From NCBI GenBank assembly GCA_040830765.1, contig JBFOMH010000017.1, positions 1 through 64,000 on the forward strand: 64,000 nucleotides of DNA, read 5' to 3'. How positions within the stretch are numbered: the stretch's first letter is position 1; each line of letters starts with the position of its first letter. Below the pieces are notes generated by a model. The model worked only from the letters and a program-made list of their open reading frames with translations. It made no database searches and was not told the DNA's origin. This document shows, piece after piece, positions 1 through 64,000 of this stretch. A program made the translations under genes and the position numbers. The DNA is from Puniceicoccaceae bacterium. GTDB taxonomy: Bacteria > Verrucomicrobiota > Verrucomicrobiia > Opitutales > Oceanipulchritudinaceae.

Positions 1-788
1 CCCTCGGGGCCCGGCGGGGTGGAGCGCTCAAGGTTTTTCGGGGCGGGGGCCCCCCAGGGGACGGGGGCATAGCTGAATCCCGCCGGCGGGTCCGGTTCAT
101 AGGAAAGGCCCGTCTCCAGGGTCTGCGGGAAGGCCCCCCCCGTTGGGTAGGGGAGCCGGAAGAGGAGGTCGACATGGACCGCCTCGATACCCGCCTCTCG
201 GACCCACTGGATGCACTGGCGGTTCATTTCGTCCGGCTGGATGCGGTGGACGGCCTTCTGCACCTTGGGGTCGACATCCTGGACGCCGAAGGAGGCGCGG
301 TTGAACCCGTGTTTGGCGAGGACCTTCACCTTTTCCGCGGTGAGGGTCCGGGGATCCAACTCGGCGGAGATTTCCGCATCCGGTGTAAAGGCAAAGCGGC
401 TGTGGATGGAGGAGCAAAGGCGGTCCAGTTGCTCCGGAGTCTGGAAACTGGGCGATCCGCCCCCGAAATGGAGCTGGTTGGCCTTGCGGTTGCCGGCATT
501 GAGGTGGGGCAGGGTCAGCTCCATCTCCTTCTCGAGGGCATCGAGGTAGATATCGGCCTTGTCCCGGTTGCAGGTAATGACGGTCGTGCAGGCGCAAAAC
601 CAGCAGAGGGACTCGCAGAAAGGCAAGTGGTAGTAGAGCGACAAGGGGGCCGTTGAATCCCGGCTCTCATCAAAGAGCGGGACGGGATCCTCCACGGGGG
701 TGAACTGCAGGGCCGTCGGGTAGGATGTGTATCGCGGACCCGGGCAGTTATATTTTGAAATCAGGTCTCGGGTTGAAGCTATGGACAT
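1..788 (-). CDS. hemN: Oxygen-independent coproporphyrinogen III oxidase (radical SAM), 3'-partial
   Basis: Own translation from ATG at 788: KYNCPGPRYTSYPTA, LSLYYHLPFCESLCWFCAC (CxxxCxxC), HFGGGSP, ASFGVQD. It runs off the window start, so the ORF track omits it. Confidence 0.93.
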   Translation of the reverse strand, partial: MSIASTRDLISKYNCPGPRYTSYPTALQFTPVEDPVPLFDESRDSTAPLSLYYHLPFCESLCWFCACTTVITCNRDKADIYLDALEKEMELTLPHLNAGNRKANQLHFGGGSPSFQTPEQLDRLCSSIHSRFAFTPDAEISAELDPRTLTAEKVKVLAKHGFNRASFGVQDVDPKVQKAVHRIQPDEMNRQCIQWVREAGIEAVHVDLLFRLPYPTGGAFPQTLETGLSYEPDPPAGFSYAPVPWGAPAPKNLERSTPPGPE

Positions 789-800
789 TGTTGAGGGGGG

Positions 801-1538
801 TTATCTTAAGAATTCCTGAAAAATAATCATCATTACCACCGAGATGGCAATGATAACACCAATCCATTTTGTGGAAGCCTTCTCATTGGCCTCCGGAATG
901 ATTTCCGAAAAGACCATCCAGATCATGGCGCCGGCGGCAAAACCAAGCCCGACCGGCAGGACCGGGCGGAAGGTCTCCACGAAAAGGTAGCTGGGGACAG
1001 CCATGACCGGTTGGGGCAGGCTAGAGAAAACGCAGTACAAGGCGGCGGTAAAGACCCGCATGCCACGGGGTACCAGGACCAGGCTGATGGCAAGGCCCTC
1101 GGGAATATTATGGATGGCAATGGCCGCGGTGATAAAAATCCCCAGTCCGGCATCGCCTCCGAAGGAAACCCCGACCCCAACGCCCTCGGTGAAGGAATGG
1201 ACAGTCATCACGCCAACGATGAGGATCGCCTTGCGGGCGTCGGCTCCCTTGAGATTGGAAATGGAGAGTCCCTCCTGCTTTTCGAGCCAGTTGTCACTGA
1301 CGAGAATGAAGACGAGTCCCAGGAGGATTCCGAAGACGGTCTTCCAGAGTCCGTAATGCAGTCCCTCGAAAATCAGGGTGAAGCTGGCTGTCAGCATAAG
1401 CCCACCGGCAACGGCATTGCTGTAGCCGAGCCACTTGCGGCTGATTTTCTTGAAGAAAAGGAAGGGCAGCGCGCCCAGGCCAGTGGCCAGGGCGGTGAGT
1501 GAAGCGTAAAAGAATACTGTCAGGACTGACTCGCTCAT
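801..1538 (-). CDS. ZIP family metal transporter (ZupT/GufA-like)
   Basis: Multi-TM protein with HSFTEGVGVG and AIHNIPEGLA ZIP motifs. Confidence 0.9.
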   Translation of the reverse strand: MSESVLTVFFYASLTALATGLGALPFLFFKKISRKWLGYSNAVAGGLMLTASFTLIFEGLHYGLWKTVFGILLGLVFILVSDNWLEKQEGLSISNLKGADARKAILIVGVMTVHSFTEGVGVGVSFGGDAGLGIFITAAIAIHNIPEGLAISLVLVPRGMRVFTAALYCVFSSLPQPVMAVPSYLFVETFRPVLPVGLGFAAGAMIWMVFSEIIPEANEKASTKWIGVIIAISVVMMIIFQEFLR

Positions 1539-1584
1539 CTGTCTTCCTGCCTAGTCCAGCGAATCATTAGGGTCAAGTATTGCC

Positions 1585-3006
1585 TTGAAGGGAAAAGCGC
1601 CTCTAATTGCCGGCATGCTGAGTAAAGCGACCTTTTTCAGATTCCTGTCACTTTTCCTGATTGCCGCGCCTCTGTTGGCCGACCTCCCGGAGCTCTTTGA
1701 AGAGCGGGCAAAGACCCTCCTCTTTGTCGAGTACTACACCGAGCGGGAAGTCGACCGCCAGGCGGGGGAGGGCATCGGGCTCCTGATCTCGGAGGACGGG
1801 CTGGTTGTCTGTCTGTCGCATGTCTTTCCCGACTGGATTCCCCCGGAGCGGATCAAGGACGTGCGCCTGTTTCCGGCCGGCAATCCCACCGGAGAAGGCT
1901 TTGAAGCAGATTATCTGGGACAGGACTGGGTCAATGGCTGGCATTATCTCCAGTTGCGGGACATGGAACCGGCGCGTGAATACCTGCGTCCTATCACCGA
2001 GTTCCCAGTGGGCCGTCCGGACATTGGCGACCTCGTCTGGGGCGTCTGCCTGACTCCCGGGGACCTCGACTACGTGGCTTATTACCGGGATGGCAAACTC
2101 TCGACCATCCAGCCATTGCCGCTGGAAACCGGATTCGCGACAAGTGAAGTGGCGGTGCCCGGCGGGCCCGTGTTCCTCGAGGATGGCAGCTTCGCCGGCT
2201 GGGCTGGACGTTCGCTCCCGATGGAGCGGGATCTTTGGGTGGGCCAGGATTATTTCCGGGCCAATATCCGCAATCCGGACGAGTCCCTGATGTTTTTGCT
2301 CGCCGAGCCCTTTTTCGAGGAAGTCTTTGCCCGGGTTCCCGAGGATCCCTTTGACCACCAGCGGCCGTGGATTGGCATTTCCGGAACCCAACCTCTGGAC
2401 AAGGAGACGGCCCGATTCATGGGGCTGACCGACCAGGGGGTGGTCATTGTGAGTGAAGTCCTGGAAGACACACCGGCGGCCAAAGCGGGATTGCAGGACC
2501 GCGACCTGCTCCTGGCGGTGAATGGGGTAACCATTCCTAAGCTGAAGCCGGATTCCGTGCTCTTGGTCTATTTTGAACGGGCCATCCTGGTGGCCCCGAC
2601 AGGTGAGCCGCTGACCCTGACCGTTCTCCGGGGCGATGAGGAATTGGATCTGGAGGTTGTGCCCCAGCGATCCCCAACGCTGCTCAAGGAGGCGAAACTG
2701 AAATATTTCGAGGAAATCGGCCTGACGGTCCGGGAGTTCATCCTCAACGATGCCCTGCAGCGGCGCGAGGACCACCGGTTGCTGAAGGGGGTTGTGGTTA
2801 ACTTCATACGCCCGAATAGTCCCGCGGCCACCGGCAATGTGCAGCCAGCCGACTGGATTCAGGAGATTGGCGGCGTCGAAATCGGGGACTTTGAAGAAGC
2901 CGTGCAGACGATCGAGGCTGCGCTCGCCGACGAGAACCTGGATGAGCTGGTCTTCCTTGTCCAGCGGGCGAACGAGACGGCGGTTCTGCGCATCCGCAAG
3001 CAGTAG
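1585..3006 (+). CDS. Secreted HtrA/DegP-like protein with two PDZ domains, probably catalytically inactive
   Basis: Signal peptide; GLLISEDGLVVCLSHV; RPWIGI..TPAAKAGLQDRD and SPAATGNVQPAD PDZ repeats; AVPGGP where GNSGGP is expected. Confidence 0.7.
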   Translation: MKGKAPLIAGMLSKATFFRFLSLFLIAAPLLADLPELFEERAKTLLFVEYYTEREVDRQAGEGIGLLISEDGLVVCLSHVFPDWIPPERIKDVRLFPAGNPTGEGFEADYLGQDWVNGWHYLQLRDMEPAREYLRPITEFPVGRPDIGDLVWGVCLTPGDLDYVAYYRDGKLSTIQPLPLETGFATSEVAVPGGPVFLEDGSFAGWAGRSLPMERDLWVGQDYFRANIRNPDESLMFLLAEPFFEEVFARVPEDPFDHQRPWIGISGTQPLDKETARFMGLTDQGVVIVSEVLEDTPAAKAGLQDRDLLLAVNGVTIPKLKPDSVLLVYFERAILVAPTGEPLTLTVLRGDEELDLEVVPQRSPTLLKEAKLKYFEEIGLTVREFILNDALQRREDHRLLKGVVVNFIRPNSPAATGNVQPADWIQEIGGVEIGDFEEAVQTIEAALADENLDELVFLVQRANETAVLRIRKQ

Positions 3007-3023
3007 GGGAGGAGAATCTCCGG

Positions 3024-3578
3024 ATGCCGGACATTTCTGGAACCAAGCCCGGGTGGTACTGCTTCAAGGCATTGCCCAAGAAGGAGCATATTGCGGCTGA
3101 GCTGCTACGGCGCCAGGCGGACCTTGATGCCCTCTGCCCGCGCATCTCCTACATGAAAAAGACCAAGCGGGGGAAAGTGCGCTTCGTGGAGTGCCTTTTT
3201 CCGGGATACATTTTTGTCCATGCCGACCTCGTCGAGGTCTACCGACTCATTCGTTCCACCCAGGGGATCCGCGACGTGGTTTCATTCGGGGAACGTGTCC
3301 CGTTGATTCCAGATGCTTTCGTGGCGGAATTAAAGGCCCGCGTCGGGGAGGAAAGTGTGAAGGAGCTACCGGCAGCCGTGCCGGTCCCGGGCGATGAAGT
3401 GACCATTACCGAGGGTCCCTTCCGCAACCTCAAGGCGGTTGTCAGTGGTGAACTCGATGCCCAGCAGCGGGTTGCCCTGCTGTTGGAATTCCTTGGCCGG
3501 CAAATGGAGGTCACCATCCCGGTGGATGAGATGATACCGGAAGCAGGACCACCCAAGGGCAGTGTCTGGGAGGAATAG
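3024..3578 (+). CDS. NusG/RfaH-like transcription antiterminator
   Basis: WYC..KKE, CLFPGYIFV NGN domain; GDEVTITEGPF KOW domain. Confidence 0.85.
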   Translation: MPDISGTKPGWYCFKALPKKEHIAAELLRRQADLDALCPRISYMKKTKRGKVRFVECLFPGYIFVHADLVEVYRLIRSTQGIRDVVSFGERVPLIPDAFVAELKARVGEESVKELPAAVPVPGDEVTITEGPFRNLKAVVSGELDAQQRVALLLEFLGRQMEVTIPVDEMIPEAGPPKGSVWEE

Positions 3579-3583
3579 GTTCC

Positions 3584-4672
3584 CTAGAGGTAGACACCGC
3601 CTCCGAGGACTTGCGGACCATTATAGAGGGCGCAAATCTGGCCCGAGGCCAATGCCCGCTGGGGATCCTTGAAGGTCAGTTTTCCTCCACCGCTGGCGTC
3701 CGGCTCAAAGCGCGCGGGAACCCGGGGATCCCGGTAGCGGACCTTGGCTTCCAACTCGACTGTCCCGGTTGGCGGATCCGGAACCAGCCAGGAAATCTGG
3801 TGCAGGTGGATACCGGGGTGCCAGATGGGATCGGGCTTGGCGCTCTCAAAGGCGACCACCAGTTCGTTGCTCTCCATCCGTTTGGCAACCACGACATAGA
3901 ATTCATTGTCGGCGTTGGACGGGATGCCAATCCCCCGGCGCTGGCCAAGGGTATAACGATGCAGGCCCTTGTGCTCGCCGAGGACCGTCCCCTCCATGTT
4001 GACGATCGGGCCGGGCTTTTCCGGGATGAACTTTTCGAGGAAGTCGTTGATTTTAACTTCCCCGATAAAGCAGATCCCCTGGCTGTCCTTCTTGCCGGCA
4101 TTGGGAAGGCCAATCTTGCGGGCCAGCTCCCGCAGTTCAGGCTTTTTCAAATCCCCAACGGGAAAGCGGGCCCGTTCCAGCTGGTCCGGCCGGATCATGC
4201 AAAGGAAGTAGCTCTGGTCCTTGTTGTCGTCGATGCCCTCGAGCAGTTGCGGACCCGTGGGTCCGTCAACCCGCCGGCAATAATGGCCAGTGCCGACGGC
4301 ATCAAATCCGTTGTCGAGGGCATGGTCCAGCAGAACGCCGAACTTCATCTCCCGGTTGCACATGACGTCCGGGTTCGGGGTCAAGCCCCGCGAATAACCA
4401 TCGACGAGGTACTTCACGACCCTTTCCCGGTAGGCTTCCATGAAATTAAGCACCTGGAAAGGAATGCCGAGGTGGTCAGCCACGGCCCGGGCGTCCTCAA
4501 TGTCCTCCATCCAGGGACAGTTGCCGAAGACGTTTTCCTCGTTAATCCAGTTCTTCATGTAGGCAGCCTCGACCGCGTAGCCATCCTGGAGGGCTTTCCA
4601 GGCGGCCACGGCGCTGTCCACCCCGCCGGATAGGGCGAGGAGGAGACGGGGCTTCTTGGTGGTCGAAGGCAT
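3584..4672 (-). CDS. mnmA: tRNA 2-thiouridylase
   Basis: LSGGVDSAV, PNPDVMCNREMKF, TGHY, KDQSYFL, DSQGICF, YTLGQRRG. Confidence 0.97.
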   Translation of the reverse strand: MPSTTKKPRLLLALSGGVDSAVAAWKALQDGYAVEAAYMKNWINEENVFGNCPWMEDIEDARAVADHLGIPFQVLNFMEAYRERVVKYLVDGYSRGLTPNPDVMCNREMKFGVLLDHALDNGFDAVGTGHYCRRVDGPTGPQLLEGIDDNKDQSYFLCMIRPDQLERARFPVGDLKKPELRELARKIGLPNAGKKDSQGICFIGEVKINDFLEKFIPEKPGPIVNMEGTVLGEHKGLHRYTLGQRRGIGIPSNADNEFYVVVAKRMESNELVVAFESAKPDPIWHPGIHLHQISWLVPDPPTGTVELEAKVRYRDPRVPARFEPDASGGGKLTFKDPQRALASGQICALYNGPQVLGGGVYL

Positions 4673-4724
4673 GATGCCTTCTAAATGAGTCCCGGAGGCT
4701 TTTGAAGTCAAGGTAAGCGGGAAA

Positions 4725-7214
4725 GTGAAAGTAGGATTGCCACGGCTGGCGAGGAGCCCACTATCCTGCTTTTATCTTATGGTTGTGGCCAAACGAGAGA
4801 CGCACATGAACTGGGCGGCATGGACTTCGCCGGAAACCGGCATGGTCAGTTTTACCCGTGACTGGGTGGAGCGGCGCAACCCGGAATTCTGGTGGGGCAA
4901 GCAAAAGCTGCCCCTGAAATCCGTACGCCGGTTAAGCCCGGAACGGTTTGGCCTCAGCGGGGGGTATTTCGGAAAGGGTAACCAGATTGTCTTTGTCCTT
5001 CCCGTTACGCTGGCCACGGCTGTCAATTTGGAGGAGGGCCTCTTCGTTGCCGGAAGTTTCAACGGCTGGGATAAGGCCATCGGGGATCCCGATTGGAAGA
5101 TGGAAACCGGGGAGGTGAAGGAAGAGGAATGTTATCTCCTCTCGGTCCCCAAGAACCGCTTCAGCCCGGACGAGGAATTCACCTTCAAGTTTGTCACCGG
5201 CAAGGGTGAATGGCTGGAAGTTCCTGAACACATCCGCAACACGCACGTCGACAGCCTGGGAATCAAGAACTACCGCTTTTGTCCAAGGCGCAGTGGCCGT
5301 CACTGGTTTCATTTCAAGACCCCGGTTCCGCTCAGTGAGGCAGAGCGGGATGAGCTCTACGTCCGCATCGGGGACAAGGTGGAATCGGTTCGCCTGAGCC
5401 CCGGAGTCTTCCTGAAGCGGATGGATGCCGAGGGTCCGTTCGGGGCCATCGTCTCCGATAATGAGACCCGCTTCCGTCTGTTCGCCCCGCGGGCCCGATC
5501 TGTCTCCCTGTACGTTTTCAAGCAAGCCGGCGGGCCGGAGGGGGAGCCGGTCAAGATGGAGATCGGCGAGGACTATGTCTGGACGGCCACTGTTGAGGGC
5601 AACCGGCATGGATGGTTTTATCACTACACGGTCGAGGGACAGGAGACCGACGAGGTGGGTTACTTCGACCCGGCCTTCCGCATCATCGATCCCTTTGCAC
5701 GGGCAGTCTGTGGACCCGGAGGACCCGGGATCATTGTCGAGGATGCCTTCTTCGAAACCGAGCACCCGCCGTTTACGCCGCCGCACTGGCATGACCTGGT
5801 CATTGCCGAGGCCCACCTTCGTGACCTGACTGCCAATGCCCCGGTGGAAATGACCGATGAGGAGCGGCTGGGCTACCGTGGTTTGAGGAAGTGGGTCGAG
5901 GATGAGCACTTCTATCTCACCCAGTTGGGGATCAATGCCGTGGAGCTTCAACCGATCCATGAATTCGATACCGTGGAGCCGGAAAAGTACGCCTGGGGCT
6001 ACATGCCGGTGAACTACTTTTCCCCGGCGAGCCAGTATTGTGACGATCCTACCCGGCTGGACCAAGTTGGCGAATTTCGGGAGCTTGTCCAGAGTTTCCA
6101 CAACAAGGGCATGGCTGTGCTCCTGGACGTTGTCTACAACCACGTCGGGGAGCCCAACTACCTGCAGTATCTGGACAAGGAGTATTACTTCCTGCTGACC
6201 AAGGACGGGCATTACGAGAACTTCAGCGGATGCGGAAACACACTGGATTCCAACGCGCCGATGGTCCGCCGCCTGATGCGCGACAGTCTTGTCCATTGGA
6301 TCAAGGCCTATGACGTGGACGGGTTCCGTTTTGATCTGGCCGAGTTGATCGGGCAGGACGCCCTGGCCTGGCTCGAAGGGGAGCTGAAGAAGGTCAAGCC
6401 GGGAATCATCCTTATCGCCGAGCCGTGGAGTTTTCGTTCGCATATCGGGAAGGAATTGAGCGCGACCGGTTTCGCGTCGTGGAATGATGAATACAGGGAG
6501 TTTGTCCGCAAGTACCTGACGGGGGCAGCCGACGTCTCCGACTTGCGCTACTTCATGCAGGGTTCGCATCCCGGCTGGAGCCGGTTTCCGGCACAGACAG
6601 TCAACTACGTGGCCTCGCATGACGACCGGTGCTGGATCGACAAGATAACCGAGAACGGCAACTTTGACGGCCACCGGCCAACAGCGACCGACCGGCGCCG
6701 TACCCACCTGATGGTCGCTGTATTGATGATGTCACTCGGCATTCCGATGGTCTGCAGCGGGGACGACATGCTGAAATCCAAGGGCGGTACCAACAATACC
6801 TACCTCCGGGGCGACTTGAACGCCATTCCCTATTCACGGATGACGGAGTACTCGGGCACGGTGGACTATTTCCGGCACTGGATCGCCTTCCGGCTGGGTG
6901 ACCTTGGCCGTTACCTGCGACTGGACGGTTTTCCGGGTCGTGAATATTTCATTACAGGCTGGAGCGTATCGGCCTTCGGGATGATCTACAACGCCACCTT
7001 CAGCCACGGACCGGAACGCCTCCTCTTTGTCATCAATCCCGGGCATGAATTCACCGAGGTGCACTTTGCCGATGAGGACCTGGGTGGCTTTCGGCAGCTG
7101 GCTGACAGTGAGCGCTGGGGAGAACCGGAGTTGTCCGCGCCGAACTTCTGGAAGCACCGCAACCGCATAACGGTCCCGCCAATGGCCTGCGGTCTCTTCG
7201 TGGAGCGCCGCTGA
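4725..7214 (+). CDS. GH13 pullulanase/glycogen-debranching-type enzyme with N-terminal carbohydrate-binding modules; start may be 4779 or 4806
   Basis: VAGSFNGW, FRLFAP, WGYMP, DVVYNH, DGFRFDLA, AEPW, YVASHDD conserved GH13 regions. Confidence 0.88.
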   Translation: MKVGLPRLARSPLSCFYLMVVAKRETHMNWAAWTSPETGMVSFTRDWVERRNPEFWWGKQKLPLKSVRRLSPERFGLSGGYFGKGNQIVFVLPVTLATAVNLEEGLFVAGSFNGWDKAIGDPDWKMETGEVKEEECYLLSVPKNRFSPDEEFTFKFVTGKGEWLEVPEHIRNTHVDSLGIKNYRFCPRRSGRHWFHFKTPVPLSEAERDELYVRIGDKVESVRLSPGVFLKRMDAEGPFGAIVSDNETRFRLFAPRARSVSLYVFKQAGGPEGEPVKMEIGEDYVWTATVEGNRHGWFYHYTVEGQETDEVGYFDPAFRIIDPFARAVCGPGGPGIIVEDAFFETEHPPFTPPHWHDLVIAEAHLRDLTANAPVEMTDEERLGYRGLRKWVEDEHFYLTQLGINAVELQPIHEFDTVEPEKYAWGYMPVNYFSPASQYCDDPTRLDQVGEFRELVQSFHNKGMAVLLDVVYNHVGEPNYLQYLDKEYYFLLTKDGHYENFSGCGNTLDSNAPMVRRLMRDSLVHWIKAYDVDGFRFDLAELIGQDALAWLEGELKKVKPGIILIAEPWSFRSHIGKELSATGFASWNDEYREFVRKYLTGAADVSDLRYFMQGSHPGWSRFPAQTVNYVASHDDRCWIDKITENGNFDGHRPTATDRRRTHLMVAVLMMSLGIPMVCSGDDMLKSKGGTNNTYLRGDLNAIPYSRMTEYSGTVDYFRHWIAFRLGDLGRYLRLDGFPGREYFITGWSVSAFGMIYNATFSHGPERLLFVINPGHEFTEVHFADEDLGGFRQLADSERWGEPELSAPNFWKHRNRITVPPMACGLFVERR

Positions 7215-7220
7215 GGCTGC

Positions 7221-7853
7221 TTAGCCCCCGATGGCCGACTTGATGGCGTCCTTGATGGTAATTACCACATCGGGACCGTAGACGATGATGGCCCAAACCA
7301 GGGCGGCATAGAGGAGCACCGCGCAAATCCCGACAAAGCAGGCACCGAGTGCGAAGAACCCGTCCTCTTCGGTCAGGCCGACCCCGATAAGGAAAATGAC
7401 GAAGGCTGGGAAGGTATTGGTCATTGGAATGGGGATCATCATCAGGATGGCCATGGCCATGACGAGGAAGCCCATCAGGGTCAGACCGACCCGCCTTCCG
7501 ACCCAGCGCATCCGGGGACGGACGATCCATTCCAGCCGCTTGAAAATCCATGCCGCCCCGTTGAGTAACTTTGTCGCCATCCCCTTGGACATCTGGATCC
7601 GTTCCATGCGGGCGGGAAACACGGGGCGCGTCTTGCCGATGAGCATCTGCATCGAGAGGACCAGCAAGAGCAGGCCAAACGGCACGCTATACCCGGCGGC
7701 GGGAACCGGCAGGGCGCTCGGGAGGGAGAGGACCAACAGCAAGAGCCCGAATCCCCGGTCGCCGACACGCTCCACCAACTGGCCGACGGTCAAGGCATCC
7801 CCATCGGTTTGCAGCAGTCCCTGCAGTTCCTCGGATAGGCGCAAGTGTGACAT
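7221..7853 (-). CDS. exoD: Exopolysaccharide synthesis ExoD family membrane protein
   Basis: RGFGLLLLVLSLPSALPVP, PIPMTNTFPA, EEDG motifs. Confidence 0.85.
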   Translation of the reverse strand: MSHLRLSEELQGLLQTDGDALTVGQLVERVGDRGFGLLLLVLSLPSALPVPAAGYSVPFGLLLLVLSMQMLIGKTRPVFPARMERIQMSKGMATKLLNGAAWIFKRLEWIVRPRMRWVGRRVGLTLMGFLVMAMAILMMIPIPMTNTFPAFVIFLIGVGLTEEDGFFALGACFVGICAVLLYAALVWAIIVYGPDVVITIKDAIKSAIGG

Positions 7854-7970
7854 CAGGAAAAGGGTGGTGGGGAATCCGGCCTATGGCAACAGCACTTTAA
7901 GGGCATTAATTGAAATTATCTGCAGTCCTTGGATTGCCGTTTTGCAGGAATCCATCACAGTAAGTCCGGG

Positions 7971-8561
7971 ATGATGCGACAAAAACGGCGGATAGCATTT
8001 TTTGGGGGCACATTTGATCCTTTCCACAAGGGTCATCTGGAGATGGCCAAGGCGGCATCTGAATGGCTCGGCCTGCACAGCGTCTATTTTGTCCCGGCAG
8101 CGCAGAACCCGCACAAGGGCGAACCGCCCGTGGCTACTGCCGAACAGAGACTGGAAATGATTCGTCTGGGCATCCAGGGTATCCGCAATTTTGGTACCTG
8201 GGCAGGCGAACTGGGACGGGAGGGCCCCAGTTATACCCTGCATTCCGTACAACATATCGAGCGGGTATACCCGAACAGCCATCTGTTCTGGATCATCGGA
8301 TCCGACCAGCTTCCGTATCTGGCTGACTGGTACGGCATCGAGAAATTGGTCCATAAAATCAGTTTCATCCTCGTGCAGCGACCCGGCCACAAGATGATTT
8401 GGCCAGGTGTCCCCGGCATGATCCTCTACCCGGTGGAGAATCCCTTGGTCCCCCTCAGCGCGACGGATATCCGCCGTCGGGCCGCGAAGGGCAAATCCCT
8501 TGACAGGATGGTGCCGCCAGGTGTCGCCCGCTACATTCAGGAAAACCGGGTCTACCGCTGA
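7971..8561 (+). CDS. nadD: Nicotinate-nucleotide adenylyltransferase
   Basis: FGGTFDPFHKGH, PSYT, IIGSDQ, SATDIR; adjacent to rsfS. Confidence 0.95.
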   Translation: MMRQKRRIAFFGGTFDPFHKGHLEMAKAASEWLGLHSVYFVPAAQNPHKGEPPVATAEQRLEMIRLGIQGIRNFGTWAGELGREGPSYTLHSVQHIERVYPNSHLFWIIGSDQLPYLADWYGIEKLVHKISFILVQRPGHKMIWPGVPGMILYPVENPLVPLSATDIRRRAAKGKSLDRMVPPGVARYIQENRVYR

Positions 8562-8606
8562 AACGGTGCCTGTTTGGCAACAATTCCGTTAAGGCACTCT
8601 GCCCGA

Positions 8607-8636
8607 TTGACAAGGCGCCCTGTGTTTTCGTATAAG
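8607..8636 (+). promoter_or_regulatory. Canonical sigma70-type promoter for rsfS
   Basis: TTGACA (8607-12), 18-nt spacer, TATAAG (8631-36), 32 nt before the ATG. Confidence 0.55.
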
Positions 8637-8668
8637 TTTGTCCGTACCGAATGAGAGTACTGTAAAAT

Positions 8669-9037
8669 ATGCCAGTTATCGCCAAGAAAACAGAAAGATC
8701 CACCCTTCCAGTTGAAATACAGCAATGCATCGAAGCATTGGATGATAAGAAAGCGGAGAATCTCCGTATCCTCCATGTGGGTGACATCTCCTCGATAACG
8801 GACTACTTCATCATCGCCACCGGTACCAGCAACCCCCATCTCAAGGCCTTGAGTGAGATCGCTTCCGATACGCTCAAGGAATCCGGTGTGGAGGCAGTGG
8901 CGACGGGTGCAGGTGACCAGTCCGGCTGGGTTGTGGTCGATGCCTTCGACTTCATGATCCACATTTTTACGAGAGAGATGCGTGAGTATTTCAACCTCGA
9001 AGGCCTGTGGAAGGACGGAAATTTGATTGAGTGGTAA
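8669..9037 (+). CDS. rsfS: Ribosome silencing factor (Iojap)
   Basis: DDKKAENL, TDYFIIATG, WVVVD, REYFNLEGLW. Confidence 0.95.
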   Translation: MPVIAKKTERSTLPVEIQQCIEALDDKKAENLRILHVGDISSITDYFIIATGTSNPHLKALSEIASDTLKESGVEAVATGAGDQSGWVVVDAFDFMIHIFTREMREYFNLEGLWKDGNLIEW

Positions 9038-9170
9038 CCTGGTTGCGGCCGGCGACACTCCCACCTGTCCAGCGGGCAGGTGTTCCCTTGGCCGTCTTCT
9101 CCAATTCGGCGGGGTGGGTTTTTGTCGTGCAAATCCTCTAGAAATTTCTACCTTTCCCTAAGTTGGAGAC

Positions 9171-12100
9171 ATGCAGTTAGCCCTGGACATCATTCTCAAC
9201 TGGAAGCTTCTCCTATCCGGAGTGGTGCTGCTGGCATTCCATCTTGTCCTTTATGGGATGTCCCGCCGGCGTAACTGGGGCATTGGCGGGGTCGAACTGC
9301 TGCGGGTGCCCCTGGTGATCCTGACCGGTGGCCTAATCCTTTCCGGAGTGGCCGGTTACGAGCGCTGGCATCAGGTCGAGGAGGAGGTGCGCCACCAGGC
9401 GGATATCCTCGCCAAGACCATGACAGTGGAGGACATGTATGCTTTCCGTTACCAGGGGGAAGCCGCCCTGAACCGGGCCAAGCAACGGTTCCAACGGTTC
9501 ATTGCCGCCAGCCTGCCGATCCAGGGATACCCGGTGGTCATCCGGGTCTACGCCAAGAATACCGAGGGCGACATCGAGATTCTCGTCGAGAGCAACAGCA
9601 GCCTATCCGAGATCAATGTGCTCCGGTTACCAAGGAAAGTGGAGCCTTCGATCCAGCTCCTGACTGCCTTCCAACACCCGATGGAAGTTTCGGCCTTGGA
9701 GCAGGGTGGGGATATGGGATACGGCCTCATGGCCTATTCGCGGGCCTCTGCCATCGGGGACCGTTCTCCCGGATTTGCCGTGGCGGCAGGCGTGCCGTAT
9801 GCAGGATTGATTGAGGAAATCCGGGGAGCGCAGGCTTACACCATTCGCCTGACCCTCCTCATCGCCATTATCGCGACTTCCCTCCTGGTGATTGGCAATC
9901 GCCTGCGATCGGCCCTGGAGAGGCAAAAACGGCTTGCTGCGGAAATCCACGACCGGGAAAAGCTCTTCCGGAGTATCTTTGACAACAGTGCGGCGGCCAT
10001 TTCGGTGATGGACGCCAACGGAAACTTTGAGCGAGTCAATGATCGCTGGACGGAATTGTTCGGCTACACCCCTGAAGATTCCCCGACGCCGGTCGAACTG
10101 GCTGCCGATGAAGACAAGGAGGAGAGCCGCAAGATGGCTCGGTCCCTGTTCAAGGGCGATGTTTCCGCCTACCGGGTGGAGCGGCGTTTCCAAAGGAAAG
10201 ATGGAAGCTACTTTTGGGGCGACATTTCCGTCCGGGCCCTCCGGGATGCCGATGGGAACCTCAAGGGCATCACCTCGCTGATTCTTGATATTTCCGACCG
10301 GAAGCTGGTCGAGGACTCCCTGCTGCACCGGGACCGCCTGCTGACTGGACTTGCCGATGCCCTGGCCAAGCTGCTGGAATTCCGGCACGGTCTTGAGGCG
10401 GTGATGCCTGAGGCGCTGTCCACGATTGGCTGGGCCGCCAATGTGGACCGGGTATATATCTTTGAGGAGCATTACGACGAGGACACCGACCAGGATGTCA
10501 TCACCATGCGCTTCGAATGGGTGGCCCCGAATATCACGGCACAGATCAGCAATCCGGGCATGCACAACCTTCCCTGGGAGCCCGATCTGACCCGGTTCCG
10601 GGATGTCCTCTACCGCAACCAGGTGGTTCACGGTCAGCTAACGGACCTTGCCGAATCCGAGCAAATGGTGCTGGAAGGGCAGGATATTATCTCCATCCTG
10701 CTGGTCCCTATTTTTATCGAGAACCGGATGTGGGGCTTTGTCGGGTTTGACGACTGCACCCGGGAGCACGTCTGGAGTGATACGGAAATTTCCATCCTGC
10801 GGGCGGCTTGCAAGGGTTTTGGCATTGCCGTCCAGCGGGAGCGTGCAGAGGCCTCTTTACTGGCTGCCAAGGAACGGGCGGAAATGCTCAACCAGAAGCT
10901 TTCCGTGGAAATTGACCGTGCCAACCTGCTTGCCACCCAGGCCGCGGAGGCCAACGAGACCAAGAGCCGCTTCCTGGCCAACATGAGTCATGAAATCCGG
11001 ACCCCGATGAACGGGGTATTGGGCATGTGCACGGTCCTCGCTGGCACCAGTCTCAATGACGAGCAAGGGGAGTACCTTTCCGTTATCCGCAAGAGTGCCG
11101 ATGGCCTGCTGGGTATCATTGAGGACATTCTCGATTTCTCCAAGATTGAGGCTGGGAAGTTGAAGCTGGAGCAGGTGGAGTCCAATGTGGTCGATCTGGT
11201 CGAGGATGCCCTGGATCTGTTCTCCCTTTCAACAACTGAAAAGGGATTGGATTTGCTTCACCATATCGATCCGGATGTACCGGAACGGCTTGTCCTGGAT
11301 CCGACCCGGTTGCGGCAAATCCTCGTCAACCTGCTTGGCAATGCGGTCAAATTTACGGAGGAAGGCCAGATCATCCTGCGGGTCAGCTATGTTCCCAAGG
11401 GGGACGAAATGGCCTTGCTGGAGTTCCACGTGCAGGACTCCGGACCCGGGATCGAGCCGCTCATGCAGGACCACTTGTTCGAGGCCTTTAACCAACTCGA
11501 CAGCTCAACCGCACGGAAATACGGCGGGACCGGCCTGGGGCTCACCATCAGCAAGAAACTGGCCCAGATTATGGGTGGTGACCTCGTGCTGGACAAAAGC
11601 AACAGCGATGGGTCTTCCTTCAAGGTGACCATCGAGGGTAGGGCGGTCTCCGGTGGCTGGCTGGCCCCGCATCTGGATGAGCACGATGCCTCACCCTTGT
11701 CCCTGCTTATTATCGATCCTAACGAGAACACCCGCAGATTTTACCGGGATCGCTTTAGCGCCTTTGGCGCGGATGTGGGAACGCTGGCCTCACTCGAGGA
11801 GATTGGGAGTGATCCCCAGTCGGCCGACCTGGTTGTCCTCAATCATGTCAGCCAATTGCTGGCTGACCAGGAACCGGTCATCGATCTGGGTGCCCTTTCG
11901 TCCATTGATGAGGCCATCATTCTTGCCAGCCCCGGTGAGTCGCGGGAATGGCAGGTCGAGGGAGTTCGGCGGGTCGATTACCTGATGAAGCCTCTACGCT
12001 CCCTTTCCCTGGTCCGCACGCTTTATCCGTCCATGCGTACGGAACAACTGTCACGGCTGGATTCGGCCAAGGCGACCGCTCCCGGACGTGAACTCGGGGT

Positions 12101-12482
12101 GCTCCTGCGGCGTCGCCACATCCTCGTGGTCGATGACAACAAGACTAACCTCCAGGTGGCCAAGCTTTTACTGAAGCGGCTCGGGCTGGAAGTAAAGATC
12201 GCCCACAGCGGGGCCGAAGCGCTGGAGTCGGTCCAGAAGGAAATCCCGGAAGTCGTTTTCCTCGATTTGCAGATGCCCGAAATGGATGGTTTCCAGACGG
12301 CGCGTGAACTGCTCAAGAAGGTTCCGGGGGCCTACATCATTGCCATGACCGCCGCCGCCACCACGGAGGACCGCTCAGCCAGTGCGGCTGCCGGAATGCG
12401 GGATTTCGTCTCCAAGCCAATTAAGGAAAACGACCTTTCCCGCGCCCTCTGGACCTATTACCACCAGGGCCAGCTGGCCTGA
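9171..12482 (+). CDS. Membrane hybrid sensor histidine kinase (PAS-GAF-HisKA-HATPase-REC)
   Basis: [52 protein letters not shown]. Confidence 0.95.
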
Positions 12483-12565
12483 GCCATACCCCAATTACCC
12501 CTTTTCGCGACTTTCCGCTTGCCCAATCGGTATTCCTTCCCCAAATCTTCCCGTCTTTCGGCTCC

Positions 12566-12658
<93 letters not shown>

Positions 12659-12726
12659 TATCTGTCATTAACCTGTTGATGAACAGTAAGTTGCGTGATT
12701 TGAACGACTTAATTCGTGACAACACG

Positions 12727-12761
12727 CACGACAAAACACGACAAAACATGACAAAAGTGGC
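12727..12761 (+). repeat. Tandem CACGACAAAA x3 + GTGGC; inverted copy at 37455-37487
   Basis: 12729-12761 matches the reverse complement of 37455-37487 at 32/33 nt. Confidence 0.9.
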
Positions 12762-12768
12762 GCGTTTT

Positions 12769-12813
12769 GCCTTGATTATGCCTCGACTGGCATTGACTGG
12801 ATCTTGAACGGGG
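12769..12813 (+). repeat. 45-bp direct repeat, copy 1 (copy 2 at 14464-14508)
   Basis: gccttgattatgcctcgactggcattgactggatcttgaacgggg; 40/45 identity to copy 2. Confidence 0.88.
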
Positions 12814-12881
12814 ACGGTTTTATTCCGGGATAGATCTCAAAGGATTGTGTTTTTTCTTACGCCTGTTTTCCTGGCAAAGGC

Positions 12882-13733
12882 ATGAGCGGGAACGACTGGA
12901 GCAAGGAAGAGGTTGAATCAATAGTTGAGGATTATTTCTCAATGCTGGCGTTTGAACTGGCCGGGGTGTCGTATAACAAAACTGCACATAGAATGGAATT
13001 GCTGAAGAGACTTCCTTCGCGTTCTAAAGGCTCAATTGAGTTTAAACATGCCAATGTTAGTGCCGCATTACTTGACCTAGGTTTACCATACATAGAGGGG
13101 TATAAACCTAGATCGAATTATCAGGAATTAATTTCTGAAGTGCTTACTGAAAAGCTCGTTAAGAATCCAAACCTTCTGAACCTGGCGGCGGCTGATGCAG
13201 ACAGGCCATCCGTAGTTCCTGAAGTGGATGATATTCTGAAAGCTCTCACCGATCCACCGTCACTGCAAAAAGAGCAACGAAACTTAATAGCAGAAGATAA
13301 ACCACGGTATCGGCCTGTCACCAATTATTTGGAGAGAGAAGCCCGGAATCGGTCCTTGGGAGCAGCAGGAGAATTGTTTGTTCTAAATTATGAACGTGCC
13401 CGACTGATTCATGTGGGGCTGGATAGATTGGCTTCGAAAGTCGAGCATACATCCAAGGTCCGTGGAGACCATGAAGGTTATGATATTTTGTCATTCGATG
13501 ATTGTGGTGCTGAGAGATTGATAGAAGTCAAGACCACGAAATATGGTATCGAAACGCCCTTCTTCATCACACGGAATGAGGCGGAAGTTTCTAAACGAAA
13601 CGCGAATATCTACAATGTCTACCGGCTATACACCTTTAGTAAGCGACCCAAATTTTACCAGTTGCTGGGCTGCATTTCTGAATCCTGTTCGCTTTCACCG
13701 TCCACCTACCTTGCATTTCCGAGGGCAGGGTAA
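12882..13733 (+). CDS. DUF3883 (PD-(D/E)xK) nuclease-domain protein
   Basis: LGAAGELFV..E, GYDILSF, IEVKTT, FFITRNE. Confidence 0.8.
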   Translation: MSGNDWSKEEVESIVEDYFSMLAFELAGVSYNKTAHRMELLKRLPSRSKGSIEFKHANVSAALLDLGLPYIEGYKPRSNYQELISEVLTEKLVKNPNLLNLAAADADRPSVVPEVDDILKALTDPPSLQKEQRNLIAEDKPRYRPVTNYLEREARNRSLGAAGELFVLNYERARLIHVGLDRLASKVEHTSKVRGDHEGYDILSFDDCGAERLIEVKTTKYGIETPFFITRNEAEVSKRNANIYNVYRLYTFSKRPKFYQLLGCISESCSLSPSTYLAFPRAG

Positions 13734-13748
13734 TTTCCAGATAAGGCT

Positions 13749-14402
13749 TTGAATCCAATGGTTGATGCAAAAACAGTCACAGACCTAAAGTATTATTGGA
13801 GCAAAATACAGGCAGGAACATTCGATCAAGATACAGTTAAAAACATTTTGTTGGCAGGAAGAGAGTTGGCTCCACCAAAATCGATAGTAAGGGATCTAGG
13901 GGACTTGGTTGCTCATACGACTAGGAACAGAGGGTACTCGCATCGGCATATAAATTCATTCTCCACTAAAATTCATAGAAACAAGGATGCGACAAAGTTA
14001 GTAATAGATTTTGCAATGCCATTAGATGCGCATAGGTTTCCATTATACCTTGGAAAAATATTCCAAGAAGCTCTAGGTTTAACATGTGATGAGATCGTGA
14101 GTGTCCTAAATTCACACGACAATGATACTGATATTATTGTCTGTATCTTTTCCCTGATGCATTATGTGGAACTTCAATTTCCCGATAAGAGATCGTATAC
14201 TTTGAAAATGACAGGGAGCACTTCAAATCCATCTTGTCTTTCAATAGTGGCTTTCGGTGATCTTCGGAAAAGTGCAATTGCGATATCTCTTATAGATTTT
14301 CAGGAATATTTAGGTTCTGGATTATCCGGAAACCTTGAAGACTTGAGAGATATTAGGGCATTAAGAGATTCATCGGGAAAATTGATGCTGATGGAGGTTT
14401 AA
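13749..14402 (+). CDS. Hypothetical AT-rich protein
   Basis: 217-aa ORF directly after the DUF3883 gene; no recognisable motif. Confidence 0.6.
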   Translation: MNPMVDAKTVTDLKYYWSKIQAGTFDQDTVKNILLAGRELAPPKSIVRDLGDLVAHTTRNRGYSHRHINSFSTKIHRNKDATKLVIDFAMPLDAHRFPLYLGKIFQEALGLTCDEIVSVLNSHDNDTDIIVCIFSLMHYVELQFPDKRSYTLKMTGSTSNPSCLSIVAFGDLRKSAIAISLIDFQEYLGSGLSGNLEDLRDIRALRDSSGKLMLMEV

Positions 14403-14420
14403 AACAAGAAAGTCACAACA

Positions 14421-14460
14421 AGGTGGGGCCCTTGGTAAACCGGTCTGTTTGAGAGACATC
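14421..14460 (+). repeat. Non-coding site homologous to 37545-37585
   Basis: aggtgggg-cccttggtaaaccggtctgtttgagagacatc vs aggtagggtccctcagaagaccggtcgatttaagagacatc; 32/41. Confidence 0.75.
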
Positions 14461-14463
14461 AAA

Positions 14464-14508
14464 GCCTTGATTATACCTCGACTGACCTTGACTGGATTTT
14501 GACCGGGG
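14464..14508 (+). repeat. 45-bp direct repeat, copy 2
   Basis: gccttgattatacctcgactgaccttgactggattttgaccgggg. Confidence 0.88.
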
Positions 14509-14645
14509 GCAGGCCTGAACGAATTTCAAAATCCATTTGTTTAAAATCGGGTTAGGATTGCGTAAACAATATAGAATACTATTTCTTCACCTAATCCGCA
14601 TTTTTACCCAACCATATACTGCTGGAATTAGGTCCTCACTGATAA

Positions 14646-17219
14646 ATGGCATTTAGAACAAAAAGAAAATCTAGCCTCTCAATTGAAAGCCCTGAGTCTT
14701 TGTTTTCAGACATTAAAACAAAGAAGATTCCGGGACTACTCACCCAACAAGGTGATCTCCTCAGGGATTATCATGCAAATCATCAAAATTCACCTGATTT
14801 GGCCATTCAACTTCCTACTGGTTCCGGGAAAACACTGGTGGCTCTTTTAATTGGGGAATGGCGTCGTTTGGCTAAAAATGAGAGAGTTGTCTTTGCTTGT
14901 CCTACAAAGCAATTGGTTCACCAGGTTGTAGATCAGGCAAATTCAAAATATGGACTTAAAGTAATTCCTTTTACTGGATCCAAAAGAGACTACGATCCGG
15001 CTGACAAAAGTACATACGAATCAGGGGATGCGGTAGCCATCACAACTTACAGCAGTCTCTTTAATAGTAATCCGTTCTTTGAGGATCCGCATACAATTAT
15101 TTTCGATGATGCACATGCTGCTGACGGTTACGTTGCGTCCAATTGGACACTGGAAATAAAACAGTATTTGGAGGATGAGAAAGTACTTTTTGATGCAATT
15201 GCTTCAGTATTAAAACCAATACTATCAGAGATAGACTTTAGGAGATTTGCATCTTCTCCTGATTCATCGGGAGATGTCTCTTGGTATGAAATGATCCCAA
15301 ATACATTGCTCTTGCCGTATTTGGATGAATTAGACGGAGTCATAGGGTTAAATGTCTCCAAGCCTTCTCATGTTTTTCCATGGCAGTTTTTGAGTGGTGA
15401 TTTGGATAAGTGTAATTTGTACCTTGGTTCACAATCGATATATATTCGCCCGTATTTGGCGCCAACATTTAGTCATAAGCCTTTTTCCAAGGCTAAACAG
15501 AGAATATATTTATCAGCGACTCCTGGAGAGGGTGGAGAACTCGAAAGGATATTTTGCAGGCGATCGATTGATCGAATGTCGCCCCCAAAAGGATGGGATA
15601 GGCATACAATTGGGAGACGGTTCTTTGTATTTCCAGACCTAAGTCTAGATTCTGACGAAAGCAAATCTTTGCTGATCGACATCGTAAAAAGGGGTAGAGC
15701 ATTAATCCTCACTGGGGACAAAAAGACAGCGGATGCTTACGAGGAGTATTTTGGAGAGAATTCAGGTTTTCCTGTATTTAGTGCCTATGATATAGAAAAA
15801 TCAAAAGATCCATTTCTGTCGCATTCCCAAGCAGTGGCTATATTGGCGAACCGTTATGATGGTATTGATTTTCCAGAAGAAGAGTGCAGGAATATAATTC
15901 TTTTAGATATTCCAACGGCGACAAATCTTCAGGAAAAGTTTTTAATTTCCAGATTAGCGGCATCACGCGTACACGATGTCCGTATACTAACTAGAATTGT
16001 ACAGGCCTTTGGCCGTTGTACGCGTGGAGGAACTGATTATAGTACCGTTGTGGTGATTGGTGATAAGATGGTTTCTTACCTGTCAAAAATGGATAGGCTC
16101 CAGTATTTTCATCCTGAACTGCAAGGTGAAATCAAGTTTGGATTAGAACAGAGTCGTGACTCGGATTACTCAAACATACTTGAGAACCTTGATCATTTCT
16201 ATTCTCAGGATGAAGATTGGATCGACGCTCAATCTGAAATCTATGAATACCGAGACGAATCGAAGCGGGAACTGCTGCTTGGGTCCGATTGTCTTTCCAA
16301 TTCAGTTGAAAATGAAGTTGCATATATTGAAGCGTTTTGGGCTGGGGATTTCGTAGAAGCGTTGGAACAATGTAAAGAAGTTCTCGGAAGTTTGCTTGAT
16401 GATTCCCTTAGAGGCGAAAGAGCATTGTGGAACTATTTTGCTGGGTGTGCTGCCAACCGAATTGAAAATCAGAGTACTTTATCGACCGACTATTTTAGAG
16501 CGGCTGCAAAAGGGGCTTCTAGCCTTTCGTGGCTTCACGCATTAGTACATACGAATAGTTCTGAAAATGATGATGAATCATCGGATGCATCATCAGAGGA
16601 TCTGTTGCAAATTGACCGGCTGGAGGATTTATTTCTAAGACTTGGAATTTCTAATAACCGAAAATATGACAAATTTGAAGCGGAGATTAGAAATCAACTA
16701 AACGATCCAATCAAATTTGAAGCGGGGCATTTAAGCTTGGGAATACTGCTGGGATTTGATGCTGGTAAAATTGAATCGGAAGGAAGTCCAGATCCTTGGT
16801 GGATGCTGGGGGAAAATTCAATTTTGGTTTTTGAAGATCACGCGAATGCAAATGCTACTTCAAGTATTTCAGTTAGTAAAGCAAGACAGGCTGCTTCTCA
16901 TGAGAAGTGGATTAGAAGCGAGGTATCTTCAGATCCTGATGAATGTAATATTGACTCATTCTTAATTACTCCGGTTTCTGATATCAGTAGTGCAGCAGTT
17001 TGTCAGTTGTCTGAAGTTTGTGTGATCGACCTAACGGAATTTATTGATTGGTCGGAGAGTGTTATGCAAACAATCCGAGACATTAGAAGGACATTCCCAG
17101 ATAAGGGGGATTTAATATGGCGGAATGAAGCATATCAGAAGTTAAAGACAAATGGGATGATTGCTTCTCAGATATCGAAAACATTGAAAGCTAAGAGAAA
17201 AAATTTGGAACCAATATAA
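14646..17219 (+). CDS. SF2 (DinG/XPD-like) helicase with C-terminal PD-(D/E)xK-like domain; Hna-like defence protein
   Basis: LPTGSGKT, FDDAH, LSAT, QAFGRCTRG; C-terminal SPDPWW..VFEDH. Confidence 0.7.
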   Translation: MAFRTKRKSSLSIESPESLFSDIKTKKIPGLLTQQGDLLRDYHANHQNSPDLAIQLPTGSGKTLVALLIGEWRRLAKNERVVFACPTKQLVHQVVDQANSKYGLKVIPFTGSKRDYDPADKSTYESGDAVAITTYSSLFNSNPFFEDPHTIIFDDAHAADGYVASNWTLEIKQYLEDEKVLFDAIASVLKPILSEIDFRRFASSPDSSGDVSWYEMIPNTLLLPYLDELDGVIGLNVSKPSHVFPWQFLSGDLDKCNLYLGSQSIYIRPYLAPTFSHKPFSKAKQRIYLSATPGEGGELERIFCRRSIDRMSPPKGWDRHTIGRRFFVFPDLSLDSDESKSLLIDIVKRGRALILTGDKKTADAYEEYFGENSGFPVFSAYDIEKSKDPFLSHSQAVAILANRYDGIDFPEEECRNIILLDIPTATNLQEKFLISRLAASRVHDVRILTRIVQAFGRCTRGGTDYSTVVVIGDKMVSYLSKMDRLQYFHPELQGEIKFGLEQSRDSDYSNILENLDHFYSQDEDWIDAQSEIYEYRDESKRELLLGSDCLSNSVENEVAYIEAFWAGDFVEALEQCKEVLGSLLDDSLRGERALWNYFAGCAANRIENQSTLSTDYFRAAAKGASSLSWLHALVHTNSSENDDESSDASSEDLLQIDRLEDLFLRLGISNNRKYDKFEAEIRNQLNDPIKFEAGHLSLGILLGFDAGKIESEGSPDPWWMLGENSILVFEDHANANATSSISVSKARQAASHEKWIRSEVSSDPDECNIDSFLITPVSDISSAAVCQLSEVCVIDLTEFIDWSESVMQTIRDIRRTFPDKGDLIWRNEAYQKLKTNGMIASQISKTLKAKRKNLEPI

Positions 17220-17261
17220 TGATATATGATTGGTTGCTCACTCTGGTAGAGTGTAGTTACC

Positions 17262-18446
17262 ATGAGAATACGAAAAGACTATCAAGAATATCGAAAAAAA
17301 CCTTATGTTGCCAGGTGGTATGAAGGCCGGCGTCAGCGGAATAAGTTCTTCGCCACTGAGTCTGCAAGAGAAGAGTTTATTGAGCAATTCGGTAAGACCG
17401 CTCAGCAAGCGGATCCGGCACTACCAACTATTGATCCACATAGGCTGATTCGCTGGCAGCAAGCCATCGCTTTTGCTCCGGATGCTGATCCTGTCGAGGT
17501 CTTTAAGTTCTGGGTGAGTGAACAAAAAAAACTTCGCAAACTGGGTGAGCGATATCTTGGTGATGCTACCTCCGCTTATATCAATAGTATGGAACGGATC
17601 GGACGAAACAAAAGTTACATAGGTCATGTTCGCCGGACACTAACTGACCTCGAAGCGGAATTCGGAAACCGGCTTGTCCGAGAATTCACTGCCGATGAAA
17701 TCCGGGATTATCTGTTTGGGCTCCCCTATAGCCCAATTACTATCAGGAATAAACGAACCTACTTTCAGGGAGCATTCAGTTGGTGGGACAAACAAGGCTG
17801 GTTAAGTGATAATCCGATGACTCGAGTGGAATCACCTAAGGTTCAAGACAAAGAACCGGAGATTTTATCGGTCCCTGAAATCAGAAGCCTATTCAGTGCA
17901 AATGAGAAAGTGGATCCGGAAATCTGTGGGCTCCTCGCTCTCGGCGCCTTCGCTGGCATGCGGTCATCTGCCATCTCCCGGATAGACTACGCCGAAATTG
18001 ACTTCAAGCAGCGTGGGATTCTCACGCCAGCAGAGAAAACTAAGAAGAACCGGCGCCAGTGGATAGAGGATTTGCCCGATAACTTGTGGGAGTGGTTGAA
18101 GAAGACGCCTCCTCAGGCATTTGAAATGACACAACGACAGATGCTCCACCGGCGCGCGCAAGCCTTCAAGAGGGCCGGCCTGCTCGTCGAGGCGGACGAC
18201 ATTTCAAGGGAGAACGCTAAGCGGGATCGCAAGGGATTGCCTGCATCGAACCTCAAACCGAAATGCCCACCGAAGAATGCCCTTCGGCACAGCTTCGTCA
18301 CTTACCATGTGGCCTTGCATCGTAATCCTGGCAAGACTGCTCTGATTGTCAGCCACCGGGACCAGGATTGTCTTTACCAGCACTATCTTGGGATAGCGAA
18401 TAAGCAAGATGCAGAGCGGTATTTTAGGATTTGCCCAAGAATGTAA
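17262..18446 (+). CDS. Tyrosine recombinase/integrase 1
   Basis: FAGMRSSAI (R), KTKK, NALRHSF, SH, QHY catalytic set. Confidence 0.9.
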   Translation: MRIRKDYQEYRKKPYVARWYEGRRQRNKFFATESAREEFIEQFGKTAQQADPALPTIDPHRLIRWQQAIAFAPDADPVEVFKFWVSEQKKLRKLGERYLGDATSAYINSMERIGRNKSYIGHVRRTLTDLEAEFGNRLVREFTADEIRDYLFGLPYSPITIRNKRTYFQGAFSWWDKQGWLSDNPMTRVESPKVQDKEPEILSVPEIRSLFSANEKVDPEICGLLALGAFAGMRSSAISRIDYAEIDFKQRGILTPAEKTKKNRRQWIEDLPDNLWEWLKKTPPQAFEMTQRQMLHRRAQAFKRAGLLVEADDISRENAKRDRKGLPASNLKPKCPPKNALRHSFVTYHVALHRNPGKTALIVSHRDQDCLYQHYLGIANKQDAERYFRICPRM

Positions 18447-18517
18447 TCTTGAAACCAATTTTTGAAATTCTACAGAAAGCGCTGGCGCTTATCCAATTCG
18501 CTTGTTGAAATGACTTT

Positions 18518-19486
18518 ATGACGGACGTTGTATTAGGTGATTTGGAGAGAGTTTCTTTGCGCGATGTTTGGGCAGATGAGGCCGCTAGTTTCACTCCTTG
18601 GTTAGCAAAAGCTGAAAACTTGAAGCGACTTGGAAACACCCTTGGAATGGAACTTGAAACCGAGGATAAGGAAGTTGCTGTCGGACCCTTTTCAGCAGAT
18701 ATTTTATGCAAAGATACCATCGATGGCAGCTGGGTTGTTATTGAAAACCAGATTGAGAAGACAGATCATCGTCATCTTGGACAGATTTTGACTTATGCGG
18801 CTGGTCTAGATGCAAAAACAATGGTTTGGGTAGCGGCTAATTTCACTGATGAACACCGGGCAGCATTGGATTGGCTAAATGAAAATACCGATGACAAAAT
18901 TTCCTTCTTCGGCTTGGAAATTGAGGTGTGGAAAATTGGTAATTCCGTACCTGCACCAAAATTTAATATTGTCAGCAAACCAAACGATTGGTCTAAAGCA
19001 GTTAAGGGCCGAACATCAGGAGGTGGCGATAAGATTTCTCCACACAAGCAACTGCAATTTGAGTTTTGGACAGCATTCAGATCCTATGTGGAGGAAAATT
19101 CTAAACTAAAGCCGCAGAAGCCAGGTTTTCAACATTGGCTTACCCTTTCGATCGGGCGATCAGGATTTGTGATTTACGCGATTATTTCCTCATGGAATTC
19201 AATTACCGAAAAATCAGATCCTGAAGTACGCGTTGAGTTTGTTATGCTTTCTCCTGATGCGAAAAAACAGATGGAACAGTTGCTCATCCAAAAGGAGGTA
19301 TTGCAGGAAAAAATCGACCTGCCTCTCGTTTGGCACAATCCTGAGAATTCAAAGTCCTGTAAGATATTCATCAGAAGAGACGGCGATTTTACTAATCGAG
19401 ATAATTGGAATGAGCTTTTTGAATGGCTGTTGGCTTACATGAAAAAGTTTGACCATGTTTTTCGTCCCATAGTGAAGAAATTGTAG
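18518..19486 (+). CDS. DUF4268-domain protein with N-terminal NucS-like nuclease
   Basis: FTPWLA, ADILCKD..VIENQ..TDHRHLGQILTYAAG; EFWTAF C-terminal domain. Confidence 0.8.
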   Translation: MTDVVLGDLERVSLRDVWADEAASFTPWLAKAENLKRLGNTLGMELETEDKEVAVGPFSADILCKDTIDGSWVVIENQIEKTDHRHLGQILTYAAGLDAKTMVWVAANFTDEHRAALDWLNENTDDKISFFGLEIEVWKIGNSVPAPKFNIVSKPNDWSKAVKGRTSGGGDKISPHKQLQFEFWTAFRSYVEENSKLKPQKPGFQHWLTLSIGRSGFVIYAIISSWNSITEKSDPEVRVEFVMLSPDAKKQMEQLLIQKEVLQEKIDLPLVWHNPENSKSCKIFIRRDGDFTNRDNWNELFEWLLAYMKKFDHVFRPIVKKL

Positions 19487-19572
19487 AAACTCTTTCGAGT
19501 GCTGGAATCTTATATGCAATATTTCTATAAAGAAGATTGCGAGTCCTGCTGACACTATCCTACTATTATGTC

Positions 19573-20715
19573 ATGGAAGTGAATGCACATTTTCGTGAAG
19601 GGAGGAAGAAGCAATGGGAAGCTCGTTGGTGGGTAAATCGTAAGCCACGTAGCAGATTTTTCGCTACAGAAAAGGAGCGCAATAAGTTTATTCGGGAGTT
19701 CAACAAAGAAATTTCCCAGCACGGTTCTGAGGTCTTTCAGTTCAACAAGGCGGTAGCTCGTCGCTGGCAGATCGTGTCTGAAATTCTTCCTGAGGTGGAT
19801 CCAGTTGAGATGGCTGAGTTTTGGTTAGCAAATCATTCCACGAAGGAACAGAGGACTTTTTCGGAGGCTATTCAGTCCTACCTGTTGGAAATGCAAAAGG
19901 CTGGTCGTGACAAGGAGTATCAAAAACATACGTTACGTGCGCTTGACCGCTTTGCCGCGAAGCATGGTGAAAAAACCCTGGCGGATATCACGAGTCAGGA
20001 GATTTCTGAATTCATCCATGACCTGCCATTTCAAGCGCTGACAAAGAATCACTACCGGACCTATCTCGTTGGTGCATTCAAATGGTTTATCAGTCAGGAA
20101 TGGATACACTCAAATCCTGCTTCTACAGTGCCCGCTCCTAAAGTGCATTTGGTTGAACCAGGCATTCTTACCATAGCAGAAACTGAATCACTATTCAGGG
20201 AAAACGAAAAGCTTGATCCAGGGATCTGTGGTTTACTGGCCCTTGGGGCTTTCGCTGGCATGCGTTCTTCTGCTATCAGTCGTCTCGCCTGGGATGAGTT
20301 GGATTTCAAAAATCGGACGATTCTCACACCGGCTTCCAAGACCAAAAAAGGCAGACGACACTTCATCGAGGATTTGCCAGACAACCTCTGGGAGTGGCTT
20401 GAGCGGACACCAAAGAAGGCATTCAAGATGACTCCCAGGCAATTTTCCTACCGCCGGGAGGCTGCATTCGCCCGTGCGGGTCTACTTGTTACAAAGGCTG
20501 CCGCAAAGGCAAGCAAGGGTAACTTGAATACGAAGGCCCCACCCAAAAACTGCCTTCGGCATTCCTTCGTTAGCTATCATGTCGCATTACACAGGGATCC
20601 TGGAAAAACCGCACTCCTGATCAGTCACAAGGATCAGGCAATTTTATGGGATCACTACCTCGGAGTGGCCAAGAGGGAGGATGCAAGCCGGTATTTCAGT
20701 CTTTCACCACAATGA
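19573..20715 (+). CDS. Tyrosine recombinase/integrase 2, paralogue of integrase 1
   Basis: FAGMRSSAI, KTKK, NCLRHSF, SH, DHY; ATG 19573 preferred over TTG 19537. Confidence 0.9.
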   Translation: MEVNAHFREGRKKQWEARWWVNRKPRSRFFATEKERNKFIREFNKEISQHGSEVFQFNKAVARRWQIVSEILPEVDPVEMAEFWLANHSTKEQRTFSEAIQSYLLEMQKAGRDKEYQKHTLRALDRFAAKHGEKTLADITSQEISEFIHDLPFQALTKNHYRTYLVGAFKWFISQEWIHSNPASTVPAPKVHLVEPGILTIAETESLFRENEKLDPGICGLLALGAFAGMRSSAISRLAWDELDFKNRTILTPASKTKKGRRHFIEDLPDNLWEWLERTPKKAFKMTPRQFSYRREAAFARAGLLVTKAAAKASKGNLNTKAPPKNCLRHSFVSYHVALHRDPGKTALLISHKDQAILWDHYLGVAKREDASRYFSLSPQ

Positions 20716-23679
20716 CTATGCAGTCCTCTTTTCGTCAGAGTCGTAGGTTACCCCGAATATAGTATCCCCAAGCCACTTTTTGAAAGAGGGGTTGTCACTG
20801 AACTGCTTGAAGAGCTCCGTATGGTCGGCAAGGAGTTCGATCATAACCCGCTGGAGCGCTTTGTCATGTTCGATCCGCGCATTCTGCTTATCTGAATGCT
20901 TCATTGCGTTCTGATATGCTTGGTCCGCCTTCACCTTTGCAGGAATTTCCTCAGCGATAACCATTCGAATCTTGTCAGCATCCTTCCAGTCGATGTTCCC
21001 AAACTGGTCGTTGAATGCCCGGATGATATTGCTCAACTGGTCGAGTTCTGGTTCAGGCTTGCGACCGCCTCCGCTGGTCGGAACAGGACCGACTTCGGCG
21101 TCCTCATCGGATAACGTGATTTCTGAGCTAGACTTAACTTCGACGCGATAACTATCCATATCAATTGCCTCAAGAATACCCTTCGCCAGATCTTCTTCCT
21201 TCGGAGCAGGAAGTTTTGGGATGAGAAAGTTGAGGAAGATGGATAGTTTTTTCCATTCGACGTTCGCAAATGGAAGGATAGAAGAAAGGAAACCATAAGT
21301 TCGCACAAAGGCCTTTGCCTTGCCCTTGAAATCCACCTGCCCATCTTCGTCGAGATCGACGGTGTACGTCGCCACGCAACTGTCGAGAATGGGATCCAGC
21401 TTATCTCGGTCTTCTCCGTTCAGGTAAAGCTTTACCAAACTATCAACTTGGCCTGCCGAATAGACCTGATAACCGTCGAGGTCGGCCTTCAAATCGTGCA
21501 GCTTGTTGGGATCAGTTTCCTCGCTAAGCACCGTAGTACGGTAGTAGGGATCAAAGGCCTTCTGGATGGTTTCAGCGTCGTTGTAGAAATCCAAAACAAA
21601 GCAGTCGTGCTTCTTAGGGTGTGCCCGATTCAGTCTTGAAAGGGTTTGCACTGCTTTTATGCCCGATAGAGCCTTATCTACATACATTGTGTGCAGTAGA
21701 GGCTCGTCGTAGCCAGTTTGGTATTTGTCAGCCACGATAAGAAAACGGTAGGGCTCGCTTACGATCTTATCTGTGATAGTGCTGCTTGGGAATCCGTTGA
21801 GGGAGCCTTCGGTCACTTTAGCCCCGCCGAACTCATACTCGCCCGAAAAGGCTACAATCGCTTTATTAGGACTTTTGCGTTCGTTCAGGTAAGTATTGAA
21901 AGCATGAAAATACTGGATGGCACGCTCGATCCCGTTGGTGATGATCATGGCACGTGCTTCACCACCAATTTTGCGCTGTGCCAACACCTGATCTTGGAAG
22001 TGGTCGATCATGATCTCCGTTTTCTCGCGTATTGCGTAGTCATGGGATTCGACGTATCGACGAAGTTTTTTCTGCGCTTTCTTGGAATCGTAAAGTGGGT
22101 CATCCTCCACTGTTTTAGCAAGCCGATAGTAGCTATCGACTGGCGTGTAGTGTTTCAGTACGTCCAGAATGAAGCCTTCCTGAATGGCTTGCTTCATAGT
22201 GTAGCTATGGAAGGGCTCATACTTGACCTTCCCATCCACCTCGGGATTGGGTTCACCGAAGATTTCAAGTGTTTTGTTCTTCGGAGTCGCGGTGAAGGCG
22301 AAATAACTGGCATTTTGGAGCATCTTTTCGGATTCGATGATACGGTTAACTTTGTCCTCGATGCTCTCCTCCTCCTGTTCCGATCCGTAGGCTCCAGGAT
22401 CCTCTAGTGCCATGTTCATGGCCGCAGCGGTTTTGCCTCCCTGGCTTGAATGTGCTTCATCGATAATGATCCCGAATTTCCGACCCCTGTGCTCGGTGCC
22501 TATTTCACTCAACACAAAGGGGAATTTCTGGACCGTAGTGATTATGATCTTTTTACCCGCCTTTAGGAAGCGACGAAGATCACCCGAACGTTCGGCGTGA
22601 CCAACTGTTGCCGACACTTGTGCGAACTGCTTGATCGTATCTCGGATTTGCTTGTCGAGTACTCGGCGGTCTGTGACGACGATGACCGAATCAAAAATAT
22701 GGCGTCTCTCCTGTTCCAGCCCGACCAGCTGGTGCGCCAGCCAAGCTATGGAATTACTTTTGCCACTTCCTGCCGAATGCTGGATGAGGTAGCGCTTGCC
22801 GCTGCCCCTCGATTGCGCGTCGGCTAGGAGTTTCCGAACGACGATCAGTTGGTGGTAGCGGGGGAAAATCTGCTTGTGCTTCTTCCGGCCCGTCTTTTCA
22901 TCCCGCTCCTCGACGACCTGTGCATAATTTTCCAGAATATCAGTTAGGCGTGGTTTGGTGAGTACTTCCTTCCAAAGGTAATCCGTTGCTAGCCCGGCGG
23001 GATTTGGTGGATTACCTGCTCCGTCATTGTGCCCCTTGTTGAAGGGCAGAAACCAGGATGCCTTGCCTTTGAGATGGGTGCACATCCTGACCTCGTGGTC
23101 ATCCACGGCAAAATGCACCATACAGCGGCCAAATTGGAAGAGCAGTTCCTTCTCGTCGCGGTCGCGCTTGTATTGTTGGACGGCGTCCTCGACGGTTTGC
23201 TTAGTCAGCTTGTTCTTCAGTTCAAAGGTTGCTACGGGCAAGCCGTTGATGAAAATTGCCAGATCCAGGGACAGTTTGGTTTCCGCCCGACTGTAGTGTA
23301 ACTGGCGGGTCACGCTAAAGATGTTGGCTGCATGGTTAGCCTCTGCCTTTGTATTGCCGGGTGTGGGTGTACCAAAGAAGCAATCAATACTCGTTGGGCC
23401 ATGCTTTATGCCCCGACGTAGGACATCGATCACCCCGCGCTTGGCGATCTCTCCCTGAAGGCGGTGGAGGAACTTCGTTCGCCTTGGACCTTCTGTTTCT
23501 ATGTCAAGAGCCTCCAATTCCTCTGGTTGGGTCGATTGTAGGAAGGCGAGGAGCTTGGGCCACTCAACCGCATGTTCCCTGTCGTAATCTTCTGGATTAC
23601 CCTGCACGTAACCCGCATTTGTTACCAGCGAGGCGACGATAAGGCTTTCCAATCCGTGTTCTGTAGTATCCGTTGGCAT
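20716..23679 (-). CDS. hsdR: Type I restriction enzyme R subunit
   Basis: DLAIFINGLPVATFELK, SAGSGKS, DEAH, TATP, QTLSRLNR. Confidence 0.95.
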   Translation of the reverse strand: MPTDTTEHGLESLIVASLVTNAGYVQGNPEDYDREHAVEWPKLLAFLQSTQPEELEALDIETEGPRRTKFLHRLQGEIAKRGVIDVLRRGIKHGPTSIDCFFGTPTPGNTKAEANHAANIFSVTRQLHYSRAETKLSLDLAIFINGLPVATFELKNKLTKQTVEDAVQQYKRDRDEKELLFQFGRCMVHFAVDDHEVRMCTHLKGKASWFLPFNKGHNDGAGNPPNPAGLATDYLWKEVLTKPRLTDILENYAQVVEERDEKTGRKKHKQIFPRYHQLIVVRKLLADAQSRGSGKRYLIQHSAGSGKSNSIAWLAHQLVGLEQERRHIFDSVIVVTDRRVLDKQIRDTIKQFAQVSATVGHAERSGDLRRFLKAGKKIIITTVQKFPFVLSEIGTEHRGRKFGIIIDEAHSSQGGKTAAAMNMALEDPGAYGSEQEEESIEDKVNRIIESEKMLQNASYFAFTATPKNKTLEIFGEPNPEVDGKVKYEPFHSYTMKQAIQEGFILDVLKHYTPVDSYYRLAKTVEDDPLYDSKKAQKKLRRYVESHDYAIREKTEIMIDHFQDQVLAQRKIGGEARAMIITNGIERAIQYFHAFNTYLNERKSPNKAIVAFSGEYEFGGAKVTEGSLNGFPSSTITDKIVSEPYRFLIVADKYQTGYDEPLLHTMYVDKALSGIKAVQTLSRLNRAHPKKHDCFVLDFYNDAETIQKAFDPYYRTTVLSEETDPNKLHDLKADLDGYQVYSAGQVDSLVKLYLNGEDRDKLDPILDSCVATYTVDLDEDGQVDFKGKAKAFVRTYGFLSSILPFANVEWKKLSIFLNFLIPKLPAPKEEDLAKGILEAIDMDSYRVEVKSSSEITLSDEDAEVGPVPTSGGGRKPEPELDQLSNIIRAFNDQFGNIDWKDADKIRMVIAEEIPAKVKADQAYQNAMKHSDKQNARIEHDKALQRVMIELLADHTELFKQFSDNPSFKKWLGDTIFGVTYDSDEKRTA

Positions 23680-23690
23680 CGGCTGCAGGA

Positions 23691-24548
23691 TTAAGCTAAT
23701 CCTTCCTTGTCGTGCTCTTTGATCTTCCCTGCAATAGCCTCAGCAAAGTCATCTGCTTCATCTTCTCGGATTATTTCGTGTGCCACGGGCGTCTTGTGGA
23801 GAATGTTCAGTGCCCTATCGAACGCTGCTTTGCTGCGCTCAAGTTGTGGTTGTCCGACGAGATAGTAAACTTTAAACCTTTCCGAGGCGTTTTGAACCCG
23901 CATGACACGGCCCAGCCACAAACTAGCTTTATCCGTGATGCTCTGTGCCTGCTGCAAATCGAAGGAGACACTCTCCAAACAATGCCACTGCTTATTCTTC
24001 CAGGAGTGGCTGAACTCAATCTCATCGTCTTTAACTGAGATCGTTTTGGGCGCGAACCGTGAAAGAATTTTCCGTTCCTCAAACTCCTTTTTAAAGCTCT
24101 TCCAGATTTCATCATCAGTCCGGCTCACTACTTCCTTTTTGTCTTCGTACCGTTCAACCATTCGTTCAAAAAGACTTTCCAAGGTTGCTGCCGGGTCATG
24201 AGTAAGCCCGCTGCCGAGAGGGGACCACTGAAAGGAGCTATCGTCAGCCGCGATAGCGGTGAAAGCCAGTTCGTCCGCACGTTGTGGCATTCCTTGAAGC
24301 TTCAATTCTTCACGAAACCGTCCGGCAAGGTCACTGAAACGGACCTGAAGGTGTCGGATGACCGTGCGGTAGTGATCCCCATCAAGACCGTGAAACATTT
24401 TTGAGAGTCGGCTATACTTTGGGCTGAGAAGAGCGTCGGCATAACGAAGTTCGGGGCACAGCAACACCACGCCAACGTTGGCGAACTCGCCGGTCGTGGT
24501 ATCGTGGACATACCGCAGAATGGTATAGGTATAGGGTTGCTTATTCAT
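23691..24548 (-). CDS. DUF3037-domain protein
   Basis: YTILRYVHD..GEFANVGVVL N-terminus; coupled to the kinase gene. Confidence 0.8.
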   Translation of the reverse strand: MNKQPYTYTILRYVHDTTTGEFANVGVVLLCPELRYADALLSPKYSRLSKMFHGLDGDHYRTVIRHLQVRFSDLAGRFREELKLQGMPQRADELAFTAIAADDSSFQWSPLGSGLTHDPAATLESLFERMVERYEDKKEVVSRTDDEIWKSFKKEFEERKILSRFAPKTISVKDDEIEFSHSWKNKQWHCLESVSFDLQQAQSITDKASLWLGRVMRVQNASERFKVYYLVGQPQLERSKAAFDRALNILHKTPVAHEIIREDEADDFAEAIAGKIKEHDKEGLA

Positions 24549-25333
24549 AGGAGGACCTCCAATTGTGTTTTAATTGTGTCAAATTTATCGATGCATTCGA
24601 GCAGATAATCTCGAATGCCTGTGGGCGAAAATGTCGAGCTTTGCCATCCAGCTGGAATTGCTGCGATATAGGCATCAAGCCGCTCCTTCGTGATTGCTTC
24701 AAGAGCTCCCTGGAGACGATTCAGGTCCAGGCCTCCACCGTTAAGTACTCGGCGAAAAACGTGGTCGTTCAGAAATTTCAATGCTTCGGCATCCCAAGGA
24801 TTGGAAGGAAAGATAGTAAGAAACTGCGAAAACGCCGACTCATGATCGAATATCACGAAGTCATTTCCCAGGAAGGCACAGTTCGGATTGGATGCTCTTC
24901 TGTCGGGATTTTGGATTATGGCGTCAAAGGCGAGTATCTCACCTGCCGTCGGCCTCATGGCTTTGTTCAAAGTCTTGTCGCGTGGCCAAAGGGTCGTGCC
25001 TGGTTCCCATTTGGCCAACCCGAAATTCCATCCAACGCTTCCGACGAGGAAGGGACGGTATTCTGTTTGTGCTACCGTTGCAGCGAAACCTTGGGTCACC
25101 TCCACTCGGTAGGGCTGGGGGACGGGAAGATCGAGGTCCTGGGCAAGTAGCGCGGAAAAGGCTTCACATAGGAGCTTGAACGGTTGCATCTCAGGGCAGC
25201 CTGTCAGCTTCACAAGCAACTCCATTTCATTTCCTTCCCCATCTTCACAGGCAAGAAAACAAGGGCGTGTCCGACCCGATCCCATGACTTTGTCGAAGCG
25301 TGTAGCAATTACGGTTGGCATTAAATCACTCAT
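24545..25333 (-). CDS. HipA-like Ser/Thr kinase
   Basis: GSGRTRP, LVK, CEAFS..LA, FDAIIQNPDRRASNPN, IFDHESAF. Confidence 0.82.
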   Translation of the reverse strand: MSDLMPTVIATRFDKVMGSGRTRPCFLACEDGEGNEMELLVKLTGCPEMQPFKLLCEAFSALLAQDLDLPVPQPYRVEVTQGFAATVAQTEYRPFLVGSVGWNFGLAKWEPGTTLWPRDKTLNKAMRPTAGEILAFDAIIQNPDRRASNPNCAFLGNDFVIFDHESAFSQFLTIFPSNPWDAEALKFLNDHVFRRVLNGGGLDLNRLQGALEAITKERLDAYIAAIPAGWQSSTFSPTGIRDYLLECIDKFDTIKTQLEVLL

Positions 25334-26772
25334 GCTTCGGCTTCCTCCAGTTCATGTTCGATGGGATTGAGGTCTTTTGGATCTTCATCAGCTGAGGTCG
25401 ATGCATCGCAAGCGGCGGACCAGTCACCCTCGGGTACGTCTATGCCGCGCACGTCCACTTGGCCAGTGACGACATCTGCTACCAGTCGGGTGCGGTATTC
25501 CGTGATCAGCTCGATCTCCCGCTCTGCGCGTGCAATGGCCGCGTCAATTGTAGACGTCTTCATGGCGATGTGTGTAAGTATGGTGCGTTGCTCGTCGAGG
25601 GGTGGGAGCGGAATCCATAGATTCCAAATAACACCTTGTCCGATGTTTTGCATGGAGCTGCTTGCCCCGTTCGCAGACGATTCAATTTGAACACGACTTC
25701 CTTTGCTACGGATGGCAAGAACTATGAATTGTGGAATTGCTAAATCGGGGTTTGCTCTGAATCTGAACAATTTATCACAAAGTAGAATATTCGGTGCATT
25801 TTCAAGTGCCCTGGCCGCAAGTCCGAGAAGCTCACGAGTATTTGCTCGGCTCACAAGTATATCGTCTGTGGTTATTGCCAAAGACTTGTCCACTTTCGCT
25901 TCTAGCGAAACAGGAAGTTTCTTGTTCTGGGTCAGATCTAATACACCCGAATTCACGCACCCCACCTTTAGGACACCAAACTCCTCTCCAGTGGCAGGCT
26001 GCGCGTCACATTGCGGGGACCATCCCTGCTCGATTGGTGTGATGACTCTCTTTAACTTGATAGCTTCCCAATTTTCAGGGATATTTCCGAGCCACTCGAT
26101 GCCGGAGGGTTTGGTGGAGGCGTGGGGATCTAGTCCGCGTACGATTGCTTGGTGGATAAGGTTTTGCTTCTGTTCCTTGAGCAGGGAGATCAGTTGCCGT
26201 TTGTTGCTGATGAAGGTACCGATTTGCGATGTTTTCCAGTCCAGATATCGCGCAATTTGCTTCTGCTCAGCCAAGGGCGGAACACAAATCCCTATCAAGC
26301 GGAAATGCTCGGGGCGTAAGCTCCACATATCAGAAGTAATCCCATAAGACCAACGCTCGGCCTCCTTGGCGAAACTCGGGGTCCGAAAGAAATAGTGAAA
26401 ATACCGAGGGTGATTACCTCCCCGCAAACGCATAACTATGTAGGCGGGACTTATGATTCCACGAAATTTTGATACACCTAAGGCGCCCTGCCAAGCCCTC
26501 ATTTTATTATACGCCAAGTCCTCGGGCAAAACGAGTTTGTATTTTGTTTTATCGAGGTTCGAAGAATCCTTCTTCGATGTATCTGAGAGCAATTCGGATT
26601 GTTGGATGATGCCCCGGTTGATGGTAACTGAAAGCAACTGTTCTTCCGGGTGGTTCTGATCAACTATTTCGCGGAATACTGCACGATTGGGAACAGATCT
26701 CCAATGGCTCGGAATTTTCCCAAGCCAGGGTGTGCCGGATTTCTGATAGCTGGGATATCTAGGAAGAATCAT
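25330..26772 (-). CDS. hsdS: Type I R-M specificity subunit
   Basis: SGTPWLGKIPSHW / SGIEWLGNIPENW repeats, PPLAEQ / PPLDEQ, VVTGQVDVR. Confidence 0.95.
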   Translation of the reverse strand: MILPRYPSYQKSGTPWLGKIPSHWRSVPNRAVFREIVDQNHPEEQLLSVTINRGIIQQSELLSDTSKKDSSNLDKTKYKLVLPEDLAYNKMRAWQGALGVSKFRGIISPAYIVMRLRGGNHPRYFHYFFRTPSFAKEAERWSYGITSDMWSLRPEHFRLIGICVPPLAEQKQIARYLDWKTSQIGTFISNKRQLISLLKEQKQNLIHQAIVRGLDPHASTKPSGIEWLGNIPENWEAIKLKRVITPIEQGWSPQCDAQPATGEEFGVLKVGCVNSGVLDLTQNKKLPVSLEAKVDKSLAITTDDILVSRANTRELLGLAARALENAPNILLCDKLFRFRANPDLAIPQFIVLAIRSKGSRVQIESSANGASSSMQNIGQGVIWNLWIPLPPLDEQRTILTHIAMKTSTIDAAIARAEREIELITEYRTRLVADVVTGQVDVRGIDVPEGDWSAACDASTSADEDPKDLNPIEHELEEAEA

Positions 26773-27577
26773 GTGGTATGCCCTCCCACGCCCGTTTTAA
26801 CGCAGCCATCCAGTTTCCGGTGGAGCAGTGAGATCATCGTAAGATAGTCCGCCGCATCATCCTCGCCGCTCCAAAGAATCTTCGGGCCATGAGCCAAGGG
26901 GTTGCGGACCGCCCCGAAACAGCCCTTCAGCAGCATGGCAAAGCCCTTGTGCTCGGATTGCTCTGTCTCCGTTCGAAGGGTATTGAAGGCAAGTATCGGA
27001 CTGCTTATTGAGAAGACCTTGTCGACTAAGGTAGCACCGTCGCCTTCGACGCCGGCAAGCTCACGAATTCGTTGTGCCAATCCCTTGGTCGCCTCGAACA
27101 CGGCATGAAAATAGTTTTCCTGCATCAGTTCGGCACGGCAATATTTTAGCACCTCCGGATGCAATATTCTCCCGGAAAACTTTTTCCGAATAGTTCTAAC
27201 TCTCTGCTCGGCCTCATCGAGCGTGGTCGCAGCCGCTGTTTGCGTGAACTTGCCATTTGATCCATAATTCAATCCGACGAAGGCGAGAATAGTATTTAGT
27301 TTTTTGCGGTGTGCTTCAAATTCTTCAGCCCGACCAGCGAACCGTGCTGGTGTGAGAAAGGATTGGATGAAGTCTATGACTTTATTCGCACAATGATGAT
27401 CTTTTTGAGTTTGGAGAAAAACCCGGTACAGACGACGCCACTTAGTGGACTCGCCACTATTATCGACCAGGCCTCTATTCTCTAGAACACGGCTGATATC
27501 AGTCCCCGAACCGCATTCACCGAGAACCTTGGCCAGCCCTTCGATAGTTCCCTCGTTAAATGATTCGATGAGACTCA

Positions 27578-27578
<1 letters not shown>
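26769..27578 (-). CDS. TIGR02391 (Ymh-like) family protein
   Basis: LHPEV..NYFHAVFEATK, SEHKGF..GAVRNPLAH. Confidence 0.8.
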
Positions 27579-29704
<2,126 letters not shown>

Positions 29705-30165
29705 TAAATTGTTCGGTACGAAAAGATGGGATCAGTTAAGTATCCAGCATATTTGATGCAAGGGCAATAGCGGGGCAAAACCGTAAAATTCCTATCTGGT
29801 TATGATTCTATCACTGCATATCGAACAACCACTTGGGCAACCTCCAAATGACGTAATCGGAATAACTCGAATGGCTCATACAAAAAATCTCTGTATACCA
29901 ATTACTTAGGATATGTGAACAAGTTTTCACTAAAAATCGCTTGCCAAATTCTGTTACGGTTCGGTTTAATCATAACCGCAATTGACCCTCCGAAAACCCA
30001 GGCGCAATGGTACAGGAGAGTGGTTGCCGCTGGCGGTCGAGGCGACTCTCCGCCCGCTATCCATCAGGGATACGTGGCCCTTGGAAGGGCTAGCCCCGCT
30101 GAACTGACCGGCGGTGAAAAGTGTCAGCAAAAAAGCGCATAATCCATAAATTTCCATGACCATAC

Positions 30166-30888
30166 ATGTCCAGTTCTCAAGCCTTTACCCATTCTCTCCA
30201 ACAGAAGCGGTCCCGCCGCCGGTGCCGCCACATCGACAAATTCAGGAAGCAACTCGAAGAACGGGGTATCCTCCTCGAGGAAGTGATCAGTTCCGATGAC
30301 TGTTACTGCACCGACCAAACCTCAGCACCTACCAGCAATCCTTCCGGTGAATCTGATAGCGATTGCGCCAATGAGTATCCAGAAAGGTGGAAGAGTGACC
30401 ACAAGGAGCTGATTTCCACCCTTGAGAAGGGATTTGATAAAGTCGGGGTAAATCTAACCACTCTGGCCCAGCAAAACGAGTCTTTGAAACTCAGCCTGGC
30501 GGAGCAGGTTGGTGCAATTGGGCGGGAGGTCGCTCCTGAGTATTTCCAGTGGATTCTCACGATTTTAGCGACTGGTTCGCAAAGGGCTGCCGCCGAGGCA
30601 CTGGGAATCAAACGATCCACATTCAGTGATCGATTGAAGCGATATGCTGGAAATGGCGGAATATACTCGTTTCTTTTCAGCCTGGTTAAGCTCAGGAGCC
30701 GTGTGCTCGGATCCCGAAAGCTGGAGCATTACAACGAGGAATACCTGGCACACCAGAATCCGGGTGACGGGTACAACGATGAGGAACTGCTCCACGATCT
30801 TCTGGATGCCCTGGAATCACAGAATGAGCGAAACTGGCCAAAGGTCCGCCAGGAATTAGTCGATCTATTGAAGGAACACATCGGATAA
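30166..30888 (+). CDS. HTH DNA-binding protein, candidate phage regulator
   Basis: GSQRAAAEALGIKRSTFSDRL helix-turn-helix; start uncertain. Confidence 0.55.
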   Translation: MSSSQAFTHSLQQKRSRRRCRHIDKFRKQLEERGILLEEVISSDDCYCTDQTSAPTSNPSGESDSDCANEYPERWKSDHKELISTLEKGFDKVGVNLTTLAQQNESLKLSLAEQVGAIGREVAPEYFQWILTILATGSQRAAAEALGIKRSTFSDRLKRYAGNGGIYSFLFSLVKLRSRVLGSRKLEHYNEEYLAHQNPGDGYNDEELLHDLLDALESQNERNWPKVRQELVDLLKEHIG

Positions 30889-30902
30889 GGTTTTTACAAA
30901 AG

Positions 30903-31092
30903 TGTCCGGGCAGTGTCCGGATTTCATAAATATATTTCATGCAAGGGGAAGCGTAATTGGCTTCTCCTTTTTTGTGCGCAAATCACACGAAAATCCGGAC
31001 AAAAACCCGGACAAGGGCAAAAGTGTCCGGATCGGCTTGAGATGCGGGCTGGCGGGCGATTTTGAAGAAAAATCCGGCCAATAATCCGGACA
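30903..31092. promoter_or_regulatory. Array of seven YCCGGMCA sites (operator/iteron-like)
   Basis: Reverse copies at 30903, 30914, 31024; forward copies at 30994, 31006, 31073, 31085. Confidence 0.7.
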
Positions 31093-31121
31093 CGGGCGGG
31101 TGTTGTTGAACCGCATCAACA

Positions 31122-31412
31122 ATGTCACTCGAAAACAAAATCGACCAACTTTCCCGCCAGGTAAAAGACCTGGGCGAAAAAATCACCAGCGAACTGAACC
31201 CGCAGAACAAATTCTGCCTTAAGACTGAGGAGCTAGCCCAGCGATGGGACGTGTCCATCGACAGGGTCCGCCGGCTGGTGCGCGAAAAGAAGATCAAGCC
31301 CATGCGCGGGCTGGGGCAAAACCGCTTCACCCTGGATGAAATCAGGCGCTTTGAGAACCGGGAGCAGGATGTTGACAAGCTCGCCCTGCTTCGGAGCCGG
31401 CGCCTCGGCTAA
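31122..31412 (+). CDS. Excisionase/HTH_17-like DNA-binding protein
   Basis: LKTEELAQRWDVSIDRVRRLVREKKIKP..RFTLDEIRRF. Confidence 0.7.
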   Translation: MSLENKIDQLSRQVKDLGEKITSELNPQNKFCLKTEELAQRWDVSIDRVRRLVREKKIKPMRGLGQNRFTLDEIRRFENREQDVDKLALLRSRRLG

Positions 31413-31440
31413 AAAACCTTTCCCGGCTCCGGGGGAGGTC
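31411..31440. terminator. GC-rich hairpin after the excisionase-like gene
   Basis: acctttcccg-gctc-cgggggaggt preceded by an A run (U tract on the minus strand). Confidence 0.45.
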
Positions 31441-31485
31441 TTCCGGCGCCATCCAACAAAAACAAATTAACACAAGGATAATACC

Positions 31486-32373
31486 GTGTTCCAAAAAGCA
31501 TCGCGTAAGCGAATTAAACTGAAGACCGCCATCACCGGCCCTGCCGGAAGCGGCAAAACCACATCGGGCCTGCGCCTCGCAAGGGGGCTTGCCGGACCAG
31601 AGGGCAAAGTAGCCCTCATTGATACCGAGAACGGGAGTGCATCGCTCTATAGCGACCGCTACGACTTCGATGTCTGTGAAATCTCACCGCCCTTCGATCA
31701 CCAGAAATTCATCGAGGCGATTAAATCAGCTGTAGCTGCCGGTTACGATGTGATGATTATCGACTCGGCCAGCCACTTCTGGGAAGGCATCCTCGAATAC
31801 AAGGACAAGCTGGATCGCCGGGGCGGTAATTCCTTCACCAACTGGAACGAGGCAGGTCGCCAGTTCAAGGACATCTTGAATTCTGTCCTGCAATCTCCAA
31901 TCCATGTCATCTGCTGCCTGCGCTCAAAGATTGATTACGTAATTGAACAGGATGGCAGGGGGAAGGCTACGCCGAAGAAAGTGGGCTTAGCCCCCATCAT
32001 GCGAGACGGGGTCGAATACGAATTCACAACTGTCTTCGACGTTGACTTGTCACACAATGCAGCCACCTCAAAGGACCGCACCGGGCTATTCACCGACAAG
32101 ATTTTCCAGATCACGGAGGAAACCGGATCACAGCTGGCCAAGTGGTTGGAATCCGCTGGATCAGTGGAAGCTCCACAACCCCCCGCAGAGGAATCGGTCT
32201 ACATGGCAATTGATGTCCAGGTGGCGGAAATTGCTGATCTGATCCAGAAGGGGAGGTTCACCCCTGAACAGGTAACCAAATGGCGTCTGTCCGATCCATC
32301 ATCGCTCACAAGGGAGCAGGCCGACAAGGCCATCGTCTTCCTGCAATCCAAACTTGATGGAGGTCAGGCGTGA
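31486..32373 (+). CDS. Phage AAA_24 / Sak4-like ATPase recombinase
   Basis: GPAGSGKT, IDTE, IIDSASHFW, EYEFT, KDRT. Confidence 0.85.
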   Translation: MFQKASRKRIKLKTAITGPAGSGKTTSGLRLARGLAGPEGKVALIDTENGSASLYSDRYDFDVCEISPPFDHQKFIEAIKSAVAAGYDVMIIDSASHFWEGILEYKDKLDRRGGNSFTNWNEAGRQFKDILNSVLQSPIHVICCLRSKIDYVIEQDGRGKATPKKVGLAPIMRDGVEYEFTTVFDVDLSHNAATSKDRTGLFTDKIFQITEETGSQLAKWLESAGSVEAPQPPAEESVYMAIDVQVAEIADLIQKGRFTPEQVTKWRLSDPSSLTREQADKAIVFLQSKLDGGQA

Positions 32374-32894
32374 GGCTCTACGAAACCTACTTTGAGATAG
32401 AGGAGCTTTGGCAAGGGGTTGAAGATATCCTCATTGGTGAAGTGACCGAGGGCCCAGACGGCCTTCCAGTAACCGGCGACATGGCCCTTGATTGGATCGA
32501 GGATGCCCTTTCCCGAGTAGAGGAGGAGCGTGACGAGAAAGCCCTAAATATTGCCTGCCTGATCAAGAATTTCCGGGCGGATGCAGAAGCCCTGAAACTT
32601 GAGAAAGTGAGATTGGCGAAAAGGCAGCAGGCCGCTGAGAAAACAATTGAGCGCCTGACCCGGTACCTTGAGCAATTCCTTGATTCAGGGCTCAAGCTGA
32701 AGGATTCACGGGCCACCATTGGATGGCGCCGCTCCCAGAGGATTGTCCTGTCAGTTCCGGCGGAGGAGCTACCGGATGAATATGTCCGGATTAAGCGCGA
32801 AGCGAATCTCTCCCTGATCAAGGAGGACATCAAGGAAGGTGATGAAGTTCCCGGGGCCATCCTCGAGGAGCGCCAGAACATCCAGATTCGTTGA
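32370..32894 (+). CDS. Siphovirus Gp157-like protein
   Basis: KALNIACLIKN..E..RL, LPDEY..IKEDIKEG.EVPGA; typical Sak4 neighbour. Confidence 0.8.
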   Translation: MRLYETYFEIEELWQGVEDILIGEVTEGPDGLPVTGDMALDWIEDALSRVEEERDEKALNIACLIKNFRADAEALKLEKVRLAKRQQAAEKTIERLTRYLEQFLDSGLKLKDSRATIGWRRSQRIVLSVPAEELPDEYVRIKREANLSLIKEDIKEGDEVPGAILEERQNIQIR

Positions 32895-32898
32895 CCAG

Positions 32899-33084
32899 AT
32901 GAAAGTCAATGGAACCACACGAGCCATCCTCCGGCGTAAAGTTACCCGACGGCAATGGCGAATCATCGAGTTGCGCCCACCGCACCTCCGTTTAACCGCC
33001 CTTTGGCGGACCTTAAGATACAACGACACCAGTTGGTACGACTGGGACCTCAAAGAATTAATAACAACCGAAGAAGAAATATAA
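32899..33084 (+). CDS. Small hypothetical phage protein
   Basis: Fills the gap between the Gp157 and DUF3127 genes with tight spacing. Confidence 0.4.
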   Translation: MKVNGTTRAILRRKVTRRQWRIIELRPPHLRLTALWRTLRYNDTSWYDWDLKELITTEEEI

Positions 33085-33086
33085 TC

Positions 33087-33452
33087 ATGTCAGACATACT
33101 AACGATTACCGGTACATTGCTTGAAATCTACCCGGAACAAACATTCCCCAGCGGATTCTCGAAACGTGAATTCGTCGTCCAGACCGACGGCCGCTATCCC
33201 CAGCCCGTCAAATTCGAACTAACCAAGGACAGGTGTTCGCGCCTGGATACATTCCAGGTAGGTGATCCTGTGAAGGTGAACTTCGATGTGCGGGGCAACG
33301 AATACGAGGGACGTTACTTCGTGAACCTTGTCTGCTGGAAAATCTCTCCCCGTGACGAGATGCATGCAGCAGCCAACGCCGGACAACCAGCCCCCGCGCA
33401 GGGAGGTAGATTCGATTCAGGAGTGTATGAAGATGATGAGGTACCCTATTGA
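33087..33452 (+). CDS. DUF3127 protein, probable single-stranded DNA-binding protein
   Basis: FSKREFVV..YPQPVKFE..VNFDVRGNEY..WKI; acidic tail DDEVPY. Confidence 0.8.
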   Translation: MSDILTITGTLLEIYPEQTFPSGFSKREFVVQTDGRYPQPVKFELTKDRCSRLDTFQVGDPVKVNFDVRGNEYEGRYFVNLVCWKISPRDEMHAAANAGQPAPAQGGRFDSGVYEDDEVPY

Positions 33453-34443
33453 GCGTATCAATAAATCACTACAAGCACGAATAGGAGATTGGGTGAAAGT
33501 CCTTCTGCCAGGAGCAAAGCTATCAGGTTCACACTACCGGGCCGGTTCGGTCCGGGGTGAGCCGGGTACAAGTCTGGTCATAGATGCCTCTACAGGTATC
33601 TGGTTTGACCATGCTACCGGGCAGAAGGGCGATCCCCTTGCCCTGATCATGGCTGCAAAGGAAATCCCGTTTCCGAGGGCTGTGAGCTGGGCACTGGATT
33701 GCCTGGAGGGGAAACTCTATGTCGAACCGGTTAAACCTGTTCCGAAATGGACAACTATCCGTCCCCTGAACAGGTATAACTGGTACGACCTGAGTAAGCC
33801 TGATGAAAGGGCTTTGATGCAGATTTGCCGGAACTTGCGCATTGGACTGGAGGGACTGCGTCTGGCGGTCAGTAGGGGGCTTCTCTGGTCATCCGGTGAC
33901 CTCATCTCAATCACCGATTTGGCACGGGTGGCCCGGGCGGACAGGAACCGGGATGGAACTCCAGTTCAGTTGTCCAACGGCTCGAAAACAAAATCCCGGT
34001 CATTGGGGAGGGCCAACTGGCCAATTGGTGCAGCCAACATCGGTGATCGATCGACCGTTATCCTGACGGAGGGATTCTCGGACTTTCTGGCAGGACACCA
34101 CCTGCTTGTGTCTGAAGGAGTACAGAAGCATGTGTCCGTATGTGCCATGTTGGGAGCTTCAATGAGGATCCATCCCCAGGCGCTTGATTACTTTGGCGGG
34201 AAGTCGGTTTTGATATTCTGCGATGCGGACAATCCCGGGATGAGGGGTGCAAAACGCTGGCTCGACCAGTTAAATGAGCACTGTCGCAATGTCACAATAT
34301 ACAGTTTCGAGGGCCTACGTCGCGACGATGGCGAACCCGTCAATGACCTGCGGGATTTCCTGCGGGTATATGTCGATGACTGGGAAGCGGATCCCGAAGT
34401 CTCCATGCCGGTAACCAGTTTTTTGGAAAGGACTACTCTATGA
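33433..34443 (+). CDS. Phage primase-like TOPRIM protein
   Basis: GSVRGEPGTSL..WFDHATGQKGD N-domain; ILTEGFSD and IFCDADNPG TOPRIM motifs. Confidence 0.75.
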   Translation: MMRYPIERINKSLQARIGDWVKVLLPGAKLSGSHYRAGSVRGEPGTSLVIDASTGIWFDHATGQKGDPLALIMAAKEIPFPRAVSWALDCLEGKLYVEPVKPVPKWTTIRPLNRYNWYDLSKPDERALMQICRNLRIGLEGLRLAVSRGLLWSSGDLISITDLARVARADRNRDGTPVQLSNGSKTKSRSLGRANWPIGAANIGDRSTVILTEGFSDFLAGHHLLVSEGVQKHVSVCAMLGASMRIHPQALDYFGGKSVLIFCDADNPGMRGAKRWLDQLNEHCRNVTIYSFEGLRRDDGEPVNDLRDFLRVYVDDWEADPEVSMPVTSFLERTTL

Positions 34444-35564
34444 GCCGGTTTCTGGATGACATAGAGCCGGAGCAGCCTAAACAAAAGGTAGGTGATCCCT
34501 GGAATGGTCTGCCGCCGCCAAGGCAATGGAATGACATTGAGGCGGATCTGGATGCCGGAAAGATCAAACCGCCGGAGGAGATAATCAAGGGCCTGCTGTT
34601 TCGTGGAGGAAAGATGCTTCTTCCTGCACCATCGAAGGCCAGGAAGACTTGGATGCTGCTTCATTTAGCCGCCTGCGTTTGCAGTGGTCAGCCATGGCTT
34701 GGATTTGAGACCAAGCGTTGTCCCGTGCTGTATCTCGACCTTGAGCTGCTCCTCCACGAGGCACCGGCCCGGGAGAAGTTAATCAAGGAGGCTGCGAAAT
34801 TTTGGAACCTCTCCGATTTGCACATTCAGCAGCTGCGTGGTCACAAGCTCAACATGGATCGGATCAAGGAGGCACTGATTGCATATTGCCGTGAACATGG
34901 CATCGGCCTTTTGATCATTGATCCTTGGTACAAGCTTTCCGGTGGTGCCGACGAAATTGGAACTGAGGGTGTGGCTGACCTGATGGCTGAGCTGGAAGAG
35001 ATTGCCCGCGAAGCCAATTGTGCGGTCGCAATCAGCCACCATTTCACAAAGGGGGACAGCTCCCAGAAGAGTGTGATCGATTTGGCAAGTGGATCCGGCG
35101 TGTTCGGACGCGATCCTGACCTGATTTGCGGGATGCGCGAGTTGGCTGATTCAACCGAGGAGGAACCGCTCGTTAAAATGGAATTTGTCGCCCGCTCATT
35201 CAAACCGGTCAGGCCCATCGGCCTTAGATGGAAGTTTCCACTCTGGGTGCGTGATGACCGCCTTGATCTCAAACTCAAGATTCCTGGTTCAGTTGGTAGG
35301 CCGAAGGAGAATCATGTCGAAGACATCATGGAAGTTCTCGGAGATATGGAGCTTGCGGTCTCCGATTGGCAGGACCTTTGCCATGCTAAAAAAGGCACTC
35401 CAGCACGCACTTTTCGTGATTTGAAGGCGACAGCTAAAATTGAAGGCCGGTTCACTGAACGCAAGGAAGGTAGGACAGTGTATTGCAAGGCAACAGTGGC
35501 AGAAACGCTTCCTCCAATATCCGCCACTATTAAATCGCACCAAATGGGGCTTTCAGAGCAATGA
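34440..35564 (+). CDS. AAA_25 / RepA-like replicative helicase
   Basis: APSKARKT, LYLDLE, LIIDP, SHHFTKG, SGSGVFGRDPD. Confidence 0.85.
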   Translation: MSRFLDDIEPEQPKQKVGDPWNGLPPPRQWNDIEADLDAGKIKPPEEIIKGLLFRGGKMLLPAPSKARKTWMLLHLAACVCSGQPWLGFETKRCPVLYLDLELLLHEAPAREKLIKEAAKFWNLSDLHIQQLRGHKLNMDRIKEALIAYCREHGIGLLIIDPWYKLSGGADEIGTEGVADLMAELEEIAREANCAVAISHHFTKGDSSQKSVIDLASGSGVFGRDPDLICGMRELADSTEEEPLVKMEFVARSFKPVRPIGLRWKFPLWVRDDRLDLKLKIPGSVGRPKENHVEDIMEVLGDMELAVSDWQDLCHAKKGTPARTFRDLKATAKIEGRFTERKEGRTVYCKATVAETLPPISATIKSHQMGLSEQ

Positions 35565-35752
35565 TGGCATATAGGCAAAAACTAAAAATCAATTTCCGCC
35601 ACCTTCGGAAAACAAGCTCCATAGGGTGGGAAGCGCGCGCAGCAATGGCGCTTCCACACCTGCTTGTTGGCAATAGTGGCAAAAAGGCGAAAACCCCCTT
35701 TAGGGGGTAATTTCTGCCACTATCCGAAATAGACCAATTTTCACTACATTCA

Positions 35753-36271
35753 ATGAACCAGAAATTTAAACCATACACAGTCCGTCGAACACCTGTCCGT
35801 CTTACAGAGATTGAACCGGTTGTCCTGGTCGATACCCGTGAGCAGACGCCACTGAAGTTTACCAGGCTAAGATCCGAACAGGCCACCCTGACAACGGGTG
35901 ACTATTCCTTCGCTGGTGGGGAGAACCAGTTGTGCATCGAACGAAAAAGCATTCCCGACCTTGTCGCCTGCTGCATGGGTAAAAATCGGGATCGATTCTT
36001 CCGTGAACTGCATCGTATGCGCGGCTTTGATTTTGCACGGCTGCTGGTTATCGGCACCCGCGATGAAATTAAGACCGGACAGTATCGCAGTGCAATTCGT
36101 CCAAGTAGTGTTCTGGCAACCCTCTCCACTATAGAGGCGCGTTTCAATGTTCCTATCGTATTCCAGCCCGATCCATTCCAGGCAGCCTGGCAGGTCGAAG
36201 AATGGGTCTGGTGGTACGCCAGGGAGCTGATCTTCAACACCAACAAACTTCTTCCCTCCAGAAAACAATGA
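35753..36271 (+). CDS. ERCC4-domain nuclease (resolvase-like)
   Basis: VDTREQ, GDYS, IERKS. Confidence 0.88.
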   Translation: MNQKFKPYTVRRTPVRLTEIEPVVLVDTREQTPLKFTRLRSEQATLTTGDYSFAGGENQLCIERKSIPDLVACCMGKNRDRFFRELHRMRGFDFARLLVIGTRDEIKTGQYRSAIRPSSVLATLSTIEARFNVPIVFQPDPFQAAWQVEEWVWWYARELIFNTNKLLPSRKQ

Positions 36272-36813
36272 GTAACTATTCCGATACACAATCCACACGA
36301 AATTCCGAATACAAGAACGCCTATGCTGAATGGGTAGCTGGACTTACGCAGAAAAGGAGAAGGGAGCTGGAGGAGCAGGGCTTGTTGGAGCCGCAGGTTG
36401 ATCCATTCCATATCGGTAAACCCAAGGATGTTTCCGAGTTACCCATAGCTGCACCAAAGGAACCTGATGAAGCTATCCAGCAGGATGAAAGCGACCGGGT
36501 GTGGGATGCCCTTCGGCATCTCGTCGCCTATCTGCTTTCACGACCCAATCCGCAGCTCTCTGTTGAGTGTCTTGCAGTGGTAACTGGTCTCGGCTTTATG
36601 GGCGATTCAATGACTGCCATCGCCAAGCGCCATGGGATCACCCGTGCCGCTGTATCGAAGAGGTGCATCCAGATAACCGAGCAACTCCATCTACTGCCAT
36701 CCAGGGCTATGCGTTCGTTGACAGCACGTAAGGCGTATCGAAAAGCCCAGCACAAACATTATGAACACCGAGAACGCTTTGATAATCGACGGCGCGCACG
36801 TCCAGGTAACTGA
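36268..36813 (+). CDS. HTH protein resembling sigma70 region 4
   Basis: GDSMTAIAKRHGITRAAVSKRCIQITEQL. Confidence 0.55.
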   Translation: MSNYSDTQSTRNSEYKNAYAEWVAGLTQKRRRELEEQGLLEPQVDPFHIGKPKDVSELPIAAPKEPDEAIQQDESDRVWDALRHLVAYLLSRPNPQLSVECLAVVTGLGFMGDSMTAIAKRHGITRAAVSKRCIQITEQLHLLPSRAMRSLTARKAYRKAQHKHYEHRERFDNRRRARPGN

Positions 36814-37453
36814 AATCGGCCTCCGCTTTGATGGGGAGATCAGTTTCGAGCAATGGCTTGAAATTGGTCGTAAGGTCGGCCGGGTTGCCCGAACCTCCCT
36901 CTTCCTTGTGGGCGACTGGCTCAACTATGGCCAGGATCGGTGGAATGGTGGTGAGCGGTTCGAGAAGATGGCCGAAGATCTGCGCGAGCGTTACGAGTCG
37001 GCCATGGCTGAGACTGGACTAGAGATGCGATCCTTGATGAATGCCGCCTACGTCGCACGGAATGTTCCGCAAGACCACCGCCGGCCACATTTGACCTTTG
37101 AACATCACACAGCGGTCGCAAGGGTTAAGGACAAGGAGGAGCGTCGTCAATGGCTCGCAAAGGCGGACAAACACGACATGTCCACACGGCGCCTACGCAA
37201 ATCTATCAATCTTGGTCGGGTTGCCACCGAAGCAGAAATGCAACCGGACCCGAAGACCACAGGCATCGACAACCACCTTTCTTGGATTGATGGCCTGATG
37301 CGCTGGTGGAAGCGTTTTGAACGCTCAGATTGGATGGCAGATGCATCCAGGGAAATGATCGAGGAAATGCTGTCTGACTTTCGGGATGTCCAGGCGATCA
37401 TTGCTTATCTGGAGGAGGAAGCGCAAAACCGTGAGCCGATAATCGAGGTTTAG
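36761..37453 (+). CDS. LmbU-like transcriptional regulator
   Basis: SFEQWLEIG..FLVGDWLNYG..VARNVP..RRPHLTFEHHTAVA..WLAKA..STRRLR. Confidence 0.65.
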   Translation: MNTENALIIDGAHVQVTEIGLRFDGEISFEQWLEIGRKVGRVARTSLFLVGDWLNYGQDRWNGGERFEKMAEDLRERYESAMAETGLEMRSLMNAAYVARNVPQDHRRPHLTFEHHTAVARVKDKEERRQWLAKADKHDMSTRRLRKSINLGRVATEAEMQPDPKTTGIDNHLSWIDGLMRWWKRFERSDWMADASREMIEEMLSDFRDVQAIIAYLEEEAQNREPIIEV

Positions 37454-37454
37454 T

Positions 37455-37487
37455 GCCACTTTTGTCGTGTTTTGTCGTGTTTTGTCG
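37455..37487 (-). repeat. Inverted copy of the CACGACAAAA x3 + GTGGC repeat
   Basis: gccacttttgtcgtgttttgtcgtgttttgtcg. Confidence 0.9.
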
Positions 37488-37827
37488 ACTCATGGCGCCA
37501 TGAATCGAGGAGATTTCTAAGGAATCTATTAGAACCATTGCCTCAGGTAGGGTCCCTCAGAAGACCGGTCGATTTAAGAGACATCCGGATTTTTTCATTT
37601 CCCACAAAATTACATACCTGAAAAAGACCAGTTCCCTGATTAATTGAGAAATCCAGATGGCTGTGAGATACTGGAAAGTGGGAAATCATCATCACCCCTT
37701 ACATTCAGTCATTCCAAATCTCTTAGAGAATTTTGAATTACTTGCATTTATGAAGAGTGTACTTATTTCTCTTCCCTGAAACAGAACTTCGAAGTCCTAC
37801 TATAAAACAGTCGGATATACGTGGGCG

Positions 37828-38328
37828 ATGATTGGGCTAAAAAGAGGAACATTAAAGTTGCTTCCCTATGATAAGCATTGGGAGAAAGAATATTTGTCCG
37901 AAGCAGCACGATTGGAATCAAACTTGGAAAATAACATTCTGCGAATTGCTCATATCGGAAGTACATCTATTCCAGGAATACGTTCTAAGCCCGTGATTGA
38001 TATCGCAATGGAGGTTGCAGACCTATCGCAAACACGAAAATTATTAGAAAAACTTGGATATGAGTATCTGGGGGATCGAAGATCCGACGGTGACCATTTT
38101 TTCGCGAAAGGTCCTGACGAAAATAGAACCCATTACATGCATGTTTCAACTATTGAGAATTCCCGATTCGACAAGTATGTAAGATTTCGAGATTCGCTGC
38201 GAAACAACAAAGATTTAGCACAAAAGTATGACCAACTTAAATCCGACCTAATGAACAAATATAAACAAGATCGAGAAAGATATACGGCAGCGAAATCAAA
38301 TTTTATTAATGAGGTTATTAGATCATGA
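37828..38328 (+). CDS. GrpB family nucleotidyltransferase-fold protein
   Basis: HIGSTSIPG..KPVIDI, FRDSLR, Y..LK, YT..K. Confidence 0.9.
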   Translation: MIGLKRGTLKLLPYDKHWEKEYLSEAARLESNLENNILRIAHIGSTSIPGIRSKPVIDIAMEVADLSQTRKLLEKLGYEYLGDRRSDGDHFFAKGPDENRTHYMHVSTIENSRFDKYVRFRDSLRNNKDLAQKYDQLKSDLMNKYKQDRERYTAAKSNFINEVIRS

Positions 38329-38384
38329 TCCAACCAGTCGATGTAGGTGTCGTACCTCAGCTTTAACTTTGTCCATCAAACACT

Positions 38385-38864
38385 ATGTTACCCGAAGTAC
38401 CTGAAGAAAAGAACTTAGTTCTAGTACAGGAGAGCCAGAAAGAATTCTGGCTTTATCCTCGGGCAGCTGAGAATTGGATAAAAATGCAAAAAACCGCGAG
38501 AGAAGAAGGAATCGTTCTAAAGATTATCTCAGCTTATCGAAGCATTGAGCGTCAGGAAAAGATCGTGGAGGCTAAAAGAAAAAAGGGGTTATCGGAGGAA
38601 GAGATTTTTCGATTCAGCGCACCACCTGGCTTCAGTGAACACCATTCTGGACGAGCAATAGACATTACTACTGATGGAGTGACTCCTCTGGAAGAAGAGT
38701 TTGAAAAAACCAAAGCGTTTAAGTGGCTAACGCAAAACGCTAGCAGGTTCTCATTTAGGATGAGCTATCCCAGAAAAAATGAATACGGTTTGGGGTACGA
38801 ACCTTGGCATTGGGTATACTTTGAATTAACACAACCAGTTACCGAAAATGACGATCCCTATTGA
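38385..38864 (+). CDS. M15 D-Ala-D-Ala carboxypeptidase (VanY-like)
   Basis: SAYRS..RQ, APPGFSEHHSGRAID, YEPWHW. Confidence 0.9.
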   Translation: MLPEVPEEKNLVLVQESQKEFWLYPRAAENWIKMQKTAREEGIVLKIISAYRSIERQEKIVEAKRKKGLSEEEIFRFSAPPGFSEHHSGRAIDITTDGVTPLEEEFEKTKAFKWLTQNASRFSFRMSYPRKNEYGLGYEPWHWVYFELTQPVTENDDPY

Positions 38865-38899
38865 AGTCGACCGGCACTTTAGACTTAACGGTATCTAAA

Positions 38900-39523
38900 A
38901 TGAATCAGAGAGATCTATCCATTGAAATCACCAACGCACTGATCGCTTCAGCTGCGTTTGAAACAGTAGAATTAAGGGGAAGTCTTAACGGCGGAAAGAT
39001 CGATTCATTCTCCGACATAGATATCGAGGTTTCGAACAACCAGCGAGCCGCGACAGACAACGTCCATGTAGCCATAGAGGTCTTAAGGGAAAGGAAAAAG
39101 ATATTACTAATCGATTGGGCTACATCACTTCTTCCGGATCAAAGCATAGCGTCGATCTACTTGTCAGGATATTCGGTTTTCTGGAACGTGGACATATCGT
39201 GTAGAGCCAATCAACACGTCAAGGCTCCGGAAAATGCAATCATACAAGAGAAGAATGGTCATATATTGAAGCTCTGGATACTAAATGCTAAGTACGTTCT
39301 AAGATCCAATACTGAAAAATGCACCTTAGACGGACTTTTTAGGAGATTATTCCCTGAAGAAAATTTATCCGGCACCCAACAAGCGAAGCTAATTCGGATT
39401 TGGAGAAGTATAGATCGCGAAGCAATAGATTCAGAGCTGGTCGATCAATGCGAAGATCTGATCGAAGAACATGGCTGGAATGAATGCTTCGATAACCAGG
39501 CGAGCGAGGCTACTGCCTATTGA
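38900..39523 (+). CDS. Nucleotidyltransferase-domain protein
   Basis: LRGSL..IDSFSDIDI motif. Confidence 0.65.
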   Translation: MNQRDLSIEITNALIASAAFETVELRGSLNGGKIDSFSDIDIEVSNNQRAATDNVHVAIEVLRERKKILLIDWATSLLPDQSIASIYLSGYSVFWNVDISCRANQHVKAPENAIIQEKNGHILKLWILNAKYVLRSNTEKCTLDGLFRRLFPEENLSGTQQAKLIRIWRSIDREAIDSELVDQCEDLIEEHGWNECFDNQASEATAY

Positions 39524-39539
39524 CGGTATGCTACAAAAG

Positions 39540-40208
39540 ATGAACAGTGAAAAGATCTCCGAAGAGTATTGGAGTAAGATTCCGCACGAGAACCTTCCTC
39601 ATTTTGCAAGTAAGGAAAAGACCCAGGCCGAAGTAGCGTTTCTCAAAAAGTATTTACCTGTAAACTCGCGTGTTCTTGATCTAGGCTGCGGGTGGGGGCG
39701 AGTTGCTGCTGCCTTAGCGTACGAGGGTTATTCTGTAAGAGGGATTGATTTGTCACCACATCTTGTGGAACTCGCTCGCAAAAATGCTCCTCAAGAATTA
39801 AAGATTTCATACTCGACTGGCAGTCTGTTAGACATCCCTTGCCGCGACAGCTCCTTCGATTGTGTTGTTTGCCTGTGGGGAACATTTAATCACTTGCTTT
39901 CTCCTGATGAACAACTCACAGGATTGAACGAGATCTTTCGCGTGTTGTGCTTAGGTGGAGTCGCCATCCTTGAGATGAGCAACGGAGAATCGAAAGCAAA
40001 TAGAATTAATCGCCAGAAACTGGGGTTTGGTCATCAGAACCGTGTATTCGAATTACGTTACAAGCCTAAGAGTCCACCCAATACGATTTACATTCACGAT
40101 AGAAAGACCCTTGATGGGCTAGGGCATGCTTCTGATTTCTTAGACTATTCCGTAGGATTCAAAACTATCTTTGGAAAGAGAAGGCTTGTAGCTTTTCTCA
40201 AGAAATAG
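39540..40208 (+). CDS. Class I SAM-dependent methyltransferase
   Basis: VLDLGCGWG, GIDLS, SFDCVV. Confidence 0.88.
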   Translation: MNSEKISEEYWSKIPHENLPHFASKEKTQAEVAFLKKYLPVNSRVLDLGCGWGRVAAALAYEGYSVRGIDLSPHLVELARKNAPQELKISYSTGSLLDIPCRDSSFDCVVCLWGTFNHLLSPDEQLTGLNEIFRVLCLGGVAILEMSNGESKANRINRQKLGFGHQNRVFELRYKPKSPPNTIYIHDRKTLDGLGHASDFLDYSVGFKTIFGKRRLVAFLKK

Positions 40209-40264
40209 GTATAACCAGTCGCTGATGTCGCTCGTATCGGCCCTTCAGTTTTAACGTCAATAAA

Positions 40265-40918
40265 ATGAATAGCCCCTTAAGCAGTTCACTTGAAAACATG
40301 TATTGGATTGGTGGAACCAGTGGTTCCGCGAAATCCACCATCGCACGCCGAATAGCTGCAGAACATGACATGCTCTTATATTCCACAGATGAGGTTATGG
40401 GAAATCATGCGAATCGTTGTACTAGGGAGGAATGCCCATTACTGGAAGAATTCAAGCAGATGACGATGGATGAGCGGTGGGCAACTCGCACACCGGAAGC
40501 CATGTTCGAAACCTTCCAATGGTTTCATGGTGAAGGATTTAATCTCATAATCGAAGATTTGCTCGAATTACCCAGTGACCGGAAAGTAATCGTTGAGGGA
40601 TTTCGATTGCTTCCAAATCTCGTGAAGCCCCTGCTCAAAAAAACATGCCAGGCAGTGTGGCTTATTTCTACTCCGGAATTCCGATTCAAGGCGTTCAATG
40701 AACGGGGCACGCTACGCGATATCCCGGACAAGACATCAAATCCTGAGAAAGCGCTTCAGAACCACCTGGAGCGGGAGTCTCTGTTTATGCAGCATCTCAT
40801 TGAAGAGACGAGGACTGAAGGTGTCACGGCCTTAACGGTTGATGGGAGTTTTTCAGAAGAAGAGTTACTGAAAAGAGTTTCTACACATTTTGAAATAGGA
40901 CAACCAAACAAAGCTTAA
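40265..40918 (+). CDS. P-loop small-molecule kinase-like protein
   Basis: WIGGTSGSAKST, YSTD, IVEG. Confidence 0.7.
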   Translation: MNSPLSSSLENMYWIGGTSGSAKSTIARRIAAEHDMLLYSTDEVMGNHANRCTREECPLLEEFKQMTMDERWATRTPEAMFETFQWFHGEGFNLIIEDLLELPSDRKVIVEGFRLLPNLVKPLLKKTCQAVWLISTPEFRFKAFNERGTLRDIPDKTSNPEKALQNHLERESLFMQHLIEETRTEGVTALTVDGSFSEEELLKRVSTHFEIGQPNKA

Positions 40919-40980
40919 ACAAAACCACGCCGGTCATCCGATAGTGTCATGTCCAACATTAACTTACTGAATAATAATCA

Positions 40981-41451
40981 ATGAAAAAGGAGTATCCGAC
41001 ATTAATTCACGAAAGAGTTGCTCTTGCCAGGGAGGGAAAGAACAAAACTGTAATCGCCAGAGTTCCTTCTGGCTGGGTTGTTCTGGGTGATGATCAAAGA
41101 TTAAAAGGTTATTCTCTGCTTCTCTCTGATCCCGTCGCCGACAATTTGAACGACTTGGGTGAAGAAGAAAGAAAGCAGTTTATGTGGGATATGTCCGCCG
41201 TTGGGGATTCTCTGATGACTGTGTTAAATCCATCGATTATCAATTATTCAATTTTAGGCAACTTGGACAGGGCGTTGCATGTTCACATTCATCCCCGATA
41301 TGATGAAGAGGAGGAGGATAAGAGAAGAAACACTCCACTGGTATATTGGTGGCTGAAAATGCCAGTTATACCTTTTGATTTCGAAAGAGACTCAAGTTTA
41401 ATGAAGCAGATCAAGGAAGAGCTTTCGAAGAGAACAACGATTATTTCATGA
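40981..41451 (+). CDS. HIT family hydrolase
   Basis: INYSILGN..LHVHIHPRY. Confidence 0.85.
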   Translation: MKKEYPTLIHERVALAREGKNKTVIARVPSGWVVLGDDQRLKGYSLLLSDPVADNLNDLGEEERKQFMWDMSAVGDSLMTVLNPSIINYSILGNLDRALHVHIHPRYDEEEEDKRRNTPLVYWWLKMPVIPFDFERDSSLMKQIKEELSKRTTIIS

Positions 41452-41978
41452 AAATATTGGATAAAGTTGGCTTGTTTATAGCATCTGGCGGCAGTGGTGA
41501 TCCCAACTCGCCAAAAATAAAATGCTTGTCGAATGTTGCAGTGCAGAAAGGTATTGAATACATCCTCCCTGATTGGCGTTACTTGCCCTGTGACCCAGAG
41601 CCTAGATTGAAAGACTTAGAGGAGAGAACTGATCAGAAATTTGAAAGTCTAGTATTAGCTGGATCGAGCTTAGGCGGCTATGTTTGTTCCGTTTACGCAC
41701 ATAAGAGAAAAGTTGATGGACTATTCCTCCTAACCCCTATCCTCGGTAAAGACGGCTACAAGGATGACTCTCCAAAACCGATGTCCGAAGATACGGTTAT
41801 AATAGCAGCCTCAGAGGATGAATACACAAACGCCAAAGATGTAATCGCGTTTGCAAAAACAATTAATGCATCTCTGCACCTGCTATCGGGCAACCATTCT
41901 TTAGAGAATCATTCAGAATTCATAGCTCGTGAATTCGGTGCATTTATTGATAGAATTAAAAGCAGGAAAACCTTTTAA
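41448..41978 (+). CDS. Alpha/beta hydrolase
   Basis: LAGSSLGG, D and GNHSL triad candidates. Confidence 0.8.
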   Translation: MKILDKVGLFIASGGSGDPNSPKIKCLSNVAVQKGIEYILPDWRYLPCDPEPRLKDLEERTDQKFESLVLAGSSLGGYVCSVYAHKRKVDGLFLLTPILGKDGYKDDSPKPMSEDTVIIAASEDEYTNAKDVIAFAKTINASLHLLSGNHSLENHSEFIAREFGAFIDRIKSRKTF

Positions 41979-42156
41979 ATATAAATGAAGCCCCTCACTA
42001 AAGCTCTCTCAGGTTGATTTCTCGATTCAAGAACAAAGTGTAGTTATGCATTCGCGACAGAAAGACGGATTAGATCTTTAATTTTGTCGCCGATCTGCCA
42101 GAGTGATAACATGGGAACGGACCCCATAGTTAAGAACTCCAACAGAAAGGAAAATC

Positions 42157-42621
42157 ATGGATAAACTATACTGGATCGTATGCGAGGAGGGTGATCAGAC
42201 ACTGTTCGAAGGTCGCTTCCTCGGAAGGACGCGGGGAGCAGCACTCAAGCACATGAAAGAGCAATTGGGCCGGTCGAATTTGATCGGCCTTGTTTTTTCA
42301 ATCACTGAGATCCCTGTTCCTCTAATTAGGGATATCGTGAATGAGATTTTGGCGGAGCAGTTGCCCAAACAGATGAATGCAGTTCAAGTGGAGCCGAAGG
42401 AGGAACCTGAGGAGGAACAGGTTGAATTGGAGATCGAGCCGAATCCCTTCATGAATCCGCAACCCCGACCTGAATATGACTGGGAAGCGATCAAGGCATG
42501 CTACATGCAGGGGTGGGGTCCGAAGGGTGTAGCCAGGAAGATGGAGGTCCCGATAAATACTCTAAGAGGACGGATCCGCAGGGAATGCTGGGCGCACGAG
42601 CGCCGGGAGGTGGATGCATGA
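42157..42621 (+). CDS. Hypothetical protein with C-terminal HTH
   Basis: SD agaaagg; DWEAIKACY..GPKGVARKMEVPINTLRGRIRRECW. Confidence 0.6.
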   Translation: MDKLYWIVCEEGDQTLFEGRFLGRTRGAALKHMKEQLGRSNLIGLVFSITEIPVPLIRDIVNEILAEQLPKQMNAVQVEPKEEPEEEQVELEIEPNPFMNPQPRPEYDWEAIKACYMQGWGPKGVARKMEVPINTLRGRIRRECWAHERREVDA

Positions 42622-43070
42622 GAATCTATGAGGCATCCCTGAAATACAAACTCGTTAAATCAGGCCCGCTCACGGTGGTAGACTCCCCGGAGCGGGTTTT
42701 TAACTATATGGAGGGAGCGTTTGATCCTGATCCCACAGTGGAATGGTTCTTTGTGATACCCCTGAACCGCAAGAACCGGGCACTTGGCAGGGTTGCCATC
42801 ACGAAGGGAACGGCCACCGCATCACTTGTTCATCCGCGGGAAGTGTACCGGCCAGCGGTTCTTTGCAATGCATCATCCCTGATTGCTGTCCACAATCATC
42901 CCAGTGGCGATCCGTCACCCAGTCAGGCTGATATCCGGGCCACGAGACAACTGAGGGAAGCGGCGAAGGTGATGCAGATTGATCTTCTTGATCACGTGAT
43001 TATCGGGGAAAAGGATGCCGATCCCATGGGAAGTGGTTACTACTCATTTGCAGAAGCGGGATTACTGTGA
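42618..43070 (+). CDS. RadC-like JAB domain protein
   Basis: VHPREVY, HNHPSGDPSPSQAD, LLDHVIIG. Confidence 0.92.
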   Translation: MRIYEASLKYKLVKSGPLTVVDSPERVFNYMEGAFDPDPTVEWFFVIPLNRKNRALGRVAITKGTATASLVHPREVYRPAVLCNASSLIAVHNHPSGDPSPSQADIRATRQLREAAKVMQIDLLDHVIIGEKDADPMGSGYYSFAEAGLL

Positions 43071-43080
43071 GGAGAGCCAA

Positions 43081-43103
43081 TTGACACTCACTCCTCGCAC
43101 ATG
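43081..43103 (+). promoter_or_regulatory. First copy of the late-gene element TTGACA-N13/14-(A/G)TG (12 sites, see findings)
   Basis: ttgaca-ctcactcctcgcac-atg; recurs at 45669, 46391, 49577, 49858, 51272, 51941, 52850, 53467, 56027, 57532, 60970. Confidence 0.85.
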
Positions 43104-43751
43104 AGTGAAACTGAATCAGTGAAAGCCAAGGGCCTGGCCGATGGAATTGAAGTATGGTGTGGTTATGAAAAGCTGGTTCCGGTTGAGGATTTAAAGGCCA
43201 ATCCGCGTAATCCGAATACGCACCCGGTCCGCCAAATTGAACTGCTCGCCAAGAATATTCGATATTTTGGATGGCGCCACCCGATTTCTGTTTCCAGGCG
43301 AAGCGGATTGATTGTGGCCGGCCATGGCAGATTGGAAGCGGCCAAGCATTTGAACCTGCAGCTGGTGCCTGTGGATTATCAGAACTTCGCGAGCGAGAAT
43401 GATGAAATGGCGGTATTGATTGCCGACAACCGTTTGGCAGAACTTGCCAGTGTGGATCTCAATTCACTTGAAGGCGTGATCAACGATTTGAAGGTGGAGG
43501 GATTTGATACGCTGCTGACCGGTTTTGAAGACGCCGATTTGGACAGCCTGCTTTCGCCGGACAATTCAAATGAGGTGCTGGAGGAAGAAGATGGAGAGCT
43601 GGAGAAAGGCGACGTCACGATCACTTTGGGTTTGTATCGTTGGAAGGTCAGCCAGGAGGATTACCTCGCTTGGATTGATTCGGTGAAGCAGGAAGTCGGC
43701 TTCGATAAGGAATCGGTGATGAGGGAATTGAGAAAGCGACTGGGTGTATGA
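43101..43751 (+). CDS. ParB/Srx N-terminal domain protein
   Basis: NPRNPNTHP, FGWRHPI, IVAGHGRLEAA, IADNRLAE. Confidence 0.88.
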   Translation: MSETESVKAKGLADGIEVWCGYEKLVPVEDLKANPRNPNTHPVRQIELLAKNIRYFGWRHPISVSRRSGLIVAGHGRLEAAKHLNLQLVPVDYQNFASENDEMAVLIADNRLAELASVDLNSLEGVINDLKVEGFDTLLTGFEDADLDSLLSPDNSNEVLEEEDGELEKGDVTITLGLYRWKVSQEDYLAWIDSVKQEVGFDKESVMRELRKRLGV

Positions 43752-45259
43752 TCAAGCTTGAGCCATTAGAAGCTGTCGCCCCGTCGACCTACAATCCGCG
43801 CAGCGCGGATCCTCAGCGTCTGGACCTGATTGAGCTTTCGTTAAGGAAACTTGGATTTCTGGCTCCGATCTTTGCCGACGAAAATGGGGAGATTCTTTCC
43901 GGTCACCAGCGACATCTCGTCGCCACCCGGATGGGAGCGAAGCATCTACCGGTATTCCGTACCCGCCCCATGGGGCTCCCTCAAAGAAAGGCGCTGAACA
44001 TCGTTTTCAACCGGGCAACCAATGACTTTGATTGGAACAGTACACCGGAGAAATCCACCCGGGAACTTGCATCACTGGATGTGCATCGCCTTGCGGAATC
44101 GATTTCCGATAAGGCTGTGGATTCCCCCGAATTTATCCGCTGTCTGACTCCGAATCAGGTGAGTGTGAAGGAGCTCTGCCGGACCAATTCCGGAAAGTGG
44201 AAGCAGTATGCGAAGAATCTGGCGAAGACCCTGCATCGAAACGGAATTCTCATGCCGATTATCTGCAAGAGAGATGGTACGGTGATCAATGGTATCGGGC
44301 GCCTTGAAATGCTCGCTGAAAAGAAGATCGAGAATGCTCCTGTCGTATATGTATCGGAAGAGGAGGCAGCTTTCGCAGAAGCGATGATGAACCTGCTTTC
44401 CATGGATTTCGATGTTGAGAGCCGCTATGATGATCTTCTGCGGTATAATTCATTCAGGCGTGCCCGCCGGGTGCGGGAGGAACTGGGCAATGGATTCATA
44501 TTCGCTGTCCACGGGGCAAAGCCTTGCTACACATTTGATATTTTCAATCCGAAGCAGAAGGCAAAGTGGCTGAGGGAACACGGTAATCGCATACTTGATT
44601 TCGGTGCCGGGCACTTGACGGAGACCAAGATTCTCCGCCGGGCGGGAATGGAAGTGTGTGCCTTTGAACCCTATCATATTACGCGATCGGATATTGATAA
44701 GGAGAAGAGTCTTGAGATATGCAGGGAGTTTATTGAAGCAGTTCGAGAAGGCAGAGAGTGGACTTCCATCTTTCTGGCCAGTGTCTTGAACTCGGTACCG
44801 TTCCAGACGGATCGGGAACACATTGCGGTGCTCCTGCAGGCGCTTTGCAGACCGGAAACAAAAGTCTATGCCTGTGCTTCGAGTGTGAGTGAAACCGGTT
44901 GGAGGCAGGTGAATGGGAAGGCATTTTTAAACAAGTCCAATTCAGCGAACATCGCATTCCGGTTGGATTATGAAACGGGAATCAGGATTGGTGATTTCCA
45001 GGACAAGCCGAAGGTGCAGAAGTACCATACGATAAAAGAATTCCATCAGCTATGGACTCCGTTTTTCCGCTCTGTTAGGGTGCGTGAAATGAGTAATAAC
45101 ATTACCGCTACATGCGCACATGCACTACCTGTCGATAAGGAACGGTTGAGGGCGGCAATTGAATTTGAATTTGATCTACCGTATCCGGATGGAACCCGGA
45201 TGGATATGGTTGAGGAAGCAATCGAAGCATTTGAAAAACGATTGGGTGTTAAACTGTGA
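43748..45259 (+). CDS. Double ParB-domain protein fused to a Rossmann methyltransferase-like domain
   Basis: YNPR..GFLAPI..ILSGHQR; second GILMPII..VINGIGR; ILDFGAGH, AFEPY, LASVLNSVPF. Confidence 0.75.
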   Translation: MIKLEPLEAVAPSTYNPRSADPQRLDLIELSLRKLGFLAPIFADENGEILSGHQRHLVATRMGAKHLPVFRTRPMGLPQRKALNIVFNRATNDFDWNSTPEKSTRELASLDVHRLAESISDKAVDSPEFIRCLTPNQVSVKELCRTNSGKWKQYAKNLAKTLHRNGILMPIICKRDGTVINGIGRLEMLAEKKIENAPVVYVSEEEAAFAEAMMNLLSMDFDVESRYDDLLRYNSFRRARRVREELGNGFIFAVHGAKPCYTFDIFNPKQKAKWLREHGNRILDFGAGHLTETKILRRAGMEVCAFEPYHITRSDIDKEKSLEICREFIEAVREGREWTSIFLASVLNSVPFQTDREHIAVLLQALCRPETKVYACASSVSETGWRQVNGKAFLNKSNSANIAFRLDYETGIRIGDFQDKPKVQKYHTIKEFHQLWTPFFRSVRVREMSNNITATCAHALPVDKERLRAAIEFEFDLPYPDGTRMDMVEEAIEAFEKRLGVKL

Positions 45260-45672
45260 TATATCTATTGGATTTAAACTACACGCTGGTTGGGAATTCC
45301 CCAAGAAGGGGAGATCCACCTATCCGGCCATTCATCAGGCAGATCGAGCAAGAAGAGTACCGCCAGTGGTTGGTTGAACTATTGAGGCCTCACAAGGTGA
45401 TTTTAATTACCGCCCGACCGGACCGGTACAGGGAAGTGACCTTGGAGCGTATAAAGGAAAAGACGGGCTGGGAACCGGTGGATGCTTACTTCGCACAAAT
45501 ACAGGCACGACCTCCCCAGATTAAGGAGCACCTTTTGAAAACGCACATCTTCCCAAAGTATGGGAATAATGGATACTTTGCACTTGAGAGTAATCCGTAC
45601 ACTAGGGAGATGTATAAAGGATATGGCATAGAGGCGGTCCGGGTGACGGATCAGGAACTGATGAAATGTTGA
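45256..45672 (+). CDS. HAD-like (PNKP-type) phosphatase-fold protein
   Basis: LLDLNYTLV, LITARP, K, ALESN; degenerate motifs I and IV. Confidence 0.6.
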   Translation: MIYLLDLNYTLVGNSPRRGDPPIRPFIRQIEQEEYRQWLVELLRPHKVILITARPDRYREVTLERIKEKTGWEPVDAYFAQIQARPPQIKEHLLKTHIFPKYGNNGYFALESNPYTREMYKGYGIEAVRVTDQELMKC

Positions 45673-45688
45673 CACTGACTTAACCGGC

Positions 45689-46384
45689 ATGGACGCCGGA
45701 CAGGGGATCGAGACATCGCGCAGCAACTGGGTATTCGACGAAAAGGTCGCACCGAAGTTTGATGAGCATGTGAGAAAAAGCGTTCCCGACTATGATCGGA
45801 TCCAGGATCTGGCAGCAAGTCTTTCTGACTGGTTTGTGAAGGACGGAGGAACCGTTGTGGATCTGGGGGCATCAACCGGTGAAACACTTCATCGCATTCA
45901 AAAACGCAACCCGGCAAAGAAGATCGAGGTTATTGGTTACGACAATTCCAGTGCGATGATCCAGCAGGCGAAGGCAAAGGGAGTGGATGTGCATTTTTGC
46001 GATCTCTCCATGCTTACTGAAATGCGGGGTCACGATTACGGGGTATCGCTCTACACGCTCCAATTTCTGCGCCCGGGAGCCAAGCAGACGGTGCTTTCAG
46101 TATGCTATGATTCATTGAAGCGGGGCGGGGGATTTTTCGTTGTTGAGAAAGTCCATGGAAGCATTCCGGAATTCCAGGACATCACCCAGCAGCTGTACTG
46201 GGAAATGAAACTTGAAAATGGCCTTACACCAAAGGAAGTCCTGAACAAGGCGGCCGCATTGAGGGGCAATATGTTCCCCATGACAGTGGCGGAGAATGAG
46301 GCACTTTTCAGGCGCGTCGGCTTCGTTCGGTATGAGCTTGTATACCGCCATCTGCAATTTGCCGGTTGGCTCCTAATGAAGTAG
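45689..46384 (+). CDS. CmoA-like (carboxy-SAM synthase family) SAM-dependent enzyme
   Basis: WVFDEKVA.KFDEHVRKSVPDY, DLGASTG, DNS..M, YTLQFL, VEK, MKLENG..EV.NK. Confidence 0.8.
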   Translation: MDAGQGIETSRSNWVFDEKVAPKFDEHVRKSVPDYDRIQDLAASLSDWFVKDGGTVVDLGASTGETLHRIQKRNPAKKIEVIGYDNSSAMIQQAKAKGVDVHFCDLSMLTEMRGHDYGVSLYTLQFLRPGAKQTVLSVCYDSLKRGGGFFVVEKVHGSIPEFQDITQQLYWEMKLENGLTPKEVLNKAAALRGNMFPMTVAENEALFRRVGFVRYELVYRHLQFAGWLLMK

Positions 46385-46410
46385 CGGACATTGACACATG
46401 AATCCGGTGC

Positions 46411-47025
46411 ATGGACAACCTGACACCGGATACGGCAACCAAGATTCTCGACGCCGATTTTCAGAACATAGTGAAAAAAGTCGCGGGAGGGAAGACGCTT
46501 ACTGTTGCCGAGAGGGCACTGATTGAGGCACGGGCCTCCGGGAGTAATAACACAACGGCCTATGCCAAGACTGTTGTGGAATTATCTGAGGTACTGGGAG
46601 TAACCAGGCGGACGGTCGGCATGTGGCGCAAAATGCAGGGAGCACCAAAACCACTGTCCAACGGCGACCATGATGTTTCCGCATGGAGAGAGTTTGTCCG
46701 GTTAAACGGCCTGAAAGGCGGCAAGGAACTGGAGGGAGCCAACCATGAGGCCCTAAAGGCAAGGCGGCTACTTGTCGATATTGAGGAACGGGAACTTCGC
46801 CTGGCTATAAAGAGGGGAGACTACCTGCCCATGGAAGAGGTGAGACGGACTGTGATTGAGGGGATGGCACGGCTCTTCGCCATCTTACACAAACGACTCG
46901 AGGACGAATTGCCACCACTGTCCTGTGGAAAGGATGCAGTGGGTATCCGGGAGGAGAATGCCAAGGCTTTGGATGAGGCCCGGCAGGAGGCATATGAATT
47001 TTTCAGCGGATGGACCACAGCTTAA
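46411..47025 (+). CDS. Terminase small subunit
   Basis: HTH (ELSEVLGVTRRTVGMW..GAP), coiled coil ELRLAIKRGDYLP; overlaps the large subunit. Confidence 0.75.
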   Translation: MDNLTPDTATKILDADFQNIVKKVAGGKTLTVAERALIEARASGSNNTTAYAKTVVELSEVLGVTRRTVGMWRKMQGAPKPLSNGDHDVSAWREFVRLNGLKGGKELEGANHEALKARRLLVDIEERELRLAIKRGDYLPMEEVRRTVIEGMARLFAILHKRLEDELPPLSCGKDAVGIREENAKALDEARQEAYEFFSGWTTA

Positions 47026-48818
47026 ATCCTGAAATTGCCGGCATGTTTGCCGAAGGGGTAAAACCTCCGGACAGGCGTCCTCCATGGCAGTGGGCTGAGG
47101 AGCATGTTACTTCCATCCCATATTCGCCTATGCCCGGACGGTTCCGCTCGGACAATTCACCGTGGGTTAGGGAGGTAATGGAGGCGATGGTGGATCCGCG
47201 GGTGAAAGTGGTGTCCATTATCGCATCTGTCCAATCCTCAAAGACGACCGCTCCGGAGCTGACCCTCTCTTACATCATATCCAACTTGCCCGGGCCCACC
47301 TTGTGGCTGGACCAGACTGACGAGGATGCGAAGGACCAGTCCGAGTCGCGCCTGCAAAAACTCTTCGAGGAATGTGAACCGGTTAAAAACTTGTATCCAA
47401 AAGACCGGCACAAAAGGAGAAACCATACTATCCACTTTGCCAATGGAATGACGCTCTGGATCCTTGGGGCACATAACAAAACCAATCTGCAACGCCGTTC
47501 CATTCGCTGGTTGATCGGTGATGAAACGTGGCGCTGGCCAACAGGACATATGGCTGAGGCGGAAGCCCGTGTAACTGCTTTCGGATGGCTGGGTAAATGC
47601 ATCTTCATGTCCCAGGGCGGTGAGGAAGATGATGATACGCATCGCAAATTTGAGACGACTGACATGCGCGAATGGACTTTCCAGTGTCCACATTGTGGAA
47701 AGCGTCAGCCCTTCGACTGGGATAATGTGGAGTGGTCCAAATCGGCAAGAACAGCGGAAGGGGATTGGGATTTCACTGAAGTGAGGAAAACCACTTCGCT
47801 TCGGTGTTGTGAGTGTAACCATTACTTTGCTGATTCGGATGCGACCCGCCGCCAGCTCAATGCCACGGGCAAGTTTGTGCGGACCAACCCGAAGGCATCT
47901 GAAGAGAATGTGGGATTTCATTGGAATGCCCTGTGCGCAATGTCGTGGGGGAAACTTGCGGAGATGTACCTTCGGGCCAAGGCAGCAGCAAGGCAGGGCG
48001 ACACATCCTTGTTGCAGCAGTTTTATCAGAAGCGACTCGCATTGCCCTGGAGGGAGTATGTTGAGGACTTCAAGGCGGATATTACCCGTAGCAACTATTG
48101 CATGGGGGATCCATGGCCGGATGAGGGGTATCTGACGGCAAAAGGCACGGTTGTGGATTCACCCACCGATGGTGCCACGGTTGTCCCGCTTCGATTCCTT
48201 TCAGTGGATGTGCAGATGGATCACTTCTGGTTGGTGGTCCGTGCCTGGAGTGCCAGCGGATCCTCAAGGCTAATGTGGTGCGAGCGTGCCCTCACATGGG
48301 AGGACGTTGAGCGGGTACAGGAACGCTTTGGTGTCCACGGCAGCTTGGTATTTGTGGATGCAGGATACAACAGCTATGAGGTATACCGCCACTGTGCCCG
48401 AAAGGGCTGGACTGCCCTAATGGGGGATAACCGTCCAACTTTCACCCACAAGGTAGGAAAACAAAGGGTTCAACGCTTCTACTCTCCGGTGCGGAAGGTC
48501 TATGTAGCCAATGGACAGGTTTGCCGGATGCACTATTGGAGCAATCTGAACATGAAGGATTCGCTCGCCAGGCTGCGGAGGAATCTGGAAGGCGGACCTA
48601 CATGGGAGATCCCCGAAGACATCCCCGAAGAGTACCTGCTTCATATGGACTCAGAGCACCGGATTAAGAGGGGCGGTAAATGGTTCTGGGATCAGATCGG
48701 CAAACGCCCGAACCACATGTTTGATGCGGAGTGCGAGCAGGTTGTCGGAGCCCATATGCTTAAGATTATTGGGCGCGAAAGTGTGCCTCAATCAGGAGAA
48801 TCCGATCCCGAAGGATAA
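47010..48818 (+). CDS. Terminase large subunit, lambda GpA family
   Basis: PPWQWAE, SVQSSKT, IGDE, CPHC..C.EC, GFH, SVDVQ, VDAGY, NHMFD. Confidence 0.92.
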   Translation: MDHSLNPEIAGMFAEGVKPPDRRPPWQWAEEHVTSIPYSPMPGRFRSDNSPWVREVMEAMVDPRVKVVSIIASVQSSKTTAPELTLSYIISNLPGPTLWLDQTDEDAKDQSESRLQKLFEECEPVKNLYPKDRHKRRNHTIHFANGMTLWILGAHNKTNLQRRSIRWLIGDETWRWPTGHMAEAEARVTAFGWLGKCIFMSQGGEEDDDTHRKFETTDMREWTFQCPHCGKRQPFDWDNVEWSKSARTAEGDWDFTEVRKTTSLRCCECNHYFADSDATRRQLNATGKFVRTNPKASEENVGFHWNALCAMSWGKLAEMYLRAKAAARQGDTSLLQQFYQKRLALPWREYVEDFKADITRSNYCMGDPWPDEGYLTAKGTVVDSPTDGATVVPLRFLSVDVQMDHFWLVVRAWSASGSSRLMWCERALTWEDVERVQERFGVHGSLVFVDAGYNSYEVYRHCARKGWTALMGDNRPTFTHKVGKQRVQRFYSPVRKVYVANGQVCRMHYWSNLNMKDSLARLRRNLEGGPTWEIPEDIPEEYLLHMDSEHRIKRGGKWFWDQIGKRPNHMFDAECEQVVGAHMLKIIGRESVPQSGESDPEG

Positions 48819-49051
48819 ATCGTGGGATTCCCTGTTTGCATCAATAATCCTGAAACAAACGGTTCATTATGGGATTTGGTTACCTCCCTTCTTGGCATAG
48901 ATTGAAGGTTATCATGTAGGTATGGGGAATTATCCAGAATGTAGGCATCTTCTGGAAGTATTGCTTGGATTGCTGCGGCTCCAAGTACCGTATATGTAAT
49001 ATACTTTTTCATAGTACTGGGAGTTACACTTATTCAGTGATTTAGGGAATA

Positions 49052-49561
49052 GTGAGACCTGAATTTTTTCTTTCTATTAATCGCGTCTCTTTATACTCTG
49101 TATTCATGGGATCCGACTTACAAGTACAGGCAGGAGCAATTATTGGTGGAACCATTGTTGATCCAACATGGATAGATTACACTTTTTGTGAGAATGAATC
49201 ACAATTTTCCGAGGTTCTTGGGTTCGTTATTAAGATCACAAATATATCCAATTCAAAACTGATCATTGATAACATATATTTTGTATTTAGTACTCATTCT
49301 CAAGAAGACGAACGGTTACCCGTTTATAGCAACAGATCTTTTTCTAGGCCAAACAAACTTCCTTCAACACAACATCCATGTATTACCTCGACCTATGAGT
49401 GCGGAATAAAGGATATCCCGCCCATAGCAGGTAATGCCATAGGGATATTAATCGCATACAAGAGTTGGCTGAATCCCTTTAAGGTTTTTCAATTCCATTT
49501 ACACCGTGACAATGACTTTCGGTTATTTACTGGAGCCTTGAAGGAAAGGTATTCGAGCTAA
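49052..49561 (+). CDS. Hypothetical AT-rich moron
   Basis: ORF within a low-GC insert between terL and the head genes; start uncertain. Confidence 0.45.
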   Translation: MRPEFFLSINRVSLYSVFMGSDLQVQAGAIIGGTIVDPTWIDYTFCENESQFSEVLGFVIKITNISNSKLIIDNIYFVFSTHSQEDERLPVYSNRSFSRPNKLPSTQHPCITSTYECGIKDIPPIAGNAIGILIAYKSWLNPFKVFQFHLHRDNDFRLFTGALKERYSS

Positions 49562-49596
49562 TCAACTAGCCAACGATTGACAATAAGTCGCCTTCG

Positions 49597-49851
49597 ATGG
49601 CGACAATTGATTATTCCATAGGTTTTACCCAGACGGAGGTAGAGGAGATCCTCACCGCTCAAAAGGCTGAGTTGAAAAAGACATTGGCCGCTTACGCCAA
49701 TGATGGATCCAGTGTGACCAAACGCCGTATTGATGAAATTCATGAGATCATCTCTGCCTGCCAGAAGGCCCTACAGAAGCTCGCTCCCGATACTTATGGT
49801 AAGGGGTTGAAGGTATCCCGGACGGGATTTGTCGACCACATGCAGTTGTAG
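49597..49851 (+). CDS. Probable gpW-like head completion protein
   Basis: 84 aa directly before the portal gene; YANDGSSVTKR; preceded by TTGACA-N14. Confidence 0.6.
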   Translation: MATIDYSIGFTQTEVEEILTAQKAELKKTLAAYANDGSSVTKRRIDEIHEIISACQKALQKLAPDTYGKGLKVSRTGFVDHMQL

Positions 49852-49876
49852 GCATGATTGACATGTGCCTGGAGCC

Positions 49877-51322
49877 GTGAAGATCCTCCAAAGCATTGGC
49901 AAAGTTCTAATGGGTTCATCCTATGAGGCGGCAAATCCATCAATTCGCCGTTCAAGGGTGCCTGGTGCCGCGCCGTCCGATGCAAGAAGGGAGTTGACGG
50001 CCCATACCCGCCGCGAACTGGTACGCAAAAGCAGATACCTGAACAAGAACAGTGGTTTCTCTCGCGAGGTCGTGGGGGACATGGCGATTTATTCGACCGG
50101 AGATGGAATCCGTCCCCAGGCACAAACAGCGGATCCAGCATGGAACAGGCAGGCGGAGGAATTTTTCAAACGGTGGTCCGCACGTCCCGAAGTGACCAAC
50201 CGGTTCTCATTCGAGGAATGCCAGAATCTGGTTTGCCGGGGAATCGATGTGGACGGGGAATATTTTGTATTGAAAATTCGCGACAAGTTCGGACGTGCCC
50301 GGATACAGTTGGTGGAATCCCACAGGATAGGATCGGCTTCTGAGGATAGAAAGGTGATCGATGGTATTGAATTTGATGCGATAGGAGCGCCGTTTGCTTA
50401 TCATCTTATCCAGGACAATGGAAAGCCTCGGAAGGTGTTCGCCAATGCGGTGATGCATGTCTTTGAACCGGAGTTTGCAAGTGGTGCGCGAAGTCACCCG
50501 ACTTTGCAGCATTCCATCAACCACATTCTCGATGAAATGGAGATGCTTGCGTTGGAAAAGCATGCGGTGAAGGATAATCAGGATGTTTCACGGATCATTA
50601 AGCGCGAAAGCGGAACTTTGGAGGATGATGGAGATTTTAGAGTATCGCCGGATACAGGTGAAGCAGCTGACCAGAGTGATCCGTCCGCTATCCAGAGAAT
50701 CACAGGAGGCAAGGTCCTGGCATTGAAGCCGGGAGAGTCCATGGACAGTTTTCAGTCGAACAGGCCAAGCTCCATGTTCACCGGATTTCTGGAGCACTTG
50801 AAGCGGGACAGCAGCGCCGGGGTACTCCCCTATGAATTTGTACTGGATTCATCCAGTGTGGGTGGTGCCGGAGTACGCTTGATTGTAGCGAAGGCAGACC
50901 GTCGCTTTTCCTACCGGCAACTAATCCTCATCCAGCGATTCCTCAAACCAACATGGGGCTGGGTGATTGGTGATGCCATTGATAGGGGAGAGTTGGAACC
51001 GATGAAGGGTTGGAACAAGGTGACCTGGGTTACTCCACGCCGCATCACGGTCGATGCAGGCCGGGAGGCAGAATCCCACCGGAAAGATGTGGAGATGGGC
51101 CTACTCACATTTTCGGATCATTTCTCAGAGATTGGAATGGATTTTCGCGAAGAAATTGAGCGTAGGGCACAGGATTCAAGAGACATATTGGATATGGCAA
51201 ACCGATATGGTGTACCCGTGGATATGCTCTATCGCCCAAGTGGGACGAAAAGTACTCCTGCTCAGGAACCTTTGACATCGGACGGGGGCAGTGCCCCACA
51301 AAGATCCGAAGAAGAAAGCTGA
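49877..51322 (+). CDS. Portal protein, lambda gpB family
   Basis: RELVRKSRYL..N, DGEYF, DGIEFD..G.P..YH, LKPGE; GTG 49877 chosen from the upstream motif. Confidence 0.9.
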   Translation: MKILQSIGKVLMGSSYEAANPSIRRSRVPGAAPSDARRELTAHTRRELVRKSRYLNKNSGFSREVVGDMAIYSTGDGIRPQAQTADPAWNRQAEEFFKRWSARPEVTNRFSFEECQNLVCRGIDVDGEYFVLKIRDKFGRARIQLVESHRIGSASEDRKVIDGIEFDAIGAPFAYHLIQDNGKPRKVFANAVMHVFEPEFASGARSHPTLQHSINHILDEMEMLALEKHAVKDNQDVSRIIKRESGTLEDDGDFRVSPDTGEAADQSDPSAIQRITGGKVLALKPGESMDSFQSNRPSSMFTGFLEHLKRDSSAGVLPYEFVLDSSSVGGAGVRLIVAKADRRFSYRQLILIQRFLKPTWGWVIGDAIDRGELEPMKGWNKVTWVTPRRITVDAGREAESHRKDVEMGLLTFSDHFSEIGMDFREEIERRAQDSRDILDMANRYGVPVDMLYRPSGTKSTPAQEPLTSDGGSAPQRSEEES

Positions 51323-51944
51323 ATACAACCGCCGCTACTACCAAGAAAACCGGGAGCGGCTTAAGGAACATGCACGTAAATATTACCACGATAATATTGA
51401 TGCTCAAAAAATTGTTAGAAAACAATGGCGAGAGGCCAACAAAGACAAAGTTAAAGCTTCAAACAAAGCATACCAGCGAGAGCAAAAGCAAAAAATACGA
51501 GAATATCAACAGGGTCGGAAGAATGATCCTGAGGTCATTGCAAAACGCCGAAATCAAAAGCGTCGATACTATCAACAGCGAATTCAAAGAGATCCACAAT
51601 GGCGGGTAGTTCGTGCTCTTCGTCTTCGACTTTGGACTGCGCTTAAGCAGCGTAAAATAGACAAGTCAGAATCCAGCCTCGAACTTGTTGGATGCGAAAT
51701 CAGTGCCCTCGTCAGACACATTGAAAACCTGTTTCAGCCAGGAATGTCTTGGGAAAATTACGGATCAAAAGGCTGGCATATTGACCACATTACTCCCTGC
51801 GCTGCCTTCGATCTTAGTGATCCAGCACAACAGAAGAAATGTTTCCATTACACGAACCTGCAACCTCTATGGGCGAGAGACAATATAGTTAAAGGGCATA
51901 GTCTTCCCACATCGCTTTCTGAAGCAGTCGTCCCACCCGGTTGA
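51291..51944 (+). CDS. HNH-type endonuclease, homing-endonuclease-like
   Basis: Basic repetitive N-terminus; GMSWENYG..WHIDHI.P..CFHYTNLQPLW..N..K. Confidence 0.85.
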   Translation: MPHKDPKKKAEYNRRYYQENRERLKEHARKYYHDNIDAQKIVRKQWREANKDKVKASNKAYQREQKQKIREYQQGRKNDPEVIAKRRNQKRRYYQQRIQRDPQWRVVRALRLRLWTALKQRKIDKSESSLELVGCEISALVRHIENLFQPGMSWENYGSKGWHIDHITPCAAFDLSDPAQQKKCFHYTNLQPLWARDNIVKGHSLPTSLSEAVVPPG

Positions 51945-51965
51945 CAGAGTCCAGTTTCAACAAAC

Positions 51966-52035
51966 ACGAGGGAGAAAAGGATTCGGTCGGGCTCATAACC
52001 CGGCAACGCAGGTTCGATTCCTGCCCCTCGTCCCA
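51966..52035 (+). tRNA. Atypical tRNA-Met(CAT), initiator-like anticodon arm, miniature D-arm
   Basis: ACGAGGG/CCCTCGT acceptor stem, TCGGG-CTCATAA-CCCGG, GCAGG-TTCGATT-CCTGC, C73 then CCA. Confidence 0.85.
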
Positions 52036-52044
52036 ATTATAGCC

Positions 52045-52866
52045 ATGAGACTAGCACACATCACCAATACAATGTATCGGCAGCCCTGGAATATCACCAC
52101 CGATGGCTGGCTGTCGTTGCATCAGATTGTACAAAGCAGGTTGTTTAACGATGCCGTGAATCTGGATTTTTCAGATTTCGTAAATCCCCGCCCGGATGGT
52201 GAAATTGACGGTAATGGTATCGCTCATATCCATGTAATGGGTACTTTGGGGAAACACTTAAGCCAGATTGAGCGTTCCTGCGGCAACACCGGATATGAGC
52301 AAATAGAGGAGGAGATTCGTATAGCAAACGAAGACGGTGCAAAGGGATTCCTGTTTCATATCAATTCTCCGGGAGGAATGGCTGCCGGTAATATTGAGAT
52401 TTCCCGGATGCTTTCAGAAATCAAGAAACCAAAGGCTGTTTGGGTGGATGAACTGGCAGCCTCGGCAGCATATGCCATAGCCAGCGGTGCCGACATTATT
52501 GCGATGGCGCCATCGGCACAGGTCGGGAGCATAGGTACTATTCTTCCATTGGTTGATGTGTCCGGTGCATGGGAGCAGAGGGGATGGAAGCCCGCTTACA
52601 TCACCCATACCGGAGGAGATCTAAAGGATGCCACATGGCCTCCATCATTCACTGATGAGCACCGTGCCCACCTTCAGGAAATGGTGGACGATTATTTCGG
52701 ACAGTTTAAGGAACACGTCTTACAACACAGGAACATGGGACCGGATGCCATGCGCGGACAGACATTCATAGGTCGCAAGGCGAAGGAGGCGAATTTGGTG
52801 GACCATGTGGGCAGTCTGGAAGACACCTACGCGGAGCTCCTCAAGCGGGTTGACAAGGCAAAGTAG
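52045..52866 (+). CDS. S49 family prohead protease
   Basis: INSPGG, AASAAYAIAS, VGSIG. Confidence 0.92.
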   Translation: MRLAHITNTMYRQPWNITTDGWLSLHQIVQSRLFNDAVNLDFSDFVNPRPDGEIDGNGIAHIHVMGTLGKHLSQIERSCGNTGYEQIEEEIRIANEDGAKGFLFHINSPGGMAAGNIEISRMLSEIKKPKAVWVDELAASAAYAIASGADIIAMAPSAQVGSIGTILPLVDVSGAWEQRGWKPAYITHTGGDLKDATWPPSFTDEHRAHLQEMVDDYFGQFKEHVLQHRNMGPDAMRGQTFIGRKAKEANLVDHVGSLEDTYAELLKRVDKAK

Positions 52867-52868
52867 GC

Positions 52869-53381
52869 ATGGATTTTCCAAAAGCAGAAGAACTCAACAC
52901 ACTGGCACAGGCACGCGATGCATTTGCTTCCCTTCTCTCAGAACATGAAGCCTCCCGGGATAATCTTTCCCAGGCTTCAGAGGCTCTTGATAAGGCAAAT
53001 GCTGAACTGGATGCGGTGCGTGACGACCTGAAGGCGGCCAATGAAATGCTCGATGAGGCGAATACCAATATTGGTTCCCTGACCGGGAAGTTGAAAGAAT
53101 CCCAGGATAAGGAGCAGACTCTCAGTAATGAATTGAAAGTGGCCAAGGAGTTGAACCAGTCGGTTGAACAGAAGGTTTCCAAGCTGGAAGCAGATGCAAA
53201 GTCTGCTGAGGCTAAAGCGGCTGAAATCTGTGCTTCCGTTGGTGTGGAGCCTGCGCAGGTTACTCCGGGTGGGGAGCCTAAACAGCAGTCCCTGATTGAG
53301 CAATTGAAGGAGATCAAGAATCCTGCTGAACAAATGACTTTCTTTCGCAAGCACCGCGACGAGATCATTAAGGGGCATTAA
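52869..53381 (+). CDS. Probable coiled-coil scaffolding protein
   Basis: Heptad-rich; lies between protease and capsid genes. Confidence 0.6.
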   Translation: MDFPKAEELNTLAQARDAFASLLSEHEASRDNLSQASEALDKANAELDAVRDDLKAANEMLDEANTNIGSLTGKLKESQDKEQTLSNELKVAKELNQSVEQKVSKLEADAKSAEAKAAEICASVGVEPAQVTPGGEPKQQSLIEQLKEIKNPAEQMTFFRKHRDEIIKGH

Positions 53382-53410
53382 TATATTAAGAGGTTTGTGT
53401 GTATATAATC

Positions 53411-53442
53411 GCGCTGTGGTTTACGGGCCATGGCGCTTTTTT
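53411..53442 (+). terminator. Intrinsic terminator upstream of the capsid gene
   Basis: gcgctgtggt-ttacgg-gccatggcgc followed by T6. Confidence 0.7.
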
Positions 53443-53485
53443 GTATCCAGATCTCCAGCACAGCGGTTGACACGCCATGCAGTGC

Positions 53486-54391
53486 ATGGCCAATAACCTT
53501 ACCGAAGTACAAGACCTGCGCATCGCAGACAAGTTTCTGGAAGCCTTTGTTGCTGAACTGACCGCCCTGCGTGCCTTCTCCACTGATTTTACCCCTGAAT
53601 TTGCCAAGCGTGGCAAGACCGTGAATGTTCCGGTTATCGGGGCCGCGAACTCTTCCTATGACTTCGCCGGCAGCTATTCCGCAAATGCGGACAGCGATGT
53701 CCAGGGAATCCCGGTTGTGCTGGATAAGCATAAAGTACAGTCGCTGCACCTGACTGATAAGGAAGTGAGCGAATCCGCATGGGTATCTCTAGAACGCCTC
53801 GCAATATCCAAGGCCCGACAGTTAGCACAGGATGTCCTCACCGACATCTGGAGTCTTGTGACCATCGAAAATTATGGTCCGGCTTCGATTCCTGGACTTG
53901 CGGCCACTGACTTTAGTGCTGATTCAGTCCTCGCAGTCCGACAGGCTTGTGCCGCTGCAAAGATGCCGGCCACTGATCGTGCACTTATCCTGGATAGTGC
54001 CTATTACTCCAATCTGCTTGGGGATGCCAAGATTTCCAATAGCTATCTTAGTCAGATGAGTGCACCATCGCTCATGGAGGCGAAGATTCCAAGGGTCTAT
54101 GGATTCGATATCTACGAAACCACCATTATGCCGGACAATGCGGAGAACCTGGTCGGTTTTGCAGCCCATCCTCGGGGAATTGCAGTAGCGATGCGCTACC
54201 TTCAGCCAATCGACAGCTCAGCCTATCTGGATGCAGGACCGGTCACTGACCAGTCCACTGGTATCACCCTCGGGTACCGAAAGTACTACGATACCGATTC
54301 AGGTAAGATGATCGCCGCATTTGAGTGTGTCTACGGATACCGCAAGGCAATCGCCGATGGTATCAAGCGTATCGAAGATACCGGGGCTTAA
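53486..54391 (+). CDS. Major capsid protein
   Basis: About 300 aa after protease and scaffold; GKTVNVP, IPRVYGFDIYE, ECVYG; followed by a terminator. Confidence 0.8.
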   Translation: MANNLTEVQDLRIADKFLEAFVAELTALRAFSTDFTPEFAKRGKTVNVPVIGAANSSYDFAGSYSANADSDVQGIPVVLDKHKVQSLHLTDKEVSESAWVSLERLAISKARQLAQDVLTDIWSLVTIENYGPASIPGLAATDFSADSVLAVRQACAAAKMPATDRALILDSAYYSNLLGDAKISNSYLSQMSAPSLMEAKIPRVYGFDIYETTIMPDNAENLVGFAAHPRGIAVAMRYLQPIDSSAYLDAGPVTDQSTGITLGYRKYYDTDSGKMIAAFECVYGYRKAIADGIKRIEDTGA

Positions 54392-54418
54392 ATCAATTTG
54401 ATAGTCGTTTGTATTCTC

Positions 54419-54448
54419 AGGGCTCCATCTCACCGGTGGGGCCCTTTT
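54419..54448 (+). terminator. Intrinsic terminator after the capsid gene
   Basis: agggctccatc-tcacc-ggtggggccct followed by ttt. Confidence 0.7.
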
Positions 54449-54475
54449 GTATTAAAGTCTTCTACGGTTAAATCA

Positions 54476-54892
54476 TTACTTATTCGAAGGTACCCTATCG
54501 CCTGGCATTTTAAAATAATTTGCGAAAACATACGGCCAAGGGATTGCTATGACGCAGATACCCAAACCGATGCCACAAGCTATGATTGTGTCGATTGCCC
54601 ATTGATTCGCTGTCTTATCCAGCAATAAGGGCAATCCCACAAATATTAGCCAGATTGATTTCCATAGTGTCTCGAATAACAACAGTGGTAATAGCTTAAT
54701 TGGATAACGTATGCCTAGGATAGCCATCACCTGAACTGCACCCAACAAACTAAACTGCACAGAAACATTTGATAGGGCGAATCTCTCATCATGCCAGATC
54801 AATGCGGGCCAGATCATGAACAACAACCAAACCGCTATCAAAAGATATGTGAATCTAAGAATATACATCCGGAGCCTTGAGACACCATTCAT
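54476..54892 (-). CDS. Four-TM membrane protein (moron)
   Basis: LGIRYPIKLLPLLLFE..WKSIWL, AIPWPYV; AT-rich; purine-rich SD-like leader. Confidence 0.7.
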   Translation of the reverse strand: MNGVSRLRMYILRFTYLLIAVWLLFMIWPALIWHDERFALSNVSVQFSLLGAVQVMAILGIRYPIKLLPLLLFETLWKSIWLIFVGLPLLLDKTANQWAIDTIIACGIGLGICVIAIPWPYVFANYFKMPGDRVPSNK

Positions 54893-55042
54893 AATTTTCC
54901 CCTTTCTCTTAATTAAGTACGTTCTTTCCTGAGCTTAACCTTGCTTGGATTTTCTATAATGTAACGAAATGGAAGTGGCCTATATTCAATCGCCCAATAT
55001 TAGAAATGAGGTAATCTGGGTGCGTCTTCGAATAGTCACGGG

Positions 55043-55774
55043 TTAGGCGCTTGTTGAAGAATGATCTTTAGCCACAGATAATTTCAAGCCTTTGAAGATA
55101 AGCCAAATCCCCAATGCCAGCTCAAAAACCACTATTGGCATATCATACCAGGTGGGGTGAACAACATATTGAAAGTCAGAGGAAATGATGAATGTGAAAG
55201 CACAAAAAACGCACCAAACAGATGAAAAAATACCAAAAACAGCCAGTGCTCTCGGAATATAACGAGACTTAAACCACAGGTAGCTAACAATACAGGAGGA
55301 CAAAGTCCAGAAAGGCAGACCGATGTAATAGGCATCATAGCTAAAGTCCAAGAGAAGCCTTACCATAGCATGTAATTGATTGGTTTCGAAAGCATTCAAG
55401 AAGGAACTGCCTCCCAAGATCCGTAGAGAGGCAAGCATCATTAGTGAAGTAACACCCCACATGACAGAAACCAATAAACGGCAGAATGCTGCAATCATGG
55501 CGAGGTTCCGGCCTGCTGGCTTAAGAATTACATAAAGCGATGAGAGGAGTATCAATTGGATTGTCGCATAGAGTAGATTGCAGAAAATGTTGAATCGCCA
55601 TAATCCTTCATTCTCAACGATGTTTCTGGCAGTTTCTTCGGCTTTGCCTGGTATGCTCAGACGGAAACTGACTCCATAATTTGCAACAACAACAATTATC
55701 AAGGCGAATATGAACGTAAATCCTGCGAGACTCGCCGCATTTCGCTGCGTTTTATTAAGAGCATTAGTTGCCAT
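55043..55774 (-). CDS. DUF4386-like membrane protein (moron)
   Basis: KSRYIPRALAVFG, FELALGIWLIFKG; ATG at 55774. Confidence 0.75.
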   Translation of the reverse strand: MATNALNKTQRNAASLAGFTFIFALIIVVVANYGVSFRLSIPGKAEETARNIVENEGLWRFNIFCNLLYATIQLILLSSLYVILKPAGRNLAMIAAFCRLLVSVMWGVTSLMMLASLRILGGSSFLNAFETNQLHAMVRLLLDFSYDAYYIGLPFWTLSSCIVSYLWFKSRYIPRALAVFGIFSSVWCVFCAFTFIISSDFQYVVHPTWYDMPIVVFELALGIWLIFKGLKLSVAKDHSSTSA

Positions 55775-56045
55775 TCGTGTTTTCTCCCTTCGTCTAAAGA
55801 CTCTACAAAATAATAGTTGTCTATTGGTTGGTTGTACAAACTTGGGGTTAGCGTTTCGTGGTGACGGATAAGGGTACTTTCTGGTAAATGCGAGACTTTT
55901 CCCAATTCTATAAGCCTTTATCAAATGACCTTCTCGGTTGATTTCAATGTTGTAGTATTCCTACTATATAGGCAAAGCGTGATCATCGACTCTATTGGCC
56001 AATCGTGAAAACAGCCTGACACTATGTTGACAAGCCCTTCGGGGC

Positions 56046-56360
56046 ATGAGTTTCGAATCAGATCAATTGGAGGGTTTCAGGGAACTGCTGGAAACATCCG
56101 GTGGCCTTTTTGTTCACCCATCCGGAGAGTTTCGTGGCCTGGTTAAGCGTATTGAACCGGAGAATGAGGAGTTTGACCTGACCCCCGGCGACGACGACCG
56201 GGTACAGGTATCGGGGCTAAAGACCGAAGTCCCTGCTGAAGTGGTCAAGGTGGGAGCATCCTTAACTGATTCCGAAGACTATTCGTACCGGGTAACCGGG
56301 ATACGCCGCTCACCAAACCATGTGGCTGTGCGCCTTGAATGCGAAGTTGTGAACCCATGA
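56046..56360 (+). CDS. Probable head-tail joining protein
   Basis: Size, position and C-terminal YRVTGI..VRLEC beta pattern. Confidence 0.55.
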   Translation: MSFESDQLEGFRELLETSGGLFVHPSGEFRGLVKRIEPENEEFDLTPGDDDRVQVSGLKTEVPAEVVKVGASLTDSEDYSYRVTGIRRSPNHVAVRLECEVVNP

Positions 56361-56614
56361 CGCCTGAGGATCTAAAGAAAGACTGCGATATTTGCAGGGA
56401 AAGGTTGGCTGAACGCTTTGCCCAGATGGAACACCGTCTGACCACATTGGAAATCACCCTCTGGGGACAGGATGGCAGCAATGGTATCAAGGGCACCCTC
56501 AATGAGTTGAAGCGTAAGATGGACATGCTCCTTCGCTTCTTCTGGGGAGCGAGCGCTGCACCGGCAATCACCATCGCGCTTCTGGCTGTGCTAAAATTTC
56601 TGGGAATGATATGA
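56357..56614 (+). CDS. Small coiled-coil protein with C-terminal TM helix (holin-like?)
   Basis: LWGQDGSNGI then ITIALLAVLKFLGMI. Confidence 0.5.
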   Translation: MTPEDLKKDCDICRERLAERFAQMEHRLTTLEITLWGQDGSNGIKGTLNELKRKMDMLLRFFWGASAAPAITIALLAVLKFLGMI

Positions 56615-57189
56615 GACAGGATCTGGTTGAGTTTAACCGGAGCCTGCAAAAGTACCTGCAGTACAACAAGCGGGACCTGGGCCCCCTGATTGAAAACCGT
56701 GGCCGGCGGATTCAATGGGCACTGTATCGACAATTTCGCGACATTGCTCCGACTCCCGGTAAAATCATGCAGGACGCAAAGTCTAGGCAGTACCGGATCA
56801 AGAGACGCAAAGGCAAAAGTGGGAAGAAGTTGTCTTTGAAGCAGGAGCTGGCAGTGCGGCGCCAGTCTGTGAAGTGGCTTTCGGTTAGTTTCCTGATTCG
56901 CAATTGGAAGGCAAAGAGGGAAGGGCAGGCGGCTGCCTATCATGCTGTATCGCGCAAGAAGTGGAAGATAGGAAAGGCGATTCTTCGGACTGCAAAGGGG
57001 AGGAGTAATCCAAGTGTGCGGATTGAAAGCTATTTGGAGGGTGCTGCCATCCAGAACGCCCAGCGTGGTATCGTGAACCGGGTGATAAGCGGTGAGGCAG
57101 CTGACATGGAAACCTATGTGGCCCGCAAGCAACAGGAGGCCTTCAAGCGCCAGTTTGGCCGGGCACTAACCCAAATAATCCGCATATGA
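56611..57189 (+). CDS. Basic neck/tail-completion protein
   Basis: Position; ATGA coupling on both sides. Confidence 0.5.
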   Translation: MRQDLVEFNRSLQKYLQYNKRDLGPLIENRGRRIQWALYRQFRDIAPTPGKIMQDAKSRQYRIKRRKGKSGKKLSLKQELAVRRQSVKWLSVSFLIRNWKAKREGQAAAYHAVSRKKWKIGKAILRTAKGRSNPSVRIESYLEGAAIQNAQRGIVNRVISGEAADMETYVARKQQEAFKRQFGRALTQIIRI

Positions 57190-57623
57190 CTCTTTCAGAT
57201 ATAGTCCCAACGATTGTTACCCTCTTAAAAGGCAGCGAGTTGCTCTCAACACTGGAGATCCTCACCAATGCGGATGAGAGCTACAACACGAGGCTGGAGC
57301 AGGCATTGCGGGAGAAGGGCGTGGCACTGGTCGTGGTCCAGTCAGCGGGGGAATTGAAGGACAAGAAGAGTCCGCTCCTTTATTTGGTGAATTCGGTTAT
57401 GGTGACCGTACTTGAGAATCCGGCCACCAATGAGACAGGCACAAGTGCCCTGGGCATTGTGGAGGAGGTATTAAGGCAGGTGCACGGGGCACAGTGGAAA
57501 ACGCAGAAGGGATTACAGAACCGGTACACGGTTGACACCCCCGCGTACGAGATGGGGCCGCTCGATGGAGGGCTGATCACGTACTTCTGCAACTTTCACA
57601 TTCTGACCATTCACGAAAACTAA
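57186..57623 (+). CDS. Probable tail terminator protein
   Basis: 145 aa immediately before the tail tube candidate. Confidence 0.5.
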   Translation: MTLSDIVPTIVTLLKGSELLSTLEILTNADESYNTRLEQALREKGVALVVVQSAGELKDKKSPLLYLVNSVMVTVLENPATNETGTSALGIVEEVLRQVHGAQWKTQKGLQNRYTVDTPAYEMGPLDGGLITYFCNFHILTIHEN

Positions 57624-58154
57624 ATGAACTCTTCTGCCCGTGTAATTGGAAACCACGCCTTCTTTGTCCGTGAGGGCGACACTGCAACAACGCCCGCCGG
57701 CGATGTCAGCAAACTCTTGAAACCTGATGTGGATGATCCTTCCTGGATCAACCTCGGGGTCATCGAGCAGGCGGGGATCGAATACCAGTCCGAAGAGAAG
57801 GAAGTATGGCAACCTTCCCCCGGACAGCTGCGACTGGCGGATGTAATCGAGGTGAAGCGCGGCCTGAAGCTTTCCTTCACGGTTAAGGAAATGAGCGCAC
57901 TCATGTTCGAGCTCATGTTCGGCACCGAGGCCCTCACCGATGCCTCCACCCAATACAATCCGCTGGAGGGAACGACGAAGAAGGGGTGGCTCAAACTCCA
58001 GCAGTATGACCATCACGACGCCATTGTGAATACAACCGATGTGTATGTTCACCTGAAGGTATCAAGCGAAGTATCCCTGGGAGACGATGTCGCGACCTTT
58101 GAAATCGAGGCCCGAGTGCTCCACAGCACCCTTAACACCGGAACGCTTGCGTAG
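57624..58154 (+). CDS. Probable tail tube protein
   Basis: WINLGVIE..LKLSFTVKEM..GDDVATFEIE beta-rich pattern; position. Confidence 0.6.
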   Translation: MNSSARVIGNHAFFVREGDTATTPAGDVSKLLKPDVDDPSWINLGVIEQAGIEYQSEEKEVWQPSPGQLRLADVIEVKRGLKLSFTVKEMSALMFELMFGTEALTDASTQYNPLEGTTKKGWLKLQQYDHHDAIVNTTDVYVHLKVSSEVSLGDDVATFEIEARVLHSTLNTGTLA

Positions 58155-58585
58155 TGGCTGAAGCGATCACAGTTGAATCTGCCCAATATGATAATGGGGA
58201 TGCCTTCCCGAATACTCTGGGGTTTGAAGGTGCTTCACCAGTTGCACCTGCGCCAAGGGATTTAGCCGCCGCCACGCAATCCGACGATGATGCGTTACCC
58301 ATTGCAGGGGATCTGCCCGGGAGCGTCCATTCCAACGATGATGCGATTCCTATTCCATGGGATCAGGCCAGTGGCGAGCATTCCAATGATGCTGCCGTTC
58401 CTATTTCAGGGAATCTGCCCGGGAGTGTCTATTCCAACGATGATGCGGTCCCGATAGCAGGGGACTTGCCCAACACAATCCAATCAAACGATGAAGCTGA
58501 AGCATTCGGAATGGATGGACTGAAATTTCCTCCTGAGGGAGCGGTCATGGATATCGAGGGCCACTACCTGTTTGTTTGCACCTAG
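58154..58585 (+). CDS. Acidic protein with 17-aa tandem repeats
   Basis: SNDDAxPIxGDLPGSVH-type unit about 4.5 times. Confidence 0.6.
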   Translation: MAEAITVESAQYDNGDAFPNTLGFEGASPVAPAPRDLAAATQSDDDALPIAGDLPGSVHSNDDAIPIPWDQASGEHSNDAAVPISGNLPGSVYSNDDAVPIAGDLPNTIQSNDEAEAFGMDGLKFPPEGAVMDIEGHYLFVCT

Positions 58586-58594
58586 AACTTTGTC

Positions 58595-59005
58595 ATGTCG
58601 ATTCTACTACAAGTCACTGCCGCGGAAATCAATAACGGCGTCCAGAAGGCCAACACCGAAATCGACGGGAAGGTCCCGAAGCCTGGATTCAATACCCAGA
58701 CGGGAACAAGTTACACTCCCCAACTAACAGATAACAACGGTGTCATTGAAATGGATAGTGCAGAGTTGAACACGGTGAATCTGCCCACAGACGCAGAGGT
58801 CGCTTTCCCGGTTCCCTCTGAAGGGATTTTGCGGACCTCTTTCGATGTCGTGCCAATTGGTGCCGGGACGACAGCTATCCAGGCACCTGCAGGAGTGCTT
58901 CTAAATGGAATAGATGGAGGAACCATTTTGAGCCTTGATCCATATGCGGCCATGGCCGTGTACAAGAGGGGCGAAAATGACTGGGTGGCAATTGGAGGGG
59001 AATAA
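58595..59005 (+). CDS. Virion structural/fibre-associated protein
   Basis: NTQTGTSYT..D..VAFP..GAGTT.I..GV.LNG..NDWVAIG pattern seen in phage fibre domains. Confidence 0.55.
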   Translation: MSILLQVTAAEINNGVQKANTEIDGKVPKPGFNTQTGTSYTPQLTDNNGVIEMDSAELNTVNLPTDAEVAFPVPSEGILRTSFDVVPIGAGTTAIQAPAGVLLNGIDGGTILSLDPYAAMAVYKRGENDWVAIGGE

Positions 59006-59008
59006 GCG

Positions 59009-59443
59009 ATGCCTGTACTGACCGTATTGATCCGTGGAATACATCCGAACAAGGGCTGGAGAGGCACTCCCCGGAATGTTTTTGCTGATCCTTTAATTCA
59101 GATTGGCCTACAGGATTTGGACTATGAGCTGGTTGTCGTGTCAGGCGACCCCGGATCGCAGGATGCACTCATTGAAATGGGGCTTCAGAGTGTGGACTAC
59201 ATGGCGGCAGTGATTGATGCCGGAAGCCCAATCCCGGATGAGGCAGTTGTTGAGATGGGACTTCAAAGCGTGGACTATATGGCAGCAGTGATAGATGCCG
59301 GAAGCCCAATCCCGGATGAAGCAGTGCTTAATATCGGTATCCAGAGCGTCGATTACTTTGATGCAATTCCCTTCAGCTCAACCTTTATCGACGAATCGAA
59401 AGTGGAGATGGGACTCCATTCAGTTGACTACTCAATCCCGTAA
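59009..59443 (+). CDS. Acidic protein with 26-aa tandem repeats
   Basis: EMGLQSVDYMAAVIDAGSPIPDEAVV unit; 78-bp period at 59174, 59252, 59330. Confidence 0.65.
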   Translation: MPVLTVLIRGIHPNKGWRGTPRNVFADPLIQIGLQDLDYELVVVSGDPGSQDALIEMGLQSVDYMAAVIDAGSPIPDEAVVEMGLQSVDYMAAVIDAGSPIPDEAVLNIGIQSVDYFDAIPFSSTFIDESKVEMGLHSVDYSIP

Positions 59444-59448
59444 AAGAC

Positions 59449-60669
59449 ATGAAAAACCGCAAAATCACAGGAAATATTGGCTTTGGGGCCAAGGTACTTT
59501 TTAAGACCCAGATCTTGAACAAGGATGGATCGATCGCCAAGGAGCGGGATTGGGACCACAACCTTGTCCTGGATATTGGTCTGGACATGATGTGCCGTGA
59601 CAAGTTCGCCTCCCTCAACGAGGTGTGTGAAATCGGTACCAGCACTACTCCAACCGAGCGTGACAGCGGTTCGATCACCTTCACCCAGACTGGGGACACG
59701 ATCACAGCCAGTGGAGCTTTCTTTGAATCCGGTGACGTGGGACGCCTGTTCAAATATGACACAGGTGAAGAATATTATATCACCGCATTCACGGATGATC
59801 AGAATGTAACAGTTGATACCAGCGCTGCCCATTCCGCAACCGAGGCCACGATCTACTACGTGAACCAGACGGGGCTCATATCTCCCACGAAGGTTACAGA
59901 AAACAAGGTAACCGGAGGAGGTAACTGCGGCACAACATATTCCAATGGAGTTTTGGAACACAAAAGAACGTTCCTTTTCCCGGCTGAGACTGCGGAAGTC
60001 ACCTACAACGAAATTGGATGGGGACCAAAGTACGACTATAACAATACAAATGGTGGTACTTCAACAACCCGCAATGGATTGGGCAATTTACGGTTTGGCC
60101 GGGCTATTATTGCCGGAGGTGACACCCTGCAGGCCGACCAGCAGTACAAGGTTGCAGTCCGTGTTCAGGTTGCCTTCAGCCCGGTGACCCAAACCCCCGT
60201 TGCAAACGTCGGGAACAATGGATTCGACACAACTGGCGATCACATCATCGCACAACTTGTTACAGCCATTGGCCAAGGTGGCGCCAATTCCTATGTTGAT
60301 TCAAATGGATATACCCAGGGTGACGCCCGCATGGAGCCTATGTATACGCCAACCTTGGCGATGATGGCCAATACCGCTGTGTTGCCGACCGAGCCGGCTT
60401 CCGGAAATGTGAATTACCCGGACTTAAATTACTACACCATGACCAGGGGAAATTACACCGAGGGTAATCACTACCGTGAACACACCAAGGTGTACGCTCC
60501 AAATGAAGGGAATTCATCAGCCATTCGTGGATTCATGCTCGGTCAAAATTATGCCAGTGATTTCTATGGCCACTATCTGCTCAAATTCGATGCTGACCAA
60601 GAGAAGCTGGATACACACCGGCTCACAGCCACCTTCCGCTGGACGGTCAGCAGACAGCTAGTGAACTGA
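59449..60669 (+). CDS. Thr/Gly-rich tail structural protein
   Basis: NLVLDIGLD..IGTSTTP, NEIGW; beta-rich. Confidence 0.6.
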   Translation: MKNRKITGNIGFGAKVLFKTQILNKDGSIAKERDWDHNLVLDIGLDMMCRDKFASLNEVCEIGTSTTPTERDSGSITFTQTGDTITASGAFFESGDVGRLFKYDTGEEYYITAFTDDQNVTVDTSAAHSATEATIYYVNQTGLISPTKVTENKVTGGGNCGTTYSNGVLEHKRTFLFPAETAEVTYNEIGWGPKYDYNNTNGGTSTTRNGLGNLRFGRAIIAGGDTLQADQQYKVAVRVQVAFSPVTQTPVANVGNNGFDTTGDHIIAQLVTAIGQGGANSYVDSNGYTQGDARMEPMYTPTLAMMANTAVLPTEPASGNVNYPDLNYYTMTRGNYTEGNHYREHTKVYAPNEGNSSAIRGFMLGQNYASDFYGHYLLKFDADQEKLDTHRLTATFRWTVSRQLVN

Positions 60670-60715
60670 TAACAGGGTGGTGCCCATTAGTTGGGTTGCA
60701 TTTGCTTGATTCCAA

Positions 60716-60961
60716 ATGAAGAGGTTTCAGGACATTGAAGTCGGTCGCTGGTTCCTGAAAGAGGGTCGGGTCTGCCAGCGTCTGGAACCGCTAAACGGAT
60801 CAAATACCTACAATTTCACTCGTTCGAAGTGGGACTACACCCACCCCAAAACCCCGGTTGAGCCAACCTTCTCCCCTATTCACCCAAAGGACTTTGGACC
60901 GGGACGAAAGGCCGTGGAAACAATCCACCTGTTTGGTGATGGTCTCTGGGCGAAGGGCTGA
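60716..60961 (+). CDS. Small hypothetical protein
   Basis: 81-aa ORF filling the gap. Confidence 0.45.
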   Translation: MKRFQDIEVGRWFLKEGRVCQRLEPLNGSNTYNFTRSKWDYTHPKTPVEPTFSPIHPKDFGPGRKAVETIHLFGDGLWAKG

Positions 60962-60991
60962 ACTAACGGTTGACACACCCTCATCCGTATC

Positions 60992-61345
60992 ATGGCGGAT
61001 GAAAATCAAGGCAATGTGATCGCCAAGGGCGGTCAGGAACTCGAAGTGCAACTGGAAACCGGTCACTGCGAGACGGTGAAGGTACGACTGCTCCCATTAG
61101 GGAAAATGCCGGATTTCTTCCGGGGCCTGGATGACGACATCTTCTTGATCCAGTTGGTCACTGGAAAAACCAAAACCTTCGCAGAATCGCTCAACTTTGA
61201 GAGCGGGATGGAAATCGTGGAAAAGGCGCACGAGGTAAATTTCCCCAATGCCCTCCGGTGGTCGGAAAGGAGGGCAAAGCGGCTCGCTCCACTGATTCCC
61301 ATGGCCGAGAAGGGAATGAAGATCCAGCGACAATTGATGACCTGA
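60992..61345 (+). CDS. Tail assembly chaperone (gpG-like)
   Basis: Two overlapping ORFs just before the tape measure gene. Confidence 0.6.
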   Translation: MADENQGNVIAKGGQELEVQLETGHCETVKVRLLPLGKMPDFFRGLDDDIFLIQLVTGKTKTFAESLNFESGMEIVEKAHEVNFPNALRWSERRAKRLAPLIPMAEKGMKIQRQLMT

Positions 61346-61566
61346 TCATCCAGGGTGCGGTACTTCTTGGAAGGTTTCCCAGGGAAGTGGCAAGGCACCT
61401 GTCCTTGCGCGAGCTGATAGCCCTTTCAGAAGCCCACGGGAAAGAGGAGGCACAGAGGATCCGGTTTTTGATGAAGATGATCTACCACTCCGCCATCAGC
61501 CCCCACTCGAAGGAGGCACGCAACTGGGTGAAGGAGACTGATAAACGAATCGAGAAAGCAATTTAG
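61258..61566 (+). CDS. gpT-like ORF, probably reached by -1 frameshift
   Basis: -1 frame overlap with the gpG-like ORF; FPREVARHLSLREL. Confidence 0.5.
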   Translation: MVGKEGKAARSTDSHGREGNEDPATIDDLIIQGAVLLGRFPREVARHLSLRELIALSEAHGKEEAQRIRFLMKMIYHSAISPHSKEARNWVKETDKRIEKAI

Positions 61567-64000
61567 ATGGCAACGGCTAAGGTCACACTCCTAATCGATC
61601 TGAAAAGCCGCCTGAACGCGCTTAACCGCACGATTGGGCGGTTTCGTGCGTTGGGGACCACTATCCAATCGGCCTTCCTTCCATTGGCAGGTGTGGCAGG
61701 TGTTGCAGCAGGAGTGCGCGGCTCCGTTTCCGCGATCCATGGATTTGAGACATCGATGCTCCGTGTGCAGGCCTTAACCGGTGCCACGGACGAGACATTT
61801 TCACGATTGACTGCCCAGGCCGCCCATCTTGGAGAAACGACACAGTTCTCAGCCAGCCAGGCTGCGGATGCCATGGGATTTCTCGGTATGGCAGGCATGA
61901 ACACCGGGCAGATTGTGGGGGCGATGCCTGATACCCTGAACCTGGCCGCAGCTGCACAGATTGGGTTGGGAGAGGCCGCGGACATTACAACCAACATTCT
62001 TTCCGGCTACGGCATGCAGGTGGATGACCTGGGACGGGTGAATGACATCCTGGTCAACACAATCACCACGACCAACACAAACATGCTTGAACTGGGGGAG
62101 GCCATGAAGTCGGTGGGACCGGTTGCATCCCAGTTGAAGATCCCCATCGAGGAAACAGCCGCGGGAATCGGAATTCTGGCCAATGCGGGCTTCAAGGGTG
62201 AAATGGGGGGCACTGCTTTGCGTAATTCCCTTGTCCGGTTGCTCAATCCAAGTGGCGAGGCGGCAAAGACAATTGAGTCACTGGGCATGAACCTGCGAGA
62301 CAACCAGGGAAATCTCAAGGGCTTCACTGAAATCCTTTCTGAGCTGGAACGAACAGGCGCATCGACCGAGCAAATCATGCAGATCTTTGGTGTGCGTGCC
62401 GGTCCCGCAATGCTCGCCCTATTGAAACAGGGATCAGGGGCATTGGTGGAGCAAACCAACCGCTTACTTGAACAGGGATCAGCCAGCCGTATCGCGAATT
62501 TGCAAATGAGCGGCCTTGATGGGGCATGGAAGCGCTTAAAGAGCGCAACCGAGGGTCTTGCCCTTCGATTCGGGGAACAGGGCTTCAAGGGCGTGCTGAC
62601 AGGTGTAGTGAATACGCTGACACAGATTGTGCAGGTAATCTCCTACGTAGTCGGTGCCGGAGCAGATTTGCATATTCTTTCCCTTGCCCTTGAAGCGGCG
62701 ATTGAAGAGGGAGTGGCTAAGGCGCGCAGCATCCTGCTTAACCTCTTCAGCGGTTCCGGTGGTGTGTTTGAAACGATCTTTGCCCTGACAGCCCGTGCGG
62801 GGGTGAACATTGCCCAGGTGATGCTTGATGCCTTCACGACCCCGATAGCGGGGATCAGCGCGGCATGGCGGTATCTCTTCCAGGGATTGCGGATCATGTA
62901 TGCCGATGTGATGGGCGTCATCGTCGAAGGTGCTGAAACCGCCATCAACAAGGTCATTGCCGGAGTGAACAAGATTTTGCCCAAGGCAAAGGAGTTTGAG
63001 CAAGTCCAGTTTGATTTCGGGATCGATACCCAGACAAAAAAGTTCTCGGAGCTCTACGCTGAGCAGAAGTCCGGGATGCAGGAACTGACCACCCTTGCCA
63101 AGGACTATCTGGACAATGGCTTGAACGAGGGTCTGACCATCCTTGGCCTCCAGCAGGGGGTGATCGAAAACCAGCAAAGTGCATGGGAACAGATCCAGGC
63201 ACTGATTGCCCAATCCAATCAGGATGCTGCTGAATTCATTTCGGGAACAGGGGATACCGGAGGATTGCTGCCATCCGCCGATCTAGGAGGCTCAGGCGAT
63301 GAATTTGCGCAAGACGATTCCGCGATGGGTCCTGAAGATCTCACTACACTGGGTGATGTAGTCACACAGGTTGAAGGAAACATCACTGGTGGCCTAAGTA
63401 ATGCCATTACCGGGGTAATTACCAAGACCACCACATGGGCACAGAGTCTACAACAGATCGGTACTAGTGTGGTTGGATCCATTGTTGGCGGATTTGTGGA
63501 AATGGGCATGGTCTGGGTGAAGCAACTAGCCATGATGGGCGCAAAATGGGTCGCCATGAAGTTGGGGATGTTTGCCCTTGGCCAGAAGTTGAAGGTTGCT
63601 GACAGCGCAACCACGGCCACCAAGGGCGCTACGGATGCCGCCGCCATGGCTCCTGCTGCGACGGCAGCTTCCATTTCATCATTCGGTGCCGCCGCCATCA
63701 TCGGTCTGGCACTGGTTATGGCAGCACTCCTTGCCTTCGCCGGTGGTTTCGCCGGTGGTGGTTACACTGGCCACGGAGGCAAGTACCAGCCAGCGGGTGT
63801 CGTCCACAGGGGCGAGTTTGTATTTCCCGCGGATGTCGTATCAAAACATGGTCCGGGCTACTTCTATGCCATGATGCAATCGCTTCGCTTTGAGGAGCGT
63901 ACAGCCGGTATACAGGGCTATGCCTCTGGGGGTCTGGTTGACCTGAAAAGCGATGTGATGACAGGGCAATCAAATACACCAGCTCCCACAGCAAACAACC
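61567..64000 (+). CDS. Tail tape measure protein (TP901-type core), 3'-partial
   Basis: Own translation: FETSMLRVQALTGAT..LGETTQFSASQAADAMGFLGMAG..LANAGFKGEMGGTALRN..FAGGGYTGHGGKYQPAGVVHRGEFV. Confidence 0.93.
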   Translation, partial: MATAKVTLLIDLKSRLNALNRTIGRFRALGTTIQSAFLPLAGVAGVAAGVRGSVSAIHGFETSMLRVQALTGATDETFSRLTAQAAHLGETTQFSASQAADAMGFLGMAGMNTGQIVGAMPDTLNLAAAAQIGLGEAADITTNILSGYGMQVDDLGRVNDILVNTITTTNTNMLELGEAMKSVGPVASQLKIPIEETAAGIGILANAGFKGEMGGTALRNSLVRLLNPSGEAAKTIESLGMNLRDNQGNLKGFTEILSELERTGASTEQIMQIFGVRAGPAMLALLKQGSGALVEQTNRLLEQGSASRIANLQMSGLDGAWKRLKSATEGLALRFGEQGFKGVLTGVVNTLTQIVQVISYVVGAGADLHILSLALEAAIEEGVAKARSILLNLFSGSGGVFETIFALTARAGVNIAQVMLDAFTTPIAGISAAWRYLFQGLRIMYADVMGVIVEGAETAINKVIAGVNKILPKAKEFEQVQFDFGIDTQTKKFSELYAEQKSGMQELTTLAKDYLDNGLNEGLTILGLQQGVIENQQSAWEQIQALIAQSNQDAAEFISGTGDTGGLLPSADLGGSGDEFAQDDSAMGPEDLTTLGDVVTQVEGNITGGLSNAITGVITKTTTWAQSLQQIGTSVVGSIVGGFVEMGMVWVKQLAMMGAKWVAMKLGMFALGQKLKVADSATTATKGATDAAAMAPAATAASISSFGAAAIIGLALVMAALLAFAGGFAGGGYTGHGGKYQPAGVVHRGEFVFPADVVSKHGPGYFYAMMQSLRFEERTAGIQGYASGGLVDLKSDVMTGQSNTPAPTANN

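Follow-up and report, generated by a model that had tools for sequence, protein, structure and literature searches.

Several described systems share parts of the arrangement reported here. The late promoters of phage T4 are recognized by gp55 together with gp33 and the sliding clamp; like the layout proposed below, they make do with one short element, have phage proteins in place of parts of sigma and occur in many copies per genome, but their element is an A+T-rich -10-type box, and no gp55 or gp33 homologue was found in the present prophage. In the Q-loading paused complex of phage lambda, sigma region 4 occupies a -35-like hexamer ~1 bp upstream of a -10-like element. A -35-type hexamer can thus be read at roughly such a position relative to the polymerase active centre, although the lambda site is not itself a promoter but one pause site beyond a normal promoter, and it needs its -10-like element. 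In the Thermus phages Lalka27a and YS40, most transcripts from late promoters have the A or G of the start codon as their first base (bioRxiv 10.64898/2026.04.20.719267). These promoters are likewise numerous in each genome, with a late consensus thought to need a phage factor on the host polymerase, but they carry a -10 box of TANNNT type (TAGGGT) six bases upstream of the start and a C at -25, whereas the prophage has no -10-like box and its sole element is a -35 sequence 13-15 nt before the codon. The '-10 motif next to the ORF' of Deinococcus-Thermus marks leaderless promoters and is a genome-wide host feature (PMC12340547). It too is a single promoter element fixed a few bases ahead of the ORF and giving leaderless mRNAs, but it is a classical TANNNT read by the host RpoD, whereas the prophage TTGACA is confined to phage and absent from host starts. 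The Verrucomicrobia phage P8625 (NC_029047.1) and the host genome of our prophage both show a leaderless TTGACA-N17-(-10 box)-N7-ATG layout. Hexamer and host group are those of the prophage boxes, and the start codon coincides with the predicted transcription start; there the distance is 30 nt and a hexamer occupies the -10 position, whereas in the prophage the distance is shorter by 17 nt and a -10 box is lacking. The word 'promoter' is absent from the available part of the P8625 paper (PMC4642752), and literature searches found no published description of the compact TTGACA layout.

We analyzed a window of 64,000 nt (the whole stretch of Puniceicoccaceae DNA, GCA_040830765.1 JBFOMH010000017.1:1-64000), for which the original prediction had reported 12 plus-strand TTGACA boxes at 43-61 kb against two at 12.7-43 kb. 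Exact counting agrees with both numbers: all 12 boxes exist between 43081 and 60970, and the two others lie at 31372 and 36718. The minus strand has no copy in 43-61 kb and none past 24577 in the window, and the two strands of the whole window together hold 21 copies, against 35.8 (sd 5.9) in shuffled sequences. The hexamer is perfect at 12 of 12 sites. The boxes and associated features are listed below, with the gap between hexamer and start codon or tRNA.

43081..43103, plus strand: box and ParB-like gene (43101-43751, PHROGs); TTGACA, 14 nt, ATG
45669..45691, plus strand: box and methyltransferase-like gene (45689-46384); 14 nt, ATG
46391..46413, plus strand: box and small terminase gene (46411-47025, PHROGs); 14 nt, ATG
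49577..49599, plus strand: box and gene for an 84-aa protein (49597-49851); 14 nt, ATG
49858..49879, plus strand: box and portal gene (49877-51322, PHROGs); 13 nt, GTG
51272..51293, plus strand: box and endonuclease gene (51291-51944); 13 nt, GTG
51941..52035, plus strand: box and tRNA-Met (CAT) gene (51966-52035); 19 nt
52850..52871, plus strand: box and gene for a 170-aa protein (52869-53381); 13 nt, ATG
53411..53442, plus strand: terminator-like hairpin and T-run, 24 nt upstream of the capsid box; dG -16.8
53467..53488, plus strand: box and major capsid gene (53486-54391, PHROGs); 13 nt, ATG
56027..56048, plus strand: box and gene for a 104-aa protein (56046-56360); 13 nt, ATG
57532..57537, plus strand: intragenic box, codons GTT GAC ACC in ORF 57186-57623; 86 nt before ATG 57624
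60970..60994, plus strand: box and gene for a 117-aa protein (60992-61345), upstream of the tape measure gene; 16 nt, ATG
36268..36813, plus strand: gene for a candidate regulator (181 aa, C-terminal helix-turn-helix); longest ORF start 36202
36718..36723, plus strand: box within the regulator gene, at its 3' end; ATG of ORF 36761-37453 follows after 37 nt

Among the gene names first proposed, ParB, terS, portal and capsid were borne out by PHROGs, whereas 'gpW-like', 'scaffold' and 'head-tail' matched no family. The predicted spacing of 13-14 nt to an ATG or GTG was found at all ten sites named, five at 13 nt and five at 14 nt, but the tenth of these, 57532 (14 nt), is not at a gene start, the ATG being an internal Met codon of ORF 57186-57623. 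True gene starts therefore follow nine of the 12 boxes at 13-14 nt and one at 16 nt; the last and the tRNA behind box 51941 lie where they had been placed. In the rest of the 4.0-Mb genome, ATG or GTG stands 13 or 14 nt after only 39 of 1294 TTGACA copies (3.0%), and with this background the chance of at least 10 of 12 is 4e-14 (binomial P). No second TTGACA cluster occurs elsewhere in the genome. Several boxes overlap upstream genes: the TGA of box 45669 is the stop codon of ORF 45256-45672 and that of box 51941 the stop of ORF 51291-51944, while boxes 51272 and 52850 lie within the ends of the portal and protease ORFs, respectively. The protease ATG (52045) is 9 nt downstream of the tRNA-Met. 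A general role of the TGA as an upstream stop codon was rejected (2 of 12 sites only), as was use of the TTG as a start codon, which is out of frame for both 13- and 14-nt gaps. Earlier in-frame starts are possible for the portal (GTG 49865) and capsid (ATG 53477) genes; orthologues favour 49877 and 53486.

At spacers of 15-19 nt after the hexamer, TANNNT is absent from all 12 sites, which extends the original observation for 17 nt, and none appears in the logo of 116 sites. A sigma-70 start ~30 nt past the hexamer would fall inside the gene, the start codon being already at 13-16 nt. Between box and start, the sequence is G+C-rich, with no A+T-rich or TANNNT-like element and, much as had been noted, no Shine-Dalgarno (SD) motif in the spacers of box genes. 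A pyrimidine directly precedes the start codon at 88% of the sites with a 13-nt gap and at 88% of those with a 14-nt gap, and is itself preceded by GG; window genes without a box lack this GG-pyrimidine context. The resulting consensus is G-TTGAC-A/T, ~10 free G+C-rich bases, GG-pyrimidine and the purine of ATG or GTG.

The comparison with the host genome proposed at the outset revealed no peak at 13-14 nt after TTGACA. The host peaks are TTGACN-N30-ATG (22 vs. ~4) and TANNNT-N6-ATG (70 vs. ~35), region 4.2 of the host RpoD has a standard sequence, and SD use is weak. The compact box is thus not a host signal. The host's own canonical leaderless layout and its little use of SD motifs suggest that it can probably translate short-leader or leaderless mRNAs. 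A 16S rRNA gene, sought to test pairing, was not found in the assembly.

Conservation of the spacing in homologous phages, on which the prediction had been staked, was observed in 38 loci found via the portal protein (66-91% identity; hosts named Opitutales or Puniceicoccales), which retain both hexamer and distance. These loci carry 317 TTGACA on the plus strand vs. 24 on the minus strand, and the distances to ORF starts concentrate at 13 nt (132 sites), 14 nt (33) and 15 nt (19), with at most six at every other distance from 10 to 18 nt; after removal of duplicates, 163 of 270 distinct sites have 13-15 nt. The 24 antisense copies in 475 kb compare with ~70 expected (Markov orders 1-3; host sense-strand density), a ~3-fold depletion. 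Whole provirus records gave plus:minus counts of 21:4, 19:4, 19:0, 16:0, and 30:3. At orthologous sites the spacer sequence drifts freely while hexamer and distance stay constant, and the N-terminal residues show conservation at the protein level. The portal box (49858), for example, has a changed spacer in nearly all orthologues with hexamer and distance constant; orthologues of box 49577 have gaps of 13-17 nt. Two cultured Verrucomicrobia phages showed the compact layout at 0 of 14 and 0 of 7 plus-strand boxes. A TTGACA 13-15 bases ahead of gene starts is common to the prophage, which belongs to a marine verrucomicrobial bacterium, and many uncultured relatives.

Conserved boxes also occur away from start codons. 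The distance from box to tRNA-Met is exactly 19 nt in all eight tRNA-bearing phages, across diverged spacers. This tRNA is 70 nt long (Rfam tRNA, 39.9 bits), with a shortened D arm and the CAT anticodon at position 29; in all eight phage copies GGG/CCC flank the loop, giving the three consecutive G-C pairs at the end of the anticodon stem that mark initiator tRNAs, and the 1:72 pair is A-U or G.U. The intragenic box of 57532 (GTT GAC AMC) is retained in at least 15 related phages, most without an ATG behind it. Box 36718 encodes Leu-Thr of RSLTAR in the regulator, is present in 40 of the 42 loci checked, and is written TTG ACA in 27 of 27 distinct Leu-Thr sequences, although TTG makes up 9.6% of Leu codons and ACA 7.5% of Thr codons. 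The next start is 37-45 nt or 86 nt away from these conserved copies, and some have no start after them.

From the conserved hexamer and distance, the tRNA box, the copies at synonymous sites, the antisense depletion and the accompanying helix-turn-helix protein we infer, as the original prediction had favoured, that the boxes are probably phage-specific compact promoters at which transcription would start 0-3 nt ahead of the start codon. After induction, a phage factor would direct host RNA polymerase to each box, and transcription would begin 13-15 nt past the hexamer, either at the start codon itself or 1-3 nt upstream. Expression of the late genes would thus rely on many short-leader or leaderless mRNAs, and a few boxes would give leadered transcripts, namely those of the tRNA-protease unit, the gene that follows the regulator and the tail gene starting at 57624. 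The earlier label '-35-only' is apt for the sequence of the box but misleading for its position, since any transcription start that keeps the start codon in the message puts the box at about -19 to -14. We know of no described promoter whose sole element lies at -19 to -14. The lack of an A+T-rich element at which the DNA could be opened counts against the promoter reading.

The best candidate for the phage factor, an assignment new here and resting on circumstantial evidence, is the putative helix-turn-helix protein encoded at 36268-36813. Its family has >549 members, and a homologue is present in all five of the fuller genomes (the window and G001-G004). In 80 contigs found via this family, distances from box to start were 13, 14 and 15 nt at 31, 30 and 30 sites, respectively, and 18 nt at 17 sites, with at most five elsewhere. 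An unbiased positional hexamer count over 974 candidate starts from 70 loci with at most 52% identity ranked GTTGAC at -20 and TTGACA at -19 first. In the 42 of 80 regulator loci that were checked, sites of the 13-15-nt type are nearly all found downstream of the regulator gene (three upstream). The protein is absent, as is the compact layout, from the two cultured Verrucomicrobia phages, and it had no match in 50,697 GenBank phage records. No Pfam family reaches its cut-off for the regulator family; among 36 members, sub-threshold matches were MarR_2 (33), Sigma70_r4 (13) and Sigma70_r4_2 (5). The AF2 model (pLDDT 76) had as its best, weak structural match residues 198-280 of sigma32 (8hkc_E; Z 6.1, rmsd 3.9, 82 aligned); many sigma region 4 domains scored ~Z 5, as did AsnC- and GerE-type helix-turn-helix domains, and the best Foldseek E-value was 0.035. 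Comparison with the host RpoD by hhalign gave a probability of 0.2, and sequence searches of PDB with the regulator and with the gene that follows it returned no match below E 0.2. A predicted complex of regulator residues 62-152 with the host RpoB flap (775-905) scored 0.00 and was counted neither way. By Pfam or PHROGs the prophage encodes no sigma factor or RNA polymerase, and an Atlas look-up of ORF 36761-37453 returned unnamed clusters only. Longer fused forms of the regulator were dismissed: the one match, fused to DNA polymerase, is probably a gene-call artefact.

RNA processing was considered as an alternative, and we regard it as unlikely: the late region would form one long transcript, which a phage or host endoribonuclease would cut at UUGACA, leaving short 5' ends. 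A cut there would fit the box ahead of the tRNA, although RNase P by itself would free the tRNA 5' end. It would also fit an RNA-library contig (49569-53239) that begins 8 nt ahead of box 49577 and spans four further boxes, showing that box sequence is present in the library, as read-through RNA or as DNA. Contig left ends just past box-linked starts agree with cutting as well: among the 31 of 109 RNA-library pieces listed, less three ends at 57575, 9 of 28 left ends fell 0-50 nt past such a start (~0.8 expected), with no right ends in the same range and one upstream left end, although contigs cannot show true RNA ends. This clustering is at the same time a weak hint in favour of promoters. 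The starts at 57575, seen in three runs, were rejected as an RNA end and read as an assembly branch because of a 30-letter overlap with a contig end at 57604, which we infer to be an assembler word-overlap; the analysis covered contig ends, leaving aside stretches without cover and contig depths. A further point for processing is the extra foldability of the spacer region described below. On the other side, antisense depletion is unexpected for a signal read in sense RNA only, conserved intragenic copies would cut the upstream gene's own mRNA, and what co-occurs with the boxes is a protein of DNA-binding type, with no nuclease candidate doing so.

We think it similarly improbable that the boxes are DNA sites at which the phage helix-turn-helix protein acts in a non-promoter role, such as loading of an anti-termination or processivity factor, pausing at gene starts, or repression. 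Co-occurrence of box and protein family, the strand bias and locked position of the box, and the lack of a visible melting element are all compatible with such a role. However, the exact 13-15 nt and the pyrimidine-purine junction at the codon are what placement of a transcription start predicts, and at least ten sites per genome are unlike antiterminator loading sites, which are known as single sites. Terminators directly upstream of boxes also call for re-initiation. The intrinsic terminator predicted at 53411-53442 proved to be a genuine hairpin and T-run, with counterparts ahead of the capsid box in two related loci (L001 and L011), and strong terminators stand directly upstream of the boxes of the capsid gene and its downstream neighbour; across all boxes, terminator-like hairpins were not enriched (17 of 270 vs. 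58 of 975 random positions).

The other option first raised, a novel translation signal in which UUGACA replaces SD through rRNA pairing or binding of a ribosomal or phage protein, would suit the tight distance to the start codon, the box genes without SD motifs and the weak SD use of the host, but it is very improbable given the fixed distance before a tRNA in eight of eight phages and the intragenic copies far from any start, and it is further opposed by the antisense depletion, the absence from host genes and a 13-15-nt gap beyond the usual SD range (5-10 nt upstream).

Taking the boxes as promoters, we tentatively propose, as a possibility going well beyond the promoter assignment itself, a new promoter architecture in a wide group of uncultured tailed phages that infect Verrucomicrobia and probably other G+C-rich hosts. 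Here a small phage-encoded protein, through a helix-turn-helix resembling sigma region 4, might read the -35-type hexamer at -19 to -14 in place of both -35 and -10 recognition, host RNA polymerase might initiate precisely at the start codon in almost all late units, and the box-driven initiator-like phage tRNA might help to translate the leaderless messages. If the boxes are promoters, one hexamer would aim bacterial RNA polymerase with no -10 box from a place where no known element works alone, which would mean that promoters can be recognized in a new way and that phages have a new route to taking over host transcription. It would also supply a simple rule by which late units and genuine start codons could be located across thousands of genomes of uncultured phages. 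With a candidate reader and a wealth of natural spacer variants, the idea lends itself directly to tests in vitro, and the box-driven, initiator-like tRNA suggests joint tuning of transcription and leaderless translation.

Folding of the region was also assessed. A hairpin with the hexamer in its loop was rejected in the portal-derived loci, where stems of at least 4 bp occur at 9.8% of 266 sites vs. 10.1-11.6% in controls; in the loci found via the regulator the values were 27% vs. 13-16%, driven partly by orthologous sites. A fixed-register helix in the 13-nt spacer was likewise rejected (best tested pair z 2.9 among 135 distinct spacers, no covariation), and the GCC...GGC visible in the logo reflects composition. 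The spacer with the first 27 coding bases folds more stably than shuffled spacers (mean z -0.96), and this extra foldability, which might indicate that the region acts at the RNA level, counts somewhat against the promoter reading.

The window represents the first 64 kb of contig C17 in a 4.0-Mb genome (56% G+C), and a siphovirus-type prophage is located after tRNA-Ser. From 43 kb onward, the prophage carries ParB-like genes, the small and large terminases, portal, protease, capsid, and tape measure. Further features of the window are as follows:

12566-12656, tRNA-Ser
12566-29704, several modules between tRNA-Ser and the phage early genes, including a NOV_C-domain protein and a DEAD-type helicase
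17262-18446 and 19537-20715, two integrase-like genes
20716-29704, minus strand, type I restriction-modification set with HipA-like, DUF3037, and Hypoth_Ymh genes
36268-36813, plus strand, 181-aa helix-turn-helix protein, the candidate reader
37828-42000, low-G+C (~43%) moron-like insert before RadC, with GrpB, VanY-type peptidase, methyltransferase, kinase-like, HIT, and hydrolase genes
51966-52035, phage tRNA-Met (CAT)
55043-55924, minus strand, second low-G+C (~43%) moron-like insert, a DUF4386 membrane-protein gene between the capsid and head-tail genes

The modules at 12566-29704 may form a separate defence island or two tandem elements.

The count of 12 plus-strand TTGACA hexamers (boxes) between 43 and 61 kb in the original prediction was confirmed (43081 to 60970), and a count on both strands of the window found no minus-strand copy beyond 24577. 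Ten sites had been credited with an ATG or GTG at 13-14 nt; nine of these are real gene starts, whereas the site at 57532 is intragenic. Also borne out were the 16-nt gap between site 60970 and its gene start, the position of site 51941 (19 nt before the phage tRNA-Met), and the lack of TANNNT at the -10 distance, which had been claimed for the checked sites and holds for all 12 (0/12). In the rest of the genome, an ATG or GTG follows 3.0% of hexamers at 13-14 nt, a rate at which 10 of 12 sites would occur with P = 4e-14. The 4.0-Mb genome contains no second TTGACA cluster, and neither moron-like insert contains a box.

The spacing histogram proposed with the original prediction revealed no 13-14-nt peak in the host genome. 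Host genes instead peak at TTGACN-N30-ATG and TANNNT-N6-ATG, the canonical leaderless-gene layout, in which the -10-position hexamer lies 6-7 nt before the ATG in both host genes and the cultured Puniceicoccales phage P8625. Shine-Dalgarno motifs are weakly used in the host, its RpoD has a standard region 4.2, and leaderless expression seems, from these layouts, to be normal in this clade. Phage P8625 has TTGACA 29-30 nt before the ATG in five genes and none at 13-15 nt; the compact layout is absent from both cultured Verrucomicrobia phages examined. Compared with the canonical layout, that of the prophage is thus 17 nt shorter and has no -10 box. A term search of the P8625 paper (PMC4642752) gave no occurrence of the word "promoter".

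Related loci were collected via the portal protein (9 genomic and 29 viral, 66-91% identity, 48-63% G+C). Together with the window late region, they hold 317 plus-strand and 24 minus-strand TTGACA copies in 475 kb. The spacing conservation in homologous phages on which the original prediction had been made to depend is present: distances to ORF starts in the portal set are 13 nt in 132 cases, 14 nt in 33, and 15 nt in 19, with at most 6 at any other distance within 10-18 nt. The 270 distinct sites are distributed likewise (13 nt, 116; 14 nt, 32; 15 nt, 15; 16 nt, 5; 17 nt, 6; 20 nt, 12; other, 6), and 78 of them have no start at 8-21 nt. In orthologous genes, most clearly the portal gene, the spacer is rewritten while the hexamer and distance are kept. 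The logo shows a G preceding the hexamer in 72% of sites and GG-pyrimidine immediately ahead of the start codon, the final spacer base being a pyrimidine in 88% of the 13-nt and 88% of the 14-nt sites. This GGY block shifts together with the start codon and is absent from box-less genes of the window.

A translation signal could account for boxes at fixed distances from start codons, but boxes ahead of a tRNA, boxes within genes, and antisense depletion argue against it. The box lies exactly 19 nt ahead of tRNA-Met in 8/8 tRNA-bearing phages with unrelated spacers. At least 15 phages encode box 57532 as GTT GAC AMC, and in most of them no ATG follows; the next gene starts 86 nt downstream. Another box lies within the 3' end of ORF 36268-36813, 37-45 nt upstream of the next gene. 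The 24 antisense copies represent an approximately three-fold depletion against ~70 expected from Markov orders 1-3 and host sense-strand density (34 by Markov order 4), and the five whole provirus records have strand counts of 21:4, 19:4, 19:0, 16:0, and 30:3. Such depletion on the untranscribed strand suggests that antisense boxes are hazardous as DNA, for example as a promoter that would fire backward.

The phage tRNA-Met is initiator-like, with GGG/CCC closing the anticodon stem and an A-U or G.U pair at 1:72, and has a shortened D arm and a total length of 70 nt; the host encodes an initiator-like tRNA of its own on contig C21. The protease ATG (52045 in the window) lies 9 nt past the tRNA 3' end in 8/8 phages, so tRNA excision would leave a short-leader protease mRNA. 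In tRNA-less relatives (L013 7920, L027 9850, L029 9777, L032 11361, and L008 11400), the box is at the portal gene end and the protease ATG follows ~25-27 nt on; the protease unit there is therefore short-leadered, not leaderless.

The most economical reading of these sequence patterns is that the boxes are a compact promoter. A phage factor, or else the host sigma, would read G-TTGAC-A/T, and the polymerase would initiate at the purine following GGY, 13-15 nt past the box. Under this model, leaders would be absent or 1-3 nt long in most late units; the few leadered units would be the tail gene, the tRNA-protease unit, and the gene that follows the regulator. Strong terminators directly ahead of the capsid box (window and related loci L001 and L011) or the box of the gene after the capsid (L023, L030, and L036) are compatible with re-initiation; across all boxes, hairpins of the terminator type show no upstream enrichment. 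The compact layout lacks an A+T-rich element. Folding of the spacer together with the first codons is somewhat more favourable than that of shuffled counterparts (mean z -0.96), with no fixed helix in the spacer region.

T4 late promoters have one -10-type element. Dense late promoters giving leaderless transcripts are described in Thermus phages (bioRxiv 10.64898/2026.04.20.719267), and a "-10 box next to the ORF" layout in Deinococcus-Thermus (PMC12340547). Both of these layouts are based on a TANNNT box, which the compact layout lacks. None of the papers found by the literature searches describes a lone -35-type word at approximately -19 to -14.

Contigs from four runs (two studies), each labelled as RNA or guessed to be RNA, cover parts of the region; such contigs cannot reveal where an RNA ends, its strand, or its level. 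One contig (49569-53239) spans four boxes and begins 8 nt ahead of a fifth. Among the 31 of 109 pieces listed, 12 left ends fall 0-50 nt after a box-linked start, or 9/28 (~3% expected) without three ends at 57575 that were taken for an assembly branch; one left end lies up to 50 nt upstream of such a start, and no right end lies 0-50 nt after one. These ends hint weakly at a tendency for cover to start at box-linked genes. Another RNA-library contig passes directly from 59215 to 59294 and omits 78 nt, with 26 letters that match both flanks; this is probably a repeat-length variant of a related strain in the gene region 59009-60669.

Several circumstantial strands of sequence evidence link the candidate reader to the box. 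Its gene sits between the replication and late genes, and the window phage and each of the four further provirus records retrieved whole encode a homologue. The family comprises at least 549 proteins of ~180-210 aa without a Pfam domain, and none was found among 50,697 GenBank phage records. The conserved C-terminal half of its members forms a helix-turn-helix, with sub-threshold Pfam matches to MarR_2 (33/36 members) and Sigma70_r4 (13/36). The AF2 model (pLDDT 76) best matches sigma32 region 4 (Foldseek E 0.035; VIA Z 6.1), followed by many further sigma-4 domains at Z of ~5. Since generic helix-turn-helix domains score similarly and hhalign against host RpoD gave no match, "sigma-4-like" is a lead rather than a finding.

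In the best 80 of 135 matched reader-family contigs, box-to-start distances were 13, 14, and 15 nt in 31, 30, and 30 cases and 18 nt in 17, with at most 5 elsewhere. An unbiased count of positional hexamers (974 candidate starts, 70 loci, at most 52% identity) ranked GTTGAC at -20 and TTGACA at -19 at the top, with TTGACT likewise high. The box lies inside the 3' end of the regulator gene in 40 of the 42 loci checked, where nearly all 12-16-nt-spaced sites are downstream of this gene and 3 are upstream. Leu-Thr at the regulator box is coded TTG ACA in 27/27 distinct sequences, although TTG makes up 9.6% of Leu codons and ACA 7.5% of Thr codons in regulator ORFs; 29 further sequences matching the peptide pattern have other residue pairs and no box. 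The first gene past this box, ORF 36761-37453, encodes a product of 230 aa that matches DUF1016_N and DUF3102 weakly; it is conserved beside the regulator in close relatives and may act as a second regulatory component.

Follow-up and report, generated by a model that had tools for sequence, protein, structure and literature searches.

A four-gene prophage module pairs a CmoA-family protein with a fusion of two ParB-N-like domains and a methyltransferase fold (ParB2MT), and we read it, at slightly better than an even chance, as a system in which a new family of transferases modifies DNA in a carboxy-SAM (Cx-SAM)-dependent way. The module lies in a window of 64,000 nucleotides from a Puniceicoccaceae bacterium, where the ORF list places four co-directional reading frames at 43101–46384 (+), ahead of the terminase genes. 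ORF1 (ParB1) and ORF2 (ParB2MT) overlap by 4 nt, as do ORF2 and ORF3 (a HAD-fold protein), and 16 nt separate ORF3 from ORF4 (the CmoA-family protein), confirming the four tightly packed genes, CmoA-like gene last, of a preliminary description of this DNA. The prophage also encodes a tRNA-Met.

A neighbourhood survey, set beforehand as a possible refutation of that description, found that CmoA stays with the transferase. For loci retrieved by way of the transferase and carrying 2 kb or more of downstream sequence, a CmoA-family ORF adjoins it in 58 of 61 genome loci, lying downstream in 56 and upstream in 2 (the other 3 lack one), and in 75/75 viral contigs. Gene order is repeated in 75/75 viral and 55–58 of the 61 genomic loci found through ORF2, a recurrence of the cluster far beyond chance. 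The host phyla in the records are Verrucomicrobiota, Cyanobacteriota, Pseudomonadota, Planctomycetota, Chloroflexota, Sumerlaeota, Rhodothermota and Bdellovibrionota; with Actinomycetota, represented by a cultured Gordonia phage, the total is at least nine phyla. The transferase–CmoA adjacency is also present in three cultured phage lineages, and large-terminase identity among module loci goes down to 22–25%. Two of the three CmoA-less loci look like truncated remnants, while the genome of the third (L090) encodes a genuine CmoA of the host's own (241.7 bits, above cut-off). CmoA subtypes are distributed in line with the transferase tree (3 changes versus a minimum of 2), and many of the co-occurrence counts therefore represent shared descent, not independent events. 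Judged by its gene neighbourhoods, the pairing of the CmoA-like gene with the ParB–ParB–methyltransferase gene is supported as a conserved functional one.

Tracking of the transferase tree is also expected under simple co-inheritance. ParB2MT might then be an ordinary SAM-dependent DNA or RNA methyltransferase, with CmoA draining host SAM or feeding some other use as co-inherited anti-defence cargo; the authors of the CmoX study have indeed suggested that phage CmoA may serve, separately, to deplete SAM (PMC12783734). We consider this distinctly unlikely, given that the two genes are almost always linked, whatever the phylum and even beside unrelated terminases (58/61, 75/75), and that the one intact phage lacking a CmoA of its own lies in a genome that encodes a true one. 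Nor does the present genome appear, from profile searches, to hold any candidate Cx-SAM user other than ParB2MT. The whole assembly (3.99 Mb, 96.9% complete) contained no match to C5 methyltransferases (PF00145), no second CmoA, so that the host has none of its own, and no CmoB (best match 34.6 bits, cut-off 275); no Asn-synthase-type ligase was found within the 64-kb window. The module resembles E. coli CmoA/CmoB (tRNA cmo5U; 4gek, 4QNV) in CmoA fold and family and in the logic of a synthase with a class I transferase, but differs from the Gram-negative pathway in having no CmoB in host or prophage.

ORF4 (45689–46384, +; 231 aa) is a probable carboxy-SAM synthase of a shifted-Arg, SpCmoA-like subtype. 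Its CmoA homology is full-length: it matches TIGR00740 (CmoA) in NCBIfam (E 1e-34, 120.3 bits, below the cut-off of 193.3), phrog_4752 in PHROGs (E 2.9e-59) and E. coli CmoA in the PDB (4gek, E 3.1e-22), which upholds the label it had been given. Alignment to 4gek also reproduced the earlier observation that QKR is replaced by NKA, with an Arg four residues later. N186-K187-A188 align with Q-K-R199 of E. coli CmoA, K187 being equivalent to K198 and R192 to position 203. SpCmoA of Synechococcus phage S-B43 has the same arrangement (‘DKEKELRD’ in SpCmoA, ‘NKAAALRG’ in ORF4, ‘QKRSMLEN’ in E. coli CmoA), with the Arg199 equivalent moved by exactly the same helical turn. Since SpCmoA is a measured Cx-SAM synthase (kcat 2.33 s−1; PMC12783734) and scores even lower on TIGR00740 than ORF4 (115.6 versus 120.3 bits), carboxy-SAM is likely to be the ORF4 product. 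The shift away from E. coli CmoA that had been put forward as a caveat is therefore real, but the differing product suggested with it becomes unlikely, as the validated enzyme carries the same shifted Arg.

A scheme in which the product of the CmoA-like enzyme is some different SAM derivative, not Cx-SAM, and the transferase moves that other group is in our view very improbable. Such a reading would accommodate the displaced Arg199, the sub-threshold NCBIfam score of ORF4 and a third CmoA subtype that lies beside related transferases and lacks Arg at both positions. Of 144 CmoA-family ORFs adjacent to the transferase, 27 have Arg at neither position (4 of these are truncated there), and two Arg-less representatives reach only 46–65 bits on TIGR00740, so the product may differ in some lineages. 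However, the shifted Arg and the low score are both common to validated SpCmoA, and the canonical K198-R199...E203 is present in 100/144 adjacent ORFs, with 153–178 bits in the six canonical-Arg partners tested. Moreover, a CmoA copy 50% identical to ORF4 (E 2e-84) pairs with a CmoX bearing the Cx-SAM-binding Arg.

This copy comes from another phage locus, L019, where two genes directly precede it, one for a CmoY resembling Asn synthase (41% to SpCmoY) and one for a C5 methyltransferase (36% to SpCmoX, E 7e-65) with SPPC and the R350 equivalent. The CmoY–CmoX–CmoA cassette lies between a ParB gene and terminase genes, in the same position as the module, and this use of the same CmoA subtype by a proven type of Cx-SAM-using cassette argues against CmoA as a bystander to an ordinary methyltransferase. 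Natural phage DNA carboxymethylation, by CmoA and CmoX to 5-carboxymethylcytosine, was published in December 2025; in S-B43, the CmoA–CmoX–CmoY system forms both this base and its glycine amide (Yang et al., Nat Commun 2025, PMC12783734). ParBc proteins are found alongside CmoX systems, and the same authors found no CmoA-linked N6-adenine or N4-cytosine carboxymethyltransferase candidates (PMC12783734). Like the S-B43 system, the module sets a phage CmoA, with the same Arg arrangement, beside a methyltransferase-fold enzyme and a ParB-domain protein without CmoB. Unlike it, the module has no C5-methyltransferase homologue (in the window or the whole genome) and no amide ligase, and it carries an extra PNKP-type HAD gene; ParB2MT differs from CmoX as a double-ParB fusion of generic class I fold with neither SPPC nor the motif-X Arg. 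Of the ‘novel DNA carboxymethylation system’ proposed earlier, what is new is the transferase family and its PNKP-like HAD partner, in a route that would differ from the only one published so far; carboxymethylation itself had already been described.

ParB2MT (43748–45259, +; 503 aa), the proposed carboxymethyl transferase, is spanned in full by phrog_5475 (unknown function; E 4.1e-104) and has 1039 homologues at E ≤ 1e-3, nearly all of ~503 aa. An AF2 model (mean pLDDT 87.0, pTM 0.78) places a class I (Rossmann) methyltransferase-fold domain at ~aa 220–461 (44405–45130, +) and a C-terminal helical tail at aa 462–503 (45131–45256, +), with helices at 464–474 and 488–499 and the invariant residues F473, E474, F475, L477, P478, Y479 and P480 (FEFxLPYP). 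The motif I (LDFGAG) and SVLNSVPF noted earlier are present, and DFGAGH (284–289) and SVLNSVPF (345–352) are invariant in 31 family members, as are FEP (306–308), D355-R356, Y408-E409, K422, Q424 and H427. Pairs of the D355-R356 type after strand 4 are a common feature of the methyltransferase clan and are not diagnostic of Cx-SAM. The domain gave only a generic, below-cut-off signal to Pfam Methyltransf_23 (E 0.0015), which would also suit an ordinary SAM-dependent enzyme, as would the lack of an assignable carboxylate-binding residue: hhalign to CmoB aligned motif I only (probability 19%), the one feature the two have in common, and no recognisable CmoB-like carboxylate-binding triad was found. 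Known Cx-SAM users include enzymes of unrelated methyltransferase folds, sections of PMC10491745 naming CmoB, TglF, the MccB(Bam) C-terminal domain and CmoX. Profile, fold and hhalign comparisons led us to reject a C5, N6/N4 or CmoB-type identity for ParB2MT, and the Pfam and fold searches bear out the earlier view that the partner does not belong to the C5 or the DPPY-type DNA methyltransferases. As the methyltransferase domain has neither a C5-methyltransferase fold nor an invariant catalytic Cys, cytosine C5 is improbable as its acceptor.

The best fold matches of this domain are small-molecule and tRNA methyltransferases, namely METTL6 (Z 13.0, rmsd 3.5 Å, 197 residues), glycine N-methyltransferase (Z 11.8) and Trm9 (Z 11.2), with no DNA methyltransferase among the 50 best. 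ParB2MT might accordingly use Cx-SAM on an acceptor other than DNA, such as tRNA or other RNA, a packaging or capsid protein, or a nucleotide or small molecule at the ParB/NTP-binding domains. The prophage tRNA-Met and the resemblance of the adjoining HAD protein to nucleotide and polynucleotide phosphatases would fit such an acceptor, and passages of PMC12704722 describe ParB-CTPase folds as binding CTP, ATP or GTP and as also occurring in RNA-related domain fusions. We nonetheless think it unlikely. Many unrelated class I enzymes have tied fold-match Z-scores, which makes these a poor guide to substrate, and the domain is without CmoB-like features; in addition, the module occupies the slot that the DNA-modifying CmoY–CmoX cassette fills in L019, and phage DNA methyltransferases carry ParB domains that form one group with ParB1 and the first ParB domain of ParB2MT. 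By analogy with these systems, DNA is plausibly the acceptor of the module.

The ParB and ParB–ParB–methyltransferase labels given earlier to ORF1 and ORF2 are supported by family matches. ParB1 (43101–43751, +; 216 aa), a stand-alone ParB-N-like protein whose gene lies directly upstream of the transferase gene in nearly all related loci, matches phrog_498 (E 1.2e-39) and phrog_620 (E 5.3e-36) strongly and Pfam ParB_N weakly (E 3e-05, 24.4 bits, under the 26.3 cut-off). It is homologous to both ParB-N-like domains of ParB2MT, aligning by BLASTP to residues 3–126 (E 1e-6) and 158–201 (E 3e-4). Domain 1 (~aa 1–118; 43748–44101, +) is covered by phrog_620/498 at aa 2–110 and by Pfam ParB_N at aa 6–69 (22.9 bits, under the 26.3 cut-off), and model residues 1–93 match KorB 8qa8 (Z 10.4, rmsd 2.0 Å, 88 residues). 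Domain 2 (~aa 130–218; 44135–44401, +) matches NCBIfam nucleoid_noc at 155–211 and has an invariant NGIGRL at 181–186. The nearest counterparts of ParB1 and domain 1 are ParB domains in fusions with phage DNA methyltransferases (phrog_498). ParB2MT is like those fusions (ParB_N + N6_N4_Mtase) in joining ParB-N to a methyltransferase, in a prophage and near packaging genes, but has two ParB-N domains, a non-N6/N4 (DPPY) domain and CmoA linkage. Passages of PMC12704722 describe ParB-CTPase + Methyltransf_23 fusions as a class of unknown function that is enriched in phages and prophages, and CmoA has 0 occurrences in the main text of that survey.

ORF3 (45256–45672, +; 138 aa, GTG start) has a capless HAD fold of the kind seen in the 3'-phosphatase domain of T4 Pnkp (5uj0, 1ltq) and in stand-alone phage HAD_PNKP proteins (PF25109). 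It matches phrog_32036 (E 1.9e-33), has 912 homologues and had no match in a Pfam search. Its AF2 model (pLDDT 93.1) lies among nucleotide and polynucleotide phosphatases in fold, the T4 Pnkp phosphatase 5uj0 coming first (Z 16.0, rmsd 2.2 Å, 123 residues), followed by Pnkp1 4xrp (Z 14.9) and an entry at Z 12.1; Foldseek gave E 2.7e-06. N8, T10, T52-A-R54-P, K90 and S112-N113-P114 are invariant in the family, and D6 is kept in at least 90% of aligned members. ORF3 retains the T4 Pnkp nucleophile Asp, the motif II Thr with an Arg two residues later (T52-A-R54 versus S-G-R) and the motif III Lys; motif IV reads E-S against D-D, in a register that is tentative because hhalign was not significant. 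Unlike T4 Pnkp, ORF3 has no kinase domain, and its motif I is D-L-N-Y-T rather than DxDxT, so the HAD label proposed for it stands for the fold but not for a standard motif I. The general-acid Asp two residues after the nucleophile is replaced by Asn in 30/30 aligned family members and by His in Gordonia phage Evaa; ORF3 is therefore probably not an ordinary phosphatase.

In the mechanism we favour, the CmoA-family protein would turn SAM and prephenate into Cx-SAM, as its homology to the validated enzyme suggests, and the methyltransferase-fold domain of ParB2MT would bind Cx-SAM and carboxymethylate phage DNA once it has been replicated, a step to which gene linkage and cassette exchange point. 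The two ParB-N domains of ParB2MT, probably with ParB1, would keep the enzyme on double-stranded DNA or activate it there. This role is proposed by analogy with phage thymine dioxygenases, one such phage DNA dioxygenase being activated on dsDNA by a stand-alone ParB according to sections of PMC13229309; there, too, a stand-alone ParB lies beside a post-replicative DNA-modifying enzyme, often near the terminase, but the enzymes are Fe/2OG dioxygenases, whereas ParB2MT has a methyltransferase fold and two ParB domains of its own. The PNKP-type HAD protein would be an accessory or second-step factor, and the mark would most likely shield the phage genome from host restriction.

The preliminary interpretation is thus partly supported, in its CmoA–transferase pair and its non-C5, non-DPPY partner, and SpCmoA settles its Arg caveat; the DNA acceptor, the exocyclic amine and the coupling to packaging that it also proposed stay conjectural, gene position being the sole link to packaging. 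Here the module is followed by a small terminase subunit gene (46411–47025, +; phrog_57, E 7.1e-08) and a GpA-type large terminase gene (47010–48818, +; Pfam GpA_ATPase E 5e-38, GpA_nuclease E 7.9e-20), and in relatives toxin–antitoxin and other genes separate the module from the terminase.

ORF calling recovered the four-gene cluster of the preliminary description at exactly the positions it had given, 43101..46384 on the + strand. A stand-alone ParB-N-like protein (ParB1, 43101-43751, 216 aa) is followed by a 503-aa ParB-ParB-methyltransferase-fold fusion (ParB2MT, 43748-45259, hereafter the transferase), a HAD-like protein (45256-45672, 138 aa) and a CmoA-like protein (45689-46384, 231 aa), with 4-nt overlaps at the first two junctions and a 16-nt gap before the last gene. 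Each of the four ORFs is full-length by the standard of its family, and the order ParB1, ParB2MT, HAD, CmoA is kept in relatives. Scanning 41500-49500 for promoters and terminators returned fewer sites than, or no more sites than, shuffled sequences, and the operon structure is read from the gene overlaps alone. RadC is encoded directly before the module (about 42.6-43.1 kb), while the genes for small terminase, large terminase, portal, S49 protease and coat protein follow it in that order. A tRNA-Met (CAT) gene (51966-52035) sits in this head-gene block, between the ORF following portal and the S49 protease gene.

The module lies in a prophage that extends from about 29.9 kb to the window end and has its replication genes at 31-35 kb. 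Going by the names of the closest homologues, the host belongs to Verrucomicrobiota and is of Opitutales/Puniceicoccales type. From the window start up to a tRNA-Ser gene (12566-12656), the sequence is a bacterial chromosome segment of ~59% GC; at this gene, GC falls from 59% to about 40%. The stretch from 12566 to 19486 resembles a defence-type island occupying a tRNA integration site; its helicase and defence-like genes encode a NOV_C-domain protein, a DEAD/ResIII helicase (857 aa) and a DUF4268 protein. An integrase gene (19537-20715) directly adjoins a type I restriction-modification system on the - strand (20716-29704), comprising hsdR (20716-23679), hsdS (25330-26772) and hsdM (27578-29704), with DUF3037, HipA-like kinase and Hypoth_Ymh genes interleaved. 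This system may belong to the cargo of either the island or the prophage. Within the prophage, a low-GC (43%) cargo block (37828-41978) encodes GrpB, a VanY-type D-Ala-D-Ala carboxypeptidase, a class I methyltransferase, an AAA_33 kinase-like protein and an alpha/beta hydrolase, none of which is conserved in related phages.

The CmoA-like protein resembles CmoA along its full length (TIGR00740, E 1e-34, residues 12-226 of 231), and its PDB matches are E. coli CmoA (4gek, E 3.1e-22) and H. influenzae YecO (1im8, E 4.1e-19). At 120.3 bits, it does not reach the NCBIfam equivalog cut-off for TIGR00740 (193.3 bits); this is not decisive, because SpCmoA, the biochemically validated enzyme of Synechococcus phage S-B43, scores lower still (115.6 bits). 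In E. coli CmoA, Arg199 is said to hold the carboxyl group, as reported in structure papers of 2013. The preliminary description had raised the loss of this arginine as a caveat, and alignment to the E. coli protein bears out the observation itself: Ala188 occupies the Arg199 position, with an arginine four residues on (Arg192, at the Glu203 position). As an objection it carries less weight, since SpCmoA, a proven synthase, has a like pattern, with Glu at 199 and Arg at 203; Lys198 is kept in both proteins. The carboxyl-binding arginine is thus probably present one helical turn later, as in SpCmoA. That enzyme makes carboxy-SAM (Cx-SAM) by LC-MS, with a kcat above that of the E. coli enzyme (PMC12783734), so that a shifted arginine and a low score are both traits of a proven phage Cx-SAM synthase. 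Neither a host CmoA nor a CmoB is encoded in the 96.9%-complete genome, and the phage cmoA gene is therefore no component of a tRNA cmo5U pathway. We consider it very likely that the CmoA-like protein makes Cx-SAM.

The transferase belongs to no characterised family. In PHROGs it falls over its full length into phrog_5475 (E 4e-104), which has no known function. An AF2 model (pLDDT 87) comprises two ParB-N-like domains, a Rossmann methyltransferase domain (residues 220-461) and a helical tail. The N-terminal fold matches are ParB relatives, namely KorB (Z 10.4), PadC (Z 10.1) and Noc, while those of the methyltransferase domain are generic class I enzymes with many ties, including METTL6 (Z 13.0), glycine N-methyltransferase (Z 11.8) and Trm9 (Z 11.2). 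No DNA amino-methyltransferase appeared among the 50 best VIA-align matches or the Foldseek matches listed, no DNA-methyltransferase family was matched in Pfam, and a PDB sequence search returned weak ParB/Noc matches only (E 0.04). The Box II arginine (GxxR) is present as GHGR in ParB1 and as GHQR and GIGR in the two ParB2MT domains; the canonical GERR Glu is absent. The earlier proposal that the enzyme is neither of C5 nor of DPPY type agrees with these searches, as it matches neither PF00145 nor PF01555 and carries SVLNSVPF after strand 4 rather than a (D/N/S)PP(Y/F) motif IV. We take SVLNSVPF...DR to be what usually follows strand 4 in the Methyltransf_11/23/25 clan. Because a like register is visible in the alignment of CmoA with 4gek, we do not interpret R356 as a carboxylate clamp.

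Comparison with other enzyme families leads to the same placement. With the ParB-fused N6/N4 methyltransferases (PF01555, phrog_498), ParB2MT shares the ParB part only, the phrog_498 match covering residues 2-110. A match to CmoB (TIGR00452) was absent from NCBIfam, and hhalign of the ParB2MT family profile against E. coli CmoB aligned 15 residues at a probability of 19%. ParB2MT therefore shows no homology to CmoB, with its N-terminal extension and its Lys91/Tyr200/Arg315 triad (PMC4482062), beyond motif I, and motif I was likewise all that aligned with the CmoA family. The transferase family is large, spanning at least nine bacterial phyla: one search returned >1000 homologues of nearly constant length, and the methyltransferase domain alone matches 361 clusters at 50% identity. 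Most of the 150 clusters listed contain ~500-aa proteins in which it spans about 220-505; the domain thus occurs largely in this architecture. Homologues with ~2.09-kb matches, which might have pointed to an insertion or intein, proved to be an artefact in which ParB1 and the transferase were joined into one match. A recent survey lists uncharacterised ParB-CTPase-Methyltransf_23 fusions that are enriched in phages and prophages; CmoA goes unmentioned in its main text (PMC12704722). Separately, the class I methyltransferase of the cargo block (39471-40208) was considered as a user of Cx-SAM and set aside, being part of the low-GC cargo and without a counterpart at related loci.

We then examined whether the two genes travel together. 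Using the CmoA-like protein as a query, we retrieved 19 IMG/VR loci, of which 10 encode the transferase upstream of CmoA. For six of the other nine, the upstream sequence is too short; two (L008 and L009) have 0.9-1.4 kb upstream of CmoA without a transferase, and one (L019) has CmoY-CmoX in its place. The transferase query yielded 80 genome loci and 79 new viral loci (159), in which six-frame ORFs were scanned with HMMs built from our own alignments. Of the 61 genome loci that extend at least 2 kb past the transferase, 56 have a CmoA-family ORF downstream on its strand, no more than 4.5 kb away, 2 (L102 and L103) have it just upstream and 3 (L030, L032 and L090) lack it; the 75 viral loci that extend as far all have one. 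The pairing suggested in the preliminary description is therefore conserved in 58/61 genome and 75/75 viral loci. A HAD-like gene directly follows the transferase in 55 of the 61 and in all 75, respectively. L030 and L032, with opposite-strand genes right after the HAD gene, look like remnants. In L090, the terminase gene comes directly after the module and a bona fide CmoA (241.7 bits) is encoded elsewhere in the genome, a single case that would fit a phage using host Cx-SAM. E. coli CmoA can supply Cx-SAM for SpCmoX, the transferase of the S-B43 system (PMC12783734).

Hosts named for the transferase loci represent at least eight phyla, and identity to the window's proteins falls to 22-25% for the large terminase and to 48% for the transferase, so these loci are not all close kin. 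To follow the partners, we built a tree of 86 transferases from all usable genome loci, 25 random usable viral loci and the window, dropping loci without a scorable CmoA. Partner CmoA subtype changes 3 times on this tree, against a minimum of 2; thus the pair mostly co-diversifies, and the raw counts overstate the number of independent events. A well-supported verrucomicrobial clade (52 rows) includes both canonical-Arg and shifted-Arg partners. Across 144 adjacent CmoA-family ORFs, 100 have the canonical K-R199...E203, 17 a shifted arginine and 27 neither, 4 of the last being truncated at that place. The Arg-less group (partners at L066-L068, L070-L071, L073-L078, L080-L081, L083-L086, L091-L096, L098, L106 and L108) is mostly alphaproteobacterial, and representatives from one alphaproteobacterial and one Vibrio locus score 46-65 bits on TIGR00740. 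Arg-less CmoA also occurs in phages SM1 and HJ05; alpha- and gammaproteobacterial versions score 46-121 bits and have no Arg at 199 or 203, as in K-E-L-S-L-G-G and K-T-K-A-L-A-G. This subgroup may make a product other than Cx-SAM.

Genes inserted between HAD and CmoA in relatives encode toxin-antitoxin, WG-repeat or unknown proteins, and no further modification enzymes were found there. The toxin-antitoxin genes (a HigB-like toxin with an HTH protein; a Phd/YefM antitoxin) lie at L010:1149-1807 and L016:4276-4584.

The nearest precedent is the CmoA-CmoX-CmoY system, in which a phage CmoA is encoded next to a transferase, often with a ParBc protein (PMC12783734). Our module shares with it a CmoA beside a transferase and a ParB protein, but has neither the C5-methyltransferase homologue (SPPC, Arg350) nor the Asn-synthase-like amide ligase. 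PF00145 was found neither in the host genome nor among the 61+8 window ORFs, and tBLASTn with SpCmoX and the L019 CmoX detected no CmoX next to the transferase at any of the 159 loci. A single weak C5-methyltransferase-like match, in L092, covers 110 aa at 30% identity and lies about 3.6 kb upstream. Similarly, no Asn_synthase match was present in the window and no SpCmoY match in the 159 loci.

The IMG/VR contig fragment L019:1-5185 carries a complete cassette of the published kind, encoding ParB, CmoY, a C5 methyltransferase (CmoX), CmoA and the small and large terminase. Its Asn-synthase-like CmoY is 41% identical to SpCmoY, and its C5 methyltransferase, with SPPC and an Arg350 equivalent, is 36% identical to SpCmoX (E 7e-65). 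The L019 CmoA is 50% identical to the window's (E 2e-84), while its terminase is the least similar among the 19 loci. This gene content indicates that a CmoA of the window's subtype feeds a published-kind cassette at the same genomic slot, and shows cassette exchange at that slot. It adds a second argument for Cx-SAM synthesis by the CmoA-like protein.

The CmoX authors reported that, in a preliminary search, no candidate carboxymethyltransferases for N6-adenine or N4-cytosine turned up in association with CmoA (PMC12783734). Related work in our literature searches was limited to the CmoX paper and two ParB papers, whose main texts do not describe a ParB-ParB-methyltransferase with CmoA. A phage Cx-SAM synthase feeding a DNA transferase has thus been published already; what appears to be new here is the transferase family and the pairing.

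The HAD-like protein has phrog_32036 as its sole named family, with 912 homologues. Its AF2 model (pLDDT 93) is a capless HAD fold nearest to the T4 Pnkp 3'-phosphatase (5uj0, Z 16.0, rmsd 2.2 A over 123 residues), followed by another polynucleotide kinase/phosphatase (4xrp, Z 14.9), with the next entry outside that class at Z 12.1. The nearest named Atlas clusters are HAD_PNKP (PF25109, score 0.94) and the T5 dNMPase family. By sequence, no Pfam family matched at E<=0.01 and no PDB entry was found, while the family profile gave chance-level PDB matches only. Conserved residues comprise the nucleophile D6, T10, T52-A-R54, K90 and E111-S112-N113. Motif I reads D6-L-N8-Y-T10 instead of DxDxT, and N8, invariant in 30/30 aligned sequences, is His in gp4 of Gordonia phage Evaa; the residue two past the nucleophile is the general acid/base of HAD phosphatases. 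A tentative register comes from an hhalign comparison with T4 Pnkp that is not significant (probability 1.4%) and is in line with the fold alignment; it puts E-S in place of the Asp pair in T4 motif IV. Asp167 and Asp278 are reportedly essential in T4 Pnkp; on that basis, the HAD-like protein would not be a Mg-dependent phosphatase of the conventional kind. That it is so strictly conserved speaks for a real role, which might involve altered catalysis or ligand binding. In Opitutales/Puniceicoccaceae-type phages, a second, paralogous HAD-like gene (about 50% identical) lies about 1 kb upstream of ParB1 (L048, L054, L056, L057, L060, L011, L013 and L018). Most of these loci have the transferase flanked by two HAD-like genes; L057 is missing the downstream copy.

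Taken together, we infer a route in which the CmoA-like protein would supply Cx-SAM to the 503-aa protein, which would in turn modify a DNA acceptor. If Cx-SAM is made, the 503-aa protein is a likely user of it, and if it is the user, DNA is the likely acceptor; all three holding at once is slightly favoured. ParB1 would plausibly act as an activator or loader on dsDNA, for which ParB-dependent phage thymine dioxygenases offer a precedent (PMC13229309). Coupling to packaging, also raised in the preliminary description, is suggested by gene order alone, and relatives have other genes between module and terminase.

Before December 2025, the roles of Cx-SAM comprised tRNA wobble modification and two natural-product pathways. 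In that month, it was described in one phage DNA modification, via a C5-methyltransferase homologue (PMC12783734). Our findings suggest that phages recruited Cx-SAM a second time, with an unrelated transferase. A more far-reaching proposal, which we regard as possible and somewhat doubtful, is a second widespread natural DNA carboxymethylation, in which a ParB-loaded class I transferase unrelated to the C5 methyltransferases would place the Cx-SAM carboxymethyl group at a position other than cytosine C5. Candidate positions are nitrogens (ring or exocyclic), an oxygen and the phosphate backbone, and the PNKP-like HAD protein, its acid/base Asp replaced, would then read or further convert the adduct. 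If true, the resulting DNA modification would have no described counterpart in any organism. A new acceptor atom would imply a new natural base or backbone modification, a new anti-restriction strategy and a new enzyme placing a carboxyl handle on DNA. The module is also a test case for the roles of ParB-fold domains in DNA-modifying enzymes.

Finally, the module was found in 14 of 50,697 cultured phage records. Gordonia phage Evaa encodes ParB, the transferase (44% identity), a 'phosphatase' that hhalign shows to be a homologue of the HAD-like protein (probability 99.8%) and a CmoA-like protein (105 bits), followed by the terminase. Aeromonas phage HJ05, Pseudomonas phage SM1 and eleven relatives also carry the module. 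HJ05 and SM1 have no HAD gene, and its absence from gammaproteobacterial versions indicates that the core reaction is independent of the HAD-like protein. As cultured phages carry the module, the question is directly testable.

Follow-up and report, generated by a model that had tools for sequence, protein, structure and literature searches.

Results

Genes at the locus

The tRNA described here is located in the head module of a lambda-like prophage, within the 64,000-nucleotide stretch of DNA that was analysed (the window). The module consists of the terminase, portal, an optional nuclease, an S49 protease, a scaffold-like gene and the major head protein (Table 1). The close relatives of the locus belong to Oceanipulchritudo and Opitutales. 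The encoded CCA end of the tRNA is followed, 9 nt further, by the ATG of the protease gene, and this spacing, like the length of 70 nt, agrees with the initial annotation.

The stop codon of the portal gene and the protease ATG are separated by 722 nt in the window, compared with 67-115 nt in most tRNA-bearing relatives. Most relatives have no endonuclease VII-like gene here, so it is not part of the tRNA element, and a link between a homing nuclease and the tRNA was rejected on the same ground. An origin of the tRNA as an attachment-site remnant was also rejected, the likely integration site being the tRNA-Ser(GGA) gene at 12566, which is followed by two integrase-like genes. A duplicate of the last 15-40 nt of this tRNA-Ser(GGA) gene, which would place the right end of the prophage, was not found on contig C17.

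Table 1. Coordinates of the genes and tRNA features at the locus (window numbering).
Feature	Position	Strand	Basis and remarks
Portal, lambda-family	49877..51322	+	PF05136, phrog_21; probable start GTG 49877, 19 nt past TTGACA 49858
Endonuclease VII/HNH-like gene, optional	51291..51944	+	phrog_1035, E 5.5e-08; own TTGACA-N13-GTG
TTGACA late-gene motif	51941..51946	+	Overlap (T-TGA) with the stop codon of the preceding nuclease gene
Precursor leader (predicted), 5-6 nt	51960..51965	+	Putative RNase P substrate; sequence unconserved
Compact tRNA-Met(CAU)	51966..52035	+	ARAGORN, Rfam RF00005, covariation, fold
Acceptor stem, 7 bp, A1-U72	51966-72/52025-31	+	Sequence
D stem, 3 bp, GAA/TTC	51974-76/51982-84	+	5-nt GG loop
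Anticodon stem, 6 bp	51986-91/51999-52004	+	Fold
Anticodon CAU	51994-96	+	Loop CUCAUAA, 7 nt
T arm, intact	52008-24	+	Preceded by the 3-nt variable loop
C73	52032	+	
Encoded CCA	52033-35	+	
Trailer/spacer, 9 nt, U-rich	52036..52044	+	No Shine-Dalgarno; like host initiator 3' trailers; predicted RNase E site
S49 prohead (head maturation) protease, 273 aa	52045..52866	+	PF01343, E 1.3e-25; phrog_53, E 4.1e-56
Scaffold-like coiled-coil gene	52869-53381	+	Scaffold role suggested by position; own TTGACA-N13-ATG
Major head protein	53486 (probable start) to 54391	+	Own TTGACA-N13-ATG

Fold of the tRNA

The tRNA-Met(CAU) gene is placed by ARAGORN and by reading of the sequence, and scores 39.9 bits with the Rfam model RF00005 (gathering score 29); a tRNA finder and a covariance model, both named in the initial annotation as checks, thus recover it. 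The acceptor, anticodon and T arms, the CCA, the 14-nt D region and the three G-C pairs of the anticodon stem (29-41, 30-40 and 31-39), which had been read from the letters, are all present. A single connector base lies between the acceptor and the D stem, with one base again before the anticodon stem, and in total 14 nt separate the acceptor from the canonical anticodon stem. The earlier account of the anticodon stem is right about its G-C pairs but not about its extent: the stem continues to 6 bp and is combined with a variable loop of 3 nt. The cloverleaf has a calculated energy of -27.5 kcal/mol, against -27.6 kcal/mol for the minimum free energy fold, and the z-score of the fold is modest on its own (-1.9).

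This compact layout is known from mitochondrial tRNA-Ser(UCN) and tRNA-Pyl, described in an excerpt of PMC7609411 as active L-shaped tRNAs. By the same excerpt, the features shared with type I tRNA-Ser(UCN) and tRNA-Pyl are the 1-nt connector, the small D loop, the 6-bp anticodon stem and the 3-nt variable loop, and with tRNA-Ser(UCN) also the retained GG and T-loop motif, whereas the CUA anticodon, G73 and missing GG/T-loop motif given there for tRNA-Pyl are not found in the phage tRNA. Both tRNAs have a separate origin, and the likeness is one of fold alone. The D stem of the phage tRNA is one pair shorter than the four-pair D stem of tRNA-Pyl.

The TTGACA late motif

Twelve plus-strand TTGACA sites are present in the region 43081-60970, and in 10 of them an ATG or GTG, opening a frame of at least 50 codons, follows 19-22 nt later. 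Of the other two, one is the tRNA site and the second lies within a gene. The host lacks this spacing: the 1285 TTGACA sites beyond the prophage show no peak of ATG at 18-23 nt. The motif is invariant in 12 aligned loci. Judging from this repeated occurrence, TTGACA evidently acts as a late motif that the phage uses gene by gene. A sigma-70 promoter was rejected: no -10 box was found for the site at 51941, and TTGAC-like words were seen by eye ~40-47 nt upstream of host tRNA genes, compared with 25 nt here.

The 5' end of the RNA is predicted ~19 nt after the first base of TTGACA, that is near 51960, and ten late genes accordingly look leaderless in the prediction. In relatives without the tRNA the protease stands directly behind the motif in 44 of the 51 distinct loci found by portal, and in 24 of the 209 distinct upstream regions found by protease. 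The tRNA thus sits between the motif of the protease and its ATG. It had been claimed earlier that the tRNA has a TTGACA of its own while the protease has none; the site exists, but as a late motif without a -10 box, and the protease lacks one of its own in that the tRNA is interposed.

The tRNA family

Ten of 14 protease-homologous loci given to ARAGORN carry the tRNA. Wider searches gave 16 distinct elements from 17 loci (window included) in Opitutales-type prophages of Verrucomicrobia, which fall into four types; the loci are kin, and all family tallies therefore overstate independence. Type A comprises 11 elements, including that of the window, and all 11 have C2-G71/G3-C70. The acceptor of type B (L046) is host-like, with A1-U72. 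The 68-nt elements of type C (L512, L519, L521) show C1xA72 and an almost absent D stem. In type D (L013) the D arm is full and the anticodon stem is damaged. The close relatives L003/L004 have lost the tRNA, and an insert is wholly missing from 44 of the 51 distinct loci linked to a portal gene, which means that the tRNA is dispensable.

Compact copies elsewhere were sought in 101 genomes with the model R1, which reached 80 bits or more at just 6 protease-linked places, all of them R1 training sequences. The next-best score was 51 bits, and 25 loci from weaker matches are ordinary host initiator genes. All 6 matches of a pattern scan for the tRNA lie on contigs already known via the protease, and a scan for TTGACA plus the anticodon gave 12 tRNA calls among 80 of at least 120 matched loci. 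The top half of the tRNA is not unique, since it recurs in 21 of 27 matches that are unrelated phage loci. Both trees were quick ones (the protease tree without L021, a short match, and with identity and coverage filters on its rows), and we therefore read no sequence of events from them.

Selection and conserved bases

In the 11 aligned type A copies 98.2% of the cells are paired. Two-sided changes occur at 5 of the 20 pairs, so the covariation among homologues suggested as a check is present. None of 500 shuffles of the 11 copies scored as high, a result inflated by relatedness. The mean pairwise identity (55 pairs) is 94.7% for the acceptor plus T arm, 49% for third codon positions and 38% for the 18 nt after TTGACA. 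The tRNA is a genuine gene under selection.

U33-C34-A35-U36 is found in 16 of 16 elements (anticodons were located by the word TCAT, elements by position). G29-C41 is found in 15 of 16, as is G30-C40, which is G.U in the remaining one; C73 is present in 15 of 16, and the CCA is in place in 14 of 16. The pair 31-39 is G-C in 10 elements and mismatched in 3, base 37 is A in 10 and a pyrimidine in 6, and bases 32 and 38 vary. A pyrimidine at 37 and a 31-39 mismatch are unusual in a decoding tRNA. Within type A, 10 of the 11 copies have A11-U24 and the other has G-C (numbered by analogy in the shortened arm), the sixth anticodon-stem pair is present in 8 of 11, and the pair 1-72 is G-C in 3 of 11. 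The 5 elements outside type A have G2-C71/C3-G70. According to an excerpt of PMC11497404, 16S G1338/A1339 contact the pairs G29-C41 and G30-C40 in the P site, and an excerpt of PMC9976931 ascribes a role to R11:Y24 in initiator tRNA. Selection thus appears to retain what a charged P-site tRNA needs, namely U33-CAU, the two P-site pairs, C73 and CCA.

Relation to the host initiator

The host assembly has one initiator gene (contig C21), with U1-A72, C73, A4-U69 and A29-U41. In 25 related host initiators, which are the top weak R1 matches (L433-L457, one of them misparsed at the 3' end), A29-U41 is found in 25 of 25, U1-A72 together with C73 in 24 and A1-U72 in one. At least 3 U are present in the first 6 nt of the trailer in 22 of the 25 genes. 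Host initiators are thus paired at 1-72 and have C73, so both features are inherited and represent no anomaly; they had been singled out as anomalous by the rules of E. coli. An "elongator-type T stem" was likewise rejected, the same stem occurring in some host initiators.

The phage tRNA shares with the Opitutales initiator tRNA-fMet the CUCAUAA loop, G30-C40/G31-C39, A11-U24, A4-U69 with G5, G6 and G7, the paired 1-72, C73, CCA and the U-rich trailer, and with some host copies the GCAGG/CCUGC T stem. It differs in its length (70 vs 77 nt), the D stem of 2-3 bp with one connector base, the 6-bp anticodon stem, the 3-nt variable loop and G57, in C2-G71/G3-C70 (both host Met tRNAs have G2-C71/C3-G70), and in G29-C41 where the hosts have A29-U41. 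Unlike the host initiator, it is headed by a late motif of the phage and leads into a protein-coding gene. G29-C41 and G30-C40 are found together in just 16 of 45 host tRNA calls. The phage tRNA thus descends from a captured Opitutales-type initiator gene, trailer included, and its true departures are the C2-G71/G3-C70 swap, the gained G29-C41 and the shrunken core.

With respect to the textbook tRNA-fMet, CAU, the three G-C pairs (in the window copy) and R11-Y24 are present. C1xA72 and A73, which the host initiator also lacks, are replaced by A1-U72 and C73, and the 4-bp D stem, the 5-bp anticodon stem and G2-C71/C3-G70 are absent from the window copy. The tRNA seems closest to an initiator in its working, but with three textbook features failing it is best classed as a variant derived from an initiator, and not with the ordinary tRNA-fMet.

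The host has Fmt, RNase P RNA, RNase E/G and a gene of the CCA-enzyme/poly(A) polymerase family, while matches for RNase Z and RNase J in the host were below the cut-off.

RNA contigs from public runs

Seven runs from two studies (X1-X7) cover the late region; four are recorded as RNA and three are guessed to be RNA. They were available as contigs, from which neither the ends nor the strand or level of an RNA can be read, and such libraries miss a free tRNA of 70 nt. In X1 a single contig extends over 49569-53239 with no differences, starting 27 nt before a predicted start. The contigs of X3 (51986-52353, depth 20) and X5 (51985-52311, depth 6, 5' end with adapter), two of the runs guessed to be RNA, start within the tRNA and continue into the protease; that of X2 begins at 52157. 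The joined tRNA-protease sequence in X1, X3 and X5 gives a weak hint that an uncut transcript exists.

In runs X2-X7 (X1 is excluded from the count, and the runs are not independent), 14 of the 31 contig starts listed for 49.5-54.5 kb fall within 55 nt after TTGACA+19, where 6.7% are expected, and none falls within 55 nt before it. This hints weakly at TTGACA+19 as the RNA 5' end. Among the pieces listed, none starts at 52036-52100.

X3 and X5 belong to one study, and both start at the D-arm/anticodon junction. The contig coverage of all four runs compared has gaps between the scaffold and capsid genes, from which we draw no conclusion.

Coupling to the protease and other occupants of the slot

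In 13 of the 16 elements the tRNA and the protease ATG are 9-12 nt apart, and no Shine-Dalgarno is present; the other three (L046, L519, L521) are uncoupled from the protease. The protease of L046 belongs to another clade (portal 69% and protease 35% identical) and has a second TTGACA, 26 nt ahead of it. In L519 and L521 the tRNA trailer is followed by other DNA (258 and 72 nt seen, respectively), with an opposite-strand open frame in L519. The tRNA is kept in these relatives though uncoupled, which favours an action in trans.

The slot can also hold other structures. In L021/L520 it is filled by a 108-nt hairpin RNA that is not a tRNA (95% identical vs 33% for third codon positions), and in L016 by another non-tRNA hairpin leader; with such hairpins in two lineages, the slot itself may have a role in cis. 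Rfam gave nothing meaningful for the L021 and L016 leaders. Further copies of the type E leader were not found in 401 genomes, 2 of the 16 matches of a type E pattern scan are known contigs (judged by contig name), and the two type E sequences show no covariation.

In the window subclade, CUCAU of the loop is complementary to AUGAG, with 5 bp possible, and AGA, otherwise rare, is codon 2 in 8 of 8 protease genes (just 3 AGA occur among the other Arg codons counted there). A pseudoknot between the anticodon and AUG was rejected as a general mechanism, as the pairing fails in L006/L007, L012, L184 and L013. AGA also follows ATG in L186, which has no tRNA, and the predicted accessibility of the AUG is equal with or without the tRNA leader in pseudoknot-free folding.

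Discussion

A candidate late initiator tRNA

We see about an even chance that the element is a late, processed and Met-charged tRNA, acting as an extra initiator for the predicted leaderless mRNAs of the phage. The late transcript would start near 51960, with the tRNA as the 5' part of the protease message. Host RNase P would remove the leader of 5-6 nt and host RNase E would cut in the U-rich trailer, after which MetRS would charge the tRNA via CAU; the anticodon alone is sufficient for MetRS in E. coli, as stated in an excerpt of PMC9976931. The tRNA would then enter the ribosomal P site and serve ~ten leaderless late mRNAs. The 3' cut would leave the protease mRNA with a leader of 9 nt at most, close to the leaderless form of the tRNA-less relatives, and protease output would be held back until processing has occurred, either as a by-product or as a further role of the element. 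The specialised initiator and the near-leaderless protease mRNA made by processing, which had been offered as separate explanations, would thus be two sides of one mechanism, and as such they fit the data.

Processing, charging, P-site use and benefit are what we infer here, and a demand can be named: ten leaderless-looking late genes are combined with a single host initiator gene, which counts for an extra initiator. According to an excerpt of PMC4611024, leaderless mRNAs need IF2 for their translation, and IF3 acts against it. Weaker inspection by IF3 on such a route would be in keeping with the relaxed state of base 37, pair 31-39 and the D arm. Whether the charged tRNA would be formylated is doubtful, given C2-G71/G3-C70 in all type A copies and the G-C pair 1-72 in some of them; G2-C71 and C3-G70 are minor Fmt determinants in an excerpt of PMC9976931. 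The retained P-site pairs and A11-U24, the uncoupled copies, the layout shared with active tRNAs, the enzymes present in the host and the contig starts past TTGACA+19 count in favour of the extra initiator. Points against it are the pyrimidine at 37 and the 31-39 mismatches in some elements, the uncut state of the RNA seen, the loci that do without the tRNA, the non-tRNA hairpins in the slot, and the start of the X1 contig ahead of a predicted start.

Alternative readings

A different, though unlikely, explanation is that the tRNA is mainly a cis-acting leader, which would throttle or delay protease synthesis until a slow cut, perhaps held by MetRS via the CAU loop or with the anticodon loop masking the AUG. 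The nearly constant position before the protease ATG, the joined RNA in three runs, the conserved hairpins that fill the slot in L021/L520 and L016, and the CUCAU/AUGAG complementarity with AGA as codon 2 in the window subclade all argue for it. MetRS can moreover control an mRNA through an anticodon-like loop, as described in an excerpt of PMC9976931. The same excerpt presents the E. coli thrS operator, an anticodon-bearing structure 5' of the start codon; unlike that operator, the element is a whole tRNA with acceptor arm and CCA, is followed by a protease and not by a synthetase, and also occurs uncoupled. The three uncoupled elements are at odds with an operator, which would always be joined to its start codon; the extended pairing fails in several lineages and AGA is not confined to tRNA-bearing loci, while the leader leaves the predicted AUG accessibility unchanged. 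A throttle also needs neither CCA nor G29-C41/G30-C40.

Rather improbable, too, is a decoy for host toxins that hit the initiator tRNA late in infection (VapC-type nucleases, tRNA acetyltransferases), or a cleavage-resistant stand-in against them. The variation of positions 37, 38 and 31-39 in the family would suit this reading, as would the 9 PIN-domain matches in the host, but the PIN proteins here are without known target specificity and the window copy retains the canonical CUCAUAA loop. In an excerpt of PMC10264068, phage tRNAs are often altered in the anticodon loop at nuclease sites, and phages generally avoid encoding tRNA-fMet where VapC-LT2 targets it. Like the phage tRNAs which that excerpt describes as countering host tRNA depletion, the element copies a host tRNA, and in several lineages the flanks of its anticodon loop are altered; unlike them, it is a single gene in the head module of a temperate phage, has a non-canonical core and is continuous with a structural mRNA. 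Even as a resistant stand-in, it would act as an extra initiator.

A tethered mimic of the initiator, in which the uncut tRNA docks in the P site through G29-C41/G30-C40 and its CAU pairs with the protease AUG in cis, seems very unlikely. Dicistrovirus IGR IRESs offer a comparable tRNA-mimicking initiation, and the conserved P-site pairs, the short and nearly fixed spacer and the presence of joined RNA would agree with it. The conserved CCA and the uncoupled copies speak against it, no Met can come from a tethered tRNA that is uncharged, and the linker, which leaves 13-14 nt between acceptor stem and AUG, is at the limit of reach by our own estimate.

Hardly more can be said for an elongator tRNA-Met or a lysidine-bearing tRNA-Ile2 that would supplement late translation, a highly improbable role. 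The paired 1-72, the loss of G2-C71/C3-G70 and the G57 of the T loop point in this direction, and the retained G29-C41/G30-C40 and A11-U24 against it. C4-G69 and C5-G68 are the TilS determinants of tRNA-Ile2; host tRNA-Ile2 has both, while the acceptor of the window tRNA has A4-U69/G5-C68, as in the host Met tRNAs. For an elongator, a pyrimidine at 37 would be the worst choice for decoding in the A site.

That the element is a decaying relic of the captured host gene, or a pseudogene in unconstrained decay as the initial annotation had allowed for, we consider almost excluded: the loss in L003/L004, the damage in L013 and odd loops in several lineages are outweighed by compensatory changes, the high identity of the acceptor plus T arm over third codon positions and leader, and the invariant CAU, which contradict it.

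Implications

Literature searches at title level, with most subscription journals outside their scope, found no description of this tRNA element. New with respect to the initial annotation are the RNA hint, the selective retention of the two P-site pairs, types B-D, the uncoupled copies and the non-tRNA leaders in the slot. If the tethered mimic were true, bacteria would have a natural counterpart to the IRESs that mimic a tRNA, and the hairpins of L021/L520 and L016 would be other solutions in the slot. If the tRNA is instead an extra initiator, it would represent a so far undescribed means by which a phage supplies its own translation, and a natural initiator with a shrunken core of the mitochondrial/Pyl type on a bacterial ribosome, in a phage with late genes that are apparently leaderless throughout. 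The family is a natural mutant series, with four structural types and with base 37, pair 31-39, pair 1-72 and the D arm varied. It makes testable which initiator features are needed for leaderless initiation, and why temperate phages carry single tRNAs.

Leaders and inserts in front of the protease gene

The position of the compact phage tRNA, between the late motif TTGACA and the protease ATG, is taken in L520 (3902-4009) and L522/L021, loci from other genomes, by a 108-nt leader that forms several hairpins, is not a tRNA, and spans from approximately TTGACA+19, the predicted RNA 5' end, to the protease ATG. With third positions saturated, this leader is 95% conserved; an Rfam search gave no match, and it is a candidate new RNA motif. 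Its terminal hairpin looks like the T stem of the phage tRNA. Another leader type, of 78 nt with three hairpins, precedes the protease in L016/L203 and its final stem extends to the start-codon A; in L094, a near-identical sister, a bare TTGACA-N13-GTG is found instead.

The portal-protease gap is a hot spot for inserts, with 400-1200 nt in nine loci (L518, L527, L535, L537, L554, L563, L567, L570, and L572). These inserts lie 5' of the protease's TTGACA, and the protease stays leaderless.

Late motif and neighboring genes

Ten late genes at 43081-60970 of the window carry TTGACA 19-22 nt 5' of the start codon, and the starts of RNA contigs concentrate directly downstream of these sites. The portal and major head protein genes probably begin at the positions listed in the table, not at the longest-ORF starts. 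The scaffold-like gene has very high contig depth at its 3' end in public run X1 (up to ~20,000), and contig ends of five runs fall at 53372-53393, possibly marking a stable 3' fragment or a transcript end. The genes 5' of the terminase may form a DNA or RNA modification module. No duplicate of the attachment site at the right end was found on the window's contig.

Features of the window
Feature	Position	Remarks
tRNA-Ser(GGA)	12566	
two tyrosine-integrase-like genes	within 12566-29704	follow tRNA-Ser(GGA)
gene cluster	within 12566-29704	behind tRNA-Ser(GGA); resembles type I restriction-modification, judged from its ORFs
two ParB-like genes	within 43101-46384	5' of terminase, under TTGACA motifs
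CmoA-like methyltransferase	within 43101-46384	5' of terminase, under TTGACA motif; TIGR00740, E 1e-34, below cut-off
gene with presumed HAD-like motif	within 43101-46384	5' of terminase, under TTGACA motif; no family match
portal start	49877	probable
scaffold-like gene, stretch of high contig depth	53210-53393	
major head protein start	53486	probable

Similar tRNAs in phages and hosts

An unrelated phage (L327, 1236-1304) encodes, downstream of an ordinary sigma-70-like promoter, a 69-nt tRNA-Met(CAU) whose D arm is tiny and whose acceptor, with C2-G71/G3-C70, is similar to that of the compact phage tRNA; the likeness is possibly convergence. Ten unrelated phage contigs (L401, L408, L411-L415, L418, L419, and L424) share the T arm and acceptor 3' strand of the phage tRNA; their middles are aberrant, ARAGORN calls no tRNA in them, and in several a P-loop ATPase gene lies directly 3' of the element.

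Opitutales initiator tRNAs have only two G-C pairs, with A29-U41 in all 25 parsed (L433-L457; G000, contig C21), and C73 with U1-A72 in nearly all (A1-U72 in one of L433-L457). Fmt is retained by the host despite this paired 1-72 (U1-A72), C73, and A29-U41. Two host genomes (L452 and L456) hold several damaged initiator gene copies with a palindromic hairpin inserted directly 3' of the anticodon, and the phage tRNA of L013, with a full D arm and a damaged anticodon stem, carries an insert of the same kind, which may be a miniature element aimed at initiator anticodon arms.
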